64,000 nucleotides of DNA, taken from positions 19,915 through 83,914 of IMG/VR virus record IMGVR_UViG_3300050021_000500; one strand, 5' to 3'. Shown piece by piece: positions 1 through 64,000 of the stretch (position 1 is the stretch's first letter; every line of letters starts with the position of its first letter). The notes below the pieces were generated by a model that worked only from the letters and a program-made list of their open reading frames with translations, was not told where the DNA came from and made no database searches. Position numbers and translations under genes: made by a program. The DNA comes from a virus.

Positions 1-22
1 GAACGGTTTATCTCCGTTCGTC

Positions 23-523
23 TTACGATATCAACGCACGGCATGAAACCCCTTCGTCAACAAGAATTTCGTATTTATCGGGAATCTTGCCGCCCTTCGG
101 CGCATCCTCCGGGGCTTCCCAACCCTCGGCCGCGAACATCGTGCCCAATTCGTCCGAATCGAAACCCGTCAGTTTCAGATCCATGCCCAGAGCCTTGCTT
201 TCGAACAATTCCAGCCCGAGCAGCTCGAAATCGAAACTGGTTTCCTCGTGCACCCGGTTGTCCATCAGCCGGTATGCCTTCACCTGCCCCGGCGTCAGGT
301 CTGCCGCCACGTGCACCGGCACTTCGGCCATGCCCAGTTTCTTCGCGGCCATCAGGCGCGTGTGGCCCACGACGATCACGTCCTGGGCGTCGACCACGAT
401 GGGCTGCTGCCAGCCGAATTCCTTTAGGGATGCGGCGACCTTGTCGACCGCGGAGGCGGAGAGCTTGCGGGCGTTCCGCGCGTACGGGACGGGCCGGTCA
501 ATCGGCCACATCTCGATCTGCAT
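23..523 (-). CDS. ParB/Srx N-terminal domain protein of the type found next to phage packaging genes
   Basis: Motifs PYARNAR, SLKEFGWQQPIVVD and IVVGHTRLMAAKKLG. Likely start at MQIEMW (523). Confidence 0.85.
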   Translation of the reverse strand: MQIEMWPIDRPVPYARNARKLSASAVDKVAASLKEFGWQQPIVVDAQDVIVVGHTRLMAAKKLGMAEVPVHVAADLTPGQVKAYRLMDNRVHEETSFDFELLGLELFESKALGMDLKLTGFDSDELGTMFAAEGWEAPEDAPKGGKIPDKYEILVDEGVSCRALIS

Positions 524-700
524 GGCGCCGGGGAGCGCGGGAGGGGATGACTTCATAAGGTGGGGCTCTTTTTTAATGCAGTGCCAAAAGCCGGGGAAGG
601 GCCGGCGGCCGGGAAACAGCGCCCGGTGGAATCAATGGGGCCGGTGAACTCAGCGGCGCCTTTCAGCCCGTTCATTCTGTTGGTTTTAGCTGCCATAGCC

Positions 701-797
701 GTGTCTAAACCAATTGGTTGCGACACACCCGAAACCGGCTCCGCTGTCCTATTGTTTGCAACGCGCATATTGCCTTCTGAAAAGACGGTTTTGACAC
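701..797. promoter_or_regulatory. Putative res/hix-like recombination site for recombinase 808-1374
   Basis: 26-bp near-palindrome GTGTCtaAACCAATTGGTTgcGACAC at 701-726, plus half-site GTGTCAAAACC on the minus strand starting at 797, just downstream of the gene. Confidence 0.5.
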
Positions 798-807
798 AGG
801 CTCGCGC

Positions 808-1374
808 CTATGCCGCCACGGCCCGCCGGACGGTTGCGAAATTGACGCCCAACTCCGCGGCAATCTTCCGCCAGCTCATTCCCTGCTTGCGGAGCTCCTT
901 GGCGCGGTCGCGCCGGAACACCTTCGCTGGCCGGCCGCAGTGCTTGCCCTGCCGCTTAGCCTCTGCCAGGCCGGCGTTCACCCGCTCCACGATGATGTTG
1001 CGCTCCAGTTCGGCCAGGAGCGCCAGGAGCCCGAGCATGAATTTGGCGAACGGGTTCTCATTGCCCGAGTCGACGCCTTCCGTGATCGAGATCAGCCGCA
1101 CTCTCCAGGAGGAGAGTTGCAGGGTAGTCGAAACGAAGTCCTTCATCGACCGCGCAAAGCGATCAATGCGCCACACCAGCACCACATCCATCTTGCCGGC
1201 CTGTGCGTCCTTGAGCATCGACTCGAAGACGGGCCGCTTCTTGACGCTCGACGCCTTCTCAACGTACTCGACCGTTTCCCATTCCTGCCGGCCAGCATAT
1301 TTGCGGAGATCGGTCAACTGCATTTCGCAGTGCTGATCTTTGGTCGACACCCGAGCGTAGATGGCCGCCTTCAT
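808..1374 (-). CDS. Small serine recombinase (resolvase/invertase family)
   Basis: Catalytic YARVST, VWRIDRFARS, AELERNIIVER, GRP, and a C-terminal HTH. Confidence 0.95.
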   Translation of the reverse strand: MKAAIYARVSTKDQHCEMQLTDLRKYAGRQEWETVEYVEKASSVKKRPVFESMLKDAQAGKMDVVLVWRIDRFARSMKDFVSTTLQLSSWRVRLISITEGVDSGNENPFAKFMLGLLALLAELERNIIVERVNAGLAEAKRQGKHCGRPAKVFRRDRAKELRKQGMSWRKIAAELGVNFATVRRAVAA

Positions 1375-1676
1375 TGTTCCCGCACTTCCGCAATGAGCTT
1401 TTCCAACGGCACGTTCACCGGCCGGGCGCCGCCGCGCGCGCTATGTGCCAGAAGGCCGGCGGTCTTGCGAGCGCACCGCGCGGCCGCGGCGTGGATATCC
1501 AACAGCATCGGATGGGCGTAATGCAAGAGACCCACGTCGGCCAGCAGTTCTGCGGTGCCGTTGAGGATGATGGTCAATTCGTCGTTGACGTCATGCGCCG
1601 CCGCGGCTGCTACCGAACAGGCTCTCTCAGCATGGGTTCTGCGCTCGACGTTGGACATCCGAGACATGGCAAACAT
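1371..1676 (-). CDS. Stand-alone HisKA/DHp (phospho-acceptor) domain protein
   Basis: AHDVNDELTIILNGTAELL resembles the H-box AHDFNNLLTVILG. IHAAAARCARKTAGLLAHS resembles DHp helix 2. No ATPase domain. Confidence 0.7.
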   Translation of the reverse strand: MFAMSRMSNVERRTHAERACSVAAAAAHDVNDELTIILNGTAELLADVGLLHYAHPMLLDIHAAAARCARKTAGLLAHSARGGARPVNVPLEKLIAEVREQ

Positions 1677-1778
1677 AGAACTATTTCAACAAACGGAAAG
1701 GCGGAGTGCGCTCCCACCGCGTCGACGGGGTAGGAGCGCCCATAGAGGAAGACTCCGCTCTCTGCTGCAAAGATCGTT

Positions 1779-2303
1779 TTACTTCAGCAGGCGCCGCAAT
1801 TGCTTCAACGCCTGCGCCCTGCTTTGACCAATCGATTCGACCGAACGCCCCATAGCGGCCGCCAGATCCTTGTAGGTCCGGTCTTCGAAATACAGACCTA
1901 TCAGAACCCGGGTCCGCAATGGGCTTAATCTGCACATGGCCGATCTCAGCCGGTACCCCGCTTCGTTGCGAAGATATTGGGCCTCCGGCGACGGCTCGGG
2001 ACTTGCGTGATTCCGTAGGACGCGCGTGGTTCGGAAGGCGATCCCCGTGGCATCCCCGGCTTTGATCGCGCGGCGATGCGACCGGGTGGCCGGGTCCTCG
2101 CGGCGCCACCAATCCGCGACCGCCCCCGCCGCACGATAGCCAAGGAAGGTATGCGATCTTGTACCTCGGCTCGGGTCGAATCGCGCCATCGCTACAAGCA
2201 CGGCGAGCGCCGCTTCCTGCTCCGCATCTTCTCGTAGATAACCGGGCACCCGCCGTACAGCATAAGTGATCCTCTTCGTGATTTCCGCAGGGATCGATTC
2301 CAC
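1779..2303 (-). CDS. Sigma-70 family RNA polymerase sigma factor (FliA/WhiG-like regions 2 and 4)
   Basis: Region 2: EDAEQEA..ARFDPSRG..GAVADWWRREDP. Region 4: LSPLRTRVLIGLYFEDRTYKDLA..QSRAQALKQLR. Confidence 0.85.
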   Translation of the reverse strand: MESIPAEITKRITYAVRRVPGYLREDAEQEAALAVLVAMARFDPSRGTRSHTFLGYRAAGAVADWWRREDPATRSHRRAIKAGDATGIAFRTTRVLRNHASPEPSPEAQYLRNEAGYRLRSAMCRLSPLRTRVLIGLYFEDRTYKDLAAAMGRSVESIGQSRAQALKQLRRLLK

Positions 2304-2305
2304 TT

Positions 2306-2548
2306 CTATTTCCGGGAGGTGCGCACTTTTTTTTGTTCGAGGGCTGCCAGCCGCAATTCCAGATTCTCTTTACTCACGTATTTGCCGTTCACCAGGCTAA
2401 AAAACTGAATCTGCGCGGCGGCCAGTGCCACGTGAAATTCATTGCGCAATGCTTCCAATTGGGTCTTGAGCCCGAAGCCGATGAGGGCCAGGATAATGGT
2501 CGTCAGAATGGCAAAAATCGCGGAGATATACGGAACAATGTTTGGCAT
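2306..2548 (-). CDS. Small single-TM membrane protein with coiled coil
   Basis: N-terminal hydrophobic helix; GGAG RBS upstream. Confidence 0.7.
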   Translation of the reverse strand: MPNIVPYISAIFAILTTIILALIGFGLKTQLEALRNEFHVALAAAQIQFFSLVNGKYVSKENLELRLAALEQKKVRTSRK

Positions 2549-2601
2549 GGCTATACTCCTTGTTCTTGTTGGATTTCTTTGGTACTCCGCGCAAAACTCA
2601 G

Positions 2602-2697
2602 CGGTTAAAGGGTTCGAGGTTTGGTGGCTTCAGGGTGCGCGCTCGTGATGCGCCGCCTGGCCCAACCGTCGCCGTGGGACGGCGCTGGCCCGGCTCT
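2602..2697 (+). repeat. Hairpin end element L1 (pair 1)
   Basis: CGGTTAAAG...GCCTGGCCCA ACCGT CGCCGT GGG ACGGCG C TGGCCCGGC TCT. Confidence 0.9.
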
Positions 2698-2718
2698 GAA
2701 GTCAGCTACCGGAGAGCC

Positions 2719-3024
2719 TTATTTGTTCTCGATGCGCTGTGCGATAGTGGCGGCAAAACCGCAGAGGCATGCCAGCCGCAAACCCAGGGCGGCGATTTTT
2801 TCTTCGATGGTGCTGAGTTCAGTTAGTTCGGGATCACCGGCTCTTGGCCCGAAGAGATTCGCGTGAATGGCGCACAGATGGCGTTCGAGTTCGCCGCTCC
2901 ACTTCAATGCCTCATCGGTCCTGGTGGTGAGACTGGCTTCTTTGAGCGGAGCCCGTGGGCCTTCCGCTGCGATCCGCGTCACCTGGGCAGGGGCGCGATT
3001 CGTGTTTTGCTGGTTGGGTCGCAT
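2719..3024 (-). CDS. Hypothetical protein, cargo of pair 1
   Basis: 101-aa ORF filling the interval between L1 and R1. Confidence 0.7.
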   Translation of the reverse strand: MRPNQQNTNRAPAQVTRIAAEGPRAPLKEASLTTRTDEALKWSGELERHLCAIHANLFGPRAGDPELTELSTIEEKIAALGLRLACLCGFAATIAQRIENK

Positions 3025-3039
3025 AAATCTGTTTTGACT

Positions 3040-3291
3040 TCAGAGCCGCTTCAGCGGCCGTAGGCCGACGGTTGAAGCGGCGGCGTGGAGCGAGCGCCTC
3101 GCACAAAAGGGCAGGACCCCGATAGCTTTAACCGGAGCGGAATTCAGGCCGTCTATTGGATCGCTCCATGCTTCATACACGCGATCTGAACCGACAGCGG
3201 AGGTTTCGAACTTCTCGCGCTTTACGGGACCATAGGCGCGAATGAAGCCGAGCGGGCGCCGCAACTCTCTGCCGTCGGGGCCAAGGATCAT
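3040..3291 (-). CDS. Hypothetical protein whose C-terminus is encoded by element R1
   Basis: ATGA overlap with the nusG-like gene; the stop codon lies at the inner edge of R1. Confidence 0.6.
   Translation of the reverse strand: MILGPDGRELRRPLGFIRAYGPVKREKFETSAVGSDRVYEAWSDPIDGLNSAPVKAIGVLPFCARRSLHAAASTVGLRPLKRL
3042..3134 (-). repeat. Hairpin end element R1 (pair 1)
   Basis: Minus strand: CGGTTAAAG...GCCGCTTCA ACCGT CGGCC TAC GGCCG C TGAAGCGGC TCT. Confidence 0.9.
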
Positions 3292-3788
3292 GCGACCTTC
3301 CGCTCAATCACTTGGATATCTTCAATTGCAACCCGAGTGCGAATTGACCGCTGGAACATCGTGACCGAAACCACCACAAGGGCCTCGCCTTTCATTTCGA
3401 TTACGTACCCTTCGAGGCCGACAAGCGGCCCACACCTGATTCTGATTTGTTCGCCGGCAGCCACATACGGGCAGGCGGTGACATCCGCTGTTGCGAATAG
3501 GGTCATGGTGCGAATCGCGTCGACCTCGGAGGTTGGGATGATCACCGGAGAATGGGCGCATCCCAAAATTGAGATAACCTGGGGAATTCGAATGACCGGG
3601 GTGCGCTCGGCCAGGTCGAAATTGGCGAACACGTACCCAGGAAAGAATTTGCGGGTGATGTCACGGCGCTTATCGCGCGACTTCGCCATCACGTGAGGGA
3701 AGAAGCTGTCGATGCGGGCCTCGGAGAGCCGGTCGACGACCTGGCCTTCGGTGTTGGAAGCGACGTGCAAGGCATACCACGGCAGCAT
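3288..3788 (-). CDS. NusG-family antitermination factor (specialised paralogue, UpxY/RfaH/LoaP-like)
   Basis: NGN domain WYALHV..FFPGYVF and KOW motif GEQIRIRCGPLVGLEG. Confidence 0.92.
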   Translation of the reverse strand: MLPWYALHVASNTEGQVVDRLSEARIDSFFPHVMAKSRDKRRDITRKFFPGYVFANFDLAERTPVIRIPQVISILGCAHSPVIIPTSEVDAIRTMTLFATADVTACPYVAAGEQIRIRCGPLVGLEGYVIEMKGEALVVVSVTMFQRSIRTRVAIEDIQVIERKVA

Positions 3789-3853
3789 CGAGACACACTC
3801 CGCGCCCTTACTTACTTTTTGGGGCTGCTAAAACCGGTCTAACGCCGGGCTGT

Positions 3854-4279
3854 TTACGCCGCTACGGGCGTCTGTAGAAGGCCGCCGGAGACGTCGCGCG
3901 AGCCGGTACGCTCGCTGGTGACGAAGCCGGTCTGTTTGTCCGCGGGGATCTCCGCGTCGAGCAGCTTGAATGGAATCGTGAGTTTCGAGAGCAGGCCATC
4001 GAGACCCATGGCTTTGCGTAGCAGCGCAAGCGCTTTGGGCCTGTTGGTTATTTCGCGCCGGAATTCGCGCGCCGTGAGATCGAGATAGTAGAGGCGCCCG
4101 GTGAGCCGTATCGGCAGGTTGGCCGGGCGGGTCTCACACTGCTGCTGGAGTTTGGCTTTGAGCTTCGCCAGTTCGTCCCGCTCGGGCTTCTGCTCGCGCT
4201 CTCTGGCCAAGAGGTAGGCACACCGATCGATGTCGCAAGCGGAGGGGGAATCGATAGCCGGAGCAGTTTTGGTAGCCAT
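3854..4279 (-). CDS. Hypothetical phage protein
   Basis: ORF in operon orientation with a coiled-coil N-half. Confidence 0.65.
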   Translation of the reverse strand: MATKTAPAIDSPSACDIDRCAYLLAREREQKPERDELAKLKAKLQQQCETRPANLPIRLTGRLYYLDLTAREFRREITNRPKALALLRKAMGLDGLLSKLTIPFKLLDAEIPADKQTGFVTSERTGSRDVSGGLLQTPVAA

Positions 4280-4390
4280 CAAAATCCATGGTGCCCTGGA
4301 TCCTTGGGCTTGCCAAGACTGAATTCCGTGCCAAATTAAACAAAAGCGGATATATTATAATCAGGTACTTAGGTATGTTTTGACCGTGAC

Positions 4391-4777
4391 ATGGTTTTTA
4401 ATCGCACAGAACGCCTAGTCTGCCGCGCACTGACAAACGGTCACAGCGCTACGGAAATTGCCGAGGATTTGGAAATGGCGGTTTCGAGCGTCGGCCGGCA
4501 CATGCGTAGTGCAATCCGCAAGGCGGCGTTGCACAGCCGATACGAACTCCTCGTGTTTTTGTTCCAATCGCCGGCCTCGCTGTCCAAGGGCGGCCGTTTC
4601 ATGCCGGGGCTCCACAATTCAGCGACTTGCGCGTGCCCCTGCTGCTGCTATATGAGGGCCACAAGCCTGTCCCCGGATGTGCCAACCGCGCGAGAACTCG
4701 TAACTCAGTTGAGGGATCCGATGGACTGGAAAGATCTACCACCAGCGGCTCCCCCACCGTCCGCCTCTCCAGACTAA
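4391..4777 (+). CDS. LuxR-type HTH regulator with Cys-rich tail
   Basis: FNRTERLVCRALTNGHSATEIAEDLEMAVSSVGRHMRSAIRK; CACPCC. Confidence 0.8.
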   Translation: MVFNRTERLVCRALTNGHSATEIAEDLEMAVSSVGRHMRSAIRKAALHSRYELLVFLFQSPASLSKGGRFMPGLHNSATCACPCCCYMRATSLSPDVPTARELVTQLRDPMDWKDLPPAAPPPSASPD

Positions 4778-4810
4778 CTCGTATTAGACTGAGGTAAGGA
4801 GAATCAACTT

Positions 4811-5212
4811 ATGGGCAGACTTGCCTTAGAACTACCAACACAGACACCAACCTTCCTGGTTGAGCGCTTCGAAAACGGATATTACCGCATTGGCGGGGTA
4901 TCCCTCCAGCAGATCCAGATCAACCTCAACGAGATGATGCAGACCGCGAGTGCCGCGCCCTCCGTGACGGGTGCGCCGCTGCCGGCTCTGAGACGCCAGC
5001 GACGCAAAACAATCACCGCAACTTTCACGCCCGCGCGCAAGCCACGCACGTTGAGCGCCGCCGGCAGGAAGAGGATCGCCGCTGCGCAAAAGGCGCGCTG
5101 GGCGAAGAAACGGGAAGCAGAAGCAATCGCAGGCGAGACTGCGCCGGTACCGACAGCGCAGAAACGGCACCGCGCCAAGCGGCAGCCGAAGACGATGACG
5201 GCCGCCGGATAA
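4811..5212 (+). CDS. Basic putative DNA-binding protein
   Basis: RTLSAAGRKRIAAAQKARWAKKR motif; AAGGAG RBS. Confidence 0.7.
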   Translation: MGRLALELPTQTPTFLVERFENGYYRIGGVSLQQIQINLNEMMQTASAAPSVTGAPLPALRRQRRKTITATFTPARKPRTLSAAGRKRIAAAQKARWAKKREAEAIAGETAPVPTAQKRHRAKRQPKTMTAAG

Positions 5213-5251
5213 CAAAACAAAAAACGGCGCCGTCCCGGACGAGGCGGCGCC
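5213..5251 (-). terminator. Intrinsic terminator between convergent genes
   Basis: GGCGCCGTC/GGCGGCGCC stem with a T-run on the minus strand. Confidence 0.6.
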
Positions 5252-5278
5252 ATAAGCCTGTTCAGCCAAAGGAGTGTT

Positions 5279-5614
5279 CTACGATTCCAAGGTTACCACC
5301 CCGGCCCCGTCACGCGCCCGCGTCGGTGCTACCTGCTGCATCTCGTAGTCACAGTAGTAATCGTACGGCGGCCGGTAGTCCGGGTCATCCTCCATCGCCT
5401 CCTGGACGTCATCCGGCGGGTCTTTGGGCACCTCGATGGCGCGGTGCGTCACCTGGCCGGCGTAGGTGATGTGCATATCGGTAACACTGGCTGACCACCC
5501 GTCGCAGTCTAAATAGGCTTCAATGACCTCGGCAGCAGCTTCCAACGCGGACTCCAGGGTCGGACAATCGACGTTGTCTCCCGCCGGATCTACAACAGTC
5601 CACGTATCGCTCAT
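5279..5614 (-). CDS. Acidic hypothetical protein
   Basis: ATGA overlap with the upstream gene; GGAGG RBS. Confidence 0.7.
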   Translation of the reverse strand: MSDTWTVVDPAGDNVDCPTLESALEAAAEVIEAYLDCDGWSASVTDMHITYAGQVTHRAIEVPKDPPDDVQEAMEDDPDYRPPYDYYCDYEMQQVAPTRARDGAGVVTLES

Positions 5615-5943
5615 CGCAGGACCTCCGCCACCGCACACCGAATGCAGTGTCGCGTCTCCGGTACCGCCTTTAACCGATTCTCCCTGATCGCCTTGCCACA
5701 TTCGATGCACTCGCCGTACGTCCCGTTATTTAGCCGCGCCAGAGCTTCCTCGACCATCGCCAGGCCCACTCCGGCGCACTCAATCTCTTTAGCGGTGTTA
5801 TCTCGCGCGTAGAGGTTAACCGCGCTCTCCTGCGATTCTGCCGTTCGTTCTACTTCGATGTGACCGCGCAAGTGGGCTAAGTGATTGAGCGCCTCGCCGC
5901 GCTTGGCTTCGAGACGGGATCGGGGGCTCGTATTATCTGGCAT
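5611..5943 (-). CDS. DksA/TraR family C4 zinc-finger protein
   Basis: EALARLNNGTYGECIECGKAIRENRLKAVPETRHCIRC. Confidence 0.9.
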   Translation of the reverse strand: MPDNTSPRSRLEAKRGEALNHLAHLRGHIEVERTAESQESAVNLYARDNTAKEIECAGVGLAMVEEALARLNNGTYGECIECGKAIRENRLKAVPETRHCIRCAVAEVLR

Positions 5944-6283
5944 CGGATTCTCCTCGGGCTTTTGCCATCGCCGGTGCGAAAGCAAATACGTGATGGGTCT
6001 TGCCCTCTTCGTCAATGACGGGTTGAGGGTTGAGCCGAAAGAGGCCGCCTCCGGCATAGTTGCAGGGGCCGGTGCCTTCTCCGAACGCCTGACGGCCGCC
6101 GGTCCACCGCCCGACGCATGAGAAGGCAGCTTCTCCTTCGGTGGCACCAGCGGCTTTCCAGTCGGACACCGAAGCAACGTGGTGGCAGACCGGACAGGCG
6201 AAGCGCCAGTTCAGCGGATCTGGGCCGAAGCGCCTTATGGCTTCGGTCCGCCATTCGACTACGGTCATCGGATCAAGCGGCAT
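5933..6283 (-). CDS. Cys-rich phage protein (VVA0879-like)
   Basis: RRFG.DPLNWRFACPVC..SCVGRW..CNYAGGGLFRLNP. Confidence 0.7.
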   Translation of the reverse strand: MPLDPMTVVEWRTEAIRRFGPDPLNWRFACPVCHHVASVSDWKAAGATEGEAAFSCVGRWTGGRQAFGEGTGPCNYAGGGLFRLNPQPVIDEEGKTHHVFAFAPAMAKARGESDAR

Positions 6284-6638
6284 CGGATTCTCCTCGTGCT
6301 TTCTTCGCGGCGGCCCGCAGCATGTCCCAGTCCGGAGGGGCACCATCGCCATCCACCATGTTGAGCGCAGCCATGACGGCGGCGTACAGATCCTGAGCCG
6401 CAACAATGAGGTGGGCGTCAGCCGGGTTGACGATGCCGCCTTCCGGGTAGTTGTAGTCCCGGTCGCAGGAGACTTCCACTACGTCAATTTCATCGGTCTC
6501 GCCATGAGTTCCGCTCGGGTAGGAGTATGGTATCTTGCCACCCGCCGCTATCCCGTAGTGAGTCGGCGCATCGAGCGCATCCCGATGCTCGGTGATGCGC
6601 CACGGTCCAGGTGTCCACTTCGGTGTCCTATTTGGCAT
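6273..6638 (-). CDS. Conserved phage early protein (TPGPW...A.LI.AA.DL type)
   Basis: KWTPGPW and ADAHLIVAAQDLY. Confidence 0.75.
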   Translation of the reverse strand: MPNRTPKWTPGPWRITEHRDALDAPTHYGIAAGGKIPYSYPSGTHGETDEIDVVEVSCDRDYNYPEGGIVNPADAHLIVAAQDLYAAVMAALNMVDGDGAPPDWDMLRAAAKKARGESDAA

Positions 6639-7278
6639 CAGTTTGTTCTCCTTGAATCGGTTCGTACCGGAACATGATGGTGTCGTAGGTGGCCTCAAGG
6701 TGAATTGGCTTTCCTGTCGTATTCAACCAGGAAGCGATTTTCAGATTGAGCATATTATCCGAATCGAGCAAGATGTTGATCTGCTTATCGTAGGGCAACC
6801 TGGTTTTCGGCTCCTTCTCCACCACGGCATCCTGCAGGTAGAGCAGGCATCCGCTGGCGCAGTAGTCGCATTCTTGAGTACCCCCCATGGAAGTCGTCTG
6901 GAATCCCATGAGCACGCCCGCGCCGCTTTCCAATGGCGTCGGCGGGTCACCCGGCAAGCTCTTGATCCAGGCCACCAGGTCACCCCGCAGCGCGAGGATG
7001 CGAACCCGATAGCCCGCCGGCGGGTAGAACGGGATTGGCAGCATGGCGGAGTCGGCATGGCCCCAGATGCAAGGGCCGACGCTGCAGGATACGTTCGCCA
7101 TCCGGGTATCCACCGGGCCGTAGAGATCCCGCGGGAAGTTTCCCGATGCGGTGTGTGTGTCGGCTCCTTGCGCCGAAGCTACCCGGGCGAGTAGCGCAAA
7201 GCCGATCACCAGAACAAGCCCCGGCCATCCTCCAGCCAGTGCTTTCAATGTAAGACAGATTTCTCGCTTGAGCATCAC
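6628..7278 (-). CDS. Putative exported protein
   Basis: Hydrophobic signal-like N-terminus ending ASA-Q. Confidence 0.7.
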   Translation of the reverse strand: MMLKREICLTLKALAGGWPGLVLVIGFALLARVASAQGADTHTASGNFPRDLYGPVDTRMANVSCSVGPCIWGHADSAMLPIPFYPPAGYRVRILALRGDLVAWIKSLPGDPPTPLESGAGVLMGFQTTSMGGTQECDYCASGCLLYLQDAVVEKEPKTRLPYDKQINILLDSDNMLNLKIASWLNTTGKPIHLEATYDTIMFRYEPIQGEQTDAK

Positions 7279-7841
7279 CGGGGCTCCTCCAGGATCATGC
7301 GTTCTCCTTGGCGCATGCGCCGGCTCTCAGTTTTGAGCGCCTGCATTCGTTTGTACATCCGGTTCGGTTTTTTCCACTGCCGGCTGTCCTCCTCGGTAAA
7401 CATCACGTCCAATTCGTCCCAGGCATCTACAAACGGCTTCCACCAGGGATACCTATCGCTGACGAGTGAGAGCTGGCTTCGCCACTCCGGGATCAGCACC
7501 AGGAGCGCGCGGCAGCGGCTGAAGTCGTCCGGGTCGTGCGGTATATCGGGATTCTGTATTCGGTGACCCACAAGAAGCGTGGCCCATATCGTCTCGCTAC
7601 TCACCCCCACATCTCCGCGCCTCTTCCACCACGCAGCTCGAATCTCGATGGATTTGGTGAGCGGCGGAGCGTCACCAAACGCGCCGCCAAAGCCGAGGCG
7701 ACAAGCTCCGGCGCCGCACTTCGGACAATGAACCGCATTGACGGAAGCAATCCAGACCTCAATGGGCGATTCAGCCACCGTCTCCGCTTCGAAGACGCGC
7801 TTGCAAACCATGCAGGTCAAACGTTGAACTTGTATTTTCAA
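7275..7841 (-). CDS. Hypothetical protein with N-terminal Zn ribbon
   Basis: Two CxxC; GVSSETIW; PHDPDDFSRC. Confidence 0.75.
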   Translation of the reverse strand: MKIQVQRLTCMVCKRVFEAETVAESPIEVWIASVNAVHCPKCGAGACRLGFGGAFGDAPPLTKSIEIRAAWWKRRGDVGVSSETIWATLLVGHRIQNPDIPHDPDDFSRCRALLVLIPEWRSQLSLVSDRYPWWKPFVDAWDELDVMFTEEDSRQWKKPNRMYKRMQALKTESRRMRQGERMILEEPR

Positions 7842-7844
7842 TGG

Positions 7845-7958
7845 TTACCTCCCATTTACAAACCAGGTGACCAGCGCGAAGCCGATCACCAGAACAAGCC
7901 CCGGCCATGCTCCGGCCAGAGCCTCCAATGTAAGGCGGATCTCTCGCTTGAGCATCAT
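7845..7958 (-). CDS. 37-aa membrane peptide, paralogue of the N-terminus of 6628-7278
   Basis: MMLKREIRLTLEALAGAWPGLVLVIGFALVTWFVNGR; 85-bp direct repeat. Confidence 0.6.
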   Translation of the reverse strand: MMLKREIRLTLEALAGAWPGLVLVIGFALVTWFVNGR

Positions 7959-8170
7959 CGCGCCTCCTCGGACAATTGCGCCCGCCGCGCCTTGCGGCCC
8001 CGGTCAAATTCGCGCAGGCCAGTCGCCAGGATCGTCGCCTCGCGCGCCAGGGTCTCCAGCGCCCAGACGGCGAAACCGACGCAGCCCCGGAACCCGGCAG
8101 CGCGGGACAGGGTGATGGCGCGGGCGAGCGGGATGCAGCCGGCGAACAGGATGATGGTCAGGGTCGTCAT
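7955..8170 (-). CDS. Small hypothetical membrane protein
   Basis: ATGA overlaps on both sides. Confidence 0.6.
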   Translation of the reverse strand: MTTLTIILFAGCIPLARAITLSRAAGFRGCVGFAVWALETLAREATILATGLREFDRGRKARRAQLSEEAR

Positions 8171-8370
8171 GCAGCACCTCGCAGGAATTGGAGCGCGATC
8201 ATGTAGGCTCCTTCGTATCCATCGCGCAGGTGTTTATACAGCGCGTTTTGCATGACCACGGGCAACCGCTCGTAACACTCCACGCAGAAGGCTTGTTTCT
8301 GGAATTTATGGGCGCCGCACTGGCAGACCTCGCCGCTCAATTCGCGCATGAGAACGCCGGCACGGGTCAT
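8167..8370 (-). CDS. Small Zn-finger protein (paralogue of 9178-9387)
   Basis: GEVCQCG..FCVECYERLP. Confidence 0.7.
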   Translation of the reverse strand: MTRAGVLMRELSGEVCQCGAHKFQKQAFCVECYERLPVVMQNALYKHLRDGYEGAYMIALQFLRGAA

Positions 8371-8756
8371 AATGCCTCCAAGGAAGTCCGCACGGAGTTC
8401 CGGCCGCGCCGAGTCTGGGCGTCGGACCATTCCGTGAATAACGCTTCGATGACGATGGCGAAATCGATGATGTACTTCGCCTGGAACTTCGCAGGGCCAA
8501 TCCGATGCAACTCCATGTGCTCGTCGTGTGTGAGAGGGATGCAGGTGAACCCACTGGACTTTTGCGAGAGTCCGTGGGGCCCGGTGTGCGCAGCTTCGAT
8601 GTAGCGGGTCGATCCGGACACGACCGAAGCCTGCTGGCGGATCCAGGCGCGGTAGCCTTCGGCCCGATCCGGCCCCCGGCGGGGCTTGCGGCGCCGGCGA
8701 GGGTTGAGCGTCTTGCTGCCGAAAATGGTATAGGAGAGCCAGCGTCCGAGGTTCAT
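8367..8756 (-). CDS. DUF968/HNH-like putative nuclease
   Basis: YRAWIRQQ..EAAH..G.SQKSS..IPL..EHMELH..G..FQAKY. Confidence 0.7.
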   Translation of the reverse strand: MNLGRWLSYTIFGSKTLNPRRRRKPRRGPDRAEGYRAWIRQQASVVSGSTRYIEAAHTGPHGLSQKSSGFTCIPLTHDEHMELHRIGPAKFQAKYIIDFAIVIEALFTEWSDAQTRRGRNSVRTSLEAL

Positions 8757-9181
8757 AGGGCACGCTCCCATTCCCAAAGTCCCAGCGCGCCCGTGGCGGG
8801 AATCGGCTCGGGCAGTTGCTCCACGTCTTCGAGAATCCATGCAAAACGACCTGGCGAATAGTCCCCGAAGGCGCGCTCTCTGGCATCGAGTCGTTCTTCG
8901 AATGCGAGCGATGTCAGGGTACACGCGACAAGGCGGCATGTTGCCAAAATGCAGCCAAGAGGATAGGCGGCGTAAATCTTGCCGATCGGCGTGGCGAAGA
9001 TTCGCGCGGCATCGTAGCAAACTGGCTCCAAAGTAAACTCGCGCGCCCACCTTGGAAACCCCTTCGCCGCATGGATAGCCAGCGGACCACGGTAGGATGT
9101 GCGCCATGAGCGTGTCTCAATCTTCTTGGCCGAAATCGCGATCAAGGTCGCGTAGGGCTGGGTGAGGGTAAGGGCCTTCAT
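8753..9181 (-). CDS. ASCH domain protein
   Basis: MKALTLTQPYATLIAISAKKIETRSWRTSYRGPLAIHA..GALGLW. Confidence 0.9.
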   Translation of the reverse strand: MKALTLTQPYATLIAISAKKIETRSWRTSYRGPLAIHAAKGFPRWAREFTLEPVCYDAARIFATPIGKIYAAYPLGCILATCRLVACTLTSLAFEERLDARERAFGDYSPGRFAWILEDVEQLPEPIPATGALGLWEWERAL

Positions 9182-9387
9182 ACCGGCCTCCGTAGAAACT
9201 GGAGCGCCGCGGTGTAGGCTTGCTCGTAGCCATCCCCGAGGTGCTTCCATAGGGGTAGCTGCAGGGCGCGCGGCAGGCGTTCGTAGCACGTGCGGCAAAA
9301 AGTCTGACCCTTCGACTTTTCCCCGCCACATTGGCAAACTTCGCCGCGCAGTTCGCGCAGGATGGGGACGTTGATAGGGCTGCTCAT
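9178..9387 (-). CDS. Small Zn-finger protein (paralogue of 8167-8370)
   Basis: GEVCQCG..FCRTCYERLP. Confidence 0.7.
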   Translation of the reverse strand: MSSPINVPILRELRGEVCQCGGEKSKGQTFCRTCYERLPRALQLPLWKHLGDGYEQAYTAALQFLRRPV

Positions 9388-10172
9388 TCTGCAACCTTCC
9401 CGCCGAATTCCTGAGTGCACGCGCGCCAGAACGCGCAGTACTTGCGAGAGCACAAATTAGAATTACGGTTTGGCAGAAACATGCCCGCGCGGATTGCCTG
9501 CTGCACGAGGGGGTACATCTTAGTCGTCTGGTCCACGTCGGCCTGGGACACCGTGAAGTCCTGGGATATCAGGGCCGGCACTTTGGTCTTGGTCAGCGTA
9601 TCGACCTGCACTTTGCCGCTGGCACCCGGCGTGATCTGCACATATGTCGACGTCTGAAACCGATAGTCCGGGCTGATCTCGGACGGCTTGCGCGCGGCCG
9701 TTTTGAAGTCCCGGATGCGCCCGTTGACCTCCAACAGATCCACATAACCCTGCACCAGCACGCCGCCGATGCGACCGGACACGGGGAGTTCGACCGCCGC
9801 CGGCTCGATCTCCGGGCAGGTTTCATCCAGGTACTTCAGCACAAGTGCTTCGCCTTGCGCTTTGAGATCCGCGGGGATTTCATCGTCACGGAATTCGGCC
9901 TCGGCCGATTTTTCCGCCCACGCCTGGCGATAGATTGCAATTACGCCAGTGGCCGGCAGGTCCCGCTTGGTTTCGATCTTCTGTTCCAGGTTGGCACCGA
10001 TTGCGGCGTGGACGGCCGATCCCAGCGTCAGCGCTCCCGTGGGCGGATCCGGTAACTTCGCAATTTTCCGGAAGTACCACTTGGCGCCGCAACCCAAAAA
10101 TTGATTAGCGCTGCTGGGGGACAGGATGTCCCCCGGAGCGTCGTAGAGAATCGCCGTGCGGGCGGCGCTCAC
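9384..10172 (-). CDS. RecB/Cas4-like PD-(D/E)xK exonuclease
   Basis: LSPSS..C..W, GSAVH, GYVDLL..DFKT, Q...Y, and a C-terminal Cys cluster. Confidence 0.9.
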   Translation of the reverse strand: MSAARTAILYDAPGDILSPSSANQFLGCGAKWYFRKIAKLPDPPTGALTLGSAVHAAIGANLEQKIETKRDLPATGVIAIYRQAWAEKSAEAEFRDDEIPADLKAQGEALVLKYLDETCPEIEPAAVELPVSGRIGGVLVQGYVDLLEVNGRIRDFKTAARKPSEISPDYRFQTSTYVQITPGASGKVQVDTLTKTKVPALISQDFTVSQADVDQTTKMYPLVQQAIRAGMFLPNRNSNLCSRKYCAFWRACTQEFGGKVAE

Positions 10173-10897
10173 CTCGCACCGCCGCGCTGCCAGCAGGACA
10201 GAAAACCGTCGCGGGCCGCCTGAATCAACAGGGTAGAGACGGCGTCCTGCTTGGCCGCATCGCTCCATTGCTCGCCGGCCGCCTTCAGCGCGTCGACCAC
10301 AACCTGGAGCAACTCGCGGAAGGCCACGTCGTAGGGAATCTTCACCGGCGGTGCCGGGATGCCTGCGGTGAGGTACGGCTTGGGAGCGCCGTTGCTGCCG
10401 TTGGGTGGCGGCGCGCCGTTGCCGTTACCGTTTGTGGATTTGATACCATCGCCGTATGCGTTGTTGTTAGGAGCGGCACGCACGATAGCCGCTTCGACCG
10501 GGGCGGGCGCTGATACGCTCGCTCCGGCCCTTGCCTTACGCGCCAGTATCCCCGCGCGGACTTCGGCTTCGATGTCGCTTTCCGGGATGCCGGCCAGTGC
10601 GGCGGGAGAAGGCGCGGTAGCGGTGTTGACCTCGCCAGTCTGCGGTCTCCAGATATCCCATTGCACGGGATCACCCTTTTTGCCAGTCCAGCGCTTGCAG
10701 ATTGCGATGGTTTCATTTCTGTGCGGCTCCAATAGATTCAACTTGGCCGACACATCCAGGTTGAGGTACATGCAGCGACCATCTGCCAGCGAGTAAAACA
10801 TCTGATCGCCAAAACGACCGGTCTGGTCGAGCTTGCCTTCGGGGAATTTGAGGGCAATAGTTTCGATCACGTTGGGCTGAAATAACACCTTATTCAT
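10169..10897 (-). CDS. Hypothetical protein, possible ssDNA-binding or annealing partner of the exonuclease
   Basis: Clear ORF with RBS. Function inferred only from adjacency. Confidence 0.6.
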   Translation of the reverse strand: MNKVLFQPNVIETIALKFPEGKLDQTGRFGDQMFYSLADGRCMYLNLDVSAKLNLLEPHRNETIAICKRWTGKKGDPVQWDIWRPQTGEVNTATAPSPAALAGIPESDIEAEVRAGILARKARAGASVSAPAPVEAAIVRAAPNNNAYGDGIKSTNGNGNGAPPPNGSNGAPKPYLTAGIPAPPVKIPYDVAFRELLQVVVDALKAAGEQWSDAAKQDAVSTLLIQAARDGFLSCWQRGGAR

Positions 10898-11032
10898 ACG
10901 TTCCTTTCTGGCGGTTTAGAGCCCGCCACGGCTTTGTAAAATCTGTAGGCGAAAACGGGGCGCCGCGAACGGGGCCGCAGGGGCGCCGCAGTGCGATGGG
11001 GGAAGGAACCCGCGGCCTGACATTCACCCCTC

Positions 11033-11215
11033 CTATACCTTCGTTTTGTAAATCCAAACTTTTTCGTGCTTCCGTCCCGGTTTCCCCAGGAGTCCTCTAC
11101 GCTGTGCCTCCAGGGCCACGGGGCAAATCCACTCCTTCCCCTCACCCGGCTTGGTGCCGACCGGCCGCAACAGGGTGTTGCAGACCGGGCAGCGGGGCTG
11201 AGGGGGTTCCGGCAT
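11033..11215 (-). CDS. Small Zn-binding hypothetical protein
   Basis: CPVC..WICP; TAAATG coupling. Confidence 0.55.
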   Translation of the reverse strand: MPEPPQPRCPVCNTLLRPVGTKPGEGKEWICPVALEAQRRGLLGKPGRKHEKVWIYKTKV

Positions 11216-11472
11216 TTACGCTTCCATCCTTCGTTTGTCGTGCGTGCTGTAGCCGCGCTCGTTGCACGGGGTCACCGACAGGATGGCCGCCGGCATGATC
11301 CGTTCTTCTTCGTCGTTAAGGTATGCTGCGTGTTCTCACGGGAGAAGCCATTGGCCTGCAACCGCTTGACAGTCTCGTCAAGAGAAGCAACCACCTCCAT
11401 GACGTACGAATCGAAGACGGGGGCCGCGTCGCCCCTCCGACGCAAGTATTGGATTCTCACAAACTGTGGCAT
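11216..11472 (-). pseudogene. Frameshifted hypothetical gene
   Basis: The ORF stops at 11272, but another frame (DEEERIMPAAILSV..KRRMEA*) ends coupled to the next ATG. Confidence 0.5.
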
Positions 11473-11475
11473 GGC

Positions 11476-11820
11476 CTACGCTTCCATCCTGCGTTTGAGA
11501 TTTTGCAAAGTCGCCTTTGCAGCTTTTACGTGGTGCAGGTTGATCTGGTCGTCGCTGGGCAGCGAGTAGCGGTCCACCACCTCCAGTTCCGCAATCGCGT
11601 CTGAGAGCCCTTCCATGTGCAACTTCGCTTCGCGGTCCTGGTCCGCCGCCCAGCTCAATTCGTCGGGCTCGTAATCGTCGGCGCTGTCGTTGATGGTCTT
11701 CACCGCGGAGCGCATCTCCTGGTACAGCGCTGGCACGAAGCGGTCCAGGTCGAGGTGCTCCTCTCTGAGCGATTCCACCACCTGGGCGGCCATGGTCGAA
11801 TAGAACTTGTCGAGTCGCAT
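11476..11820 (-). CDS. Hypothetical protein
   Basis: ORF in the early operon. Confidence 0.7.
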   Translation of the reverse strand: MRLDKFYSTMAAQVVESLREEHLDLDRFVPALYQEMRSAVKTINDSADDYEPDELSWAADQDREAKLHMEGLSDAIAELEVVDRYSLPSDDQINLHHVKAAKATLQNLKRRMEA

Positions 11821-11841
11821 AACGATATTCCCTCGCAGCAT

Positions 11842-12314
11842 CTACGCCACCTCACTTTGCCGCCGTCTAAGATCTCTGTTGTCCGCTTCCAGTTTGTTGA
11901 CTTGAAGTACGAGACTGCGGACCTGATCCTCCAAGTCCATAATTCGCTCGCTTTTCAGCAATTCGGCGTGCGCATCTACGATCTTCTTTCGCAATTCGAT
12001 ACAGCCTGTTTCGAACAGCGCACCATGAATGACTGGGTGCTCCTTTCCCCTGCCCGTATACCAGCGTTCATCGCACGACAGGTAGCCGCGCATCATCTCG
12101 TCGTTACCGGCCAGTAGAGCTTCAACCGCATTCGTGGCCATGCGCTCGACGTGAGAAGCGAGATTATACGCCAGCGAGCCTTTGATGCCGTATTCGATGG
12201 ATTCGGTAAGGGTATCCGCGATGCTTCGGGCCTGCTTATTGGCCGCCGCGAGCGCTTCATCCGAGAATCCGGCCTGTAGGACCTCTTCGAGTTTCGATCT
12301 GAGTAGTTTCATCA
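11842..12314 (-). CDS. Hypothetical coiled-coil protein
   Basis: ORF in the early operon. Confidence 0.7.
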
Positions 12315-12326
12315 TCGTCCCTTCTT

Positions 12327-12533
12327 TTAAAATGGGCATTCTTGAGCCACAACGGGCTCGTACTGTTCGTAGCGCTCTGCCGGCGTCACCGCGCGAAGGG
12401 CTACATTCCACCAACTCTCAGGGTCGTGCAACTCGCAGCCGCGGGCGTCGAACAGATCGACGTCCGTCTGCGTGCAGGTGCATCGCGGCTCCTGGTCTTC
12501 CATCTCGATGAGGCGGCGGCCCAAGCGGTTCAC
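12327..12533 (-). CDS. Small Cys/His protein
   Basis: CTC..DVD.FDARGCELH. Confidence 0.65.
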   Translation of the reverse strand: MNRLGRRLIEMEDQEPRCTCTQTDVDLFDARGCELHDPESWWNVALRAVTPAERYEQYEPVVAQECPF

Positions 12534-12814
12534 CTTGCCTCCTCGAGGCGGATCATCAAATCCGCCACTGCGGAAGCCTTCGTCGGGCCGTATCCGTACG
12601 GCCCATATTCTTCGTGGCCGTCAATCACCGCCGCCCAATCGAACTGGCATGTGGGGATAGGCGGACGTACGTAGTCCACGGAGATCAGCAGATTACCTTC
12701 GCCGTTACAGGCGCGGCACTTCGGATCGGCCTCCAGGCGCGTCTGCGTATTCGGGCTGGGCCGGATACCTTGCGGCTGTTCGCTCAGGCAGATGCAGCGT
12801 TCGCTGATTGTCAT
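12530..12814 (-). CDS. Small phage protein with Zn ribbon
   Basis: CRACNGEG; DWAAV..GPYGYGPTKASAVADL. Confidence 0.65.
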   Translation of the reverse strand: MTISERCICLSEQPQGIRPSPNTQTRLEADPKCRACNGEGNLLISVDYVRPPIPTCQFDWAAVIDGHEEYGPYGYGPTKASAVADLMIRLEEAR

Positions 12815-13035
12815 AAACTCCTCCGTCCTTTCCGTGCTTGCCGCTTCTCCTTGCGCTGTTCCTCGATCACCCGCTTCACGGCCAGCCAGAGGCAGGCGTC
12901 GTAGCTGATGGTGTAGCGCTGCCGGGTGCCCTTCGGCCGCACCTCGAGGTGTCTCGGGTGCAGGGTGACAATCAGAGGCTTGCCGCGGTCCATGCAGGTT
13001 GATTCGCGGGTCACTGGTTTGGTGAGTAGGGTCAT
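12811..13035 (-). CDS. Small basic hypothetical protein
   Basis: ATGA overlaps. Confidence 0.7.
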   Translation of the reverse strand: MTLLTKPVTRESTCMDRGKPLIVTLHPRHLEVRPKGTRQRYTISYDACLWLAVKRVIEEQRKEKRQARKGRRSL

Positions 13036-13304
13036 GGGCGCCCGTCCGTTTCGTCGATCGCCTTGCGGAGATCTGTCCAGCCATCCGGTAGCCCGAGCGA
13101 CTCCGATACTTCCTCCGGAGCCTGCATAAGCCGATTGTGCAGGTCATCCAGCCGGCGCGTGTCCTCATTGCCTGCATCGCGGGCGCGCTCGTAGCGGATT
13201 ACAAGCCCTTCCATGAAAGGAGCCAGGTCCCCCTGGCTCGGCTTCCAACCACGATCTAAAGCGAAACCCAACATACGTTGAGCAAATACATCATTCTTTG
13301 TCAT
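13032..13304 (-). CDS. Hypothetical protein
   Basis: ATGA overlaps. Confidence 0.6.
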   Translation of the reverse strand: MTKNDVFAQRMLGFALDRGWKPSQGDLAPFMEGLVIRYERARDAGNEDTRRLDDLHNRLMQAPEEVSESLGLPDGWTDLRKAIDETDGRP

Positions 13305-13419
13305 GGCCGCACCGCCGATCCGCTCCACGGCAAGGGCGTGCCGCACAACCAAGCGAAAACGAACGCCAACAGAATGCCCAGCAGAATCCCTACAATTGCG
13401 GAGCTCGCTCTATTCAGCA

Positions 13420-13788
13420 TCACGCCACCTCTTGCATAAATGCCGCTGCTTCTTCCAGCGTGCAGCCGGCCTCGGCCAGCATGACATACCGCCGGATGAC
13501 CGGTTCCGGCGCCATCTCGATCCCGGCGGCGCAGATTGCGCAGCACTTCAACGGACGGTCGGCGCCATCGGGGATCAGGATCAGGTGCGCCAGGCAGAAG
13601 CGGTGGCCGCATCCATCGCAGTGGAAGCCGAAGTGTTCCAAGCAGACGGACAAGCAGAGCCAGGTGTCGCAACTCGGATCGGCGCACTTTACGGAGGGGA
13701 TGGACGCGCGGCCGTCTTCGTCGCGGTCCAGGTGGTGGAAGGTGGTTTGGCAGGTATTGCAGGTTTCGGTAGTGGCGGCGTACTGCAT
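13420..13788 (-). CDS. Cys-rich Zn-finger protein, first gene of the leftward early operon
   Basis: Multiple CxxC/CxxH; GGAGG RBS. Confidence 0.75.
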   Translation of the reverse strand: MQYAATTETCNTCQTTFHHLDRDEDGRASIPSVKCADPSCDTWLCLSVCLEHFGFHCDGCGHRFCLAHLILIPDGADRPLKCCAICAAGIEMAPEPVIRRYVMLAEAGCTLEEAAAFMQEVA

Positions 13789-13894
13789 ATAGGAACCTCC
13801 GTTCCCGGGTCACAACTCTCTTCTTTCCCTGCGAGGAAGCCCCCGCGGGGGGTAGGGTTGGCAGGTGCGTCTCGTACACCCGTCCAACCCTAAA

Positions 13895-13926
13895 AACATA
13901 TTATCATTGTCAATATGTTGTGTCAA
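13895..13926 (-). promoter_or_regulatory. Consensus sigma70 promoter with overlapping operator palindrome
   Basis: TTGACA-17-TAATAT on the minus strand; inverted repeat AACATATT(13895)/AATATGTT(13912). Confidence 0.85.
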
Positions 13927-13988
13927 GGGAAATCTACTGGCTTTCTCAATATATTTTATGGTAGAGTGAATATGTTACGATTGCGAAC

Positions 13989-14165
13989 ATGCCGATAGAC
14001 CCAAAAATGGTTTGCGACTGCCTACGATGCGGACACGGCTGGATCAAGCGGATAAAGCGTAGGCCGTTCAGTTGTCCGAAGTGCAAGCAGCCGAAGTGGG
14101 ACACCCCATCGCCTGGCGTTGGGCGCCCTAAGGCGGCGAAAGCGAAGGCAAAGGCGGGCAGGTAA
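13989..14165 (+). CDS. 58-aa Zn-ribbon plus AT-hook-like protein, candidate repressor (absent from ORF track)
   Basis: MPIDPKMVCDCLRCGHGWIKRIKRRPFSCPKCKQPKWDTPSPGVGRPKAAK. Confidence 0.75.
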   Translation: MPIDPKMVCDCLRCGHGWIKRIKRRPFSCPKCKQPKWDTPSPGVGRPKAAKAKAKAGR

Positions 14166-14230
14166 AAGCCGGGTCGGGGAAAGGGTAGACTCCTTCCCCA
14201 CGGCCCTAAATCAAACACGAGGAGACTCTC

Positions 14231-14851
14231 ATGGATGATCTGAAAACGACGGTAGCACGAAACGAAACGCCAGGCCGGCAGGAATTGGCCAAGGCAACCG
14301 TGACCGACGCCATCAAAAAAGACCTGCGGGATAATCCCCCTGGCCGCCTCTACGATCCCGGCGCCCGCGCTTTCAACCTGATGCAGGAATTGGACCCCTC
14401 AACTCAGGCACACGTACTTTTGGGAGTGATCGCCGGCATGTACCAACAGCAGGGGGATCAGGTCGTCAGGAAGAAGATGGAGTCCGAACCCCGGCAGGGA
14501 TGGCTGGCCATGTCGGAGTACGCGCACGTTCCGCAGGTGCTCAAGGTTAAGGCTGGGTTCGTGTCCACGGATGATGCCTCGCCGGAACAATACACCGAAT
14601 CTCTGGAAGGGGCGGAAGCGCGGCTTCGGGCGTGGCTGCTACCGCGAGTTTCGGCGGACAACCTGCGGCTCCAAAGGCAGAAGATCCGCGAGATGAAGAA
14701 GGCCCGGCGCGGCGCGGCACTTCAGTACGCTGGCGCGCCGGAAATGAGCATCGGGCAGGCCATGGCGCTGCACTTGGCGAACTTGGAAAGCCCGAGAGCC
14801 AAGCACTACCGTGCAATCGCCTCGAAGGGCGGAAAGGCGAAAAACCGGTGA
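14231..14851 (+). CDS. Hypothetical protein with C-terminal KGG-like motif
   Basis: GGAG RBS; ends YRAIASKGGKAK. Confidence 0.7.
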   Translation: MDDLKTTVARNETPGRQELAKATVTDAIKKDLRDNPPGRLYDPGARAFNLMQELDPSTQAHVLLGVIAGMYQQQGDQVVRKKMESEPRQGWLAMSEYAHVPQVLKVKAGFVSTDDASPEQYTESLEGAEARLRAWLLPRVSADNLRLQRQKIREMKKARRGAALQYAGAPEMSIGQAMALHLANLESPRAKHYRAIASKGGKAKNR

Positions 14852-15009
14852 ACGAAGAATCAACAACTTACTGGCACTACACGATGTGGCTGCGCAACCA
14901 CGAAACGGGACCGTGGGGCCAAACGAATAATCAAGAAGATCCCGGAACAGAAAAAGCCCGCATTGTGTTGCGGGGCTGACACACCTCAGGAAAAAGTAGA
15001 AGGAGAACA

Positions 15010-15405
15010 ATGCGAACACGAAACGTCCTCGCCGCCTTAATGGGGCTGATACTCACGGCTGTCATTGCCACCGCTCAGATCCAAGCCAGTCCGGCGCCGG
15101 TGGCACCGAAGCACCATCACAAGGCGCTCGGCACATTGCTATTTGTCGGCGGCGTCGGCTTGGTGGCTCTGGGCGCTATCGCTTTATCGCGGCCCTGCCC
15201 CGCTGTGGACCGCTCTCAGCAAATATCCCTGCAAACCGGGAGCCTGGCAGGCGCGGGCTCCTGTGGATCCTCGTGGTTTCAGAAGGACAAAACGGCCATC
15301 GGCGCTTCGGGAATCGGGGCTGGAGCGGTCTTGGTGGTGGCCGGCATCGCCGTCATGCGTAAATCGGAGAAACCCGAAGTCTCTACGGCAGGTGTAATCA
15401 AATAG
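15010..15405 (+). CDS. Membrane protein (signal peptide plus two TM)
   Basis: Hydrophobic segments; AAGGAG RBS. Confidence 0.75.
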   Translation: MRTRNVLAALMGLILTAVIATAQIQASPAPVAPKHHHKALGTLLFVGGVGLVALGAIALSRPCPAVDRSQQISLQTGSLAGAGSCGSSWFQKDKTAIGASGIGAGAVLVVAGIAVMRKSEKPEVSTAGVIK

Positions 15406-15414
15406 GCGGTGATC

Positions 15415-15591
15415 ATGAGTTGGGAAGCATGGGGCAGCGATGAATCGGTCGATATCGACCAACTCTACAACCGGGGTTGGGAGTCGGATTCGGACTGCGA
15501 CAAATGGTGGAAGGCTGGAGAGCCAGAGACTGTATACACGATGGCTGAAGCTATCCAAGCCTACGAGGATTGGCTCTATGCCGAAGACTGA
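15415..15591 (+). CDS. Small acidic Trp-rich protein
   Basis: Short ORF rich in D/E/W. Confidence 0.55.
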   Translation: MSWEAWGSDESVDIDQLYNRGWESDSDCDKWWKAGEPETVYTMAEAIQAYEDWLYAED

Positions 15592-15644
15592 GCGGCGGCG
15601 AATTCCGTGGACTCAACCACAGCGTGTGGCGGCGGTTTAAAGCT

Positions 15645-16259
15645 ATGCGCGCCGCCGTCTATGCCCGCGTCTCCACCACCGATCAAACGTGCGCGCTCCA
15701 ACTCGCCGAGCTGCGAACTTACGTGCAGGCCCGCGGTTGGGATCTCGCCGGTGAGTACGTCGACACCGGCTGGTCTGGTGCCAAAGCATCCCGGCCGGAA
15801 TTGGACCGGCTCATGCGGGACGCGCGCAAGCGCAGCGTGGACTGCGTCCTGGTCTGGAAACTTGACCGGTGGGCGCGCTCCGTCTCCCACCTGGTGAGCA
15901 GCCTCGAGGAGTTGAAAGGCCTCGGCGTGCGTTGGATTGCCGCGACGCAGAATCTGGATACCGACGAGTCCAACCCTGTGGGCCGGCTCATGACGCACCT
16001 CTTGGGAGCGGTGGCGGAGTTCGAGCGGGAGATGATTCGCGAGCGCACCTTAGCGGGGCTGGCCTACGCGCGGTCCAAGGGTCGTGTGGGGGGCCGGCCG
16101 GCAAAAGTCTTCGACCGCCAGCGTGCCCGGGATATGCGCAGCCAGAATCCACCGGTGAGCTGGCGCACTATCGCCCGCGAGTTGGGGATACCTCAGTCCT
16201 CGATCCGGCAGGCGCTCGGGGGTGTGCGTAAAACCCCTCCGCAAAAACCGCGAAAGTGA
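15645..16259 (+). CDS. Small serine recombinase (resolvase/invertase family), second copy
   Basis: YARVST, VWKLDRWARS, AEFEREMIRER, GGRP, HTH. Confidence 0.95.
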   Translation: MRAAVYARVSTTDQTCALQLAELRTYVQARGWDLAGEYVDTGWSGAKASRPELDRLMRDARKRSVDCVLVWKLDRWARSVSHLVSSLEELKGLGVRWIAATQNLDTDESNPVGRLMTHLLGAVAEFEREMIRERTLAGLAYARSKGRVGGRPAKVFDRQRARDMRSQNPPVSWRTIARELGIPQSSIRQALGGVRKTPPQKPRK

Positions 16260-17299
16260 GCGCCAGTTAAAGCCTGACGTTTGGCCGGTTGCGGGGTGCG
16301 GTCCTTACCGTTTGTCGCACACCTGGAAACTCCGGCATCCGCGATCGCTGCGAGAAGCGCTCGTTTCTTCAGTGGCGGCATGCGTTCGAGCTTTCCGGCC
16401 CAGCTTGCGATCTGCCGCTTGAGGTCCTGGCGCTGGCGCGTGTTCTCGCCCAAAAATTGGTAATCGTGCAACTCCACGGGTTCGGCAAAGTTGAACCAGA
16501 GCCATTCGGTTGCCATCCCGCCCCGCGTCATCGCCTCGAAGTGGATGCAGTTCCACCGTTTCAGCCTGAAGGTGTACATCTCAGACCAATACCCCGAAAT
16601 CATCACCCGGCACGGCAATTCCAGAATGGTGGCCAACAACTCCGCGTGCTGCTCGTCGCTCATTTCGTGGCGGTAGAGTCGCCCACCGGAACGCGTTTCC
16701 ATCAAGTAGGGTGGATCGCAATAGATTAGGTCGGTAGGCTGGAACGGGTACGACGCCAGGAAGGTGAGGCCGTCGCCGCGGAGGAACCGAAAGCTCGATC
16801 GACCAGCGGCGGATCCACAATCGGCGAGACTGCCGCCGGAGTACTCCGGTACCGGAGCGGCGATTGCGCCGCCGACGGCAGCCGTCCTTGATCGGCCAGC
16901 GGTGAACCTACCGCCGGAGGCCTTCAGCGGCGGATATGCCGCCTGGTGATGGGCACCGCTTCCTGGAACTGACGGCGGACCAACCGCTCCCGGATACAGC
17001 GGCAAACCTGCCGCGCCCACCAGGTCGCGCCAAGCTGCTCCCCCCGGCTTTTCCGCCGTTCCTCGAGCCCCGGCGCTTTCGCCGCTCAGGTCCTTGACGG
17101 CGTTTTCGCCCGTATGCGATCGCCACGACGCGATTACCTCCGCATCCAGGTCCACGCCGATGTTGTACGCCGCCGGCCGCTTTAGCCGCATTACCGCACC
17201 CCCGCCGAGGAACGGTTCGCAGTAAACCGGATGCGGCGGCATAAGATTGATCAGCCGGTGATAGACCCCCGGTCCGGATTTTCCACCTGGATAGCCCAT
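16193..17299 (-). CDS. Dam-like (D12 class) DNA adenine methyltransferase
   Basis: YPGGKS, YCEPFLGGGAV, YCDPPY, with a low-complexity insert between the motifs. Confidence 0.9.
   Translation of the reverse strand: MGYPGGKSGPGVYHRLINLMPPHPVYCEPFLGGGAVMRLKRPAAYNIGVDLDAEVIASWRSHTGENAVKDLSGESAGARGTAEKPGGAAWRDLVGAAGLPLYPGAVGPPSVPGSGAHHQAAYPPLKASGGRFTAGRSRTAAVGGAIAAPVPEYSGGSLADCGSAAGRSSFRFLRGDGLTFLASYPFQPTDLIYCDPPYLMETRSGGRLYRHEMSDEQHAELLATILELPCRVMISGYWSEMYTFRLKRWNCIHFEAMTRGGMATEWLWFNFAEPVELHDYQFLGENTRQRQDLKRQIASWAGKLERMPPLKKRALLAAIADAGVSRCATNGKDRTPQPAKRQALTGAHFRGFCGGVLRTPPSACRIED
16224..16320. promoter_or_regulatory. Putative res-like site for recombinase 15645-16259
   Basis: Half-site GTGCGTAAAACC at 16224 and inverted pair GTGCG..CGCAC at 16296-16320; same spacing as the site at 701-797. 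Confidence 0.45.
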
Positions 17300-17371
17300 G
17301 GGATCCAGAATCGGCGAAAACGCCGCTGATGTCAAGTAGGCAGGTTCCCGCACACCGCTCACGCCGCCCTG

Positions 17372-18586
17372 CTATTGCACCGGGTGGATCGTCGGCACGG
17401 TTTCCAATTCATCCTCCACATTGACCGCCATCGGCGGCAACCACTTCAGCACCAGTTTGCGATCCGGCGCCAGCATCCCCACCTTGGCCTTCGGGCCAGT
17501 CCAGAACGAATGCCAGTGCGCGCGCCGGATATGGGCCCGCGGACTGGCATGAGTGCCGTCGCCTGGTTTCCTCTGCTCCTGTTCGCGGGCATGGCGGATA
17601 GCGGCGCCCAGGCGGAAGCCGACATCCCACGCCGCGGGCTTCTCGGCCGGGAACATCCGCATGCCGTCCTTGGTCTTCGTCAGCGTCGGCTTCGAGGGCC
17701 GCAAGCGTCCGGTGTCCCGCTGGCACATCTCGGCGTTGGTCGAGCAGAGGTAGAGGACCAGGCTGATGAGCGGGGCGAGATCGGCCGCGCCATATTGCAT
17801 CTCGTGGGCGATGCGGTCCGTCTCCTCGTTGATGGGCGAGTACTTTTCCCGATAGGCGCGATAATCCGCCTCCATGTCGGCAAGCGCCTCTGGGAGCGAC
17901 CCGCGCAAGGTCAGGGGGATGATTTTCAGCGCGGATCCTGCGATATCCAGGCCCAGGCGCAAATGATGCTCGCCCTTGTTGACGTAATCCAGATGCGCGA
18001 AAAATCCGTCGATAGGCTCGCCCGTCGATGAAAGCCTGCGGGCCGGCGTCTCAATGTATACGCACCACTCCGGAATCTGGTGCAACGCTTCCACCGGGAG
18101 TTGGCCGTCGATTGGCGTCTCCCACAGCGCCTCAAAAATGGTCGGGTCATAACGGTAGATGCCCTGCGTCGTCCGCCATGCGCCGAAAAGTGCAAGCCCG
18201 TGGACGTGGCCGGCGAGGGAAGGGCTGAGTGGGGTGAGCCTCGGGACGGCTCCCGTGGCGCTTTGCTGAACCTGCATGTAGGCGCCCAGCACCGACACGG
18301 GAAGAAAGCACCAGGACGGCCAATCGCTGATACGATTCCGCCGCATCGCATCCAGTGCGCGCCAGGTGTTCGGAGACACCCTAGAATAATCGGCGACCAT
18401 CCGGCAAAGTCGCTCGGCGGTTTCGTCCCGTTTGGGCGGCTTGGGCACCTCGGGTGCGACCGGCCCCGCCTGGAGCGCTTTCCGCTCCGCGCGCATCTTC
18501 GTGCAGGCCGGGCAGAGGCCTCCGATCCACTGCCCGGCTATCGGCTCCATCAGTTTGCAATCAATGCAGCCGTGGCGCTTCACCAT
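17372..18586 (-). CDS. AcrVA2/FinQ-family protein
   Basis: LFGAWRTTQGIY, PEWCVYIE, GFFAHLD, LYLC, VGFRLG and HIRRAHWHSFWTG match motifs I recall from Moraxella AcrVA2 (GAWRNTLGIY, PDWCVY, HIRRGHWHGYW). Confidence 0.8.
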   Translation of the reverse strand: MVKRHGCIDCKLMEPIAGQWIGGLCPACTKMRAERKALQAGPVAPEVPKPPKRDETAERLCRMVADYSRVSPNTWRALDAMRRNRISDWPSWCFLPVSVLGAYMQVQQSATGAVPRLTPLSPSLAGHVHGLALFGAWRTTQGIYRYDPTIFEALWETPIDGQLPVEALHQIPEWCVYIETPARRLSSTGEPIDGFFAHLDYVNKGEHHLRLGLDIAGSALKIIPLTLRGSLPEALADMEADYRAYREKYSPINEETDRIAHEMQYGAADLAPLISLVLYLCSTNAEMCQRDTGRLRPSKPTLTKTKDGMRMFPAEKPAAWDVGFRLGAAIRHAREQEQRKPGDGTHASPRAHIRRAHWHSFWTGPKAKVGMLAPDRKLVLKWLPPMAVNVEDELETVPTIHPVQ

Positions 18587-18738
18587 CCACCGCCTTCCCA
18601 ATCGCTCCAGAAGCCGGGCACCTGGGGGACGCACGCCATCTTGCGCCGTTGCGCCAGATCGCGCAGCCGGACGGCTTGCGCCTCCACGATGAGCGCAAGC
18701 CGAAATGCGAAGTACCAGAAGAAGTAGGACCGCCGCAT
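18580..18738 (-). CDS. 52-aa hypothetical protein
   Basis: Fills the gap; stop overlaps the next start. Confidence 0.5.
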   Translation of the reverse strand: MRRSYFFWYFAFRLALIVEAQAVRLRDLAQRRKMACVPQVPGFWSDWEGGGW

Positions 18739-18740
18739 AA

Positions 18741-19841
18741 TCAGACCTTGATCCGCCGGGTAAACTGGAACGGCCCTGAGGGGATCGTCACCAGCGCGTG
18801 GTACTCGGTCGGGCCGGGTTGGTCTTCGGGATCCATGACCCCATCCTCATCCCGCGTGCAATTGAGAACCTTGCGGAATTCGACGGTGGACCCATCCGGC
18901 AACATCAGACGTGGGTTAGGGAGATTTACTTCCGGGTCCGGAGGGGCCTGCATGTGCTTCCATCGCGCGTATACGGCGGGCGGGATGCAATCGACGCCAG
19001 AGTCACCGCACGGGCAATCGTTATCCTGGCAGACCACGGAATCCGGGCACTCCGCCGGCAGCCCGGCGGCATCCAGCGCGGCGTTGGCCATGCGGCTGAT
19101 GACGGTCTTGCGGCAGAGGAGATCCTCGGCGTACTGCTGCTGGAGTAGCGCGTCACCGGAGGCGGCGACGAATGCGGCGATGGCGTCGGTCTTGGCTTGC
19201 TCCAGAGCAGCGTCAGCCGCGTCCTTGCGCGCTTTCTCTTCGGCGCACTTCCGGGCATAGATCGCGCTCTTCTCTTTTTCGGCCGCCAGAAACTCCGCGA
19301 AGCGGCGCGACGCTTCGGCGACATAAGCTGTCGCCATATCATCCGTCCGGTCGCTGATGTCGGTATAGGCGACGTGGCGGCGATCATACTCGGAGGTGAC
19401 CGGCTTGTCCGACGCCAGGAATTCCCGGATCGCGGCATCGGTCTTATCCACCTTGGCCTGTTCCGCCGCGGCCAATTTCGAGATGCCGCTCTTGACCAGC
19501 GCCAGGATGTCGGCTTGTGCATCCGGGATCAGGGGGATATCCAAGCCGTAATGGCTCCCCGAGGCTCCCTTGTACCACTGCCGGCCTTCCTCGCAGCCAG
19601 CCGCCAGAAGCGCTTTGTACTGCGGGACGGTCACGTTGATGACTTGCGCGTCTTCCTTCCGCGTGGCAGCGGGGCAGAGGTTGAGGTACGGCATGCCGTC
19701 GTCGGTGACCTGCATGAGCGCGAGGTCCTCAGTGGGCACCTCTACACTAATGGATTGTTTGCGCGCTACCGGCTGGCCAGTGGCCGCCATCTGCGCTCTC
19801 TGTGCCTGCTCGGTGAGCAGATAAGTGATCGTTGCTTGCAT
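18741..19841 (-). CDS. Hypothetical protein
   Basis: 366-aa ORF with AAGGAG RBS. Confidence 0.8.
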   Translation of the reverse strand: MQATITYLLTEQAQRAQMAATGQPVARKQSISVEVPTEDLALMQVTDDGMPYLNLCPAATRKEDAQVINVTVPQYKALLAAGCEEGRQWYKGASGSHYGLDIPLIPDAQADILALVKSGISKLAAAEQAKVDKTDAAIREFLASDKPVTSEYDRRHVAYTDISDRTDDMATAYVAEASRRFAEFLAAEKEKSAIYARKCAEEKARKDAADAALEQAKTDAIAAFVAASGDALLQQQYAEDLLCRKTVISRMANAALDAAGLPAECPDSVVCQDNDCPCGDSGVDCIPPAVYARWKHMQAPPDPEVNLPNPRLMLPDGSTVEFRKVLNCTRDEDGVMDPEDQPGPTEYHALVTIPSGPFQFTRRIKV

Positions 19842-19854
19842 GGTGTTGCTCCTT

Positions 19855-19914
19855 TGGGCTGTGCCCGACGCCTCACGGCGTTTCGTCCCCGGCCCAGGGG
19901 GACTCGTCAGGGGC
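19855..19914 (-). ncRNA. Type I hammerhead ribozyme
   Basis: GCCC CUGACGA GUCCCC CUGGGCC GGGGAC GAAA CGCC GUGA GGCG UC^GGGC. Loop II UGGGC can pair with downstream GCCCA. Confidence 0.92.
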
Positions 19915-20180
19915 TATGCGGCACAGGCGAGCGCGATCCAATCCGCTCCGACCTGCACGCGCCTGGTGCTCGCGTGGTACCACGTCGGCCAGCGATAGGC
20001 CGAGGGGTGCCGTACGATGGTCTTGCCGCTCGGGGTCGTCCAGTAGTAGGACTCGCCGGCCGTGCGCGGTGCGAGCGCGATGCCGGGGATAACCTCGATG
20101 TGGATGTTGGCTTGGGGCTGGTTTGCCGAGCGCAGGATCGCGCGGCGAATGGTGGGGGTAATCGTCGAATTATTGGTCAC
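19914..20180 (-). CDS. Hypothetical protein, first gene of the anti-defence operon
   Basis: GTG start with AAGGAG RBS, downstream of a strong promoter. Confidence 0.7.
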   Translation of the reverse strand: MTNNSTITPTIRRAILRSANQPQANIHIEVIPGIALAPRTAGESYYWTTPSGKTIVRHPSAYRWPTWYHASTRRVQVGADWIALACAA

Positions 20181-20254
20181 TGTGTGACTCCTTTTTGCGG
20201 CCGATGGCCGCGGGGTGCTTCTGGCCGGGTGTCCCGGTCCCTTATTGCATTTTC

Positions 20255-20284
20255 AGAATATCAGCTTCCGGCACACTTTGTCAA
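20255..20284 (-). promoter_or_regulatory. Sigma70 promoter
   Basis: TTGACA-18-TATTCT on the minus strand. Confidence 0.7.
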
Positions 20285-20332
20285 GCACAAAATTAATAAT
20301 TATTTTTGCCTCTCCTGGCCTATACTGGGGGC

Positions 20333-20650
20333 ATGGCCAGGCCATCCACCCTCACCCCCGCGCAGCTCGCCAAAATCCACGCCATGGGCCGGCGCGGCGT
20401 CCTCCAGCGGGATATCGCGCAGGCGGTCGGGCTGACGGCCCCGCGCATCTCCCAGATCCTGGCCGGCACCGGGAAACGGGCCAAGCGCGGCGGTGCGGCG
20501 GCGGTCGAGCGTGATCGGGCCATCCGGCTCGCGGCGGCGATAGTTCCAGTCCGCGACCTGGCGGACCAGCACCACCTCACCCGAGCCCGGATCTACCAGA
20601 TCCTCGCCCCTCACGCCGCCGCAGCCAGGCGCCCCGCCATCCGGTCGTAG
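20333..20650 (+). CDS. Tandem HTH regulator (Aca-like position)
   Basis: QRDIAQAVGLTAPRISQIL and RDLADQHHLTRARIYQIL; TATACT 6 nt before the ATG. Confidence 0.8.
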   Translation: MARPSTLTPAQLAKIHAMGRRGVLQRDIAQAVGLTAPRISQILAGTGKRAKRGGAAAVERDRAIRLAAAIVPVRDLADQHHLTRARIYQILAPHAAAARRPAIRS

Positions 20651-21124
20651 ACGGCGCAGAGTACGGCCTTCCTCACTGCCGGCGGCTCCGGCGCCAGCGC
20701 CGACTCGATGGCCGCCAGGACCTGTTCGCTGACTTCCCGGCCGCGGTTGTAAGGCCCGAATAGCCGGCTCACGCAAAATCAAGGCCCACTCGGAACCCAC
20801 AGCCAGCGCCCGCGCGATCTCCCGCCAGTCTCTGGCCACCCGGTCGTAGCGCCACAGAATCCAGAGATTCTCCCGCTCCCGGTTGCGTTGGCGCCAAGTG
20901 CCTTGCGGGCCGGCAAACTCCAGCGCGGCGGGATGCTCTCGGAGTTCGGCGGCTAGAATCTGGCCGCCCGGCTGAAATAGGGCGCCGTGGAAGCCCGCCG
21001 CGCTCCAGGCGTCTGGTTCGACCTGGGTGAGCATTCGGACGTGGGTGAATTGCCGCCGGTTCTCAGGGCACGTATTCGGTAATCGGATCATTTTGTCGAT
21101 TTCGGTGATATTGTTGTTTTGCAT
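20611..21124 (-). pseudogene. Frameshifted hypothetical gene
   Basis: Protein-like sequence switches frame near 20745 (..RALQP / RGREVSEQVLAAIESAL..GRLAAAA*). Confidence 0.55.
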
Positions 21125-21229
21125 GATCGCCACCTCATTGGCGTCCTGCTGGGGTCCGTGCTGTTGATAGCAGCGCGGGCCCCGCTTCGTTTTCGATATT
21201 CCACCCAAACAGGCATTCGGTCAAGCGGG

Positions 21230-21500
21230 TAGTGTACCGGGTGGGGTGTACCAGGTACGTACTCCCGGTGCTGGGTTGGTTTTAAAAGAAACGAACAAAA
21301 AGAGGGAAGGGATCTTCTCTCATCATCTTCGGGGTTGGATTGGAAATGATAATGATGAGAGAAGAGCGCCCCCTCTTTCTTCTTATTACTTCTTCTTCTG
21401 TCCGACGCGCGCGTTCCTTATATATAGGGCCGGAGAAAGCGTTCTGTACAATTTGAAATCGGACTTCGTACGAAGTGGAAAAGGGTCTGTACGAAGTCCC
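21230..21500. other. AT-rich non-coding region with long inverted repeats, candidate replication origin
   Basis: 14-bp perfect IR 21313-21326/21352-21365; GGACTTCGTAC IR at 21461/21489; CCTTATATATAGG. Confidence 0.5.
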
Positions 21501-21512
21501 TTATTTTTTCTC

Positions 21513-21550
21513 TTGACGATTAGCATCAATCGGACGTACTATACCGATTG
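21513..21550 (+). promoter_or_regulatory. Sigma70 promoter with operator palindrome for the rightward operon
   Basis: TTGACG-18-TACTAT; CAATCGG/CCGATTG flank the -10. Confidence 0.75.
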
Positions 21551-21551
21551 G

Positions 21552-21737
21552 ATGTCTACCCCCACCAAACACCCAAAACGCCGCTGGAGGAAAGTTCCCC
21601 TGGCGGAGCGCCGGCGCCTGATGGCGGAGCTGAATCAGATCCGTACCGATCGCGCCACAGCGCGCAAATTGGCCGAAGCCCTAGAGCGCGTGCGAGCGGC
21701 GGGGTATGAAGTGAAACAGGAAGGGGCGGCGAGTTGA
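21552..21737 (+). CDS. Small basic protein (Cro-like position)
   Basis: ATG 9 nt after the -10 box. Confidence 0.65.
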   Translation: MSTPTKHPKRRWRKVPLAERRRLMAELNQIRTDRATARKLAEALERVRAAGYEVKQEGAAS

Positions 21738-21777
21738 GAACTTCGAAATCTGCTTCCGATAACAAACGGACTTTCGG

Positions 21778-22068
21778 ATGTCGGATGCGGATGACGAATA
21801 TTATGTCAACTTTTGGCGCAATATCCGTTACCAGAAGCATTGGCCGCGCGAGACCGCCTCCCAATGCTTTCTCGTCGCTGCTTCTATCTTGGCGGAACGG
21901 AGCAGCAATAAGCCAACGCGCTGGAGAGACGACGCGACCTACCTTGATTGTGCCGTAGAACCCCTCCAAGCGCAAACCTTTTCTAATGGTCCTGAAAGGA
22001 GTTTGCATTCCCATGAGTTCCAAGAGATCCATTGCGCCTGTACGCCCCCGCTACAGCGTCCGCACTGA
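21778..22068 (+). CDS. Hypothetical protein
   Basis: ORF in operon orientation. Confidence 0.45.
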   Translation: MSDADDEYYVNFWRNIRYQKHWPRETASQCFLVAASILAERSSNKPTRWRDDATYLDCAVEPLQAQTFSNGPERSLHSHEFQEIHCACTPPLQRPH

Positions 22069-22261
22069 CGGCCCCGCGGGTATCGAAGAAATCGGCATCG
22101 GCACCGACCTGAACGCGGAGATCGCGTTCGCCCGAAGGCATCACGGCGCCACCCGGCAGAAAACCTGGATCTGGGACATCCGCACGGGTATGACGGTGCA
22201 TCGGATCGAGCGCGGTGAGGCCACACAGCAGTTTTTCCCAGCGCGAGGAGCCACCATATGA
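22013..22261 (+). CDS. Hypothetical protein
   Basis: AAGGAG RBS. Confidence 0.6.
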   Translation: MSSKRSIAPVRPRYSVRTDGPAGIEEIGIGTDLNAEIAFARRHHGATRQKTWIWDIRTGMTVHRIERGEATQQFFPARGATI

Positions 22262-22349
22262 CGACGTTGGCGGTGGAAAACTTAAATATTGGAAACAAAG
22301 CACTTATTTTTAAAAGCGTATCTGTACAGACGCTTTTGGGGCCAAGTAA

Positions 22350-23654
22350 ATGAGCGAATTCACGACCCACAAAGAGCTGATGTTGGCTATGGGGTCCACC
22401 AGCGGGACCTACGATCCCACGGCTCCGGAGTGGTATATGCGGCTCATGACCAGCCGCGATCCGGTGGAGCAGGTGATGGGATGGCTCCAATACCGAACGA
22501 TTAGGTACCCGATCCACACCCCGTATGCTTCGGACGAATTGGGACGGGTGCTGACGCTGAAAGATGTCGCAGCATTCTTTAAGTGGACGACGCGGCATAC
22601 CCAGAGGGTCTGGGCGCGCATCGAGGCGAAACACTACGCCCGAAAGACCGAAGGCAAACTCTGGCTACGGGCCGATTTCAAGGTCAAGTACCCGATCCTC
22701 ACTGAAGACGCGCCCACCGCGAATGTCGTCTCAATCAACCCTACCGAATCCTACCTGGACTCCCTGGCGCCGTACCTGCGCGAGCAGGTGGCCCAACTCC
22801 CGGCCGGCCGCATCGCGGAGCTGGCAGCCCGTTGGACGGCATGGGACCATGCCCGCAAGGATGTGGAGGCGGACGCTATGCAGGCCGCCCGCGAGAAGAT
22901 GAAGCCCTACGAGACAGCGCTCTACGGCGAGTACAAGGTCACCGTAAAGAGCCTTCCGGAACGTCAAGAGAGGCGCGCCAAAACGGCCCACGTCAAGGTG
23001 CAGATCGACCTTTTCGACTTCTCGCCACTCCCTCAGAATTCAGCAGTCCAAGATTCGGCGGCCCTAAATCCACTCGGCGCAGAGCAGGTCTATACCTCCT
23101 CGGCTCCCGCTCCCCGCCGTAGGACCGTCGATACCCCTCCAGTGGCCCCAAATCCAAATACTCAGGAGCGAGTTACCAAGGCACCCAAAGCACCCAAAAC
23201 CTCCAATAAACGAACTCCTGAGCATGGGGCCACTGAGAAATCTTCCACCATGGGGCGGAGCACCGGCGGAAGCTCGCCTCAGGCGGGAATCTCGAAGGTC
23301 CGGGAGGAAGCGGCGGCCGACTTCCACGACGTGCTGGCTATTCGATTCCACGATGTGGGCGCTGGCATACCGAGCAGAAAGCATACCGATCCCCTTTTTG
23401 ACGCCCTGGGATCGGCCACCGGAGATTTTCTGGACTGGCTTTCGCCGCTTGAATTACAGAGCCGCAAGCCGCGGCACGGCGGAGTGCTCCCGTCGCTGCT
23501 CGAAGAGTTCCAGAAACTGGCGACCATGGGGCCCCGCAGGCCGCTAGCCATGGCCGCTCAGGCAGAGACGCAGCCGAGGGCACGCAAGCTCGGTTTCGCG
23601 GAGGGAGTCATGGCCGAGGCGGAGAGACGCCTCAAAAAATACGGGAGGATCTGA
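22350..23654 (+). CDS. Putative replication initiator
   Basis: wHTH-like LTLKDVAAFFKWTTRHTQRVWARI, a low-complexity linker and a C-terminal domain. Function inferred from position. Confidence 0.55.
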   Translation: MSEFTTHKELMLAMGSTSGTYDPTAPEWYMRLMTSRDPVEQVMGWLQYRTIRYPIHTPYASDELGRVLTLKDVAAFFKWTTRHTQRVWARIEAKHYARKTEGKLWLRADFKVKYPILTEDAPTANVVSINPTESYLDSLAPYLREQVAQLPAGRIAELAARWTAWDHARKDVEADAMQAAREKMKPYETALYGEYKVTVKSLPERQERRAKTAHVKVQIDLFDFSPLPQNSAVQDSAALNPLGAEQVYTSSAPAPRRRTVDTPPVAPNPNTQERVTKAPKAPKTSNKRTPEHGATEKSSTMGRSTGGSSPQAGISKVREEAAADFHDVLAIRFHDVGAGIPSRKHTDPLFDALGSATGDFLDWLSPLELQSRKPRHGGVLPSLLEEFQKLATMGPRRPLAMAAQAETQPRARKLGFAEGVMAEAERRLKKYGRI

Positions 23655-24202
23655 TGCTCGATACGCCGCGGGTCTTGGAACTGCTCGGAGGTCTCACGTT
23701 GCTAAACTTCTTCCCCTCCGACGTAGGTTCCCGGTTGGAACTCGCAAAGTTGGTCGGGCGCATGGCGGCCTCGGAAGATCAGGTCGAATGGTTGGTCCAT
23801 CGGACCTTGGGCCTGTGCAATGAGTGGCCGGGTCCGTTGGTACTCCGGCAGATTTTCTGCGCCAGGTTTCGGCCACAGGACGGGATCGAAGCCGGAAGTA
23901 CGGCGGCATTCCCGGATGGTCCGCCACCGGAGAGAAGGATTGAGGCTCCATCCTATGCCCAGTTGCCGCCCGGGCGTAAAGTGAGTGCCGATCCTGAATT
24001 GGATCGCTTGGTCTGCGAACTGGCGAGGGGAAAAGATCTCAACGCGGTCGTGCGGATAGAGCGAAAGCCGTTCACTGATGCGGATATGGAGGAATTGCGG
24101 CGGCGCCGGCGGGAATGGCTGCAAGAGGAGCGCCGCCGCGACCCGATCGTGAACCCGTTGACCGAGGCGGATATCCTAACTGCCGGGGGGAGACCTCGAT
24201 GA
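23654..24202 (+). CDS. Hypothetical protein, possible helicase loader/inhibitor
   Basis: TGATG coupling to the initiator candidate. Confidence 0.55.
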   Translation: MLDTPRVLELLGGLTLLNFFPSDVGSRLELAKLVGRMAASEDQVEWLVHRTLGLCNEWPGPLVLRQIFCARFRPQDGIEAGSTAAFPDGPPPERRIEAPSYAQLPPGRKVSADPELDRLVCELARGKDLNAVVRIERKPFTDADMEELRRRRREWLQEERRRDPIVNPLTEADILTAGGRPR

Positions 24203-24405
24203 TTGAGCCCCTTCGCCCCACCGAAAGGTACATTGAGCGCCGGGTTGAGTTCCACGAATCGGGCGCCGAGTTTTACCGCCAACATCAGCAGAGCGTGCTT
24301 GAGGCCTGGTCGCGGCAGATGGCCGCAGACTGGCGCCGGAAGTTGCCCCAAGAACCGCGGCCAGCACATGACGGTAAGATGCTTGCCGCCGGGGAGGCTG
24401 CCTGA
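24199..24405 (+). CDS. Hypothetical protein
   Basis: ATGA overlap; ends HDGKMLAAGEAA. Confidence 0.6.
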   Translation: MIEPLRPTERYIERRVEFHESGAEFYRQHQQSVLEAWSRQMAADWRRKLPQEPRPAHDGKMLAAGEAA

Positions 24406-24460
24406 TGCCCCGCCCAGCCAAATGCATCACGATTCTTCGGGCGGGGAAACCGGGGAAACG

Positions 24461-25135
24461 ATGAGCGTCCAAGTGTTCTTTGCATTTTCCAGTGGCCTGT
24501 CACGGCCATTGCGCTGCCCGAAGGGCACGTTCGTAAGCATCCTGGCTGCGGTGGCCGAGACGGAACGACGGCTCGGGATCGAGCCCGGAAAGGAGGGCTG
24601 GCACTGGAGTCCGCGCGATAAGGCTCTGGCGGCAATAGAGGATGACAAGTACCTCTGCCAGACCATCGAGCAACATAACGCGTGGGTACGCCGGCTCTAC
24701 GAACAGTTCGGCGAATGGGGACGCAAGCCGATAAAGGGCGGTGACTGTATCACGCCCGAGCAAGCACAGTCGTTCTGGCACGCCCTGGTGGAACTGTTTG
24801 TCCCAACTGATCGATGGACGGGCGACTACTATCGCACCCGCATGGACAGCCTCTACAACGTCATGCGGGGGCGAGAGTCGGAAGGTATGTCGTTCGACGA
24901 GAAGCCGTTGGCCCCAAAGCAAGCGGGCAACGTGATCCGATTGTTTGAGCAATACCTCGATCCCGATGATTTGCGGCTAGACGTGCCCGTGGGCCACGAC
25001 GCTCTGTACAGTTCGAGTGACGGAGGCTATGACTGGTGCTCCACCCACGGTCCGATCCACAGCGACGACCTGCCAGCGCACAGCCGGAAACGCTGCGAAC
25101 TCGGCAAGGAGCTGAGAGAGGAGTACCGTTCATGA
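24461..25135 (+). CDS. Hypothetical protein
   Basis: Protein-like ORF; ATGA overlap downstream. Confidence 0.7.
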   Translation: MSVQVFFAFSSGLSRPLRCPKGTFVSILAAVAETERRLGIEPGKEGWHWSPRDKALAAIEDDKYLCQTIEQHNAWVRRLYEQFGEWGRKPIKGGDCITPEQAQSFWHALVELFVPTDRWTGDYYRTRMDSLYNVMRGRESEGMSFDEKPLAPKQAGNVIRLFEQYLDPDDLRLDVPVGHDALYSSSDGGYDWCSTHGPIHSDDLPAHSRKRCELGKELREEYRS

Positions 25136-25413
25136 AATATCGGAGTAAAACGAAACGCCCGTCACCGAAAGAGCAGGAGCAAGCCTGCGAGATCTGGAAC
25201 CTAAAGTATCCAATCGGCACGCCAGTGACCGTGGAAATGGATTCTGGCGAGATCCGCGCCACTACGACGCGCTCTGTCGCCTGGATGTTGGGGGCCGAGC
25301 CATCACGCAAGGACCCCGGCCACTCGGCGGTGGTTCTGATGGATGGAATCTCGGGATGCTATCTGGTGTCACGCGTGAGAGCCAAGGTCAACGCCGCCGG
25401 GGAGGTTGCCTGA
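25132..25413 (+). CDS. Conserved small phage protein
   Basis: WN.KYPIGTPV..TTTRS.AWML..HSAVV..DGISGCY. Confidence 0.75.
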   Translation: MKYRSKTKRPSPKEQEQACEIWNLKYPIGTPVTVEMDSGEIRATTTRSVAWMLGAEPSRKDPGHSAVVLMDGISGCYLVSRVRAKVNAAGEVA

Positions 25414-25625
25414 TGCCCCGCCGATCTACCTCCGGGGAAGAAGAGCCGCGCTGGATGCGGCCGAGCATGGATTTCCACTTTCGCGGACGATGCTTGCGTG
25501 TGTTCTGGCGCGGGGTGAAAGGGGTTCGGCACCCACTGCCGTATGCGTGGCACAAATGGGGCTTCTACGCTTTTGGGGTGGCGCTGATCGGGTTCATGTA
25601 CTGGCCAACGACGGAGGCAAACTGA
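25413..25625 (+). CDS. Small membrane protein
   Basis: TGATG coupling; begins MPRRSTS. Confidence 0.55.
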   Translation: MPRRSTSGEEEPRWMRPSMDFHFRGRCLRVFWRGVKGVRHPLPYAWHKWGFYAFGVALIGFMYWPTTEAN

Positions 25626-25924
25626 TGCCACGCCGATCTACCTCCGATGCTCCGGTCATCCGTCAACATGGCCAGAGCAACGCCGAGAAGTACGTCATCG
25701 CCTTACGCAATGCGCAGGCGCTGTGGAGCAACCTGTCCGCCGAGGAGCGGAAGGAAGCCGAAGAGGGATTGCGGTGGGCTGAAGTCTTCGGCCAGATTTA
25801 CACTGGCCCGAAGTTGCGCGGCCGGCCGCCGGGCAGTAAGAATCGGCTGGCCGAGGTTCCGATTCCCGAAGAGTTGGCCACGAATAACGCGGCGGCGCCG
25901 ATGTTTGAGGAGCGCGAACCGTGA
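25625..25924 (+). CDS. AT-hook protein
   Basis: RGRPPGSKN; begins MPRRSTS. Confidence 0.65.
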   Translation: MPRRSTSDAPVIRQHGQSNAEKYVIALRNAQALWSNLSAEERKEAEEGLRWAEVFGQIYTGPKLRGRPPGSKNRLAEVPIPEELATNNAAAPMFEEREP

Positions 25925-26613
25925 ACGGCAACGCGTGGACCGCGGACGAATTGAGAATTGTGCGGGAGCTATATCCGACTCGCACTACGCGCGCGCTCGG
26001 GGAAAGACTGCGGCGGTCCGTGCGCAGCGTCTACAACGCCGCATACAACCTCGGTCTGCGCAAGTCAAAGGAATTCCTGCAGAGCGAGGAATCAGGCTTG
26101 CTGCGCAAAGGACAGACGCGGCCCGAGAGCGTTGCCACCCAATTCAAGAAGGGGCAAGCCCCTGCGAACAAAGGCGTGCGACGCCCGGGATGGTCCACCG
26201 GGCGGATGAAAGAGACGCAGTTCAAAAAAGGCTGCAGAACTGGGATAGCTCAGAAAAACTGGAAGCCAATCGGCACGGTCCTTCTCGACGGCGATGGGTA
26301 TCCCCGGATCAAAGTGCGCGAGGCGGTACACGGAGTTGAGCCCACCGGATTCGGCAATCAGAAATGCTGGCCCTTTCTCAGCCGGCGCACCTGGGAAGAA
26401 AGCAACGGACCGATACCGCCCGGGCACGTAATCGTCTTCCGTGATGGCCAGCGCGACAACTGCGCAATAGGGAATCTGGAGTGCATCTCACGGGCCGACC
26501 TGGCACGCCGGAACTCGATGTGGGGCCGCTTGCCACAGGAGCTAGCGGAAGTTATCCAGTTGAATGGGGCATTGAAGCGAAAGCTGAGGAGACTGACCGA
26601 TGGCAAGGAATAG
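25921..26613 (+). CDS. HNH endonuclease-family phage protein
   Basis: FKKG repeats, WKPIG, WEESNGPIPPGHVIVFRDG..NC.IGNL. Confidence 0.85.
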   Translation: MNGNAWTADELRIVRELYPTRTTRALGERLRRSVRSVYNAAYNLGLRKSKEFLQSEESGLLRKGQTRPESVATQFKKGQAPANKGVRRPGWSTGRMKETQFKKGCRTGIAQKNWKPIGTVLLDGDGYPRIKVREAVHGVEPTGFGNQKCWPFLSRRTWEESNGPIPPGHVIVFRDGQRDNCAIGNLECISRADLARRNSMWGRLPQELAEVIQLNGALKRKLRRLTDGKE

Positions 26614-26860
26614 GATGTCGGACCTACGTAATCATCTGTTCGAAACGCTGGAAGCGCTCAAGGACGCCGATGCGCCAATGGACCTGGCGCGAGCAAAGGC
26701 GATCAGCGACGTCGCACAGACCATCATCAACTCGGCCAAGGTCGAAGTGGATCTGGTCAAACAAATTGGTGCGCCGCAGGGTATTGAATTCTTCGGCCAC
26801 CCGATGGAAGTTTCGGCGCCTCACGGCCCACGGATGATCGCAAGGGGCGGTGCCTCATGA
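26600..26860 (+). CDS. Conserved phage protein usually paired with the preceding HNH gene
   Basis: DLRNHLFETLE..RAKAISDVAQTIINSAKVEVD. Confidence 0.8.
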   Translation: MARNRMSDLRNHLFETLEALKDADAPMDLARAKAISDVAQTIINSAKVEVDLVKQIGAPQGIEFFGHPMEVSAPHGPRMIARGGAS

Positions 26861-27087
26861 GCACTCCCCGACTGAACTACCGGACACCGGGACCTGCCGC
26901 CACCTGCCAGTGCGGCGCCTGCAAATGCTGCAATGCCCGCCAATCCAATCGCCGGTGCTATCTCACGCACAAAGCGATAATCGTGCCAAAAAACAGCGAG
27001 ACCAAACGGAGACGGAACTGCCTTAGCCCCAAAGTCTCTGATGCGGAACTCGACCGCAGAGCCCTTGCTATGGGAGGCTGCGGATGA
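26857..27087 (+). CDS. Small Cys-rich protein
   Basis: CQCGACKCC. Confidence 0.6.
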   Translation: MSTPRLNYRTPGPAATCQCGACKCCNARQSNRRCYLTHKAIIVPKNSETKRRRNCLSPKVSDAELDRRALAMGGCG

Positions 27088-27341
27088 ATTCAACCGGCAG
27101 AAAGCGATCAACGGAGACGCAACTTCGAGAGGTGAAGCACGACTTGAAACTAGTGAGAGCCTCGATTGCCCAACTTCGACAGGAGGTTGAACAGCGCCGC
27201 CGGATCGGCGCTCAGATGGCAAACTTCTGTTTCAACCTGGGCCAGGAGAACACAAGCCTCCCAAGCGATTGGTCGCGCGCCAAGGCCACCATGCGCGACA
27301 TGCAGGCCAACTGGGACGCGATCAAGATGCAACCCTCATGA
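27084..27341 (+). CDS. Hypothetical coiled-coil protein
   Basis: ATGA overlaps. Confidence 0.65.
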   Translation: MNSTGRKRSTETQLREVKHDLKLVRASIAQLRQEVEQRRRIGAQMANFCFNLGQENTSLPSDWSRAKATMRDMQANWDAIKMQPS

Positions 27342-27601
27342 CCATCCGCGAACTGGCCATCCGCCGCGTCCAGCAGTGCGGTATGAGCGCACGAGAGGCT
27401 GCGCTGATGCTTGAAGGCTTCGCCCGTGGGCCAGGCCGCGACATCAAGTTTAACGATTGTGTGCAATCGCTATCGGAGACGCTGGCCCAGCGCATCGATC
27501 AGGCTGCCATCGGCTACCGGATGCGCAATGGGATACCCCAACCACCTGTCGAAACAGCACCTCACGATGGCAAGATGCTGGCTACCGGAGAGACGACATG
27601 A
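27338..27601 (+). CDS. Hypothetical protein
   Basis: ATGA overlaps; ends HDGKMLATGETT. Confidence 0.6.
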   Translation: MTIRELAIRRVQQCGMSAREAALMLEGFARGPGRDIKFNDCVQSLSETLAQRIDQAAIGYRMRNGIPQPPVETAPHDGKMLATGETT

Positions 27602-27930
27602 CGGAGAGAATGCCGGACGTATTTATTGGCGTTATAGACGATGTGAAACATGCAATCGCGTTCGCCCGGATGATCCAGCCGGCCTACCAGCGACAGCAAT
27701 GGAAATGGATTGCCGGCGGATTTAAGCGGGTTCCGACCGTCGCCGATATTGCCGAGACGATTGAGTTACTCGCTCGCGGAGTAGCCGATGGAGAAGCATT
27801 CGCTTCCACCGGAGGATTGACGGTGCGACGCGGAAATCGCCTCTATGTCAGTCCAGTGCTGAAGCCGGACAAACTGGTCTTCAGGCAGCGTGCGCAGAGG
27901 CTGTTGGCCAATGGGGAGACAACATCATGA
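27598..27930 (+). CDS. Hypothetical protein
   Basis: ATGA overlaps. Confidence 0.6.
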   Translation: MTERMPDVFIGVIDDVKHAIAFARMIQPAYQRQQWKWIAGGFKRVPTVADIAETIELLARGVADGEAFASTGGLTVRRGNRLYVSPVLKPDKLVFRQRAQRLLANGETTS

Positions 27931-28760
27931 CGGAGAAAATGTCGAAGGGTTCCGCGCGGAAGGGCGAGTTGCCCGCCCTCCCGCCAGCCCAACCGTCGCC
28001 CGCAAAGCCGGGCGCTGGGCCGGCTCTAGAGAATACCGTCCTGATCCTGCGTACATGCAGTGCCGACATGCTGAGCCACGGCGGCTTTCGGTGGCCGGAG
28101 AGCGGCCCAGTGGAGGTACCTGACTGGAATCCAAAGCATGTATGCGGCGGTGGCTTGCACGGTCTGCTGTGGGGTGAGGGCTCCGTCTCGTACCTCAATT
28201 TGGATGAGTTGGCCAAGTGGATCGTGTTCCGCGCCCAGATGGCCGATTTGGCGCATGGCACCGGCGAACTGATCGACAAGTGTAAGGCCCGCGCGGGAAC
28301 GGTGGAATACTGCGGATGTCGCGACGGGGCAATCAGCTACCTCATGGCCAATGGTGCCGCAGGAAAAGCGGTTGTCTTCGGCACGGCGACGGCGGGCGAC
28401 AGCGGCACGGCGACGGCGGGCTACAGCGGCGTGATTACCATCCTGTACTGGAATGACAAGCGCTATAAGGCTCGCATCGCGCAGGTCAAGGACGAAGACG
28501 GATACGGCGAGCTGGAGCCCAACACGCCGTATAGGCTGAACGTTCAAGGGAACTTTACCAGAGCCGATGCTGCGCCGCGCTCTGGCGGCGACGGTAGCAT
28601 CGGCGGCGTGGAGCGAGCGGGGACGGGCACGGTAGAACAGCCACGGAGCCTTTCTCCGTTGAATCCTACCGGGGATATTTTTATGATTGCTGACATCATC
28701 TTTGCATCTGGTTGGCTGGTAGTTGGACTGGCTCTAATTTTCAGGAGACGCCTGCGATGA
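27927..28760 (+). CDS. Phage protein with TATAG repeats, fused in frame to L2 and R2
   Basis: Core LRTC..SHGGFRWP.SG.VE.PDW..CGGGLHG.LWGEG; TATAG twice. Confidence 0.8.
   Translation: MTEKMSKGSARKGELPALPPAQPSPAKPGAGPALENTVLILRTCSADMLSHGGFRWPESGPVEVPDWNPKHVCGGGLHGLLWGEGSVSYLNLDELAKWIVFRAQMADLAHGTGELIDKCKARAGTVEYCGCRDGAISYLMANGAAGKAVVFGTATAGDSGTATAGYSGVITILYWNDKRYKARIAQVKDEDGYGELEPNTPYRLNVQGNFTRADAAPRSGGDGSIGGVERAGTGTVEQPRSLSPLNPTGDIFMIADIIFASGWLVVGLALIFRRRLR
27930..28027 (+). repeat. Hairpin end element L2 (pair 2)
   Basis: ACGGAGAAA...GCCAGCCCA ACCGT CGCCCG CAAAGC CGGGCG C TGGGCCGGC TCT. Confidence 0.9.
28560..28659 (-). repeat. Hairpin end element R2 (pair 2)
   Basis: Minus strand: ACGGAGAAA...GCCGATGCT ACCGT CGCCGC CAGAGC GCGGCG C AGCATCGGC TCT. 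Confidence 0.9.
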
Positions 28761-28960
28761 TTCTGAACGAAAACACCGCCTCGCATCCCTTCTACCAGCC
28801 GAACGTCCGCGTTCGCACGCCGAAGCAAGTACGGCCCCACTCTACGGTGGCCACCGGGGACTGTCCGGGTAATCCCGAAGGAAGATTCGAATGGATGCGC
28901 CGTCGGCAGAAGTGGAAGCGAGAACAGAAGAGGCTGAGGAGAATATCCAATGCAGTTTGA
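28757..28960 (+). CDS. Small basic hypothetical protein
   Basis: ATGA overlap; GGAG RBS. Confidence 0.5.
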   Translation: MILNENTASHPFYQPNVRVRTPKQVRPHSTVATGDCPGNPEGRFEWMRRRQKWKREQKRLRRISNAV

Positions 28961-29411
28961 ATTTGAAGGCGAACTTTACCGGATCGCGTTCCACCACCCG
29001 GTCCCCACGGATTTGTACTACCACGCAGGCCACGAGGCGCAGCTCGTGCGCGACTCCACGAACCAAAAGCCAGGGCACGGGCCGATGCGAATATTCTGCG
29101 CGGAGTGCGAAGCGCGTACTCATCACGAGGTGCAACTCTTCCCCGCCCCGAAAAACAGGGGCGTCGAGTGCGGGATCTACATGGCCCATTTCGGCGAAAA
29201 CTCGAAGCCGGAATGGAAACTCATAACTCGCGGCGTTGCCAGGCTGAACCGGAAAGCCAAGGACCAGTACACGCGCGAGGGGGGGCGTGTGGCCGCGCTC
29301 AATAATGCGCTCTCTCGCAGCCACTGGGAAGCTGGGGAGTTCTGCGCCGCGGTGGTGACGGCATACAACAGGCGCAAGGATTACCGGGCGCAGGCTGGGG
29401 TGACCCTGTGA
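28950..29411 (+). CDS. Hypothetical phage protein
   Basis: GVARLN..KDQY.REGGR.AAL.NAL; GAGGAG RBS. Confidence 0.7.
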   Translation: MQFEFEGELYRIAFHHPVPTDLYYHAGHEAQLVRDSTNQKPGHGPMRIFCAECEARTHHEVQLFPAPKNRGVECGIYMAHFGENSKPEWKLITRGVARLNRKAKDQYTREGGRVAALNNALSRSHWEAGEFCAAVVTAYNRRKDYRAQAGVTL

Positions 29412-29971
29412 CACCTATCCAGTACGCGATCGCTAAAGTGAACAAGCAACGCGCCAGAAAGGGGCTGGGACCGGTTCCCAACACCATAGAAAAACCCGCG
29501 CTCCCGCTAAATGCAGACGCCCCGGCGCCGTCGACGGAGGCCACGCGACCGAGCAAGTCGCGGGCATCCGTAAATTCCTACGATATGCACCTTTCTGACA
29601 AGCGGGCGAAGAGGACAGTGCCTCCCCTCTACGATGCAGTTGAGCCGAAACCCAAAAGCGAGAGGAAGCCTTGGGGCGGCGCCGCAATGTCGAAAGACGA
29701 GGAGAACAGGCTGCGCGCGGTTCTCGCGGCAGACCGCTTGATCGAAACCCGCAATTTTATAAATTCCGCCCAATACGAAGCGCAGCTCGTGCAGGAAGCC
29801 GAAGACGAAGCCCGGCGGCGCCGGATTGCGCGGTGCGAAGAAGAGATCCAGCGCCTGGAGGCGTTGCCCGCCAATATCAAAGACCGGGCGTACCTGGTCG
29901 CTATGGGCACCGAAGACTGGCGAGCGGAGAAAGTGCTGGAAGAGTACGGGCCACGAGAGGTCACCCAATGA
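29408..29971 (+). CDS. Hypothetical protein
   Basis: GTGA/ATGA overlaps. Confidence 0.7.
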   Translation: MTPIQYAIAKVNKQRARKGLGPVPNTIEKPALPLNADAPAPSTEATRPSKSRASVNSYDMHLSDKRAKRTVPPLYDAVEPKPKSERKPWGGAAMSKDEENRLRAVLAADRLIETRNFINSAQYEAQLVQEAEDEARRRRIARCEEEIQRLEALPANIKDRAYLVAMGTEDWRAEKVLEEYGPREVTQ

Positions 29972-30372
29972 CGCACGCCGATGCAGCGCGCGCGTATGCC
30001 GCAGCCTACGCCAAAGCCAGCGACGCCCAGTTGATGAATCCGCCCGATGCGATTCGCGCGCATGCCCTGGGCATCTCGATTCCAGAAACATCGCCATTAT
30101 CGACCGTGGAGTATACGTGTCCGGTGGTACCGGACAGCCGGACATCCGGCGACAGCCGGTCCTACAACCATGACGGATGCGTCACGAGATGGTTGCAGGA
30201 ACGGGATGCCCGGGAGCGGGCCGAACGGGCAGCGTCCGACTGGCGCGAGGCCGCCAACGACTGGTGCAACCGGGCTGAGAGGGCGCGAAAAAGAGTTCGC
30301 GCTCTGACCTGGGTGACTTGCCTGGCTATCTTTGCGGCGGGTCTGGCATGGTGGATCAATGCCCATCCGTAA
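29968..30372 (+). CDS. Hypothetical protein with C-terminal TM helix
   Basis: ATGA overlap; hydrophobic C-terminus. Confidence 0.65.
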   Translation: MTHADAARAYAAAYAKASDAQLMNPPDAIRAHALGISIPETSPLSTVEYTCPVVPDSRTSGDSRSYNHDGCVTRWLQERDARERAERAASDWREAANDWCNRAERARKRVRALTWVTCLAIFAAGLAWWINAHP

Positions 30373-30940
30373 GGAGTTTCGGAAGTTCTACCGCGGTGCC
30401 GCCTGGAGGGATGCGCGGCACCGCATCCTCGCCCGGGCCGGTGGGAAGTTCAATCTCTCGGGCAACTACCTGGGATCAGCCAGGTGCGAGGCCTGCGGGA
30501 AGCCAGATAGGACGAGGGTTGAAACGTTCAGCGATCACGCCATGGGCTTCCTGGGGCACCGCGGCCTACCGGTGATGTTCTGGCGCACCGCAGGATCACC
30601 CTGGCGCGATTGGGATGGCGTGGACGACGGCCAGGACCACCGTAATCACCCGCATCTTGTGCCCGAAGGAGATGGTTGCCTCGTCGCGAATACCGATTTG
30701 CGCGCTTTCTGGGTGGCTGAAAGGAAAGCCATGAAGTCCCGCGTCTGGTTTCTCTCTACTCCTCACGCCACGGGCGCCTGTGCGACTTGTACGGCGCCCG
30801 CCAGGGGCTTCGACTCCCAGGCAGTGACCCGATGCTGTGGGGAGTGCGAGAAGGGCTGTCAGTGCGGCTTCCAGGCCCGACAGCGGGAGATTGTACGTGA
30901 GATGCCAATTCAGCACAAGGCGAGGAGGGCTACGGCATGA
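30359..30940 (+). CDS. Phage protein with HNH-type N-terminus (possibly chimeric)
   Basis: MPIR..Y..W...R.RILARAG..CEACG; no clear HNH core follows. Confidence 0.6.
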   Translation: MPIRKEFRKFYRGAAWRDARHRILARAGGKFNLSGNYLGSARCEACGKPDRTRVETFSDHAMGFLGHRGLPVMFWRTAGSPWRDWDGVDDGQDHRNHPHLVPEGDGCLVANTDLRAFWVAERKAMKSRVWFLSTPHATGACATCTAPARGFDSQAVTRCCGECEKGCQCGFQARQREIVREMPIQHKARRATA

Positions 30941-31167
30941 AGTCCGAAATCGAGAAACTATCCGCGCTGGTGGAGCGCCAGCGGCAGACCATTGCGCGCC
31001 TGTCGGCTCCCGGCATCGAGCGGGCGCCCTGGTTTTACGCGCCCTGCTCCAACTGCGGAGCCATCGAAGGCATGGGGCTGACGACGCCAGAAATCGATGG
31101 GGCGCGAAAGCCCGGATACAGCTCGCTCTGGTGCATCCGGGTGTTTTGGTGTTGGTCAAGTTGCTAA
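30937..31167 (+). CDS. Hypothetical protein
   Basis: ATGA overlap. Confidence 0.45.
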   Translation: MKSEIEKLSALVERQRQTIARLSAPGIERAPWFYAPCSNCGAIEGMGLTTPEIDGARKPGYSSLWCIRVFWCWSSC

Positions 31168-31237
31168 ACCGCTGTAAGCCGCGGGAGATTGTTCGCGAGA
31201 TGCCAATTCAGCACAAGGCGATGCCGGAGGTAAAGCG

Positions 31238-32116
31238 ATGACGACAGAAGAAGCTGTACAAGCGATCACGGTGGCGCTGGATCGCCGGTGCTGCCATCAG
31301 TGCCACGGCGCGGGGACGGTTAGCGTGATGGGTGGGCAGGTGTTCGAGACGGATTCGGATGAAGAGGCCCAACTGGCGTACCAAACTGTGGCTTGCCCGA
31401 CATGCATCAAGGTCCGAGCCGACGCTCTCGCCGCGCTGGAGGAGATGCGGAAGGACTCGGAGCAAACGGCAGAAGAGCCGACGCATATCTACCACGCTTG
31501 TGGCTATATCGATGAGGGCGGTCCTGGATTCCCTTGCACAAATTCTGTTGAGCTTGGGAAACATTGTGAAGGCCATACAGATCCGGCAGAGCAGAAGACC
31601 GCTAATGCCGACGCTGCCATCGAACAGGCCGAGGATGAGCATATACGACGATTTGGCGGCGAATGGGGAGATGAGCATACGGAAGATCGTAAGGCTTGGG
31701 CGGCACAGAGGGCTGGGGCCGCTTGCCAGTGCCCGGCGCGGATAGCGATCCGGTTATTTCTATCCGGGCTCGCGCCAGCCTCCCTTGGTAGACAGATGTA
31801 TTTTTTGAAAGATCGGACGGAACTTGAATCCGCCCTCTCCGCCCGCTGCCCATGCTGCGCGGAGCGGGATGAAGCGATCCACACGCGCAGCCTGGCTCAA
31901 GCGGCGAGCACGCGGGATCTGGAGGCGAAGCGGGCAGTGGAAGAAAAATTACGGCTTGCGCTGGACATAAATGACCTCCTGCGGGCGCGGGTGCCGTTGG
32001 AGCCTGGCGCGAACACAAATACGGCGCCGGTAAATCCGCTATTGGTGGGGACTAATGCGCCGAAAGCGTTAAAGCCGCAGGGCCTGGCGGGCATTGAGAG
32101 CGGAGGGAAAAGCTGA
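31238..32116 (+). CDS. Mosaic Cys-rich hypothetical protein
   Basis: CHQCHGAG..CPTC; GGAGG RBS. Confidence 0.65.
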   Translation: MTTEEAVQAITVALDRRCCHQCHGAGTVSVMGGQVFETDSDEEAQLAYQTVACPTCIKVRADALAALEEMRKDSEQTAEEPTHIYHACGYIDEGGPGFPCTNSVELGKHCEGHTDPAEQKTANADAAIEQAEDEHIRRFGGEWGDEHTEDRKAWAAQRAGAACQCPARIAIRLFLSGLAPASLGRQMYFLKDRTELESALSARCPCCAERDEAIHTRSLAQAASTRDLEAKRAVEEKLRLALDINDLLRARVPLEPGANTNTAPVNPLLVGTNAPKALKPQGLAGIESGGKS

Positions 32117-32805
32117 TGCCTGAGAAGTTGCTGAAGCCCCCCGCGCTGAGGAGCGACCCGCTCGCGATCCCGCCGGCCCAGCCGTCGTCCGCAAAGCCGG
32201 GCGCTGGACCGACTCTGAGCCATGAGGAGTTGCGGAAACGTGCAGTCCAGTGGTTGACCAATACCAAGCGCTGTGGCGTCGTCTTGTCGGAGATCGTTAC
32301 AGGTTGCTCCGAGATCCCCGACGCCATCGGGTGGCGCGGCCACACCTCCTACATTGTGGAATGCAAAACAAGCCGTTCCGACTTCCGTGCGAATAAAACC
32401 AAAATTCACGCGCGCTGTAACCGTGGCGTCGGACAGTTCCGCTACATCATGGTGCCGAGATGCCTGACGGATCAGGTATTGAAATCAGAAGCGCCGGTAC
32501 GGCCTGAAGACCTGGAAGGTTCGGACTACGGATTACTCTGGTGCTCGGCAGAATCCGGCACGGTTCGAGTGATGAAGGAAGCGACCGTGCGCGAACAATG
32601 CCAGGATGACGAGATCACGATGCTAGTGTCGGCATTGCGGCGCGTGCGCGCAAGAGAGTTCTTAATTCTTGTCCAAGAAACGCAGCAGGACTCCAGAGCC
32701 GATGCTGCGCCGCGTTCCGGCGGCGACGGTAGCATCGGCGGCGTGGAGAGAGCGCCCCGAACCACAGAGCAACCCGCCCCAGCACCTTCTCAGGAGAACG
32801 CTTAA
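32116..32805 (+). CDS. PD-(D/E)xK-fold phage protein fused in frame to L3 and R3
   Basis: EIPDAIGW..IVECKTSRSDF..G.G.FRY. Confidence 0.8.
   Translation: MPEKLLKPPALRSDPLAIPPAQPSSAKPGAGPTLSHEELRKRAVQWLTNTKRCGVVLSEIVTGCSEIPDAIGWRGHTSYIVECKTSRSDFRANKTKIHARCNRGVGQFRYIMVPRCLTDQVLKSEAPVRPEDLEGSDYGLLWCSAESGTVRVMKEATVREQCQDDEITMLVSALRRVRAREFLILVQETQQDSRADAAPRSGGDGSIGGVERAPRTTEQPAPAPSQENA
32119..32216 (+). repeat. Hairpin end element L3 (pair 3, slightly degenerate)
   Basis: CCTGAGAAG...GCCGGCCCA GCCGT CGTCCG CAAAGC CGGGCG C TGGACCGAC TCT. Confidence 0.85.
32695..32794 (-). repeat. Hairpin end element R3 (pair 3)
   Basis: Hairpin nearly identical to R2; outer end CCTGAGAAG matches L3. Confidence 0.9.
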
Positions 32806-33057
32806 ATGCACTGTGAACACATGAACTTGCCCGGCGGTGGTTCCGTCATCGTCTGTGGGCCGAAGAAGGCAACGAAGAAATGCTCGGTATGTGGAAGGGG
32901 AAGCCGGGAGTATCGGCTCTGCGACTTCCCAATGCAGGCTGGGAAAACTTGCGACCGGATCTTGTGCCCAGCATGCGCAACGCACCAGAAACCGAATCTT
33001 GATTACTGTCCTCAGCACGCGGCGCTGTTGACGCCGGAAGGGAGACTGAAGCTGTGA
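32806..33057 (+). CDS. Small Zn-finger protein
   Basis: CSVC..LCD..TCD..LC..C..DYCP.H. Confidence 0.75.
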   Translation: MHCEHMNLPGGGSVIVCGPKKATKKCSVCGRGSREYRLCDFPMQAGKTCDRILCPACATHQKPNLDYCPQHAALLTPEGRLKL

Positions 33058-33257
33058 CGGATGTTGAATTCTTCGAGCAGATTGCCAACCAGGCGGAGAC
33101 CGTGCGCCAAGAGGTGCGGGCGCGGAACGTCCCCGGTGATGCGAGTATCGGCGTGGAGATGCTGTGCTACTACCTCCGCGAGGTGCACAATAAGGCGCTG
33201 ATGGCAGCCCGGCGGATCGAGGAAGTAGCGGCGGTGGCCAAGGCTGCGGGGGATTGA
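33054..33257 (+). CDS. Hypothetical protein
   Basis: GTGA overlap. Confidence 0.6.
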   Translation: MTDVEFFEQIANQAETVRQEVRARNVPGDASIGVEMLCYYLREVHNKALMAARRIEEVAAVAKAAGD

Positions 33258-33262
33258 AACAG

Positions 33263-33643
33263 ATGAGCAAGATTCCTGAGAAACCGGTGAGCGAGTATGT
33301 CCCTTCTCCAGGCCGTGCCGACGCTCCTGGAAGCGGGCGAACCCGCCTGATCGGAGCCCTGGTCCCAACTTTCCAGGTCGAGTGCGGTATGTGCGAACGC
33401 CACTCAATCGGCACGATCGCGGACGGTGTGGACTACGCGGCAAATAGTAAACGAGTGGCCGGACGGATACTGCGCCGCGCGGGCTGGGGCCGGTCCTCCG
33501 TCTGGGGGTGGATTTGCCCCAGGTGCGTGAAGGTCGGTTGCGCCAGCCGACAGCCTGGATTCGAGCCGCACTCGATCAAGAAAAGCGAACCACGCTCCCC
33601 CAACTGTTCACTAATGCCGGAGACTATACCGTGCCTAGGCTGA
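33263..33643 (+). CDS. Hypothetical Zn-ribbon protein
   Basis: CGMC..GW..WICPRC. Confidence 0.55.
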   Translation: MSKIPEKPVSEYVPSPGRADAPGSGRTRLIGALVPTFQVECGMCERHSIGTIADGVDYAANSKRVAGRILRRAGWGRSSVWGWICPRCVKVGCASRQPGFEPHSIKKSEPRSPNCSLMPETIPCLG

Positions 33644-34347
33644 AATCCTGGATTTCGCGGGTTCCTTATATTCTGGAACAACTTAACTCGGTTACCCCGA
33701 CCGTCTATACCAGGCGGGAAGTGGAGCAACTGTTCACTATCCGAAAGGTGAAAGCCATCGATTTGATGCGCGTTGCCGGCGCGAGGATTGAGCACGGAAT
33801 GGAGGCGGAAGTCACCCGCGAGAACCTCAAATTCTACGTCGAGCACTGCCCGGAGGCGATCTCCTATTACGCCGAGCAGGCCCGCCGAAAGCGGATGGCG
33901 AGGGATCTGCTGGAGAAGGAATCGGCGCGGGACGCTATTGTCCGGTTCAGCCAGATGATTGCCAGCCGGCTGAAGCCCGCAGACCAACGCATCGAGTTCG
34001 ACAGCAAGAAACTGGCCGAGTGCCTTTCGATTGGCCCGGGGATTCTGACGCTCCGGTTTAGCGATTCCCACGACTTGGCCTACAAGATGGCTCTGCTGGC
34101 CATGGCAGGGCATAACGACGGCGAGACGCTCTGGGGAAAATGCGACCCACCGCGGGGAGTGCCCTTCGCCGGCGAACCGAAGTACACCCTGCTCAACCAT
34201 CCGTTCACCACGCACCCGACGTACACCGGCAAGGGATGCGCCATGTGCGGGAGGCCTGAAGCGGTTCATGTGGACATGACAGGCGCGCTCCGCTTGGCCA
34301 CCCCGGAAGAAAGAGCACGGATTATGTCAGAGGAGTTGGTGGCATGA
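33631..34347 (+). CDS. Hypothetical protein, possibly DNA-binding
   Basis: GTG start with GGAG RBS; ATGA overlap downstream. Confidence 0.65.
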   Translation: MPRLKSWISRVPYILEQLNSVTPTVYTRREVEQLFTIRKVKAIDLMRVAGARIEHGMEAEVTRENLKFYVEHCPEAISYYAEQARRKRMARDLLEKESARDAIVRFSQMIASRLKPADQRIEFDSKKLAECLSIGPGILTLRFSDSHDLAYKMALLAMAGHNDGETLWGKCDPPRGVPFAGEPKYTLLNHPFTTHPTYTGKGCAMCGRPEAVHVDMTGALRLATPEERARIMSEELVA

Positions 34348-35461
34348 GGGCACCGCTCTGCGTCGAACTGTTTGCTGGCCGATTTGGTTGGGGCCGCGGC
34401 TTTGTGTCTGAAGGCTTCCGAGTGGTCGGATTCGACATCGTTCACGAACCCTATCACGGTGAGGTTCCAAACGGCTGCCAACTCGTGCTTCAGGATGTGC
34501 TCACCCTCCATGGCTCACAGTTTAGGGACGCAACGTGCATCGTGGCTTCGCCGCCCTGCCAACGCTTCAGCTATATGGCGATGCCCTGGACGCGAGCGAA
34601 AGCACAAGCCGCTGAGATCCGCGCGGATAAAAGCGGCGCCGCGATGGCAGAATTGACTGCCTTGTTCGACTCTTGCTTCCGTATCCAGCACGAAGCCAGC
34701 GAAGCGGCTGGCCGCCATATCCCGCTGGTGGTAGAAAACGTGAAAGGTGCCCAACCTTGGGTTGGGAGGGCGAGGGCTCACTTTGGAAGCTACTATTTAT
34801 TCGGCGATGTGGAATCGGTTAGCGGCGCCATCGTGGCATCGGTTCCCCGGTTCGGGCAAGTGCTGCGCGTCAAGCGGTCGCAGAAATTCAACCCGGACGG
34901 ATCGCAGCATGGTCAAGGCTCATGGTTTGCCATTGCCGACTCCAAGAATAGGGGCGCGCAGAAACGTGATGGCCGCGACTCCCACGCCTTTGAAAACGGG
35001 CTCGAGTCATCACCGAGTTTCAACGGCGCGGAACATGAAACGCGGCACGTGAAAGTGCCGGGCATGAATTGGAGCGGGTCGGATCAGCCAGGATATAAGG
35101 CTGTATGTTTCCGAGATGAAGGCGCGCGGCAACGAAAGAACGACGGTGGCTCCTGGTTCGCAGTGGCGCACAATACCAAAAGCGGCACAGGGCAGAATCC
35201 GGTGAACGGACTGAAAACGGTCGGCCACGTGAACAAGCGAGATGGATTCGACCACACGCGACGCCTGACGAACCAGAGGGAATCGGACGCCGTGAAGCAG
35301 CATCTATCCGGGCCGGAGTGGGCGCGGCATCCGTATCCTCCAAATCAGACAGCCGCAAAGCGGCCTCGGCCATGATCGCGGAGATTCCCTTCGACCTGGC
35401 GCGATACATCGCGCGATGTTTCAAGCCCGCAACAGCGGGTAGATCGGAGACCACTGCATGA
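34344..35461 (+). pseudogene. C5-cytosine methyltransferase-like gene with a frameshift near 35320
   Basis: ELFAG, SPPCQ and VENV motifs. The C-terminal SKSDSRKAASAMIAEIPFDLARYIA is in another frame, whose stop overlaps the next ATG (35458). Confidence 0.7.
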
Positions 35462-35775
35462 CGCCCCAACAATTTGCCGACCGCATGAACCGGATGACGG
35501 GTGAGGAGATCGCCCAAGCGATGGAATCGCTGCCTACAGACGCGCTGGAGTGGGGTGTGAAGTTCGAGGCACTGGGCAACATGCCTGAAAAGCTGCCGAA
35601 GGGTTCCACGCTGAAACGTGACCCGTGCGTGATCCCGCCAGCCCAACCGTCGCCAGCAGAGCCCGGCGCTGGGCCGGCTCGGAAATACTGTAACTGCATC
35701 CACGGCACCGATGCCGGCCGGTACTGCGTGATCCGGCACGCTCCGTACTGCGCGCTCCATGGGGAGCACGCTTGA
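35458..35775 (+). CDS. Hypothetical protein reading through element L4
   Basis: Contains PEKLPKG..PPAQPSPAEPGAGPA. Confidence 0.6.
   Translation: MTPQQFADRMNRMTGEEIAQAMESLPTDALEWGVKFEALGNMPEKLPKGSTLKRDPCVIPPAQPSPAEPGAGPARKYCNCIHGTDAGRYCVIRHAPYCALHGEHA
35584..35681 (+). repeat. Hairpin end element L4 (pair 4)
   Basis: CCTGAAAAG...GCCAGCCCA ACCGT CGCCAGCAGAGCCCGGCG C TGGGCCGGC TCG. Confidence 0.88.
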
Positions 35776-37166
35776 GCTATCGGATCATCTGCGGTGACGC
35801 GCTGACAGTGCTGAAGACGATGCCCGAGGAAAGCGTGCAGTGCTGTGTGACGAGTCCGCCGTACTGGGGCCTCCGCGATTACGGCGTGGTCGGGCAACTT
35901 GGCTTGGAGCCCACCATCGAACTGTACATCGCCCATATCGTCGAGGTGTTCCGTGAAGTGCGGCGGGTGCTCAAGAACGATGCGACGCTCTGGCTGAACA
36001 TGGGGGATTCCTACTGCTCCGATGCCGGCGCCGATAGAAAACCCACCACGCTTGCCGGAGCCCGTGTCCCTTCTGGATGGACAAATAGAGCGCAGCCACA
36101 TCGGGTTCATGCACTCCGTAAGGGCAAAGATAAAGACCCGAAGCGCGGGGCGTCCGCCGACAGCGCCGTGATTTCTGCGGTAACCGGCCTAAAACCGAAA
36201 GACCTCTGCATGATCCCGGCGCGCGTCGCGTTGGCGCTGCAAGCGGATGGCTGGTGGCTCCGCTCAGAGATTGTGTGGCACAAGCCCAACCCGATGCCTG
36301 AGAGCATCCGGGATCGTCCGACCAAAAGCCACGAGATGCTCTACCTACTGTCGAAGAGCGAGAGGTACTTCTACGACGCGGACGCCATCAAGGAGCCGAC
36401 TACGGGCAGCGCCCACGATAGAGCGCGTAAGAACCGCGCCGCCGATGGGCAGAAGACGCTGCCGACAGCGGAACGAAACGGGGTGCGACCGGCATTTGAG
36501 CGCCTCGGACGCGAAGGCCTGAACAGTCGCATGCACCAAGACCGCGACGCCAATCATTCGAGCGAGCGGAAGGTCCGCGCGCCCGGCGTGAACCCGAAGG
36601 CGCAGAAGTGGCCCAACGCATGGAGTGCTGAAGACGGCCGCCACGATGGAATCGGCAACGGTCGTTTCCGCCCGAGCGGCAACAAAGAGCGCAAACTCGC
36701 GGGCCCGGCGAATGGACGCCTGGAGACGCACATGGGCAGCGGCGTGCCCTGGCCGCCGCAGATTCGTCCCAAGCAGAACGAATCATTTTCGGCAGCGGTA
36801 GTGCGAACAGTGGAGCGGCGCAACCGGCGCACCGTCTGGACCATCGCAACGAAGCCATTCAGCGGCGCCCACTTCGCCACCTTCCCACCGAAGCTGATCG
36901 AGCCCTGCATCCTGGCAGGCTCCCGGCCCGGTGACGTGGTGCTGGATCCGTTTGGGGGCGCGATGACCACGGCCCTGGTGGCGCAAGAGCATGGCAGGGA
37001 TTCAGTGATGATCGAATTGAAGCCCGAGTACGTGAAGATGGGCGACGCGCGACTCGCTGACGCCAGAGCCGGTTCAGCGCCGGTCCTCCGGCGACGGTTT
37101 GAACCCGGCGGTGTGGAGCAAGCGGACACGGGCGCGGCGAAGAAACCACGGAGCCTTTTTCAGTAA
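35772..37166 (+). CDS. Beta-class N4-C/N6-A DNA methyltransferase; C-terminus encoded by R4
   Basis: TSPPYWGLRDY, IVWHKPNPMPES, HFATFP, DPFGG. Confidence 0.92.
   Translation: MSYRIICGDALTVLKTMPEESVQCCVTSPPYWGLRDYGVVGQLGLEPTIELYIAHIVEVFREVRRVLKNDATLWLNMGDSYCSDAGADRKPTTLAGARVPSGWTNRAQPHRVHALRKGKDKDPKRGASADSAVISAVTGLKPKDLCMIPARVALALQADGWWLRSEIVWHKPNPMPESIRDRPTKSHEMLYLLSKSERYFYDADAIKEPTTGSAHDRARKNRAADGQKTLPTAERNGVRPAFERLGREGLNSRMHQDRDANHSSERKVRAPGVNPKAQKWPNAWSAEDGRHDGIGNGRFRPSGNKERKLAGPANGRLETHMGSGVPWPPQIRPKQNESFSAAVVRTVERRNRRTVWTIATKPFSGAHFATFPPKLIEPCILAGSRPGDVVLDPFGGAMTTALVAQEHGRDSVMIELKPEYVKMGDARLADARAGSAPVLRRRFEPGGVEQADTGAAKKPRSLFQ
37065..37164 (-). repeat. Hairpin end element R4 (pair 4)
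   Basis: Minus strand: ACTGAAAAA...GCCGGGTTCAA ACCGT CGCCGG AGGA CCGGCG C TGAACCGGC TCT. Confidence 0.88.
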
Positions 37167-37214
37167 ATGGCCGCGCGCCCAGCGGGGAATGGGCGGAAGG
37201 AAGGATGACAAATC

Positions 37215-37439
37215 ATGAAAACGCGATGCAAGTTTCAGGTTGAAAAGGTCACGAAGTACAGTGGAGACTTTGAGCAAATCACGCTCAACGCCGTATATGG
37301 GGGATCGGCCGAAAATGTGAGCTTTGCTCAAGCCACGCCAACGGGGAAACTGGAAATCACGGTCAATAACCCGGCGGTAGTTGGGCAGATCACACCAGGG
37401 CAGTACTATTATCTGGATCTGATTCCAGCGGAAGCATAG
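37215..37439 (+). CDS. Conserved small phage protein
   Basis: RCKF..LNAV..EN..F..ATP.G.LEITVNNP..GQYYYLD. Confidence 0.8.
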   Translation: MKTRCKFQVEKVTKYSGDFEQITLNAVYGGSAENVSFAQATPTGKLEITVNNPAVVGQITPGQYYYLDLIPAEA

Positions 37440-37560
37440 CGGGCCCCGAATCTTTCAACGTTGAGTCCAAAGAACAGAGATTCTTTGGGCAAATAAATCG
37501 AATTCAGCCGCATCGCCTTGGCGGACAATAAAGGCAGCAATCGGTGAAGGAGAACAGACA

Positions 37561-37983
37561 ATGATTCAAATGCAGAACCAGACGATGAAGGTAATCAATG
37601 GGCAGGGGGTAACGACCATAACGGTTCCCGTGTGGGACAACCCAAGCTGCCAGATCCTGCTCGGCACACTGAACAAACAATCGGACGCCGAAGCGGCGAA
37701 CAACGCGGCGCTGGCGGAGTACACGCGCGAGGCCGTGAAGTACCAGACCGCGGCGGATGACGGGCGGCTGGAAACGACGGTACCGGCGCTGGTGTGGCCG
37801 GTGAAACCGAAGATGCAGATGGTGGGCGATCCGTACCTCTTGAACGGCGTGCTGATGCCCGGGGTGGCGACGGAGATCGACTTCTATCCGCCGCTGGTGG
37901 ATTTTGTGGCGCCGAAGACGGTCGGTACGTCGGGGCCCAAGACCGCAACGGATTTCGCCGCATCGGGTCAGGTGACCAGGTAG
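37561..37983 (+). CDS. Hypothetical protein
   Basis: AAGGAG RBS. Confidence 0.7.
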   Translation: MIQMQNQTMKVINGQGVTTITVPVWDNPSCQILLGTLNKQSDAEAANNAALAEYTREAVKYQTAADDGRLETTVPALVWPVKPKMQMVGDPYLLNGVLMPGVATEIDFYPPLVDFVAPKTVGTSGPKTATDFAASGQVTR

Positions 37984-38051
37984 GAAAAAGAAAAGACGTG
38001 ACGAACGGGCAGAGCGGCATGTAGAGTAAAAGTAAAGGAGAATCAAGCTCT

Positions 38052-38138
38052 ATGAAATCGACGACCACAAAGACGAAGGCGCCCGCCAAGGGCAACAAGG
38101 TAGCCGGGAAAATTCCAGCGAAACGGAAGGCGAAGTAG
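38052..38138 (+). CDS. 28-aa Lys-rich peptide
   Basis: MKSTTTKTKAPAKGNKVAGKIPAKRKAK; AAGGAG upstream. Confidence 0.5.
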   Translation: MKSTTTKTKAPAKGNKVAGKIPAKRKAK

Positions 38139-38156
38139 CATCCCGGCAAACACAAA

Positions 38157-38186
38157 TGGCCCGCACTCGGGAAGAGCGCGGGCCAT
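38157..38186. terminator. Hairpin between the convergent operons
   Basis: TGGCCCGC ACTC GGGAA GAGC GCGGGCCA. Confidence 0.55.
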
Positions 38187-38220
38187 AGCTGCGTTTGTCA
38201 GGCTGAAAATACGGAGAGGT

Positions 38221-38685
38221 TCAACGCTGGGGTTGGGGTGCGCGGCGGTCGAGATCGAGGAGCGCCCCGGCCATGTGGTTGACGACGCGTTCTTCTTCCG
38301 CACGGTAGGACTCCGTGCGCTGCAACCCCGGAAGCATCCGCATCATTTCCAGGTGGATCAATTCATGGACCACGGTGACCTCGATGTCGCGCAGTATTGC
38401 GTCCAACGGTAGACGGTAGTCCGCGGGGTCGAGGACCTGAATCGCCGCGCTTTTCCTGGCTCGGTCCCAGCCGATGTGGCCCAGGGTTTTCGGCTTCATC
38501 TCTCCGGCGCGCGCCACCGCCACGGAGATGTCCCAGTCTTCGAGGTGCAGCCGCTTCTGCCATACCCAAACCTTTTCGGCGGCGAAGCTTTGGGCCATCA
38601 CGGAGCGCTCAACCGGCTGGACAGATTGCGCGCGCACACTGCCCAGTAGAATCAGGGCCAGTACGGCATGCGCTGGGATGGTCAC
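38221..38685 (-). CDS. Exported HExxH zincin-like protein
   Basis: Signal-like start; WQKRLHLEDWDI; VVHELIHL..EE. Confidence 0.75.
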   Translation of the reverse strand: MTIPAHAVLALILLGSVRAQSVQPVERSVMAQSFAAEKVWVWQKRLHLEDWDISVAVARAGEMKPKTLGHIGWDRARKSAAIQVLDPADYRLPLDAILRDIEVTVVHELIHLEMMRMLPGLQRTESYRAEEERVVNHMAGALLDLDRRAPQPQR

Positions 38686-38909
38686 AGCAATTTGCCGGCG
38701 AACAGATCCTTGAACCACTGGGCTCCCTTGCCAAGGGCTGCGTTCCAGGCTGTGGAACTGGCCCGCCAGGCTGCGCAGGCTGCTTGACCTTCCGGGGTGC
38801 ACAGGAAAGTGCAGAGGGATTCTGCCGCTTTGCAGATAGCTTGGATATCCGCGCTCACTGGATCGGATACGGAAACATTTACGGTTGGGTTTACAGATGG
38901 AGTTGCCAT
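38682..38909 (-). CDS. Small hypothetical protein
   Basis: GTGA overlap. Confidence 0.6.
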   Translation of the reverse strand: MATPSVNPTVNVSVSDPVSADIQAICKAAESLCTFLCTPEGQAACAAWRASSTAWNAALGKGAQWFKDLFAGKLL

Positions 38910-38943
38910 AAAAAGCAGATTCCTAGTGGAAAAGGGTTCGCGG

Positions 38944-39564
38944 TTATACCGTGTTGAAGCGGGACAGTTTGGGATTGCCAAGCAGCGGAGCCGAGTTTTC
39001 GTAGATGCCCATCTCGACCAAATCCTGGGGGGTGCACTTCGTCCAATTCACCCCACAGAGCAGGCCGCACCGGGTGAGCGTCGAGCACACGAAGGCCGAG
39101 CACACCATGGCATCCAACTTCTCGCCCTGCGCCACACGTGCGCCGATGACCGGGATGTCCCGCAGCAGGAACTCGAACAGGCCGTCCACGTCATAGGCTA
39201 CATGACCGTCGCAGGCCCCCAGCCACGCGTAGAACTTCTCCCAGTCGATACGCCCGCGGCTTGCCTGCGACAGGCGTAGACCGGCCGCCTGGCCCCCCGG
39301 CGCGTACTCAGTGGAGATGACCGTGCCGAGCGGATTGGTTTGGACTCCATTGCGGTCGCCCTTCTCCAGGATGAAGGGCCGGGTGGATTCGGAGATCAGC
39401 ACGTCGCTGCCCTGGTGAACGGATTGCCGCACGATGGCGCAATGGCTCGGCCCGGCACCGAATAATTCAATCAACAGGGGTAGCGGTTTCCGGCCCCAGA
39501 ACATCACCAGATCACCGGGGCGCAACTGCGCGCGGACGGCATTGTATTGCGCAAGATTGTTCAT
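38944..39564 (-). CDS. Permuted papain-like NlpC/P60 (YiiX/YebB-like) amidase/peptidase
   Basis: LRPGDLV, SHCAIV (His), then MVCSAFV (Cys), TPQDL. Confidence 0.8.
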   Translation of the reverse strand: MNNLAQYNAVRAQLRPGDLVMFWGRKPLPLLIELFGAGPSHCAIVRQSVHQGSDVLISESTRPFILEKGDRNGVQTNPLGTVISTEYAPGGQAAGLRLSQASRGRIDWEKFYAWLGACDGHVAYDVDGLFEFLLRDIPVIGARVAQGEKLDAMVCSAFVCSTLTRCGLLCGVNWTKCTPQDLVEMGIYENSAPLLGNPKLSRFNTV

Positions 39565-39743
39565 AACGCTGTTTGCTCCACTTGGGATGTCCCGGTTTGT
39601 CGAGGCGGATCATCGGCGCCCCGGGCCGGTTTCGATGGTGCGCGGCGCTTCTTGGGACTTTTCAGCCCGGGTAGGTCCCAGCCCGGCAGTTCATAGATGG
39701 GCGGCTCCTCATCGTCCAATTCGAAGAACGGTTGTCGGCGCAT
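39561..39743 (-). CDS. Small hypothetical protein
   Basis: GGAGG RBS; ATGA overlap. Confidence 0.5.
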   Translation of the reverse strand: MRRQPFFELDDEEPPIYELPGWDLPGLKSPKKRRAPSKPARGADDPPRQTGTSQVEQTAL

Positions 39744-40009
39744 GGGGGAACCTCCAGGAAAAGCAGGATTCACAAATCGGCGTAGCCCACCATCGGCTTG
39801 TCGTCGAGCAACTCGAGCCTGACGAAATGCGAGCAGGCTCCCAGAATGCGGATCTTGCCTGCTACCACGCGGATGAGGGGCTCGATACCGCAATCTTCGA
39901 TAGGGCAGGCCGGATGGGAAAGCGGCACGTAAAGGATGTTCAGATTCAGATGGGACACGAGGTTGAAAGAAAGCGAGGATGGAGCGAACGTCTTTGGGGA
40001 TTGTTTAAC

Positions 40010-40339
40010 TTACTGCGCCGTGGGCTTCTCCGGCGTGGCCTTCGGGGAGCAGGTAGGCTCGCCATCGGGGCCGGCTACCAACTGCTGATCGCCGCACGCT
40101 TTCGCCAGTTCTGCCTGGATTGAATCCATTGCAGACTTCGCTTTTTGCGCCTGCATGCTGGCGCTGATCCACTCTGCCTGTGCCCTCCAGAATCGTGCGC
40201 GCTGCTCTGGCGTGATCGGTGTGATCCTGGCGAGCCTTGTGGCGAGAGCTTCGGCGGGGATGGGCGGCTTAGTGGCGGGAGGCGCAGTTTGGGCAAAAGC
40301 CAATCCGGCCAGCGCCATGATGATGAGAATCGTTTTCAT
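40010..40339 (-). CDS. Exported protein with signal peptide
   Basis: MKTILIIMALAGLAFA-Q. Confidence 0.75.
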   Translation of the reverse strand: MKTILIIMALAGLAFAQTAPPATKPPIPAEALATRLARITPITPEQRARFWRAQAEWISASMQAQKAKSAMDSIQAELAKACGDQQLVAGPDGEPTCSPKATPEKPTAQ

Positions 40340-40362
40340 ATTTACTGAAGCTCCTGTGTTCC

Positions 40363-40392
40363 TTGACTTTTTGGTACGTACGCACGTAGTAT
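40363..40392 (+). promoter_or_regulatory. Sigma70 promoter of a moron
   Basis: TTGACT-18-TAGTAT; GTG start 6 nt downstream. Confidence 0.7.
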
Positions 40393-40398
40393 CAGAAT

Positions 40399-40548
40399 GT
40401 GGACGCGAAAATCACCCTACTGGCCGATGCGGAAACCTGGAGACGCTTCCGCGTTGCCTGCCTGGAACGCGGGATAGTAGCCGGGCGCGCGTTTGAGAAA
40501 TTCATGAAACAGCAACTCGCCCAACAGGCGAAGGAGAAAAACAGATGA
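40399..40548 (+). CDS. 49-aa ribbon-helix-helix-like protein (absent from ORF track)
   Basis: AKITLLADAETWRRFRVACLERGIVAGRAFEKFMKQQL. Confidence 0.7.
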   Translation: MDAKITLLADAETWRRFRVACLERGIVAGRAFEKFMKQQLAQQAKEKNR

Positions 40549-40721
40549 TACCGTTTCTCGGACTTCCGGGAGTTCCCGCAATTGAGGTGATGTACTGGAC
40601 ACTCGTGCAGCAGGTTGACAAGATTCTGCTGCTCGTCGCTGGCACGCCGGCCGCTGCGTACCTGGAACAGTTGCGCGAGACATTCCTTACCATCTTGCGC
40701 GCTTACGGATGGTCGGTGTAA
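40545..40721 (+). CDS. 58-aa hydrophobic protein (absent from ORF track)
   Basis: AAGGAG RBS; ATGA overlap. Confidence 0.6.
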   Translation: MIPFLGLPGVPAIEVMYWTLVQQVDKILLLVAGTPAAAYLEQLRETFLTILRAYGWSV

Positions 40722-40742
40722 GGGGGGAGCCGGGCGGGTTCT

Positions 40743-43073
40743 TTACTGAACGCAAAAGTAATGCACTGGCCCGGACCCAGAATCAGTGATTATTAAATTA
40801 GTGGTGCTGGTAGATACCAGCACACTTGTGGCTGCTGAGGTTTGGCTGAAAACACAAACTGGCGCGGTCGCGTAAGCGGTTGCGAATGTGATCGTGACCG
40901 ATACCGGAATAGACCCGCTACAAGTGAAAGACCCCCGCACGTCACTACTCGCCGAACTCAGGGTACACCCGCTCCCTGTGATTGACATACCGGTAGGGTT
41001 GTCACTGCCACTGAGATGCCCGGCGCCGAAGGCCATTCCACTTCCAGCTGCGATTCCCCCAGTAGTTGTGATGCTAGTTGGATCTATGATGGTTAGGTTC
41101 GCTCCGTCAAATAGTTCTATCTCCCGGAACACGCTGAACGCGAAACGGTGGGTAAGATCCCCTAGGCCAACTGTGTTGTCGGTATACGGTTGCCATTCAG
41201 TCGATCCAAACGTAACCATTCCAGAGTTAAGGGAATTGACAGTTTCCGTTCCTTTCACGTACAGCGTATCAATCGTATTTATTCCCGTAAATGTATTGTT
41301 GGCGGATAGCGAGGCCCCGCACCCGGTCGTTGACACCACGCCGCTGGTGGCCTGCAAGCATCCCGTGAGGGAGCCAATACTCAATGCAGTAACGGCGGCA
41401 ACTCCGCTATTTAGCACCAGCGTATTAGCAACCGCCCCAGACCGCACGGACTGAAATACTCCCGACGCCCCGCCATAAAAGCCCTGAGAGAAATCCCCGC
41501 CTGACGATCCAACCAACTCTACAGGCGTTGAACCGGGTCCCAGCTCCAGGTAACTCCCATACCCGGAAGGAGATGACAGCCAACTCTGCAAATTGCTCCC
41601 CGCGACCCCCGTCACGGTTAGACTCGTCAATGCTCCCCCGACCGTCTTCCATGACCACGCGCCCGAACCGTTGGTCTGAAGCACCTGCCCGTTCGTGCCG
41701 TCCGCGTCGGGAAGGACGAAAGTGACGGAACTGGAGATGGCGTCCGGGGCTTTCAGCGAGATCGAATCCGTCCCATTGCTGGATCCCTCGCGGAATTGCA
41801 GACTGGCAGCGGTGGAAGTGCTGTATGGGCCGATGACGACGTGCCCCCCTTGGGTGTGCAGCCTCCCCGCCGGTGAATTGGTTCCAATACCGACCAGCCC
41901 ATCGTTGGTGATCCGCATTTTTTCGGTCGGCGTTCCTGATGGCCCACTAGAATTAGTGGTCGTGAGAAATGCCAGGCTGCCACCCTGAGCGGCGGAATCT
42001 ATCCCCCGTATGGCCGCCATCCCGTAATCCCCTGCATTCCAGTAGCTGTTTTTGAAAAGGACTCCGCCGCCATAATAGGCGGTTCTGCCGCCCGAAACCA
42101 CTAAAGCATCGGCTGCTCCAGCGTCGCCTGTATTTATTACCGTGCCGCTTGATCCGACAACCATGCTGTCCTGCACACCCAACGACCCATTAGGAGTCGT
42201 CTGAAACAAGATCTGGGCACCGTGCGCGGATCCTGTCCAGTTTTCCGTGGTCTGAATCTTCACCGCGGCCTGCCCATCGGACCAGCCAAGGGTATATTCG
42301 CCATGGTCTACGCTGCTGCCGTCATAGCCTCGCCCGTCAAGGATAAACAGATTGTCGCCTGATTGCACGGCGGCGGGCGAACCGACCGTGCCCCGCGCGA
42401 CGATCCCAGTCAGCACCGCCTCTGGATAATTCGATCCGCTGAAATGCTGAAATCGGCTGAGATTAGAGACGGAACCATACCCGGTATAACCCACGCCAGA
42501 GGCGCTCTCGCGACGTGTCCAGAGCACCCAGTCCGACTGCCCGAAATCGTCGTTTGAATTGACGGAAAGCGTTCCACCGCTAGCTGGTGGACCAATTGCT
42601 ACCACCGGGCCAGCGCCGATAGTGATGGAGGCCACCCCTCCTTGCCCCGGCGAATACCCGCCGCCGATTTTGAGCTTACTGGAATCTGCATCATCGACAC
42701 CGAAATAGTAGTTATGCGTGGACGTGTGGTCCATGACTTCGAACGATGCCTGATACCCCTGTACTTGTACTTGATTTGCACTACTCGCAGTGCTCCCTAC
42801 CCCCACAGTAAGCGCCCGGGTGAGTCCAGACGTGCCGATGGAAACCTTTCCAGTCGCCCGATAGATGTCACTGCCGCTGGTCGTCCACTGTGCCGCCCCT
42901 GCCGCGCACGTCCCGAAGTCTGTGGTGCCGAGTTCGCAGATCACATTACCGGGAAACGTCGCCGGAGCCTTGATGGTCATGCAGTGCTTACTGCTCTGCT
43001 GGTCACATAGTTGGAGCGCGTTTGACTGCGCGAACAGCGGAAGGCAAAGGAGAAAAGTTGTTATGAGTTTCAT
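40743..43073 (-). CDS. Tail-fibre-like protein with signal-peptide-like N-terminus
   Basis: EKMRITNDGLVGIGTNSP and LPDADGTNGQVLQTNGSG fibre motifs. Confidence 0.75.
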   Translation of the reverse strand: MKLITTFLLCLPLFAQSNALQLCDQQSSKHCMTIKAPATFPGNVICELGTTDFGTCAAGAAQWTTSGSDIYRATGKVSIGTSGLTRALTVGVGSTASSANQVQVQGYQASFEVMDHTSTHNYYFGVDDADSSKLKIGGGYSPGQGGVASITIGAGPVVAIGPPASGGTLSVNSNDDFGQSDWVLWTRRESASGVGYTGYGSVSNLSRFQHFSGSNYPEAVLTGIVARGTVGSPAAVQSGDNLFILDGRGYDGSSVDHGEYTLGWSDGQAAVKIQTTENWTGSAHGAQILFQTTPNGSLGVQDSMVVGSSGTVINTGDAGAADALVVSGGRTAYYGGGVLFKNSYWNAGDYGMAAIRGIDSAAQGGSLAFLTTTNSSGPSGTPTEKMRITNDGLVGIGTNSPAGRLHTQGGHVVIGPYSTSTAASLQFREGSSNGTDSISLKAPDAISSSVTFVLPDADGTNGQVLQTNGSGAWSWKTVGGALTSLTVTGVAGSNLQSWLSSPSGYGSYLELGPGSTPVELVGSSGGDFSQGFYGGASGVFQSVRSGAVANTLVLNSGVAAVTALSIGSLTGCLQATSGVVSTTGCGASLSANNTFTGINTIDTLYVKGTETVNSLNSGMVTFGSTEWQPYTDNTVGLGDLTHRFAFSVFREIELFDGANLTIIDPTSITTTGGIAAGSGMAFGAGHLSGSDNPTGMSITGSGCTLSSASSDVRGSFTCSGSIPVSVTITFATAYATAPVCVFSQTSAATSVLVSTSTTNLIITDSGSGPVHYFCVQ

Positions 43074-43078
43074 AGTCT

Positions 43079-46000
43079 TCACATTGCTAACGTAGCGTGA
43101 TCGAATTCCCAATTTCCGCCGAAGCCGACGAAACTGATGATGGAGGTAGAGTTCGCGGCGGAGTTGGTCGCCGCATCAACCAGCGGTCCAAACAACACGC
43201 CAGTGCCCCAGGTCACCGCCCACCCTCCGGTGCCATCCTGTTTGATGCGGGCCTTCCAGATCCACCCATCGGAAGGCGTGCCAGGGGAACTGATGGTCGT
43301 AGCAGCCGTGAGCGTCTGGTTGGTAGTGAGGACAACGGCTGGAGTTGCCGATGACGGCAACGGGCCAAATAAAACCCTATCGTAGGCGGCAGCAGACCAA
43401 GCGCCGGTTTGCAGAACCGACTTCCCGTTTGCCGGCACCCAGTCTGCCGTCGAGGTGGCGTTTCGGTTCATCACATAGAACCGGTACTGCATGTAAACGT
43501 AGGTGGTCCCGGTATTGTAATCGAACTCCAACGGGTCAGTGGACCGTGCCATGCCCGCGCTCACGGTATCGCCTATAGGATCGTTGGGACCGTAGAACAC
43601 TACCTCAGTACCACCCATGTTAGATGGCGCGGGCGTCCCACTTGCGTCGGTGCATTGCACCGTGATGCGGGTAAATGATGCGTTCACATCCGTGGGGTCG
43701 GTCCATGTGACTCCAGGAATGCGAACAAAATGCGAACCATCTGCCCGCGTCACATCATAAGGATTTGGACCGCTTACGCCAGCAGCAATAGTCGCCGTGG
43801 TAACGCACGTCGCAGAGGGAAGCCCAAGTCCGCCCACGCTGAACGCCGAAGATGCCGTAGCACCCAACCCCACCAAATCAGACGCAGAGTACAGCCGGTT
43901 TGGATCTCCCAGGATGGCTCCGGTCATGCAGTACGCGTACCAATTGGTCGTTGTCGCCGGGACAAGCCGCATGAAAGGGAAAGACTGGCTGGCACCCACC
44001 ATGACGTTCCACCCGACGCCCTGATACTTGGTTGGGTCGGTAGCCAGGGGGAGCCAGAAGGTGACGTTCTGCGGAACCTGGTTTCCATTGAGCGTGGGCG
44101 CAATGTTGATCTGCGTGGAGAGCAGACGCGTGATCGGGTCGGCTACGCGATTGGTGGGATAGTCGGCGGCGGCGACGGCGGTCACTGCCGACGCCTCAAC
44201 CGTTACGGTCGCTGTATAAGGCGAGGCAGTGGGCGCCCCGTACTCATTCAGGCAGGTAAACCGCAGCGTCCAGCCGACAGCCGTTCTCCCCTGCGGAAAC
44301 TGTATCGTCCCGCCGTCGTAGCTGGCATACGTCGCACCGAACGAGGAGCGCGGGACAGACACTATGGGGGTCCAGCTTGTGCCCCCCGTGATCTGCGCGT
44401 CGATCTGAATCGACGCAAGGTGGGAGTAGTTGGGATCAGATGTCGGCAGCGTAATCGCGTTCACCCCAACGAAGCCAAACGACGAATCATTGCCGTTCAT
44501 CCCGTAGGCCGCGGTCGCTGTAGCCGCGGTGACGTTGGGCGCCGCTGCATTGGTCAGGATGGCAGGGCCAAAAAGCAGGCGTAAATATGCGGCACCGCCC
44601 CAAGCGGTGGTCTCCAGGACTGATTTACCGGCAGACGGGTTCCAGTCCGCAGTATTCGTAGCGTTGCGGTTCATGTAGTAGAACCGGTACTGCATGTAGG
44701 TGTACGTTGAGCCGACAGGGTTATAGTCGAACTCCAAAATGTCAGTCGCACGCGCCGCCCCAGGGCTTACCACGTCCCCGAGCGCGTCCAGCGGGCCATA
44801 GAACGGCACTTCCGTTCCGCCCTGTCCGGAAGGAGCCGGGCTGCCACCCGAGTCCACACACTGCACGGTGATTCGCATGAAGGAAGCGTTCGGGTCCGTG
44901 GTGTCGGTCCAGGTGACGCCGGGGATGCGAACATAGTGCGAACCGTCTGGGCGCATTTGGTCGTAGGGGTTTGCTCCTCCGACCCCGGCGGCGATAGCGG
45001 CGGTGGTGACCGCATTTGCGGCCGGCAGGCCCAAGCCCGATATCGAAATACCGGATGAAACCACGGAGCCGGGGTAAAGTGTGGCCAAATTGGCCGACGT
45101 GACCGCGACAGACGGTGAGCCGACAGCACCGGAGCAGGCGGCAATCTTCCACGTCTGCGCGGGGCCGGGGACAAGCCGGGCAAATTGGATCTGCTGACCA
45201 ACCGTGTCCATGCGCGCCCATCCGCACCACGTGTACGTCGCTCCATTGTCGGTGCTGAGAAGATAGGTGACGTTCTGCGGTACCTGGCCACCGTTGAGGA
45301 TTGGGATGAACCCTACCGTCAAGCTGAGGAGTCGCGTCGCGGCATTCACCGGATCGATATATCGCGTCCCGACTTCCACCGCCGATGTGAAACCGCTGAC
45401 AGCGGATGCCTCTACCGTGACGCTCACGGTGATTGGGGAATCGGTTGGTGAGCCTGCCGCATTCAGCGCGGTGAACCGGACCGTCCAGGAAGAGGACGCC
45501 CGCGTCTGCGGAAACTCAAATACTGGGCCAGTATAGTCCACGTAACTGCCGCCAAACGATGCCTGCGGAATAGTTACGACATTTGTCCATCCCGTCGCCC
45601 CATTCAATTGCGCATCCACCTGCACCGCTGCCAGATAGGAGTAGTGAGGGTCCGCTGTGGGAAGGATGATGCGCCCGGCGAAACCGAAAGACGAATCGTT
45701 TGCCCACATGCCGTAAGAGGCCGCTGCGGTTGTGCCCGAGACGGTAATATTCGGTGCGGCAGCCAGAACGGCAGGGCCGAACGAAAGTCGCAAATAGGCC
45801 GCACTGCTCCAGGCCGTCGTTTGCAGCACGGACTTCCCGGAGACGGACCAATCGGCTGTGGAGGTGGCATTCCGGTTCATGACGTAGAACCGGTACTGCA
45901 TGTACGTGTAGGTAGAACCGACGGGGTTGTAGTCGAATTCCAACGGGTTGGTGGCGCGCGCCATGCCCGCGCTCACGGTATCGCCGATGGGATCGTTGGG

Positions 46001-47053
46001 GCCGAAGAACGGAACCTCGGTACCGCCTTGGTCTGCCGGCGCGGCAACTCCCGAGGAGTCCACGCATTGCACCGTGATCCGCGTGAACGAAGCGTTCGGG
46101 TCCGTGGGATCCGTCCAGGTGACTCCAGGGATGCGGACAAAATGCGAACCATCGGCGCGAATCACGTCGTAGGGATTCGCGCCGCCCACTCCGGCCGCGA
46201 TGGCCGCTGTGGTGACGCACGAAGCGGAGGGTAGCCCCAGCCCCGCAACGGTTCCGCCGGCGCCCGATCCAGTGATGCTCCCGCCCACGGCACCCAGCGC
46301 GGTCAACTCCGCCGCGGTATAGAGATGGTTGGGATCGCCGACAAGCGCCCCCGTCGCGCAGTAAACCGACCATGCCGTGTCGGCAGCGGGTACCAGGCGG
46401 ACAGCGGAGAACGTCTGCCCCACCGTCGTCATCTTGTCCCAGCCGACGCCTTGGTACTTGGTTGGATCCGTGGCCAACGGGAAGAACGAGGTCACGTTCT
46501 GCGGGACCTGCCCACCATTCAGCACCGGCACGTAGGTAATCAACGTGGAGACCAGCCGGGTGATAGGATCGGCAGTGCGGGTGCCCGTGTCCGTGCCTGC
46601 GACGCTCGTCACGGCAGACGCTTGCACCGTCACGCTCACGGTGACCGGCGAGGCGGTCGCGGAGCCGAGTTCATTCACCGCGAGAAACTGCAATTCCCAA
46701 TAAGCGATGGCGCGGGTCTGCTCAAATTCTCCGCTGCCAATGTCCGAACCGGATGAATAGGTCACCGTACTCAGGCCGAATGACGCGCGCGGCACTGTCA
46801 CCACCGGAGCCCACCCGGTAGTCCCCACGATCCGTGCATTGATCTGGATGGAGTCCAGGTGCGCGTAATCCGGGTCGGTAGTCGGGAGTGTGATCGTTCC
46901 CGCAAGTCCGAACACGCTGTCGTTCGCCCACATGCCGTAGGTGGCCGCGGCGGTGGCGCTGGTGATGTTGGGGGCGGCAGGGCCGGCCGGAGGCGTACTC
47001 CCTCCGCTGACGCCGGCGATTCCCCCTCCCGCGAGTTGGATCCAGGTTGGCAT
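43079..47053 (-). CDS. Large tail protein with three ~405-aa internal repeats
   Basis: Repeats start AAPN(I/V)T..YGM..NDS.FG; C-terminal IKQDGTGGWAVTW. Confidence 0.8.
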   Translation of the reverse strand: MPTWIQLAGGGIAGVSGGSTPPAGPAAPNITSATAAATYGMWANDSVFGLAGTITLPTTDPDYAHLDSIQINARIVGTTGWAPVVTVPRASFGLSTVTYSSGSDIGSGEFEQTRAIAYWELQFLAVNELGSATASPVTVSVTVQASAVTSVAGTDTGTRTADPITRLVSTLITYVPVLNGGQVPQNVTSFFPLATDPTKYQGVGWDKMTTVGQTFSAVRLVPAADTAWSVYCATGALVGDPNHLYTAAELTALGAVGGSITGSGAGGTVAGLGLPSASCVTTAAIAAGVGGANPYDVIRADGSHFVRIPGVTWTDPTDPNASFTRITVQCVDSSGVAAPADQGGTEVPFFGPNDPIGDTVSAGMARATNPLEFDYNPVGSTYTYMQYRFYVMNRNATSTADWSVSGKSVLQTTAWSSAAYLRLSFGPAVLAAAPNITVSGTTAAASYGMWANDSSFGFAGRIILPTADPHYSYLAAVQVDAQLNGATGWTNVVTIPQASFGGSYVDYTGPVFEFPQTRASSSWTVRFTALNAAGSPTDSPITVSVTVEASAVSGFTSAVEVGTRYIDPVNAATRLLSLTVGFIPILNGGQVPQNVTYLLSTDNGATYTWCGWARMDTVGQQIQFARLVPGPAQTWKIAACSGAVGSPSVAVTSANLATLYPGSVVSSGISISGLGLPAANAVTTAAIAAGVGGANPYDQMRPDGSHYVRIPGVTWTDTTDPNASFMRITVQCVDSGGSPAPSGQGGTEVPFYGPLDALGDVVSPGAARATDILEFDYNPVGSTYTYMQYRFYYMNRNATNTADWNPSAGKSVLETTAWGGAAYLRLLFGPAILTNAAAPNVTAATATAAYGMNGNDSSFGFVGVNAITLPTSDPNYSHLASIQIDAQITGGTSWTPIVSVPRSSFGATYASYDGGTIQFPQGRTAVGWTLRFTCLNEYGAPTASPYTATVTVEASAVTAVAAADYPTNRVADPITRLLSTQINIAPTLNGNQVPQNVTFWLPLATDPTKYQGVGWNVMVGASQSFPFMRLVPATTTNWYAYCMTGAILGDPNRLYSASDLVGLGATASSAFSVGGLGLPSATCVTTATIAAGVSGPNPYDVTRADGSHFVRIPGVTWTDPTDVNASFTRITVQCTDASGTPAPSNMGGTEVVFYGPNDPIGDTVSAGMARSTDPLEFDYNTGTTYVYMQYRFYVMNRNATSTADWVPANGKSVLQTGAWSAAAYDRVLFGPLPSSATPAVVLTTNQTLTAATTISSPGTPSDGWIWKARIKQDGTGGWAVTWGTGVLFGPLVDAATNSAANSTSIISFVGFGGNWEFDHATLAM

Positions 47054-47087
47054 TTAATTGGGTATTCAGTTGGCGATGAAGATTGAA

Positions 47088-47186
47088 ACGGTTAAAGGCT
47101 TCGAGGCTTGTGGGCCTGAGTGCGGAGGGCTCGTGATCCTGCCGCCGGGGCCAACCGTCGCCGCAGGACGGCGCTGGCCCGGCTCT
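47088..47186 (+). repeat. Hairpin end element L5 (pair 5)
   Basis: ACGGTTAAAG...GCCGGGGCCA ACCGT CGCCG CAGGA CGGCG C TGGCCCGGC TCT; close to L1. Confidence 0.9.
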
Positions 47187-47210
47187 AAAGGTGTAAACTG
47201 GGATTGTTAT

Positions 47211-47283
47211 TGCGGATTGGCGCAGAGGCAGCGCGGGAGGCTCATAACCTTCAGGTCATCGGTTCGACCGATATCCGCTACCA
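47211..47283 (+). tRNA. tRNA with CAT anticodon (Met/fMet-like), atypical 5-nt T loop
   Basis: Acceptor tGCGGAT/ATCCGCt, D stem GCGC/GCGC, anticodon arm GGAGG-CTCATAA-CCTTC, T arm ATCGG-TTCGA-CCGAT, ACCA end. Confidence 0.85.
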
Positions 47284-47303
47284 AGATCCCACCCACACGA
47301 TGA

Positions 47304-47506
47304 GGGGGGAGTGGAAAGCCCAACGTAGTCAGGGAATTCAGGAATCGACGGGCATGGTTAGTAGCGGGGCCGGTTGTGAGTGAATACCCCGCGAAACAAA
47401 CCTGAAGCCATCGCAGTAAACCGGCCGATCCGGGTAGATGGTGACAGCGGTTGACCGTAATGAACTCAACGGCCTGTAGGTCCTAAGTTGGGATACTGCT
47501 CTCCCC
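47304..47506 (+). ncRNA. Putative ~200-nt structured RNA
   Basis: Nested pairings GGGGGGAGTGG/CTGCTCTCCCC, CCCAAC/GTTGGG, CAGG/CCTG, GGCCGGTT/AACCGGCC. G-U pairs favour the + strand. Confidence 0.6.
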
Positions 47507-47540
47507 GCCCCTCCGATCTCCCGCACCCGCATTTGACCTC

Positions 47541-47637
47541 AGAGCCGCTTCAGCGGGCCGTCTTCGGCCTGACGGTTGAAGCGGCGGGAACCCAAAGCGG
47601 GCCGCCCTTTCAGCGCGTCTCCCGCCAACTTCTCAGG
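47541..47637 (-). repeat. Hairpin end element R5 (pair 5)
   Basis: Minus strand: CCTGAGAAGTTG...GCCGCTTCA ACCGT CAGGCCG AAGA CGGCCCG C TGAAGCGGC TCT. Confidence 0.9.
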
Positions 47638-47639
47638 GC

Positions 47640-50600
47640 TTATCCCTGTGCTGCCGCCCTGGCATACCAGACACCCAATTCTTTTGAATTGTCAGGCAGG
47701 AGGAACGTTGCTGTCCCATCCTGGAAGGTGTCCGCTGCTGCTGCTTCGATGTCCACGTAATTGATAGAGGTGTCCACTTTAGCGATGCCGAACAGTTGGT
47801 TGGGCACTCTGGTAATCGGCAGCAACCAGACGATGAGAGCGCCCGGTAGAGTGATTGCCGTGGTATCCGCATGCGGGGCCGCGGTGGTTCCCGCGACGCC
47901 ACGCTCGACCGTCCAGTTCGCGGTGCCCCCGCCGGACATGATCCGCATCCACTCGCTTTCGATCTGCACCACTGTGCCGGTTTTGGAATTGACGCCGCTG
48001 GCCACCGTGATCGCAGTCACGACGCCGTCGATGCCGCCAGATAGGGCATCGGGGCTCGGCTGGGTTACCCCGGAGGCGTCGCAGAGAATTGTTCCATCGG
48101 TCGGTAGTTGGTAGTCGCTCGTGAGGAGCAGTCGTGTGCCCTGCGCCCCGTAGATGTAGATTTCCCGATAGGGGCAGAATGCTTCGATAGATTCCAGGCT
48201 GGCGGGGGATTCGGCGAAGGCGCGAACCAGGATGGTCCTCTGCTGCCAGTTGGCCACGTTAATTGTGCTTGAGAGCACCGCGGTGTAATCGGAATTGAGC
48301 GCGGTGGAACTCGGTACGCCCTGGTCCAACCAATCGGCATCCTCAACGATGAAACGCGAACTCGCGTCGGGGATGGTGTCCCATGTGCCCTCGATGGTCA
48401 GCACCGTAGGCGTATTGCTTTGAATGCGCCGATGTTGGCCCTTACCGGTGCCGGCGAAGAGGCGGACAATGCGCCCCGGTTCGTCGCCCACGCGCATGCC
48501 GTGGGTAATCATGACCGCGGCTCCCCCGCCGGTGTAGGAGCCTGAAGTCGTAGTGCTGTCCAGGGTAAAATGCCGGTTATCAATCACGGTCACGGTATGC
48601 AGGCCGTTGGCCGCGGTGTTGCCCATGACCCCGGCGAGTTGTACTTCGTCTCCGGTTTTATAAATATTCGGCGTCGCCGTGGTGATCTCAATGGGCGATC
48701 CGGCGGCATCGGTCACTGGGACGGGAGGGTCGTATTGATCGACCGAATTGACAAAGTTCGCGTCTCCGATGGTGTTGGCGGAGAATGTGTCCGGCCGGGC
48801 GCGCATGACGAGGACGTCGCCGGCCTTGAAGCCAAGCGCCAAAGGATCCGGCGTAACCGTCAGCGTATCGGTTGTGTTCGCCGTCACCCGGAAATCCGCG
48901 ATAGGCAAGGGGTCCGAAGAATTCAACTGGCCGAGAATCGAGCAATCGTAGCCGATCCATTGGGAAGCGGTCCAGCCGATCCCAGCCACCTGAAACGCGC
49001 CGGTGCTCACGTCGCTCAATGCGACGCCAAAGACGCCGGCATGCTGTACCAGTTTGGTGCGAAAAATCAGATTTGAGAATTGCGCGTCGGGTGGCCCCCA
49101 CGAGAGCGTTTTCAGCGTGGTGATGGTGATTGAGGCCGGAGCGCTTCCGAAGTCGGTTTCATCGCCCTGATAGCCCAGGTGCTGCTCATCTGTCCCGGCG
49201 AACACCAGATATCCGGCGCCCCCATCGGCCCAGAACAAAGGCCCGGAGCCGATGGTGTTGGTAGCCGTGACCGAGAGGATGTTGATGTGGATCAGGTGCG
49301 AGAGTTGGGTAATTTGCCCGTTGGAATCTTTGGCCGCGATCGCAATCAGATATTCCTGGCGGCCGTCTATGGTTCCCCCTGTCGACGCGGTGACGCCTTG
49401 GATCTGGGTGAGGGGGGGGGCCGTCGCGGCGGAAAAGCTGTTGACCGGCTGGCGTCCGCTCACGGTGACTTGCGCGATCGGCGAGCCATCCGCCCCGCCG
49501 AGGTACTGCTGGCTGATGGCGAAGCCGTAGTCCGTCGGGGAGTAAACCGAATCGCTTGCGATGGGCTGCTCGGCGCCGGGGTGCCAAGGGTACGGCAGAC
49601 GGTTTGTGGTGCGCTGGCCGGGATCTTGCCAGAAAGTGGCGGGCGTCTGTCCGTAGGAGTCGGTGTACCAGATGTCTTCATGCCACTGAAGGGTCAAGGT
49701 ACAACGTTCGTAGTCCGTCTCCGGACTGATCTGAATCACCCGGGCCAGAACGCCGTCAATCGGGCTGCCTCCTGAAATGAGATGGGCGTAGGGATTCAGC
49801 GCCATCGCCTGGTAGCGCACGAGGACGATGTGCCCCACCCGCAGATGCTCGATGCGGTGGTTGGTGGGAATCTCAAAATACCGCGTCCCCCGCGAGTCCG
49901 TGCCTTCGTTGCCGTGCAGGTTCTCCGCCATGCGCTGGTTCGAAATGCGGATGCCTTGATCGAAATTCGAAATGCCGATTACCTGGAAGTTGTCGGCCAC
50001 TTCCTGGCCGCCCAGATAGCCTCCGGCCCGGGCTACGTCCGGCGCGTCCACCATGGAGAGCGAATCGTCGGCATAGCTGTTATCGGCGTCCTGGAAGGGG
50101 AAAGTAATCCGGTTCGCCGTGCTGGCCGTGGGCTGAGCGTAAATCCGAATCTGCGGAACGCCCTTTCCGTCCTGCTCGATCACGTTTTCGTCGATCAGGT
50201 ATGCGACGTACCCGACCGCCGCGTCGCCGTTGGCGCGGATGGAGTTGATGGCATCGTTGAAGTTCGAGCCCGCTACCGCCGTGGGCTGCTGGTCGGCCAG
50301 GGTCTGCCGGATGAAGAGCTGCAGTAGGCCAGTGTCCGAGTTGGGGACCAACTGGCCGTTGAAGCTGTTCTCCATGCCCTGCAGGACTTCGGCGGCGCTC
50401 CTGCGTTGACGTAGCGCAAACTCCGTCTGGAAGCGGTTGTGCACCGCGCTGGCGCCTGTCAAATCGGTATAAGTGACGCCGCCCTTGGCATGCTGGGAGA
50501 CGGCATAGAAGCTGTCAATATCGAGTTCGCCGAATTGCCAGTTGGCCCAGGTCAGCACATCCATGGCGTTCCAGGCCGGATCGCGCGAGGGAACGCGAGC

Positions 50601-52211
50601 GTGGAGATTGCTCGTTGGAGTCCATGGCGAATCCCCTGGCTGGAAATCGTGGAGCGCCCGGTAGCGGATATAGCCGCCGGTTCCAGACCCGCTCAACGCA
50701 GAGCTGGCCAAGGTAACCGTGCCGGGAGGGCCCGTGGTGGCCCCGGCCAATTGCCAATTCAGGTTCACCGCAGACCAGGAGTTGCCGACGATCTGAATGG
50801 TATAGGGCGGAGCTCCGGCGATGTCGTAGTTGGCTACCCCCCCAGGCAGGGTCACCACGACCTTCGTCCCGTCGCCCACCGCACTGTCGATGAGCGCGTA
50901 GTGCCAGATGGCCGGACCTTTACAGAGGACGCGTACGGAGGGGATGCTGCTCGATTGCGCCAGTTCGTTATACACCACGATCTCGATCACCGCCGACGAG
51001 CCGTAGGGATCGCCGCGCGGGATTCCCGCCGAATCGTTGTATCCGGCGTCCTGGGTAGGACTGCCATTGCGCGAGCCGGTATGCGATCCCAGGGGGGTGC
51101 CGATGAAGTTCCAGCGGAAGAGCTCGTTCGCGGCGGTCACCCAGACCGTGTTGCCGAGGAAAGTGATCTGATGCGCTATCCCCAGTTGCGGTACGATGAC
51201 CCCGTTACACACCACTTCGAGTATCCCGTCCGGCCCGACGTCCCCCAGGGAGACGACGCATTCCATGCGCGTCGCATTCCCGTCCCCCAGGACATTGACG
51301 ACCAGCGGCTCGACCCATTGCTCGCCATACAACTGGGGAAAACTCTCGTTATAGATGCTGGTGTTCAGCGCAGAGAAGACCGTAATCTGTTTGCTCTGGG
51401 TGTAGCTGGTGGCTTGATTCTCACGGGAGGGCGGAATCCATTGCACACCCCCGAAGCGGCCGGTTTGGCGATTCGCCGAGTCCTTGAGATACATGCCGCG
51501 GGCGACGCAGTCGTCCTTGGTGTAGGCACAATCCGTGTAAGTCCCGTTGCCACGTTGACAAGTTCCGCCAATCTCCGGATCGATTCCAGCCTGGTCCGGG
51601 TTGTAGCCGCATTCCCAGTACTGCGATGCCGGGTTGGTGGCGCCATCCAGACGCTGCGCGGCAGTGGCTGGGAAAATCCACGGGCAGCGGGGCTGGCAAT
51701 GAACGGCCGGCAGAAAGACCTTGGCGGTATTGTGCGCGCTCGTAGCGGCGACCGTGAGGAGTTGCCCGCCGTGTTCCATAATCGGCGCGTCGCAGATGCC
51801 GCGGAACTTCATCGGCGCGTCGGAGGTGAAGACGTAGCTTCCGTTCGATGGGTCGATATCGAAGAGCACGATCTGTACCGTCAAGATCGCGCCCTTGAAA
51901 CCCGGCGCCGGCGCCTGCTCGTAGCTGGTCCACAAAAATTGATCGGAGTTGTCGAGGTGGAGGGCGAATGAGGGGATCCGGTCCAGGCCGGACTCGGATC
52001 GGGATTGCAAAGCGCCGATGTCCTGCTTGTCAACGCGCGCCATCCAGTCATGAGACTGGAACTGGTAGCCGCCTTCGGTGAGGTTCAGGGGATGGGTCGA
52101 GAAGCGGGCGTAGGAGCCGTCAACGAATTGCAGCGTTGCCAACAGCAGGGGCTGATAGCCCTGGGGCGAGGCGTCTTTGTTGGCGATGACGGTACCGGAG
52201 AGGAGAGGCAT
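47640..52211 (-). CDS. Tail tip/central tail (host-specificity-like) protein
   Basis: 1523 aa, two genes after the tape measure gene; CPW..C..C Cys cluster; NRITFPFQD..Y. Confidence 0.8.
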   Translation of the reverse strand: MPLLSGTVIANKDASPQGYQPLLLATLQFVDGSYARFSTHPLNLTEGGYQFQSHDWMARVDKQDIGALQSRSESGLDRIPSFALHLDNSDQFLWTSYEQAPAPGFKGAILTVQIVLFDIDPSNGSYVFTSDAPMKFRGICDAPIMEHGGQLLTVAATSAHNTAKVFLPAVHCQPRCPWIFPATAAQRLDGATNPASQYWECGYNPDQAGIDPEIGGTCQRGNGTYTDCAYTKDDCVARGMYLKDSANRQTGRFGGVQWIPPSRENQATSYTQSKQITVFSALNTSIYNESFPQLYGEQWVEPLVVNVLGDGNATRMECVVSLGDVGPDGILEVVCNGVIVPQLGIAHQITFLGNTVWVTAANELFRWNFIGTPLGSHTGSRNGSPTQDAGYNDSAGIPRGDPYGSSAVIEIVVYNELAQSSSIPSVRVLCKGPAIWHYALIDSAVGDGTKVVVTLPGGVANYDIAGAPPYTIQIVGNSWSAVNLNWQLAGATTGPPGTVTLASSALSGSGTGGYIRYRALHDFQPGDSPWTPTSNLHARVPSRDPAWNAMDVLTWANWQFGELDIDSFYAVSQHAKGGVTYTDLTGASAVHNRFQTEFALRQRRSAAEVLQGMENSFNGQLVPNSDTGLLQLFIRQTLADQQPTAVAGSNFNDAINSIRANGDAAVGYVAYLIDENVIEQDGKGVPQIRIYAQPTASTANRITFPFQDADNSYADDSLSMVDAPDVARAGGYLGGQEVADNFQVIGISNFDQGIRISNQRMAENLHGNEGTDSRGTRYFEIPTNHRIEHLRVGHIVLVRYQAMALNPYAHLISGGSPIDGVLARVIQISPETDYERCTLTLQWHEDIWYTDSYGQTPATFWQDPGQRTTNRLPYPWHPGAEQPIASDSVYSPTDYGFAISQQYLGGADGSPIAQVTVSGRQPVNSFSAATAPPLTQIQGVTASTGGTIDGRQEYLIAIAAKDSNGQITQLSHLIHINILSVTATNTIGSGPLFWADGGAGYLVFAGTDEQHLGYQGDETDFGSAPASITITTLKTLSWGPPDAQFSNLIFRTKLVQHAGVFGVALSDVSTGAFQVAGIGWTASQWIGYDCSILGQLNSSDPLPIADFRVTANTTDTLTVTPDPLALGFKAGDVLVMRARPDTFSANTIGDANFVNSVDQYDPPVPVTDAAGSPIEITTATPNIYKTGDEVQLAGVMGNTAANGLHTVTVIDNRHFTLDSTTTSGSYTGGGAAVMITHGMRVGDEPGRIVRLFAGTGKGQHRRIQSNTPTVLTIEGTWDTIPDASSRFIVEDADWLDQGVPSSTALNSDYTAVLSSTINVANWQQRTILVRAFAESPASLESIEAFCPYREIYIYGAQGTRLLLTSDYQLPTDGTILCDASGVTQPSPDALSGGIDGVVTAITVASGVNSKTGTVVQIESEWMRIMSGGGTANWTVERGVAGTTAAPHADTTAITLPGALIVWLLPITRVPNQLFGIAKVDTSINYVDIEAAAADTFQDGTATFLLPDNSKELGVWYARAAAQG

Positions 52212-52237
52212 GGACGTGAGTTATACGCTACGATGAA

Positions 52238-52465
52238 GGGTCGGTGGGTTCGAATCCCACCCGTGTTTGCGGTGCACGGAGACCCGGCTGGTAGCCGGAC
52301 AGTGGGTTTGACAGATCCCACAGCCGCAATTGAAAACCTTTATGAAGGTATCGGAGCTGATCGGAATACTGCAAACGTTCCCGGCAGAGGCTGAGGTAGG
52401 GGTGTTTGCCGCGTTTGACGACAACGGCCCATGCACGTGGGAGACGCCGGTGGTTTACCGGTGCG
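52238..52465 (+). ncRNA. Putative structured RNA with a tRNA-type T arm
   Basis: GTGGG-TTCGAAT-CCCAC, CCGTGT/GCACGG, GGGTC/GACCC, TTGCGGT/GCCGCAA and further hairpins in an intergenic gap. Confidence 0.5.
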
Positions 52466-52499
52466 ACGATGACGGTTCCGTTCGCATCGATCCCGGGGA

Positions 52500-52721
52500 A
52501 TGAATGTTATGGCGAAGGCCACCCAAACAATTCTCGCCAAAACTGAGCGGTGTTTTTGGTGTGAGACCAATCCCGATGAAACCGCGATTGGCCACGAAGG
52601 CCCCCATGCTACCTGGTGTCCATATTTTCGAGAGTCGCAGCGTGGCGGAGTTTCGCCCCGCCCGCAAAGCCTTCTCAGTGCACCTCGTTCGTTTCCACCA
52701 GTCGGACCGATAGCGAACTGA
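52500..52721 (+). CDS. Small Cys/His protein (moron)
   Basis: CFWC..H...CPY. Confidence 0.45.
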   Translation: MNVMAKATQTILAKTERCFWCETNPDETAIGHEGPHATWCPYFRESQRGGVSPRPQSLLSAPRSFPPVGPIAN

Positions 52722-53652
52722 CCCCGATTGATTCGTGATGTATCTCCAGTGAATCGGAATCGAAGCGCACGTCGGAATACGTCACGGCATTGTCTGGGTC
52801 TGTGAATGAGAACGACTGAAATCTTCCCCAGCAGCCCATGAAGAAGTTCTCCAGCGTGGCCAGGTCCGCGTCGGTTAGTACGGCGTAATCCAGTTGCCAA
52901 CCGTGCAGGGCATTGCCCGGGAAGCCAGCGAGGCCGCCGCCGATCCACGCCCAGGAATAGCGTGGCCCGAACACGTTGTCGTTGCGCAGCACCGCATACC
53001 GCTCGATCCGCGTGTACGGCAATTGCGCATTCAGCCCGATGGCCAGATTCGGGTAACTCGATCCTGCCGTGGGCAGCGTGAACGTCCGGTTGGCCGTCTG
53101 CCGCGCCGTGAGCGTAAAGTTGTAGAGCTTCGGCTCGCGCTCCGTCATGGGCAGCGTGTCCTGCTCGAGCGCCATGTTGCGGTAGAGGCGTCCGACCCTG
53201 ATCGGATTGCCGGCAGTGTAGGAAAGCGCGTCCGCCACCGTGGCGCTCGATCCTGCCTGACTGAGTATCGTACTGAGATAGGGACTGCCGCCTCCGCCCG
53301 CGCCTTCGATCACCACGTCCTTGCCGACGTCGAGCGCGGTGAAAGAGTTGGTGGCCGACGTCAGCGTGGTCCCGGAGATCACGCCGTCGATCAGGGCGCG
53401 GCCCAACACGAAATCCCAGGTGCTGTCGTAGGAGCCTTTTTGCGAATCGAAAAAGGTGACGATGGCCGCGGTCTCGGCGGCGGTCATGCTGCTGTACGCC
53501 AGGCTGAGGCGCGTGAGCGGCGCCCGGCGCTTCCATCGCTGCTCGCTGAAATTCAGGTGCTGCGAAATCCCAGTCAAGAATTCGACGGTTCTGAGCACCG
53601 GATATTGCGCGCACGCTCTTCCGCCCCTTGTTAATGGTAGTAATCCAGCCAT
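52675..53652 (-). CDS. Distal tail protein (DUF2460-like)
   Basis: Follows the tape measure gene; FF..G....F.FTDP..VRFDSD. Confidence 0.75.
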   Translation of the reverse strand: MAGLLPLTRGGRACAQYPVLRTVEFLTGISQHLNFSEQRWKRRAPLTRLSLAYSSMTAAETAAIVTFFDSQKGSYDSTWDFVLGRALIDGVISGTTLTSATNSFTALDVGKDVVIEGAGGGGSPYLSTILSQAGSSATVADALSYTAGNPIRVGRLYRNMALEQDTLPMTEREPKLYNFTLTARQTANRTFTLPTAGSSYPNLAIGLNAQLPYTRIERYAVLRNDNVFGPRYSWAWIGGGLAGFPGNALHGWQLDYAVLTDADLATLENFFMGCWGRFQSFSFTDPDNAVTYSDVRFDSDSLEIHHESIGVSSLSVRLVETNEVH

Positions 53653-53653
53653 G

Positions 53654-56600
53654 CTAAACCACGCTCGCCTTGCGCATCGAATTCAAAACCACCTGGTTGC
53701 CGGAAAAATCGTTGGCGATGGTCTGTGAGATCGCGACGCCATGCTGGCTCAAGAAATCATTCACGCCCTTCGAATCGATCGCGCTGACGTTGAACGTCAC
53801 GTTTCCCCCAGCGCCGGGCGACATCGGATTCGAAGGCGTCGAGGGATAGGGCTGCTGCACCATCGGCGGCCCGAATTGGGAGGTTACTCCGCCAGGCACC
53901 ATCGTATTGTGCTGGTAGTCGGCATACGGTTCTTGAACCTGGGGATAGGGGCCGAGATTTGACCCCCTGACGTCGCCATTCATACTGTAATCCGAGTACC
54001 CCCCGTTGGCCCCCATACTCACGTTCAACGGCGTAGGCGCGAAGAATTGCGAGGTCTTCAGCTTGTTCTGGATGTCCGTCTCGCGCTGTTGCGGACCCGC
54101 CGTCAGCAAGCTGCTCAACATACTGAGGCCCATACCCGCGCCCGCCACGATGGGTGCCGCCGGACCTGCAAGCCCCGCCATCATGGCGATGGCGCCGCCG
54201 GCCGACGCCAGGGAGCCGAGAGCGCTCATTGTTCCCTTGGCCCCGCCACGGCTGAACCCCTGGTAGGCCCCGAGGATTCCCCCTGCGGCGGCCCCGGCGA
54301 TGCCTATTCCCTTCCCCAAGGTCAAACCCGATCCGCTGGTGCCCTCTCCGCTATCGCCGCCACTTTGCTGGCCATCCGTAGGCAGGCCCCAGGTTTCCCC
54401 TCCTCCGGCGGATCCGGTTTCACCCGAGCCGGTGCTGCTGCCGTCGCCGGCGGATCCGGTTTCACCCGAGCCGGTGCTGCTGCCGTCGCCGGCGGATCCG
54501 GTTTCACCCGAGCCGGTGCTGCTGCCGTCGCCGGCGGATCCGGTTTCACCCGAGCCGGTGCTGCTGCCGTCGCCGGCCATCCCCGCCGGGCCGCGCTGCC
54601 ACAGGCCGGAGGAGTTTTGCGAGAGACCCGCCGTTGAGTCGCCGCCGCCGATAGTCTCACCGCCCGTCGTCCCGCTGCTCGGGTTCAGCCATACCCCGTT
54701 CATGCCGGCCAGACCGGCGAAGGTGTTGAACCCTCCGAGGATGCCCGAAGCCGACCCACCGCCGCCCGAAGGCGACGTGGCCCAATCCTGGACTTGCTTC
54801 AACAGGTCGGTCAGGTTGTTCAATGCCGCCGTGTTGTCGCTGGTTTTTTGGGTGTTGTCTGCCACCTTGAGGGTGTTGTCGGTCATGCCCGCTTTGGCCG
54901 GATCCGGGCCGAGGGGTGTGCCCGTGAGGACCTTCCCGAGCGTGGTGCCCGCCTTGGAGCGCAGGCCTCTGGTGGCCTTTTGAATCTCCGGCCACACCAT
55001 GCCCGCGACGTTGCCCACTATGGTGTCTTCGATCTTGTTGACCTGGCCCTTCAGGAAGCCCCCGACCCCGCCGGACTTCGCTGCGTTGAATAGGCCCACC
55101 GCGAACGATTCGAAGGCCTCCTTCTGTTTCAGCGCCAGGTTGAGCAAGGCGTTCTCGCGTTCCACCTGCGCGTCGAAGACCTTTTGTTTGAGATCGGCGT
55201 CCGCTATGTCGCGGGCCGCTTGTTTGTCTTTTTCGGTCTCGCGCAATGCAGCGATCTTCAGTTCCGCCTGATATTCCAGCGCCGCCTGATTGATCCGGAG
55301 ACTATATGCGTCGGCAACGTCCGTGCCCTCGCTCTCGCCCGCCAGACGGTTGCGCACCCCGACTTGGCCCAGTTGTTTCCGCCCCATGTCGCGCAGGTTC
55401 TTGAGCGAATCCTCATCCACTTTCAGCGCGGAGGCGCGCACGTCCTTGGCGGTTTTAACGAAATCCTTGGCTATCGTTTCCGCCGCCTTATCGGCGTTTT
55501 TATAGACTTCTTCCCATTCCTTGCCTGCTTCCTTGGCAATCTTGTCACCGATGGTGAGGGACCGCTTTTCGAGTTTGTCCAGTTCCGCGGCGTACTGTTT
55601 CGCCGATTCACCGACGTAGGTCACGAACGCCGCGCGCTCCTGAAGATCGTAGGACGCATTGACCTTGCCGGCGTTGGCTTGGGGTTTGCGTAATTCGTCG
55701 GCGCGCTCGCTGGCGATTTTGACGCGGGACTGGTCGTACTTTTTCTGCGGGGAATCTTCTCCCGCGGCGAAAGACGCATTGTAAAGTTCCTGGGAGCGCC
55801 TGGTTAATTCGATTTCCCGCTTCTGCGCGGCGGACAACTGGCCGATGGCTTTTTCCTGTTCTTTCAGAAGTTTGATTTTGGCGTCGAGCTGCTGAAGGTC
55901 CTTCAGTCCGCTGGCGCGCTTGGCATCCGTATCGGCTGCGAGATAGTGGGCCTCGGTGCTTTCTCTCGTCGCCTGGAGTTCCTTCAGATCCGCCTGCATC
56001 CGCGTTTTGGGGTCTTCTCCCGCCATGTTGTAGGCGCGGAGTTTCTGGCTATTGGCATCGCGCAGCGCTTGCTCGGGGGCGATCGCTCCGGGGAGTTTGG
56101 GTGCCCCAGGCGCTGGTGCCGCCGTACCAAACCGCTCCCACAGATCCCGTATCTGGTCAAAGGCTTCAGCGCCGCCGCCGATTACCCCCGCGCCAGCGCC
56201 AATACCTTCCAGCCCCTTGCGCGCCTGACTCTTCTCTGCTGTCTTGCCAATGATAAATTCGATCACTCCTATGGCGGGAATTGCCAGCTTTTGTTTCAGC
56301 GCATCCCACTGGAACCCCAGAAGCACCAGTTCTTCCTTGTACTTCTCGGCCTTGCCGATGGCCTCCTCGGTCATCACCACGCCGCTTGCTTTGGCGCGGG
56401 CCTCCAATTCCTGGAAGTGGGCAAATAGCGGTTCCATCTCCAGGCCACTGCGCCCGAACAGCGTGATCGTCATGCGGTCGCGCTCCATGACGTCGCCCAC
56501 CGCGGCTAACTTCTGGAAAAGAGCGGGCAGTAGTTCGCCCATGGGCTTGAAGGCGGCGTCGGCCCCCATGCCGAGTTCCGCCAAAACCTGCTTTTGCTTC

Positions 56601-57277
56601 TTGCCTTCGTCCGAATTCTCGCTCATACCACGCGAGAGCGTACGCATTGCCGTTGTGAGCGTGCCCGCATTGACCCCGGCCATCTCCGCCGCACGGCCGT
56701 ATAACTGCGTCTCGGTGGTCGTCATTCCCGTGCGCGATGCCAGACGGGAGATCTCCTGAGCATACGCCGCAGTCTGGTTGGCATTTTTCAGCAGCCATCC
56801 GCCGGCCAGGGCGAGCCCGGCCCCCACACCTACTGCCGCCACTCCGATAGCGCCATATTGCAGCGCGAAGCTCTCCGCCGCATTCCCCGCCGCCTGTAAG
56901 GGGTTCTGGATGAAGTTCTTGATTGAGGCGCCTAACTGCTGGTTGCTCTGATCGTGCTGGGCGTTGATTTTGAGCGCCTGCTCCTGCGCAGCCTGGATCT
57001 TCCGCCAACCCAACTCTTCCACTTCGAAGGCGCGTTTCTGCTGGGCCCGATATCGCTCCCGGTCCTGTTCGCTCTTGGCTTCCGACTTGGCGTAGTCTTC
57101 GCTGGCCTGGTGCGCCCGCTGCATCGGGTTGACCATGGCGGCTTGCCGCTGGTTCAGTTGCTCCTGAGCGGTTGCCAGTTCCTTGGTGCGCTGGACCTGC
57201 TGCTCCGTGAGCGCAACTACCTTGCCTACGTTTTCCAGCCCGGTTTGTACGGCATTGAACTCTAATTCGAAACTCAA
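53654..57277 (-). CDS. Tail tape measure protein
   Basis: 1207 aa, Ala/Gly-rich and helical, downstream of the chaperone genes. Confidence 0.88.
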   Translation of the reverse strand: MSFELEFNAVQTGLENVGKVVALTEQQVQRTKELATAQEQLNQRQAAMVNPMQRAHQASEDYAKSEAKSEQDRERYRAQQKRAFEVEELGWRKIQAAQEQALKINAQHDQSNQQLGASIKNFIQNPLQAAGNAAESFALQYGAIGVAAVGVGAGLALAGGWLLKNANQTAAYAQEISRLASRTGMTTTETQLYGRAAEMAGVNAGTLTTAMRTLSRGMSENSDEGKKQKQVLAELGMGADAAFKPMGELLPALFQKLAAVGDVMERDRMTITLFGRSGLEMEPLFAHFQELEARAKASGVVMTEEAIGKAEKYKEELVLLGFQWDALKQKLAIPAIGVIEFIIGKTAEKSQARKGLEGIGAGAGVIGGGAEAFDQIRDLWERFGTAAPAPGAPKLPGAIAPEQALRDANSQKLRAYNMAGEDPKTRMQADLKELQATRESTEAHYLAADTDAKRASGLKDLQQLDAKIKLLKEQEKAIGQLSAAQKREIELTRRSQELYNASFAAGEDSPQKKYDQSRVKIASERADELRKPQANAGKVNASYDLQERAAFVTYVGESAKQYAAELDKLEKRSLTIGDKIAKEAGKEWEEVYKNADKAAETIAKDFVKTAKDVRASALKVDEDSLKNLRDMGRKQLGQVGVRNRLAGESEGTDVADAYSLRINQAALEYQAELKIAALRETEKDKQAARDIADADLKQKVFDAQVERENALLNLALKQKEAFESFAVGLFNAAKSGGVGGFLKGQVNKIEDTIVGNVAGMVWPEIQKATRGLRSKAGTTLGKVLTGTPLGPDPAKAGMTDNTLKVADNTQKTSDNTAALNNLTDLLKQVQDWATSPSGGGGSASGILGGFNTFAGLAGMNGVWLNPSSGTTGGETIGGGDSTAGLSQNSSGLWQRGPAGMAGDGSSTGSGETGSAGDGSSTGSGETGSAGDGSSTGSGETGSAGDGSSTGSGETGSAGGGETWGLPTDGQQSGGDSGEGTSGSGLTLGKGIGIAGAAAGGILGAYQGFSRGGAKGTMSALGSLASAGGAIAMMAGLAGPAAPIVAGAGMGLSMLSSLLTAGPQQRETDIQNKLKTSQFFAPTPLNVSMGANGGYSDYSMNGDVRGSNLGPYPQVQEPYADYQHNTMVPGGVTSQFGPPMVQQPYPSTPSNPMSPGAGGNVTFNVSAIDSKGVNDFLSQHGVAISQTIANDFSGNQVVLNSMRKASVV
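54405..54577. repeat. Four perfect 42-bp tandem repeats inside the tape measure gene
   Basis: Each unit encodes AGDGSSTGSGETGS. Confidence 0.95.
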
Positions 57278-57290
57278 AATGTGACCCCTG

Positions 57291-58148
57291 TCAAACGGAA
57301 GCCGTCCGAAGAGTTTTTAACCATTCGCTCGGGTGTTGGGCGTGTTTTTTCAGATTGCATGGCGCGCACAATAGTTGAATGTTGCCGATGTCATTTGACC
57401 CGCCGCGAGATACCGGCATAATATGATCAGCGTGAAACCCGTCCGCAAGATCGGCAGCGCAAGCAACACATTTGCCGCCCTGCTTTGCATAAAGCTCCCT
57501 GATATCGATTTTTGTATGATGCCCGCCATTGCCGTTAATCCGCGCCTGCCTATTACGATTTCTCACGCGTGCGGTTTCATTGAATGCAGCCCTATTTTCG
57601 GCAATCCATCGTTTGCCTGAAGCTTTGCATTGTTCCTTGTTGCGTGCGTACCATTCGTTGGCCCATCGTCTCCACTTCTCCGGATCGTTTTTGCGGCGCT
57701 CGGCCTGCCTCTCTTTTGTCCAATACGGTGCGGTAGACTTCTTGGCTTGGTAATAAGCTTTCTCGTATGTTGTCAGGTAATCAGGATGATCTCGTCTCCA
57801 CTGTTCACCCTGCGCCTTTATGTGTTGTTTGTTCGCCTGATAATATTCCCGGTGATAAGCCTTCAGGTCTTCACGATGATTGGTGGCGTAGCGTTGTTTG
57901 GCCGCCGCCAGTTGCTGCTTGTTGGCGACAGCCCAGTCCCTGTTCAATGCCTGGATCTTCTCGCGATGTTTCTCGTAATAGCGCTTGCGCTTCGCGACCA
58001 CATCCTCTTTATTGGCCAGACACCACGTACGATGGCGTAACGCGACGCAAGATTTACACGTGGAGTTCTCAAACAGGGTTGCAGGCCCGGCGAAGCCACA
58101 TTTCGAGCAACATTTGGTAGGATTGGATTGCATCTGGTGGCCCTCCAT
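57291..58148 (-). CDS. HNH (homing-type) endonuclease
   Basis: CVAC..HADHIMPVSRGGSNDIGNIQLLCAPCNLKK; visibly lower GC. Confidence 0.92.
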   Translation of the reverse strand: MEGHQMQSNPTKCCSKCGFAGPATLFENSTCKSCVALRHRTWCLANKEDVVAKRKRYYEKHREKIQALNRDWAVANKQQLAAAKQRYATNHREDLKAYHREYYQANKQHIKAQGEQWRRDHPDYLTTYEKAYYQAKKSTAPYWTKERQAERRKNDPEKWRRWANEWYARNKEQCKASGKRWIAENRAAFNETARVRNRNRQARINGNGGHHTKIDIRELYAKQGGKCVACAADLADGFHADHIMPVSRGGSNDIGNIQLLCAPCNLKKHAQHPSEWLKTLRTASV

Positions 58149-58321
58149 TGGCCTCCGGAGCTTGGGACCATGCTGCTTCTAACAGTGTGGCCCCTCTTCT
58201 ATTTTCAGCGATTGCTGTCTGATTTGCAATGGAAATCAGCGAGTTAGAGAATCAACCTGCACCACCGATGTTGCACGACGCAGTGCCCATTGTTGTGGAA
58301 ACGCGGTGCTTACCAAACCGG

Positions 58322-58534
58322 TTAGGCGGCGGCCTCTGGGGTCGGGTGATGCTCGCCGCGCGTCATAACCTTGCAGGTGGCGCAATATTCCAGGGGCTTC
58401 GGGGTCTGCTGCTCTTCGTGCCGCGCGCGGAGCGCCGGGAGGAAGCGAGTTTCTTGATGGGCTGGAAGGCGTTTCACGCGCGAACCGCGGTCGGCATACC
58501 ACGCTTCCAGGAGTTGGCGGTCTTCGACGGTCAT
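58322..58534 (-). CDS. Small hypothetical protein
   Basis: ATGA overlap. Confidence 0.55.
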   Translation of the reverse strand: MTVEDRQLLEAWYADRGSRVKRLPAHQETRFLPALRARHEEQQTPKPLEYCATCKVMTRGEHHPTPEAAA

Positions 58535-58983
58535 GTCAATTTCCCAACAGCCTTCTGTCTGGCAACCTCACTGCGGATTTTCTGGTCCTGAATCAAGCGG
58601 GCGGCGTCATAAAGCCACCCAGGCGATTGGCTCAAATCCATGATGGTCCCTGTCTCTTCCCTGACCTTGGCCGCGGCTACGAAGATCTGCACTAGCTCAA
58701 AGTTGCGCGGGGTAATCAGGCAGACCGGGCATTCATTGGACTCGACCCCATCGACCCAATAGTTCACCGGGAGCATCTGCTTGGCCGATTGCGAGTAGGC
58801 TTTGGTCTCTCCGCCCGCGCGCCAGACGACGGGCCGCTTCGGGTCTACGTCGCCGGGGAAGTGGCGGGGGCAGTTTCGCTTTTCGTGGAATCCACCGGCG
58901 GGGCTTCGACAGACGGCGCAATCGAATTCGCTTTCTGCCCATCCGCCTTCTGCCCAGAAGTGGTAGGCGATGGCGAGTTTTTT
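58531..58983 (-). CDS. Tail assembly chaperone T segment (reached by -1 frameshift)
   Basis: Slippery A AAA AAC at 58983-58977 leads into LAIAYHFW. Confidence 0.8.
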   Translation of the reverse strand, partial: KKLAIAYHFWAEGGWAESEFDCAVCRSPAGGFHEKRNCPRHFPGDVDPKRPVVWRAGGETKAYSQSAKQMLPVNYWVDGVESNECPVCLITPRNFELVQIFVAAAKVREETGTIMDLSQSPGWLYDAARLIQDQKIRSEVARQKAVGKLT

Positions 58984-59492
58984 GAGTCGGCACCCGACAG
59001 ATAGGCTTCGGCCCATACGGCGGCGAAGACCTCGGCAAAGAGCTCGCGCGGCCCGAATTCGATCAACTGGTCCGTCGTGAGAGGTTGCCCCTCGACCGTG
59101 ACGCCCTCGATGGACAGGAGGGCGGCTTTGACCCAGGGCGATTCGATCTGCCGGTCGGCAATGCGCGAGGCTTCCTCCAGTCGCTCCCGATTGAGAGCGT
59201 GTGGTTTGGCCGCCAACTCTTTGCGCACCAGGTCGATCCCGTCAAGGATCGGCTTCGCCTCATCGGCCTTGGCCGCGAGGAGCTTCTCGTGCAAGTCGCG
59301 CAGCCGGTCGTATTCGGCCTTGTCGAGTTCATAGAGCGGCGCCAGGTCGCGTTGCGTCTCGCGCTGTTTGGCACGGAGATCGGCTGTTGCCAACTCAACC
59401 TCCGTGCGTTTGAGGATGCCCATGCGCCGGACGCTGAACGTCACGCCGGCGAAGGCTTTGGATTCGTGCGAAGTGCTGATTGAGAAGTTCAT
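58845..59492 (-). CDS. Tail assembly chaperone G
   Basis: Lies between the tail tube and tape measure genes; D-S-K-N at the slippery site. Confidence 0.8.
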   Translation of the reverse strand: MNFSISTSHESKAFAGVTFSVRRMGILKRTEVELATADLRAKQRETQRDLAPLYELDKAEYDRLRDLHEKLLAAKADEAKPILDGIDLVRKELAAKPHALNRERLEEASRIADRQIESPWVKAALLSIEGVTVEGQPLTTDQLIEFGPRELFAEVFAAVWAEAYLSGADSKNSPSPTTSGQKADGQKANSIAPSVEAPPVDSTKSETAPATSPAT

Positions 59493-59497
59493 AGAAG

Positions 59498-60514
59498 TTA
59501 TGCGAAGACGAGGCTCAGATCGTCGATGTTGCCCACGGCGCTTGCGTGAGCGAAACTCTCGCCGAAGTTGCACATCACGTGGTCCGTTTCATCCGCGTAT
59601 TCCGGCTGCGCGAACTGGAAGTCCTTCATCACGAACCGCACGATGTAGCCTGCCAGGTTGCCGCAGTCGATTGAGATATTGAACGGCGTGCCGGCCTTGG
59701 TCTTCTGTTTGATGTCGATCAACTCGGCCGAGTCGTTATCGACCACGCCCAACGTGATCGATACCTTGCGCTCGCCGCCTACCGCGAAACTGGGCAGCCC
59801 GTCGTCGTAGGTATCGTTGAGCGGCCGGGAGCCGGTCACCACGCGGACTGTGAAGTTCTTGAGCACTGCCGTGGTGTGGTCGAACGCGTGGCTGTCCATC
59901 GTAACCGCACCGAAGAAGCCCGGGATGACGGCGCCGGTGGTGGTGGTCGTGCTGGGTTCCGCGGGATAGGCGGAGAGTCCGCCTTTCGCCGCGGCTGCTT
60001 CGCTGGCGAAGTAGTCGGAGTCCAACTTGTAGACCCCGAGGCCGGTACAGGTCAGGTTGAAAATGTCGGTGTTGAAATTGAAGGTCACGTCTGCCGGGAT
60101 GCAGCCATAGACCATCTGCTGCGTTCCGCCCGAGAGCCCGTGTTGATAATCGAACAGGGTGAAGGGCTTGAACCCGGTGTCGGAGAAGTTGTAGGTCCCC
60201 GAGGAGCCCGCGAGGCCGGTGATGCCTTCGATAAGTGCCCAGGCGTCGGGCTGTCCGCCGGCGGTGCCCGAGGGGATGAGGGGGAAATCGCGCAGTTCGA
60301 ACGCGCCCCTCCAGCGTCCCAGGATGCCGGGCTGGGTCGAGCGGGTGCCGGTCTTCCAGGGCACGGCGACGATATCGCGGCCTCCGGTCAGTTTGGTTCT
60401 GCCTACGGCGCGCAGCAATTGCGCGGAGGTGCCGTCGGCCGCAGTCCGCAACGCGGTCTGCTGTTGGATAAATACCTTTTCAAAACGGGGGGAATTCTGA
60501 GTCACGGTCGGCAT
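59498..60514 (-). CDS. Major tail tube protein
   Basis: Position, size and beta-rich composition; AGGAGG RBS. Confidence 0.75.
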   Translation of the reverse strand: MPTVTQNSPRFEKVFIQQQTALRTAADGTSAQLLRAVGRTKLTGGRDIVAVPWKTGTRSTQPGILGRWRGAFELRDFPLIPSGTAGGQPDAWALIEGITGLAGSSGTYNFSDTGFKPFTLFDYQHGLSGGTQQMVYGCIPADVTFNFNTDIFNLTCTGLGVYKLDSDYFASEAAAAKGGLSAYPAEPSTTTTTGAVIPGFFGAVTMDSHAFDHTTAVLKNFTVRVVTGSRPLNDTYDDGLPSFAVGGERKVSITLGVVDNDSAELIDIKQKTKAGTPFNISIDCGNLAGYIVRFVMKDFQFAQPEYADETDHVMCNFGESFAHASAVGNIDDLSLVFA

Positions 60515-60581
60515 GGGCTGCCTCCTATCAAAAGTTGGAATGGTGCCGAGAAAGGGAGCGGCGTCGGCAGCCGCGGGAAAC

Positions 60582-61136
60582 TTAAACGAATGCCTCAAAC
60601 CTACATGGACACGTTAACGTCTGCCGCCAGTTGCGGCCGCCCATCATGATCGGGCTGCGGGTGACTTCGATGTTGCGGTTGTAGGTCCACCCCGGCGCCA
60701 CCATGGCTCCGTTGGCGTTCAGCGTGGTGTAGATCGCATCTTCGAAGGCATCGGCCCAACTGGCAAAGTCCGGGATGACCTCGGCCGCTTCCCAACTTAG
60801 ATGGATTTCGACGATGGCGAAGATCGGCCCGTTGAACGTCCCGAATTTAAACCGCGGATCGCTCACCGATTTCACAGTATCGATCGTCACCATGGGATAG
60901 CGGAAGGCCGAGGACTGCTCGATGAACTCCGGGCTCACCCGGCCAAAGAGAAAGTTCTGGCTCGTGCCGTCCGTTTGCCAATTGATGCCCTGCCAGAAGA
61001 TCACGGACGGATCGAGCCCGTAGTTTCCCAGGGCTTCGTTCACGGCGCCATTGAACCCGCCGAGAAGCGTGGAGCCCGGCGCCCCGGACAGTTGGGTCAG
61101 AAGCGCCTGGCGGATCATGCGTGAGACGGCCGGCAT
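60582..61136 (-). CDS. Tail terminator/completion-like protein
   Basis: Upstream of the tube gene; YP...I motif. Confidence 0.6.
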   Translation of the reverse strand: MPAVSRMIRQALLTQLSGAPGSTLLGGFNGAVNEALGNYGLDPSVIFWQGINWQTDGTSQNFLFGRVSPEFIEQSSAFRYPMVTIDTVKSVSDPRFKFGTFNGPIFAIVEIHLSWEAAEVIPDFASWADAFEDAIYTTLNANGAMVAPGWTYNRNIEVTRSPIMMGGRNWRQTLTCPCRFEAFV

Positions 61137-61139
61137 GGG

Positions 61140-61520
61140 TTAAACCTGGACGATGAGGTATTCGATATCCACCGACGCCGTGTTGGCCTTGACCGCCGGC
61201 GCGGTGACCGTGCTGGTGAAGCGGCCTTGCGCTGTCTCGCCCGGCAGGATCTTCAGCATCGGCGTGCCACTGACCGCAGGCAGGACCTCCACGTAGTTGC
61301 CGCCTACGGGGTCGTTGTTCTTGATAGCGAACGCACCCGGCGCCGTTACGGCGCCGAGGTTGATCGCGACTCCGCCAGTGGCCGTGGTCATGGTCTGGGA
61401 AGCGCGCATGAAGTCTTTGCCGGCGACGTCGCCGCGGACGTTCTGAATTTGCAGGTTCTGAGCGGCAATATTGCCTTTCGAAAATTGCAGGGAGGTGCTG
61501 AAGGTGAGTTCGTTGGCCAT
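61140..61520 (-). CDS. Virion structural protein (hypothetical)
   Basis: AGGAG RBS; beta-rich. Confidence 0.7.
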   Translation of the reverse strand: MANELTFSTSLQFSKGNIAAQNLQIQNVRGDVAGKDFMRASQTMTTATGGVAINLGAVTAPGAFAIKNNDPVGGNYVEVLPAVSGTPMLKILPGETAQGRFTSTVTAPAVKANTASVDIEYLIVQV

Positions 61521-61545
61521 GGTGGTGATGCTCCTGATTGGTGGG

Positions 61546-62226
61546 TTATTTGGTGACTGTGGCTGCCCTGGCGAGCATGCGGTTCGCCATGGCGGTGGTC
61601 ATGATTTGCAGGTCTTCCGGACTGGCATCGAAGAAATGCCGGCGGGGTAAGTGCTTGGCCCCTTCGTTGTGGCCCCTGGCGCGCTCCGCCTCTTCGCCGT
61701 AGAAGCCCACGTGCATTTGCGAACAGGGCTCGTGCTGGGAGAACGCGTCCATCTCCCCGATGCCCGCCACCAGGTCCGCCGACATATCCAATTCGCTGCC
61801 GCCGGCCTTGACGATCATGGCGTTCATCATGTGCGGATGCTGAACCATGCCGAAGAGGTCTACGTTCGATCTGCCGTGCGCGGCCTTGGCGGCGGCGTAG
61901 GAGTCGTAGCGGATGCCGAGCGGCGTGCGCTTGCCGCTTTTGCCGGTTTTGGCGTAGCGACCGGCGGTCTGGCTAGCCCGCTGCTCGCGTGTACGACCGC
62001 TGTGGCCGTCCGGGTAGAAATAGTAGACGTGGCTGGATTCATATGGCGCGAAGGGCGCCCCGTTGACATCCACACCGTTCTGCGTGCGCTGCACGATGCG
62101 CGAACGCAGGATCTGGCCGGCCAGCAGGATGTCGCCCTGCGTCGGCACGAACGCCAGTTGCAGGTTGTGGACTGCGGTGATCGGGTCCTGGCCGCCGGGG
62201 CCGAGGAAGGTTGCCAGTTGCGCCAT
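61546..62226 (-). CDS. Neck/virion morphogenesis protein
   Basis: RIVQRTQNGVDVNGAPFAPY..HNEGAKHLPRRHFF. Confidence 0.75.
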   Translation of the reverse strand: MAQLATFLGPGGQDPITAVHNLQLAFVPTQGDILLAGQILRSRIVQRTQNGVDVNGAPFAPYESSHVYYFYPDGHSGRTREQRASQTAGRYAKTGKSGKRTPLGIRYDSYAAAKAAHGRSNVDLFGMVQHPHMMNAMIVKAGGSELDMSADLVAGIGEMDAFSQHEPCSQMHVGFYGEEAERARGHNEGAKHLPRRHFFDASPEDLQIMTTAMANRMLARAATVTK

Positions 62227-62254
62227 AATGTATATCGGTAGTAATATCGGAGTA

Positions 62255-62506
62255 GTGAAGGAAACCAAAAGCGAATGTTTGCTGATTCGGCTATCGCGCG
62301 ATGACCGGAAGGCTTTAGAGCGGCTCTCCGCACGGTGGGGCACGACTCTAGCCGAGGCTGCGCGCCGCTCCATCAGAGAAGTGCAGGACATCCAGTTCTT
62401 GGCGAAGGACCGCAAGGCACTGGAGCGTTTGGCCGCGCGTTGGAATACGACTCCAGCCGAAGCCGCGCGCCGCAGTATTCGGGAGGCGGATGAAGCAGCC
62501 CGATAA
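62255..62506 (+). CDS. Tandem-duplicated ribbon-helix-helix protein (moron)
   Basis: DRKALERL.ARW.TT.AEAARRSIRE occurs twice. Confidence 0.75.
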   Translation: MKETKSECLLIRLSRDDRKALERLSARWGTTLAEAARRSIREVQDIQFLAKDRKALERLAARWNTTPAEAARRSIREADEAAR

Positions 62507-62684
62507 GCTCACGCCGGCGCCGCCCGAGGTCGAGGCGCACCACCGGGTCACAATCAGCCTCATGGGCAAACGGTACGCCATCGACTTCACAGCGACCGCC
62601 CAGGAACTCACCAGCAACGTGGTCGAGATCAGGCCGCCTTCGCCGCCACGGCTGGTTCTTTTGCCGCCGTCTCAAAAGACGTAG
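62490..62684 (+). CDS. Small hypothetical protein (moron)
   Basis: GGAGG RBS; overlaps the RHH gene. Confidence 0.6.
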   Translation: MKQPDKLTPAPPEVEAHHRVTISLMGKRYAIDFTATAQELTSNVVEIRPPSPPRLVLLPPSQKT

Positions 62685-63486
62685 TGTCCAAAATTACGCT
62701 GTGCCGGCAGTTGAATCCCCCACAACTGATGAAGGGCTGAGGGATTTGGCCGTTAGGGTAGCTGTTGAATTGTTCTCGCGTGAGCCCTTTTTCTTCGGTG
62801 CGCGCCAGCATGTCCTCGCACCAAGGCCTCGTGAGGGCATCGTCTGGTCCGGCAAGTTTGTACTTCAACTCCTGCTTCGGCTCGCTCGCCTCGATCACCT
62901 GGAATGATCGATCCGCCGCCGTCCTATAGAACATCGTCATGGCGGAATCGGCTAATCCCACCGCGCGCGGCACGCTCACGGCCAGTTTCTCGGCCAGCGT
63001 CTGCGCCAATTGCCCGAACTCCAGGCCACCCACTGAGAGCATGCTCCGCTGCATGACCGAGCCAGCCACGCCTTCCACCACGGCGTTCAAGGCGTCGGCC
63101 GCGGAGAGTTGGAACGTCCATAGCACCGGATCCGCGCTGAGGTTGGCGATGGGTAGCCCGCCCTGCACCTGGTCGCTCAGAAGCTCCAGGATCTCGTTCA
63201 GGTACGGAAGCTGCCCGGGGAACTCGCCCACGAAGGCCGTCACCAGCCTCTGATAGCCCGCCTGGTCCATGGCATCCAGAAATAGCTGGTTCAGCTTGCG
63301 CAGCGTCCGGTAGTTCGCCGGCGTCTGCTCGATCACTCCATCTGTGATGCTCAATTTCTTCTGCAAGTCGGCCAGAACTCTGGCCTGCGCCTTGGTCACA
63401 ATCTCCTGAAGGTGAGTTTCGAAGGTGTGGACAAGACTGTCAACGTATCGGCTGTGGGCGTTATGGATTTCCTGGAGGGAGGACAT
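62629..63486 (-). CDS. Minor head protein (MuF/SPP1 gp7-like)
   Basis: GPDD..TRPWC..GGFNCRHS. Confidence 0.8.
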   Translation of the reverse strand: MSSLQEIHNAHSRYVDSLVHTFETHLQEIVTKAQARVLADLQKKLSITDGVIEQTPANYRTLRKLNQLFLDAMDQAGYQRLVTAFVGEFPGQLPYLNEILELLSDQVQGGLPIANLSADPVLWTFQLSAADALNAVVEGVAGSVMQRSMLSVGGLEFGQLAQTLAEKLAVSVPRAVGLADSAMTMFYRTAADRSFQVIEASEPKQELKYKLAGPDDALTRPWCEDMLARTEEKGLTREQFNSYPNGQIPQPFISCGGFNCRHSVILDTTSFETAAKEPAVAAKAA

Positions 63487-63492
63487 CTGGGT

Positions 63493-63999
63493 TTAGTGAA
63501 CTGCTGCCTCTATGGCGACCCCGGACGCGCCATTCTGCACAAATGACCCGCCGGCATCGTAGTACTTCACCTGGTAAAAAGCGACGTGCATCGGCAGCAC
63601 GGGCAGCGTGATCGTGCAGGACGAGGAGCATGGCGCCCGCGTGTAGGTGTCCGTGGTCTCGAACCAGAACGGCGCGGCATCGGTGACCGTACTTGCCACC
63701 GCGACGCAGGCCTCTCGGCGCGACGAGCAGTAGTGCTGTGCCACCGTCCCCTGCTCAAGGTAGCCGAATTCCACCGTGGCTGTCGCGATTCCCAGCCCGG
63801 TCGGCGGGGTGATCGGGATAGACGCGCGCACGAAGGTTGAGCGGTCCACGGAATCGCCAGCCGTGAACGGTGGGAGCTTGGCCATCAGGACTTGCGAAGG
63901 CGGGAAGTGTGCGGTGTCGCCGTAAGCAAACAATAAGTTAGAACCATCCGCTAGGGGCTTGGCAGTTGGATAGTCATTCGTCTTCCGCAGACTAGTTAG
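63493..63999 (-). CDS. C-terminal part of a larger protein (truncated by the window edge)
   Basis: Frame stays open to the window edge. Confidence 0.65.
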   Translation of the reverse strand, partial: LTSLRKTNDYPTAKPLADGSNLLFAYGDTAHFPPSQVLMAKLPPFTAGDSVDRSTFVRASIPITPPTGLGIATATVEFGYLEQGTVAQHYCSSRREACVAVASTVTDAAPFWFETTDTYTRAPCSSSCTITLPVLPMHVAFYQVKYYDAGGSFVQNGASGVAIEAAVH

Positions 64000-64000
64000 C

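Follow-up and report, generated by a model that had tools for sequence, protein, structure and literature searches.

Phage genomes are mosaics, and few sequence signals are known to steer the entry and exit of accessory genes, the PeSL elements of T4 being the main example. Integron attC sites are imperfect hairpins recognised by structure, with stems that vary and covary, a few extrahelical bases, a conserved base motif and exchange at the stem base; each integron cassette carries a single attC, the orientation of all attC sites is direct, and the IntI integrase is found next to attI. IS200/IS605 elements carry subterminal imperfect hairpins, both on one strand, which are used as single-stranded DNA, and a Y1 HUH transposase. 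In T4-like phages, PeSLs are repeated stem-loop elements that flank non-essential genes and mark points of insertion, deletion and replacement (available portions of PMC2839356 and PMC4122927); according to the PeSL abstract, each combines a sigma-70-like promoter with a terminator, lies in direct orientation and gives rise to mini-circles. The dif modules of Acinetobacter plasmids (pdif sites, XerC/XerD) are described, in the available portions of PMC13141974 and PMC6449649, as holding diverse accessory cargo, including toxin-antitoxin-like genes, between inversely oriented sites; modules of backbone and cargo alternate, a trans-acting enzyme is used, and each parent contributes one half of the hybrid sites left by recombination. 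REP, BIME and REPIN sequences are small structured palindromic repeats that carry a conserved unpaired tag and often form inverted doublets. In one REP superfamily the tag is CGTC, the stem measures 8-9 bp and begins with A-T pairs, the loop is 4-5 nt long and the tail is CCA (PMC3733652).

The family of ~100-base folded repeats reported here, which stand in facing pairs round optional phage genes, is previously undescribed. It was found in G000, the 83,914-bp record of a peat-bog phage. The window, meaning the whole 64,000-nt stretch of DNA that was analysed, comprises bases 19915-83914 of this record; window coordinates refer to that stretch, and G000 coordinates to the whole record, including the 19.9 kb upstream part. 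The earlier note had placed ten copies in the window, in five pairs facing each other as GGCTCT-cargo-AGAGCC, with variant feet in L3 (GACTCT) and L4. This description stood in full: a covariance model built from 13 copies recovers all ten within 1 nt of those positions (Table 1), at 64-95 bits (E 5e-13 to 5e-20), the best non-element match in the contig scoring 17 bits (E 0.04). Upstream of the window lie a sixth facing pair, L0 and R0 (G000 5317-5413 (+) and 7283-7381 (-), cargo 1,869 bp), and a solo copy, S7 (G000 15916-16020 (+)), bringing the number in this contig to 13. S7 sits in a divergent intergenic region of ~600 bp, forward relative to the downstream plus-strand genes, and no partner for it was found even with search filters off. 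Another 11 copies occur across four other peat virus contigs (G001 has eight). Whether copies elsewhere would be solitary or paired had been left to be seen; they are mostly paired, 18 of the 24 forming nine facing pairs, all inverted, and the remaining six being solo.

Table 1. Elements, cargo and other features of the window (bits, covariance model score).
Feature	Window coordinates	Strand	Remarks
Small serine recombinase	808..1374	-	Resolvase domain + HTH_7; candidate trans-acting enzyme
L1, forward element of pair 1	2601..2697	+	84.7 bits
Cargo 1, 101-aa ORF	2719..3024	-	Entirely between elements; has start and stop codons of its own; matches no family
R1, reverse element of pair 1	3042..3135	-	79.3 bits; outer 9-mer identical to that of L1
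NusG-like factor	3288..3788	-	PF02357, E 1e-16; just upstream of pair 1
Second small serine recombinase	15570..16259	+	Resolvase domain
Cargo 2 ORF	27927..28760	+	phrog_18079, weak DUF7666
L2	27930..28027	+	88.2 bits
R2	28560..28659	-	94.6 bits
Cargo 3 ORF	32116..32805	+	phrog_631
L3	32119..32216	+	76.7 bits
Cassette 3, transferred unit	32163..32743	+	Both hairpins and cargo; 99.7% identical in G004
R3	32695..32794	-	90.7 bits
L4	35584..35681	+	78.9 bits; foot GGCTCG; ATG before element at 35581
Cargo 4, N6/N4 DNA methyltransferase	35772..37166	+	PF01555, E 4e-47; phrog_67
R4	37065..37164	-	80.8 bits
297-bp block, 74-aa ORF	37155..37451	+	Abuts R4 outer motif
L5	47088..47186	+	82.6 bits; 35 nt from start of 1324-aa gene (- strand)
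Cargo 5, tRNA-Met (anticodon CAT)	47211..47283	+	Antisense to flanking genes
R5	47541..47637	-	64.4 bits; 2 nt from stop of 1523-aa gene

Each element is ~100 nt long and bipartite: the outer half (~45 nt) is unstructured, and the rest is a bulged hairpin (~50 nt) of the scheme CCGCC...ACCGTC...GGCTCT. In order, the hairpin consists of the CCGCC base, a variable, covarying stem, the ACC and T bulges, a second stem and the GGCTCT foot. Across copies, the base, CCGTC and the foot are invariant or nearly so. What was first drawn as an ACCGT/C internal loop is better described as two bulges on the 5' arm, one of 3 nt (ACC) and one of a single T. Compensatory changes are found in 8 of the 14 predicted pairs (MAFFT alignment). 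When the 24 copies are aligned by fitting to the covariance model, 96.7% of stem cells are paired, compared with 77.5% in shuffles, none of 500 shuffles reaching the observed value; double-change cells number 59, versus 16.9, and reach at most 11 in slid controls. The proposed covariation is borne out by these figures: the folded structure is under selection, with the stem sequence free to vary. The box-to-CCGTC spacing, read off the alignment, varies from 17 to 21 nt. Outer 9-mers are exact within three of six pairs, a level reached by 24 of 720 permutations. The question whether the elements belong to an existing Rfam family is answered in the negative, none matching even at E<=5 (seven hits, none on an element; at gathering scores, the tRNA alone).

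Pairs 2-4 lie among plus-strand genes and pairs 0, 1 and 5 among minus-strand genes, and the invariant features are equally kept in copies read forward and as reverse complement by local transcription. Likewise, non-Watson-Crick cells occur without strand preference (T-G, 3; C-A plus A-C, 7). Together, the equal conservation in both readings and the absence of strand preference in mismatches favour DNA rather than RNA.

Several described systems resemble the elements in one respect or another. The nine facing inverted pairs, with outer halves uncoupled from hairpins, reproduce the hybrid-site pattern of dif modules, by analogy only; pdif sites are short double-stranded XerC-spacer-XerD plasmid sites, whereas the phage elements are ~100 nt, G+C-rich and built around a covarying bulged hairpin. 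Like PeSLs, they flank dispensable genes and mark indels and replacements between relatives. Identity with PeSLs was rejected on account of the inverted pairs and of a scan for sigma-70-type promoters and terminators, which found none inside the elements of 27000-38000. With attC they share a structure-defined hairpin, free stems and conserved unpaired bases, a likeness of design only; identity with integrons was rejected given the inverted pairs, the lack of an IntI context and a Phage_integrase match in G001 only. REP sequences are 20-40 bp, present in high copy in bacterial chromosomes and devoid of cargo, in contrast to the ~50-nt bulged hairpins found here in phages only. CCGTC is present, but G+C-rich bulged stems, the ~50-nt hairpin and a GGCTCT foot led us to reject membership of the CGTC superfamily.

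The earlier note saw no transposase or integron integrase in the window, and favoured non-autonomous cassettes of HUH, REPIN or IS200/IS605 type or exchange sites serviced in trans. The window does in fact encode two small serine recombinases. Matches to PF00239 (Resolvase) number two in G000 and none in G001, G002, G004 or G005, and since the other carrier contigs lack these genes their connection with the elements is unproven; that a cognate recombinase is not in every carrier counts against serine invertase or resolvase sites. Among the five records, which are 5-85% complete, Y1_Tnp (PF01797, E<=1), the RAYT/HUH signature that had been suggested as a companion gene, gave no match, the control search having matched 10 of 14 named genomes; OrfB_IS605 (TnpB-type, PF01385) and the IS110 transposase were likewise found in none of the five. 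A tyrosine integrase (PF00589) occurs in G001 only (58943-59410), with at least about 4 kb between it and the nearest element. Neither a resolvase nor a tyrosine integrase was found in the fragments or in G005, and no recombinase is common to all carriers. In representative genomes of ~185,600 bacterial species, one per species, none of the 22 stretches fitting the pattern passes the model, the pattern scan being one that catches 10 of the 24 known copies, so that rare copies could escape it. REP/REPIN-RAYT was rejected on the absence of Y1_Tnp from the five records and of confirmed copies from the bacterial genomes scanned, and IS200/IS605 on the absence of Y1_Tnp and OrfB_IS605 from the five records and the inversion of all nine pairs. 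The HUH/REPIN/IS200-IS605 identity is not supported; the view of the elements as cassette boundaries serviced in trans is. G000 also encodes a sigma factor, and a NusG-like gene is present in G005, with no NusG match in G001.

The six G000 cargos are unrelated to one another by blastn and tblastx, as had been thought, and the genes of pairs 2-4 lie on the plus strand, which corrects the earlier strand assignment. The elements are placed exactly at gene boundaries: the R0 outer motif contains the stop codon of the upstream gene, and an ATG abuts L2, L3, L4 and two G001 copies. An ATG at 27927, just before L2, shares bases with the stop of the preceding gene, and no stop interrupts the frame within L2; homology of cargo 2 begins directly after L2, and its ORF continues through R2. 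Relatives of cargo 3 are about 150-170 aa long, L3 adding about 25 aa at the N end and R3 33 aa at the C end. The cargo 4 ORF crosses R4 and stops at the outer end of that element, and a short Cys/His-rich ORF upstream of it ends at 35775.

Cassettes are present or absent among relatives and move between phage genomes, with junctions located at hairpin bases. This presence and absence of cargo at element ends, which the earlier note had proposed to look for, is seen in G002, in G004 and in run X3. G002, about 90% identical to G000, has about 18 bp in place of 2,089 bp (G000 5305-7394) that make up the whole sixth cassette; its empty site is no clean excision, as about 19 nt differ. Cassette 3 lies in a 585-bp stretch that is 99.7% identical in G004 and the limits of which fall just outside both hairpins; outer halves and flanks are unrelated between the two genomes. 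From a methyltransferase homologue 2-3 kb downstream, G004 can be seen to be a syntenic but diverged phage. Around cassette 3, each of two left contexts is found with each of two right ones, four combinations that could also come from ordinary crossing-over inside the shared 585 bp. In run X3, a variant contig is missing the 297-bp block beside R4 (joint 37154 to 37452; shorter side 86 nt, 4 nt shared), a block directly followed by an outer-motif-like 10-mer at 37452. More generally, hairpin and outer-half similarity are uncoupled (r = 0.13 over 276 element pairs): 14 element pairs have a hairpin identity of at least 85%, and in eight of these the outer identity is 0.47 or less (family median 0.42). 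The same hairpin stands around different cargo in L1/L5, R2/R3 and R0/R5, and another copy in run X3 joins the L5 hairpin to a new outer half and new cargo. R2 is a mosaic, with a hairpin 96% identical to that of R3 and an outer half 74% identical to that of R4; the R4 hairpin resembles those of L0 and L5 (81%) and its outer half that of R2, while R5 and R0 are 96% identical in the hairpin and 29% in the outer half. The junctions are concentrated at both hairpin bases, a pattern that could stem from selection against broken stems, not site-specific cleavage.

G005 has no tblastx match to G001 and faint ones only to G000; the family thus occurs in phage contigs without detectable common genes, all from peat and of 58-61% GC. 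No inversion or circle junction is among the contig joints listed for four runs (contigs, not reads). Direct repeats of at least 8 nt flank no cassette of G000 or G004 (11 blocks tested in all), target-site duplications below 8 nt being outside the reach of this test as exact cassette ends are unfixed. A 37-bp direct repeat flanks one two-cassette block in G001.

We put at a little short of an even chance the reading in which the elements are DNA-level cassette boundaries, recognised as folded hairpins and arranged like dif modules. The outer half would stay with its genomic context and the hairpin would travel with the cargo. Inverted ends put the same folded strand on show at both cassette ends, and a symmetric recombinase or transposase would meet that strand at either of them. 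A structure-specific enzyme, provided in trans by phage or host, may recognise the extruded or single-stranded hairpin, with strand exchange probably at its base; backbone and cargo would then alternate as modules, as in Acinetobacter plasmids. A bolder and somewhat unlikely version is that phages have a hitherto unknown hairpin-guided system of cassette exchange, in which a structure-specific enzyme, possibly host-encoded, reads the bulged DNA hairpin on opposite strands at the cassette ends and exchanges strands at its base. Whole genes, whether or not they bring start and stop codons of their own, would be inserted in frame into the operons of unrelated phages with a common host. As it stands, no fewer than nine cassettes, spread over several unrelated peat phages, are bounded by a well-defined structured element, and comparison gives direct evidence of their gain, loss and transfer. 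Should the hairpin be recognised by an enzyme, the elements would represent a new recombination system and a possible tool for gene insertion at defined sites; if no enzyme is involved, they are still a clean natural case of portable homology shaping phage mosaicism. In either case the covariance model is a search handle for such cassettes in metagenomes.

The main rival, which we consider rather unlikely, is that the elements are regulatory hairpin modules shuffled passively by ordinary recombination, like the PeSLs of T4. The hairpins might act as terminators, stabilisers, processing sites or loading sites for the NusG-like factor, and homologous or microhomology recombination between co-infecting phages might exchange the intervening DNA. 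PeSLs do mediate indels and replacements of non-essential genes (PMC2839356 and PMC4122927, available portions), and the exact placement at gene boundaries, the position and direction of S7, the G000 sigma factor, the NusG-like protein beside pair 1 and that of G005 all fit this view; moreover, the recombinant end combinations require nothing beyond crossovers in shared sequence. Yet the scan of 27000-38000 showed neither a sigma-70-type promoter nor a T-tailed terminator inside the elements, its overall counts being at shuffle level (promoters 3 versus 2.8, terminators 9 versus 10.1), and the box-to-CCGTC spacing is variable. One element of each pair is transcribed as reverse complement and still keeps the same invariant bulge and foot; G001 has no NusG match; PeSLs are in direct orientation and yield mini-circles, by their abstract, unlike the inverted elements here; and the shared invariant blocks, just 5-9 nt, are short for homologous recombination. 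We find it improbable that the cassettes are non-autonomous transposons with terminal inverted repeats (MITE- or mobile-insertion-cassette-like), with passenger genes and ~100-bp structured ends, cut at their outer tips (CCTGAGAAGG or CGGTTAAAG) by a transposase encoded elsewhere. Inverted ends, a conserved tip motif, tips matching within pairs, the absence of the entire L0-cargo-R0 unit from G002, a tip-like CCTGAGAAC at the same stop codon in its empty site and the two tip-like 10-mers bounding the 297-bp block speak for it. However, the transposase families sought in the five records (Y1_Tnp, IS110, OrfB_IS605), flanking repeats of at least 8 nt at the 11 blocks and confirmed bacterial-genome copies were all lacking, the outer halves of L and R in one cassette are 27-65% identical only, and the best-documented transfer, that of cassette 3, leaves out tips and outer halves.

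Inversion of the L-R segment by the two serine recombinases of G000, as Gin or Cin invert phage tail-fibre segments, appears quite improbable. The sites are inverted, one of the two Resolvase-domain genes has an HTH_7, and inversion in mid-element would yield exactly the outer/inner mosaics found; but G001, with its eight copies, and G005 have no Resolvase gene, no strand-changing joint is among those listed for the four runs, the L and R hairpins of a pair differ strongly (56-81% identity; inner-half matrix, columns 57-117), and the read-through ORFs of pairs 2-4 would be broken. Most improbable, and disfavoured, is that L and R are translated and add common N- and C-terminal peptides to unrelated cargo proteins, with packaging or export as possible functions. 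Open frames do span L and R in cargos 2, 3 and 4 and in three G001 ORFs, with an ATG at the outer edge of the element and, in pairs 2-4, cargo ORFs that lack a stop of their own before R; in G004, L itself contains a Shine-Dalgarno sequence and an ATG in that frame. Against this, L2, L3 and L4 show no excess of third-position substitutions (L3 and L4 differ at 9, 6 and 9 first, second and third codon positions), frames vary (R1 is read in another frame that stops at the foot, and G001 L66704 is shifted), pair 1 holds an independent gene and pair 5 a tRNA, relatives of cargo 3 are without both tails, and stem covariation is a nucleic-acid signal.

Taken across carriers, the genes carried by these cassettes range from DNA methyltransferases, a nuclease-like protein and HTH regulators to a tRNA.

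All ten copies proposed in the earlier note, five pairs facing each other as ...GGCTCT(cargo)AGAGCC..., were found at the positions it had assigned to them. With a covariance model built from 13 copies, these ten score between 64 and 95 bits, the best other match in G000 (the full IMG/VR record, of which the window is bases 19915-83914; linear, 83,914 bp, estimated 85% complete, 60.7% G+C) reaching 17 bits (E 0.04). Extending the search to the 19.9 kb upstream of the window, as had been advised, yielded three further copies: L0 and R0, which make up a sixth facing pair, and a solo copy, S7 (L and R denote the forward and reverse elements of pairs 0 to 5). A relaxed motif-and-fold scan found no partner for S7, nor did the covariance model with filters off find one for any of the solo copies. 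A weak model match at window 62610-62711 (+; 17.1 bits, E about 0.04-0.08), lying within a - strand gene, is probably due to chance.

Upstream elements, cassette cargos and candidate enzymes of G000, and other virus contigs carrying the element
Feature	Location	Strand	Description
L0	G000 5317-5413	+	left end of the sixth facing pair
R0	G000 7283-7381	-	right end of the sixth facing pair; 1,869 bp enclosed with L0
S7	G000 15916-16020	+	solo copy
Pair 0 cargo			HTH_17 protein, HTH_37/XRE protein and ORFs of unassigned function
Pair 1 cargo		-	101-aa ORF with its own start and stop
Pair 2 cargo			phrog_18079 / weak DUF7666 protein
Pair 3 cargo			phrog_631 protein, weak Hjc-like match
Pair 4 cargo			short Cys/His-rich ORF and N6/N4 DNA methyltransferase
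Pair 5 cargo			tRNA-Met, antisense to flanking tail genes
ParB_N protein	window 23-556		
Small serine recombinase	window 808-1374	-	HTH_7
Small serine recombinase	window 15570-16259	+	
D12-class methyltransferase-like ORF	window 16193-17362	-	backbone, besides the cassette-borne N6/N4 methyltransferase
HNH_3 endonuclease	window 25921-26613	+	backbone
G001			76.6 kb; 8 copies, as two facing pairs and four solos
G002			11.9 kb; about 90% identity to G000 3975-16259
G003			6.6 kb; 99% identity to G000 11103-17021
G004			5.8 kb; one pair
G005			31.8 kb; one solo

The element is 94-105 nt long and consists of two parts, an outer half and an inner hairpin. The outer half begins with a tip motif, most commonly CCTGAGAAGG, with CGGTTAAAG and ACGGAGAAA as variants, followed by about 35 variable bases and a loosely conserved box (GC-TCG...). 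Folding the 13 outer halves as DNA gave z-scores of -1.1 to +1.9, with five folding worse than about 95% of shuffles; this part is unstructured, and a second hairpin within it was rejected on these values. The inner half is a long irregular hairpin. At its start is CCGCC, which does not vary and pairs through its GCC with the foot's GGC. Then come a freely varying stem of 5-6 bp, the likewise invariant A-CCGTC (its ACC and T remain unpaired, on the 5′ arm), another stem with a loop, GC, the return strand and the foot. The foot reads GGCTCT in 20 of 24 copies, GACTCT in two, and GGCTCG and GGCTCA in one each.

The stem covariation that had been claimed is borne out by the enlarged set. Compensatory changes are seen at 8 of the 14 pairs when 13 copies are aligned with MAFFT. 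In the alignment of 24 copies, which was fitted to the covariance model and so favors structure, standard pairing occurs in 96.7% of cells versus 77.5% in shuffles (0 of 500) and double-changed cells number 59 versus 16.9; when the partner is slid by 1-3 columns, no more than 39% of cells still pair and double changes do not exceed 11. The non-standard cells (T-G, 3; C-A plus A-C, 7; others, 4) favor neither strand as the folded one. To judge from the freely covarying stems next to fixed bulges, what is recognized is a folded strand and not a duplex sequence. A strict division into A-left and B-right hairpin types was dropped because the R4 hairpin clusters with those of L0 and L5. As to the tips, L and R carry identical outer 9-mers in pairs 1, 2 and 3, close ones in pairs 0 and 4 and mismatched ones in pair 5, a level of exact matching attained in just 24 of 720 permutations. 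This evidence, modest as it is, suggests an interaction or a common history of the two cassette ends.

Two pattern scans of IMG/VR returned 109 and 88 stretches, among which the covariance model recognized true elements in six contigs only, namely G000 and five others, relatives of G000 included. Altogether there are 24 distinct copies (the S7 copies of G002 and G003 being excluded), 18 of which form nine facing pairs. G001 and G005 have no detectable genes in common, and G005 shares only faint ones with G000; G+C content is 58-61% in all of them. The segment 27800-37300 of the window is present in 20 of 21 listed public runs (19 studies), all of them peat metagenomes by label; two of these runs may be the source samples. 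A scan of representative bacterial and archaeal genomes gave 22 candidate stretches, none of which was confirmed, with a pattern that detects only 10 of the 24 known copies; no GenBank phage was matched by window 26000-38500 in megablast. In search of empty sites, 80 viral and 80 metagenome loci with relatives of the 343-aa protein (window 34344-35375) were collected. Identity to this protein or to the 292-aa protein is 68% at most, none being close, and the sole relative of the latter has only a 287-bp patch in common. No element was present in these 81 viral loci (80 for the 343-aa protein, one for the 292-aa protein) or in the 80 metagenome loci, nor in 54 viral loci with homologues of cargo 3. 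No Rfam family matches the element even at E≤5. In a separate part of the window, positions 19864-19913 (-) give a sub-threshold match to Rfam Hammerhead_1 (22.7 bits versus a gathering score of 34, E 0.58).

Comparison of related contigs revealed the gain and loss of whole cassettes. An empty-site allele of the kind that the earlier note had proposed to look for exists in G002, whose alignment to G000 runs up to 5305 and resumes at 7394, about 18 bp replacing L0, cargo and R0. The flanks show no clean cut, as about 19 nt differ; a tip-like CCTGAGAAC lies at the stop codon of the upstream gene, and the tip-like motifs are in reversed order, a possible footprint. The segment comprising both hairpins and cargo 3 (window 32163-32743) is 99.7% identical in G004, whereas the outer halves of both elements and the flanking sequences cannot be aligned. 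Both contigs carry a methyltransferase homologue (35-47% identity) 2-3 kb downstream from cassette 3, which makes G004 a diverged syntenic phage and a recent acceptor or donor of this cassette. At the protein level, cluster members P0121, P0001, P0122 and P0124 represent all four pairings of two left and two right contexts around the identical cassette 3; crossovers within the common 585 bp would be enough to produce this pattern. In G001, a perfect 37-bp direct repeat (66643-66679 and 69089-69125) surrounds the L66704-R69067 block, a 2.4 kb segment that begins with a forward element and ends with a reverse one, with a complete cassette in between. The repeat looks like a long duplication generated at insertion.

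The elements themselves are mosaic. Hairpin identity reaches at least 85% in 14 element pairs, and in 8 of these the outer halves stay near the family median (at most 0.47 vs 0.42). Thus R2 and R3 are 0.96 identical in the hairpin and 0.44 in the outer half, R0 and R5 0.96 and 0.29, while the outer half of R2 resembles that of R4 (0.74). The correlation of hairpin with outer-half identity across all 276 pairs is only r = 0.13. The same ends around other cargo, which the earlier note had proposed to look for, were found, as far as the hairpins are concerned, in L1/L5, R2/R3 and R0/R5, as well as in a contig from run X3, a public peat metagenome, in which the L5 hairpin is fused to another outer half and other cargo. 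A variant contig from the same run lacks window 37155-37451, a 297-bp block with a 74-aa ORF, bordered directly by the tip of R4 and followed by a tip-like 10-mer; the joint has 4 nt in common. Junctions are located immediately ahead of CCGCC, which is the outer hairpin base, at the foot, which is the inner base, or at the tip, and none falls within the stems. Two contig joints, 28026 to 28586 (shorter side, 21 nt) and 47053 to 47571 (30 nt), are too short to interpret and probably originate from other element copies.

The six cargos in G000 are mutually unrelated by blastn and tblastx. In the + strand region containing pairs 2-4, an ATG immediately precedes the tip of L2, L3 and L4, overlapping the stop codon of the upstream gene at L2 and L3, and the frame is open across L, cargo and R; likewise at two L copies of G001. 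With lengths of about 150-170 aa, the relatives of cargo 3 span only about two thirds of its 229-aa ORF; an N-terminal extension of about 25 aa and a C-terminal one of 33 aa are therefore contributed by the elements. Selection on the encoded protein does not seem to maintain this read-through, since third codon positions are not enriched for substitutions between L2, L3 and L4 (9, 6 and 9 at codon positions 1, 2 and 3 for L3 vs L4) and reading frames differ among element copies. A 25-codon ORF encoding a hydrophobic peptide, with a good Shine-Dalgarno sequence, lies directly after R2 (window 28684-28760, +), in frame with the cargo 2 read-through ORF.

There is good support both for the structure of the elements and for genome flux at their sites. 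As to their role, we lean, tentatively, towards the elements being cassette boundaries at the DNA level. Invariant unpaired bases and stems are kept alike in copies transcribed in forward and in reverse-complement sense and wobble pairs favor neither strand, both of which argue for such a role; so does the inverted layout, which exposes the same folded strand at the two ends in the manner of transposon ends or paired recombination sites. The chief rival, which we consider less likely, sees the hairpins as serving expression, with recombination as a by-product. An expression role fits the placement of elements exactly on gene boundaries, and of S7 within an operon leader, in a phage that encodes its own sigma and NusG-like factors; however, no sigma-70-type promoter or terminator consensus lies in the elements of window 27000-38000, conservation is independent of orientation, and the blocks in common are short (5-9 nt). 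A promoter with the box and CCGTC as -35 and -10 was rejected because their spacing is inconstant, at 17 to 21 nt. The position of the junctions would be accommodated by the rival as well, as selection against broken stems alone could put them at hairpin bases.

As for enzymes, the earlier note had thought of RAYT/HUH transposases; Y1_Tnp found no match in any of five records searched, and DEDD_Tnp_IS110 and OrfB_IS605 found none in the same, incomplete, records. That note saw no transposase or integron integrase in the window; two small serine recombinases, which it had missed, are encoded there (see table), with none in the other four records, and a tyrosine integrase is found in G001 only. 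A novel or host enzyme is possible, as the records are incomplete and 40 further G000 ORFs are mostly without a Pfam or PHROGs family, so that a novel enzyme could be hidden among them. Adjoining pair 1 on the - strand (window 808-2303 and 3288-3788) is a regulatory cluster, in which a serine recombinase is accompanied by a small ORF, an ECF-like sigma factor and a NusG-like factor; a NusG-like gene is found in G005 and none in G001. Directly upstream from the second serine recombinase, window 15010-15405 (+) contains a 131-aa ORF without a known family; among the non-structural genes it is the one best shared by G000 and G001 (tblastx, 52% identity over 113 aa).

Among known systems, the integron attC is the closest site in design. 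Closest in layout are the dif modules of Acinetobacter plasmids, where, as excerpted from PMC13141974, inversely oriented sites bound alternating modules and exchange yields hybrid sites. The PeSL of T4-like phages, regulatory stem-loop cassettes, come closest in biology, going by the abstracts of PMC2839356 and PMC4122927. Membership tests fitted the elements to none of the three, the comparison with PeSL being one with abstract descriptions. The elements add to repeat-bounded gene cassettes, a kind already known, with a family that is itself new by the Rfam and literature searched, where no description of it was found.

Repeats of a different kind occur within two large genes of the window. 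Three tandem units of about 1,206 bp, 66-81% identical, occupy 43439-46573 (-) of the 1324-aa gene (43079-47053), whose product is an internally triplicated tail-fibre-like protein. The 1207-aa gene (53654-57277, -) includes a 42-bp tandem unit spanning window 54363-54614, with starts at 54363, 54405, 54447, 54489 and 54531; the 84-nt windows taken from the three middle starts are identical.
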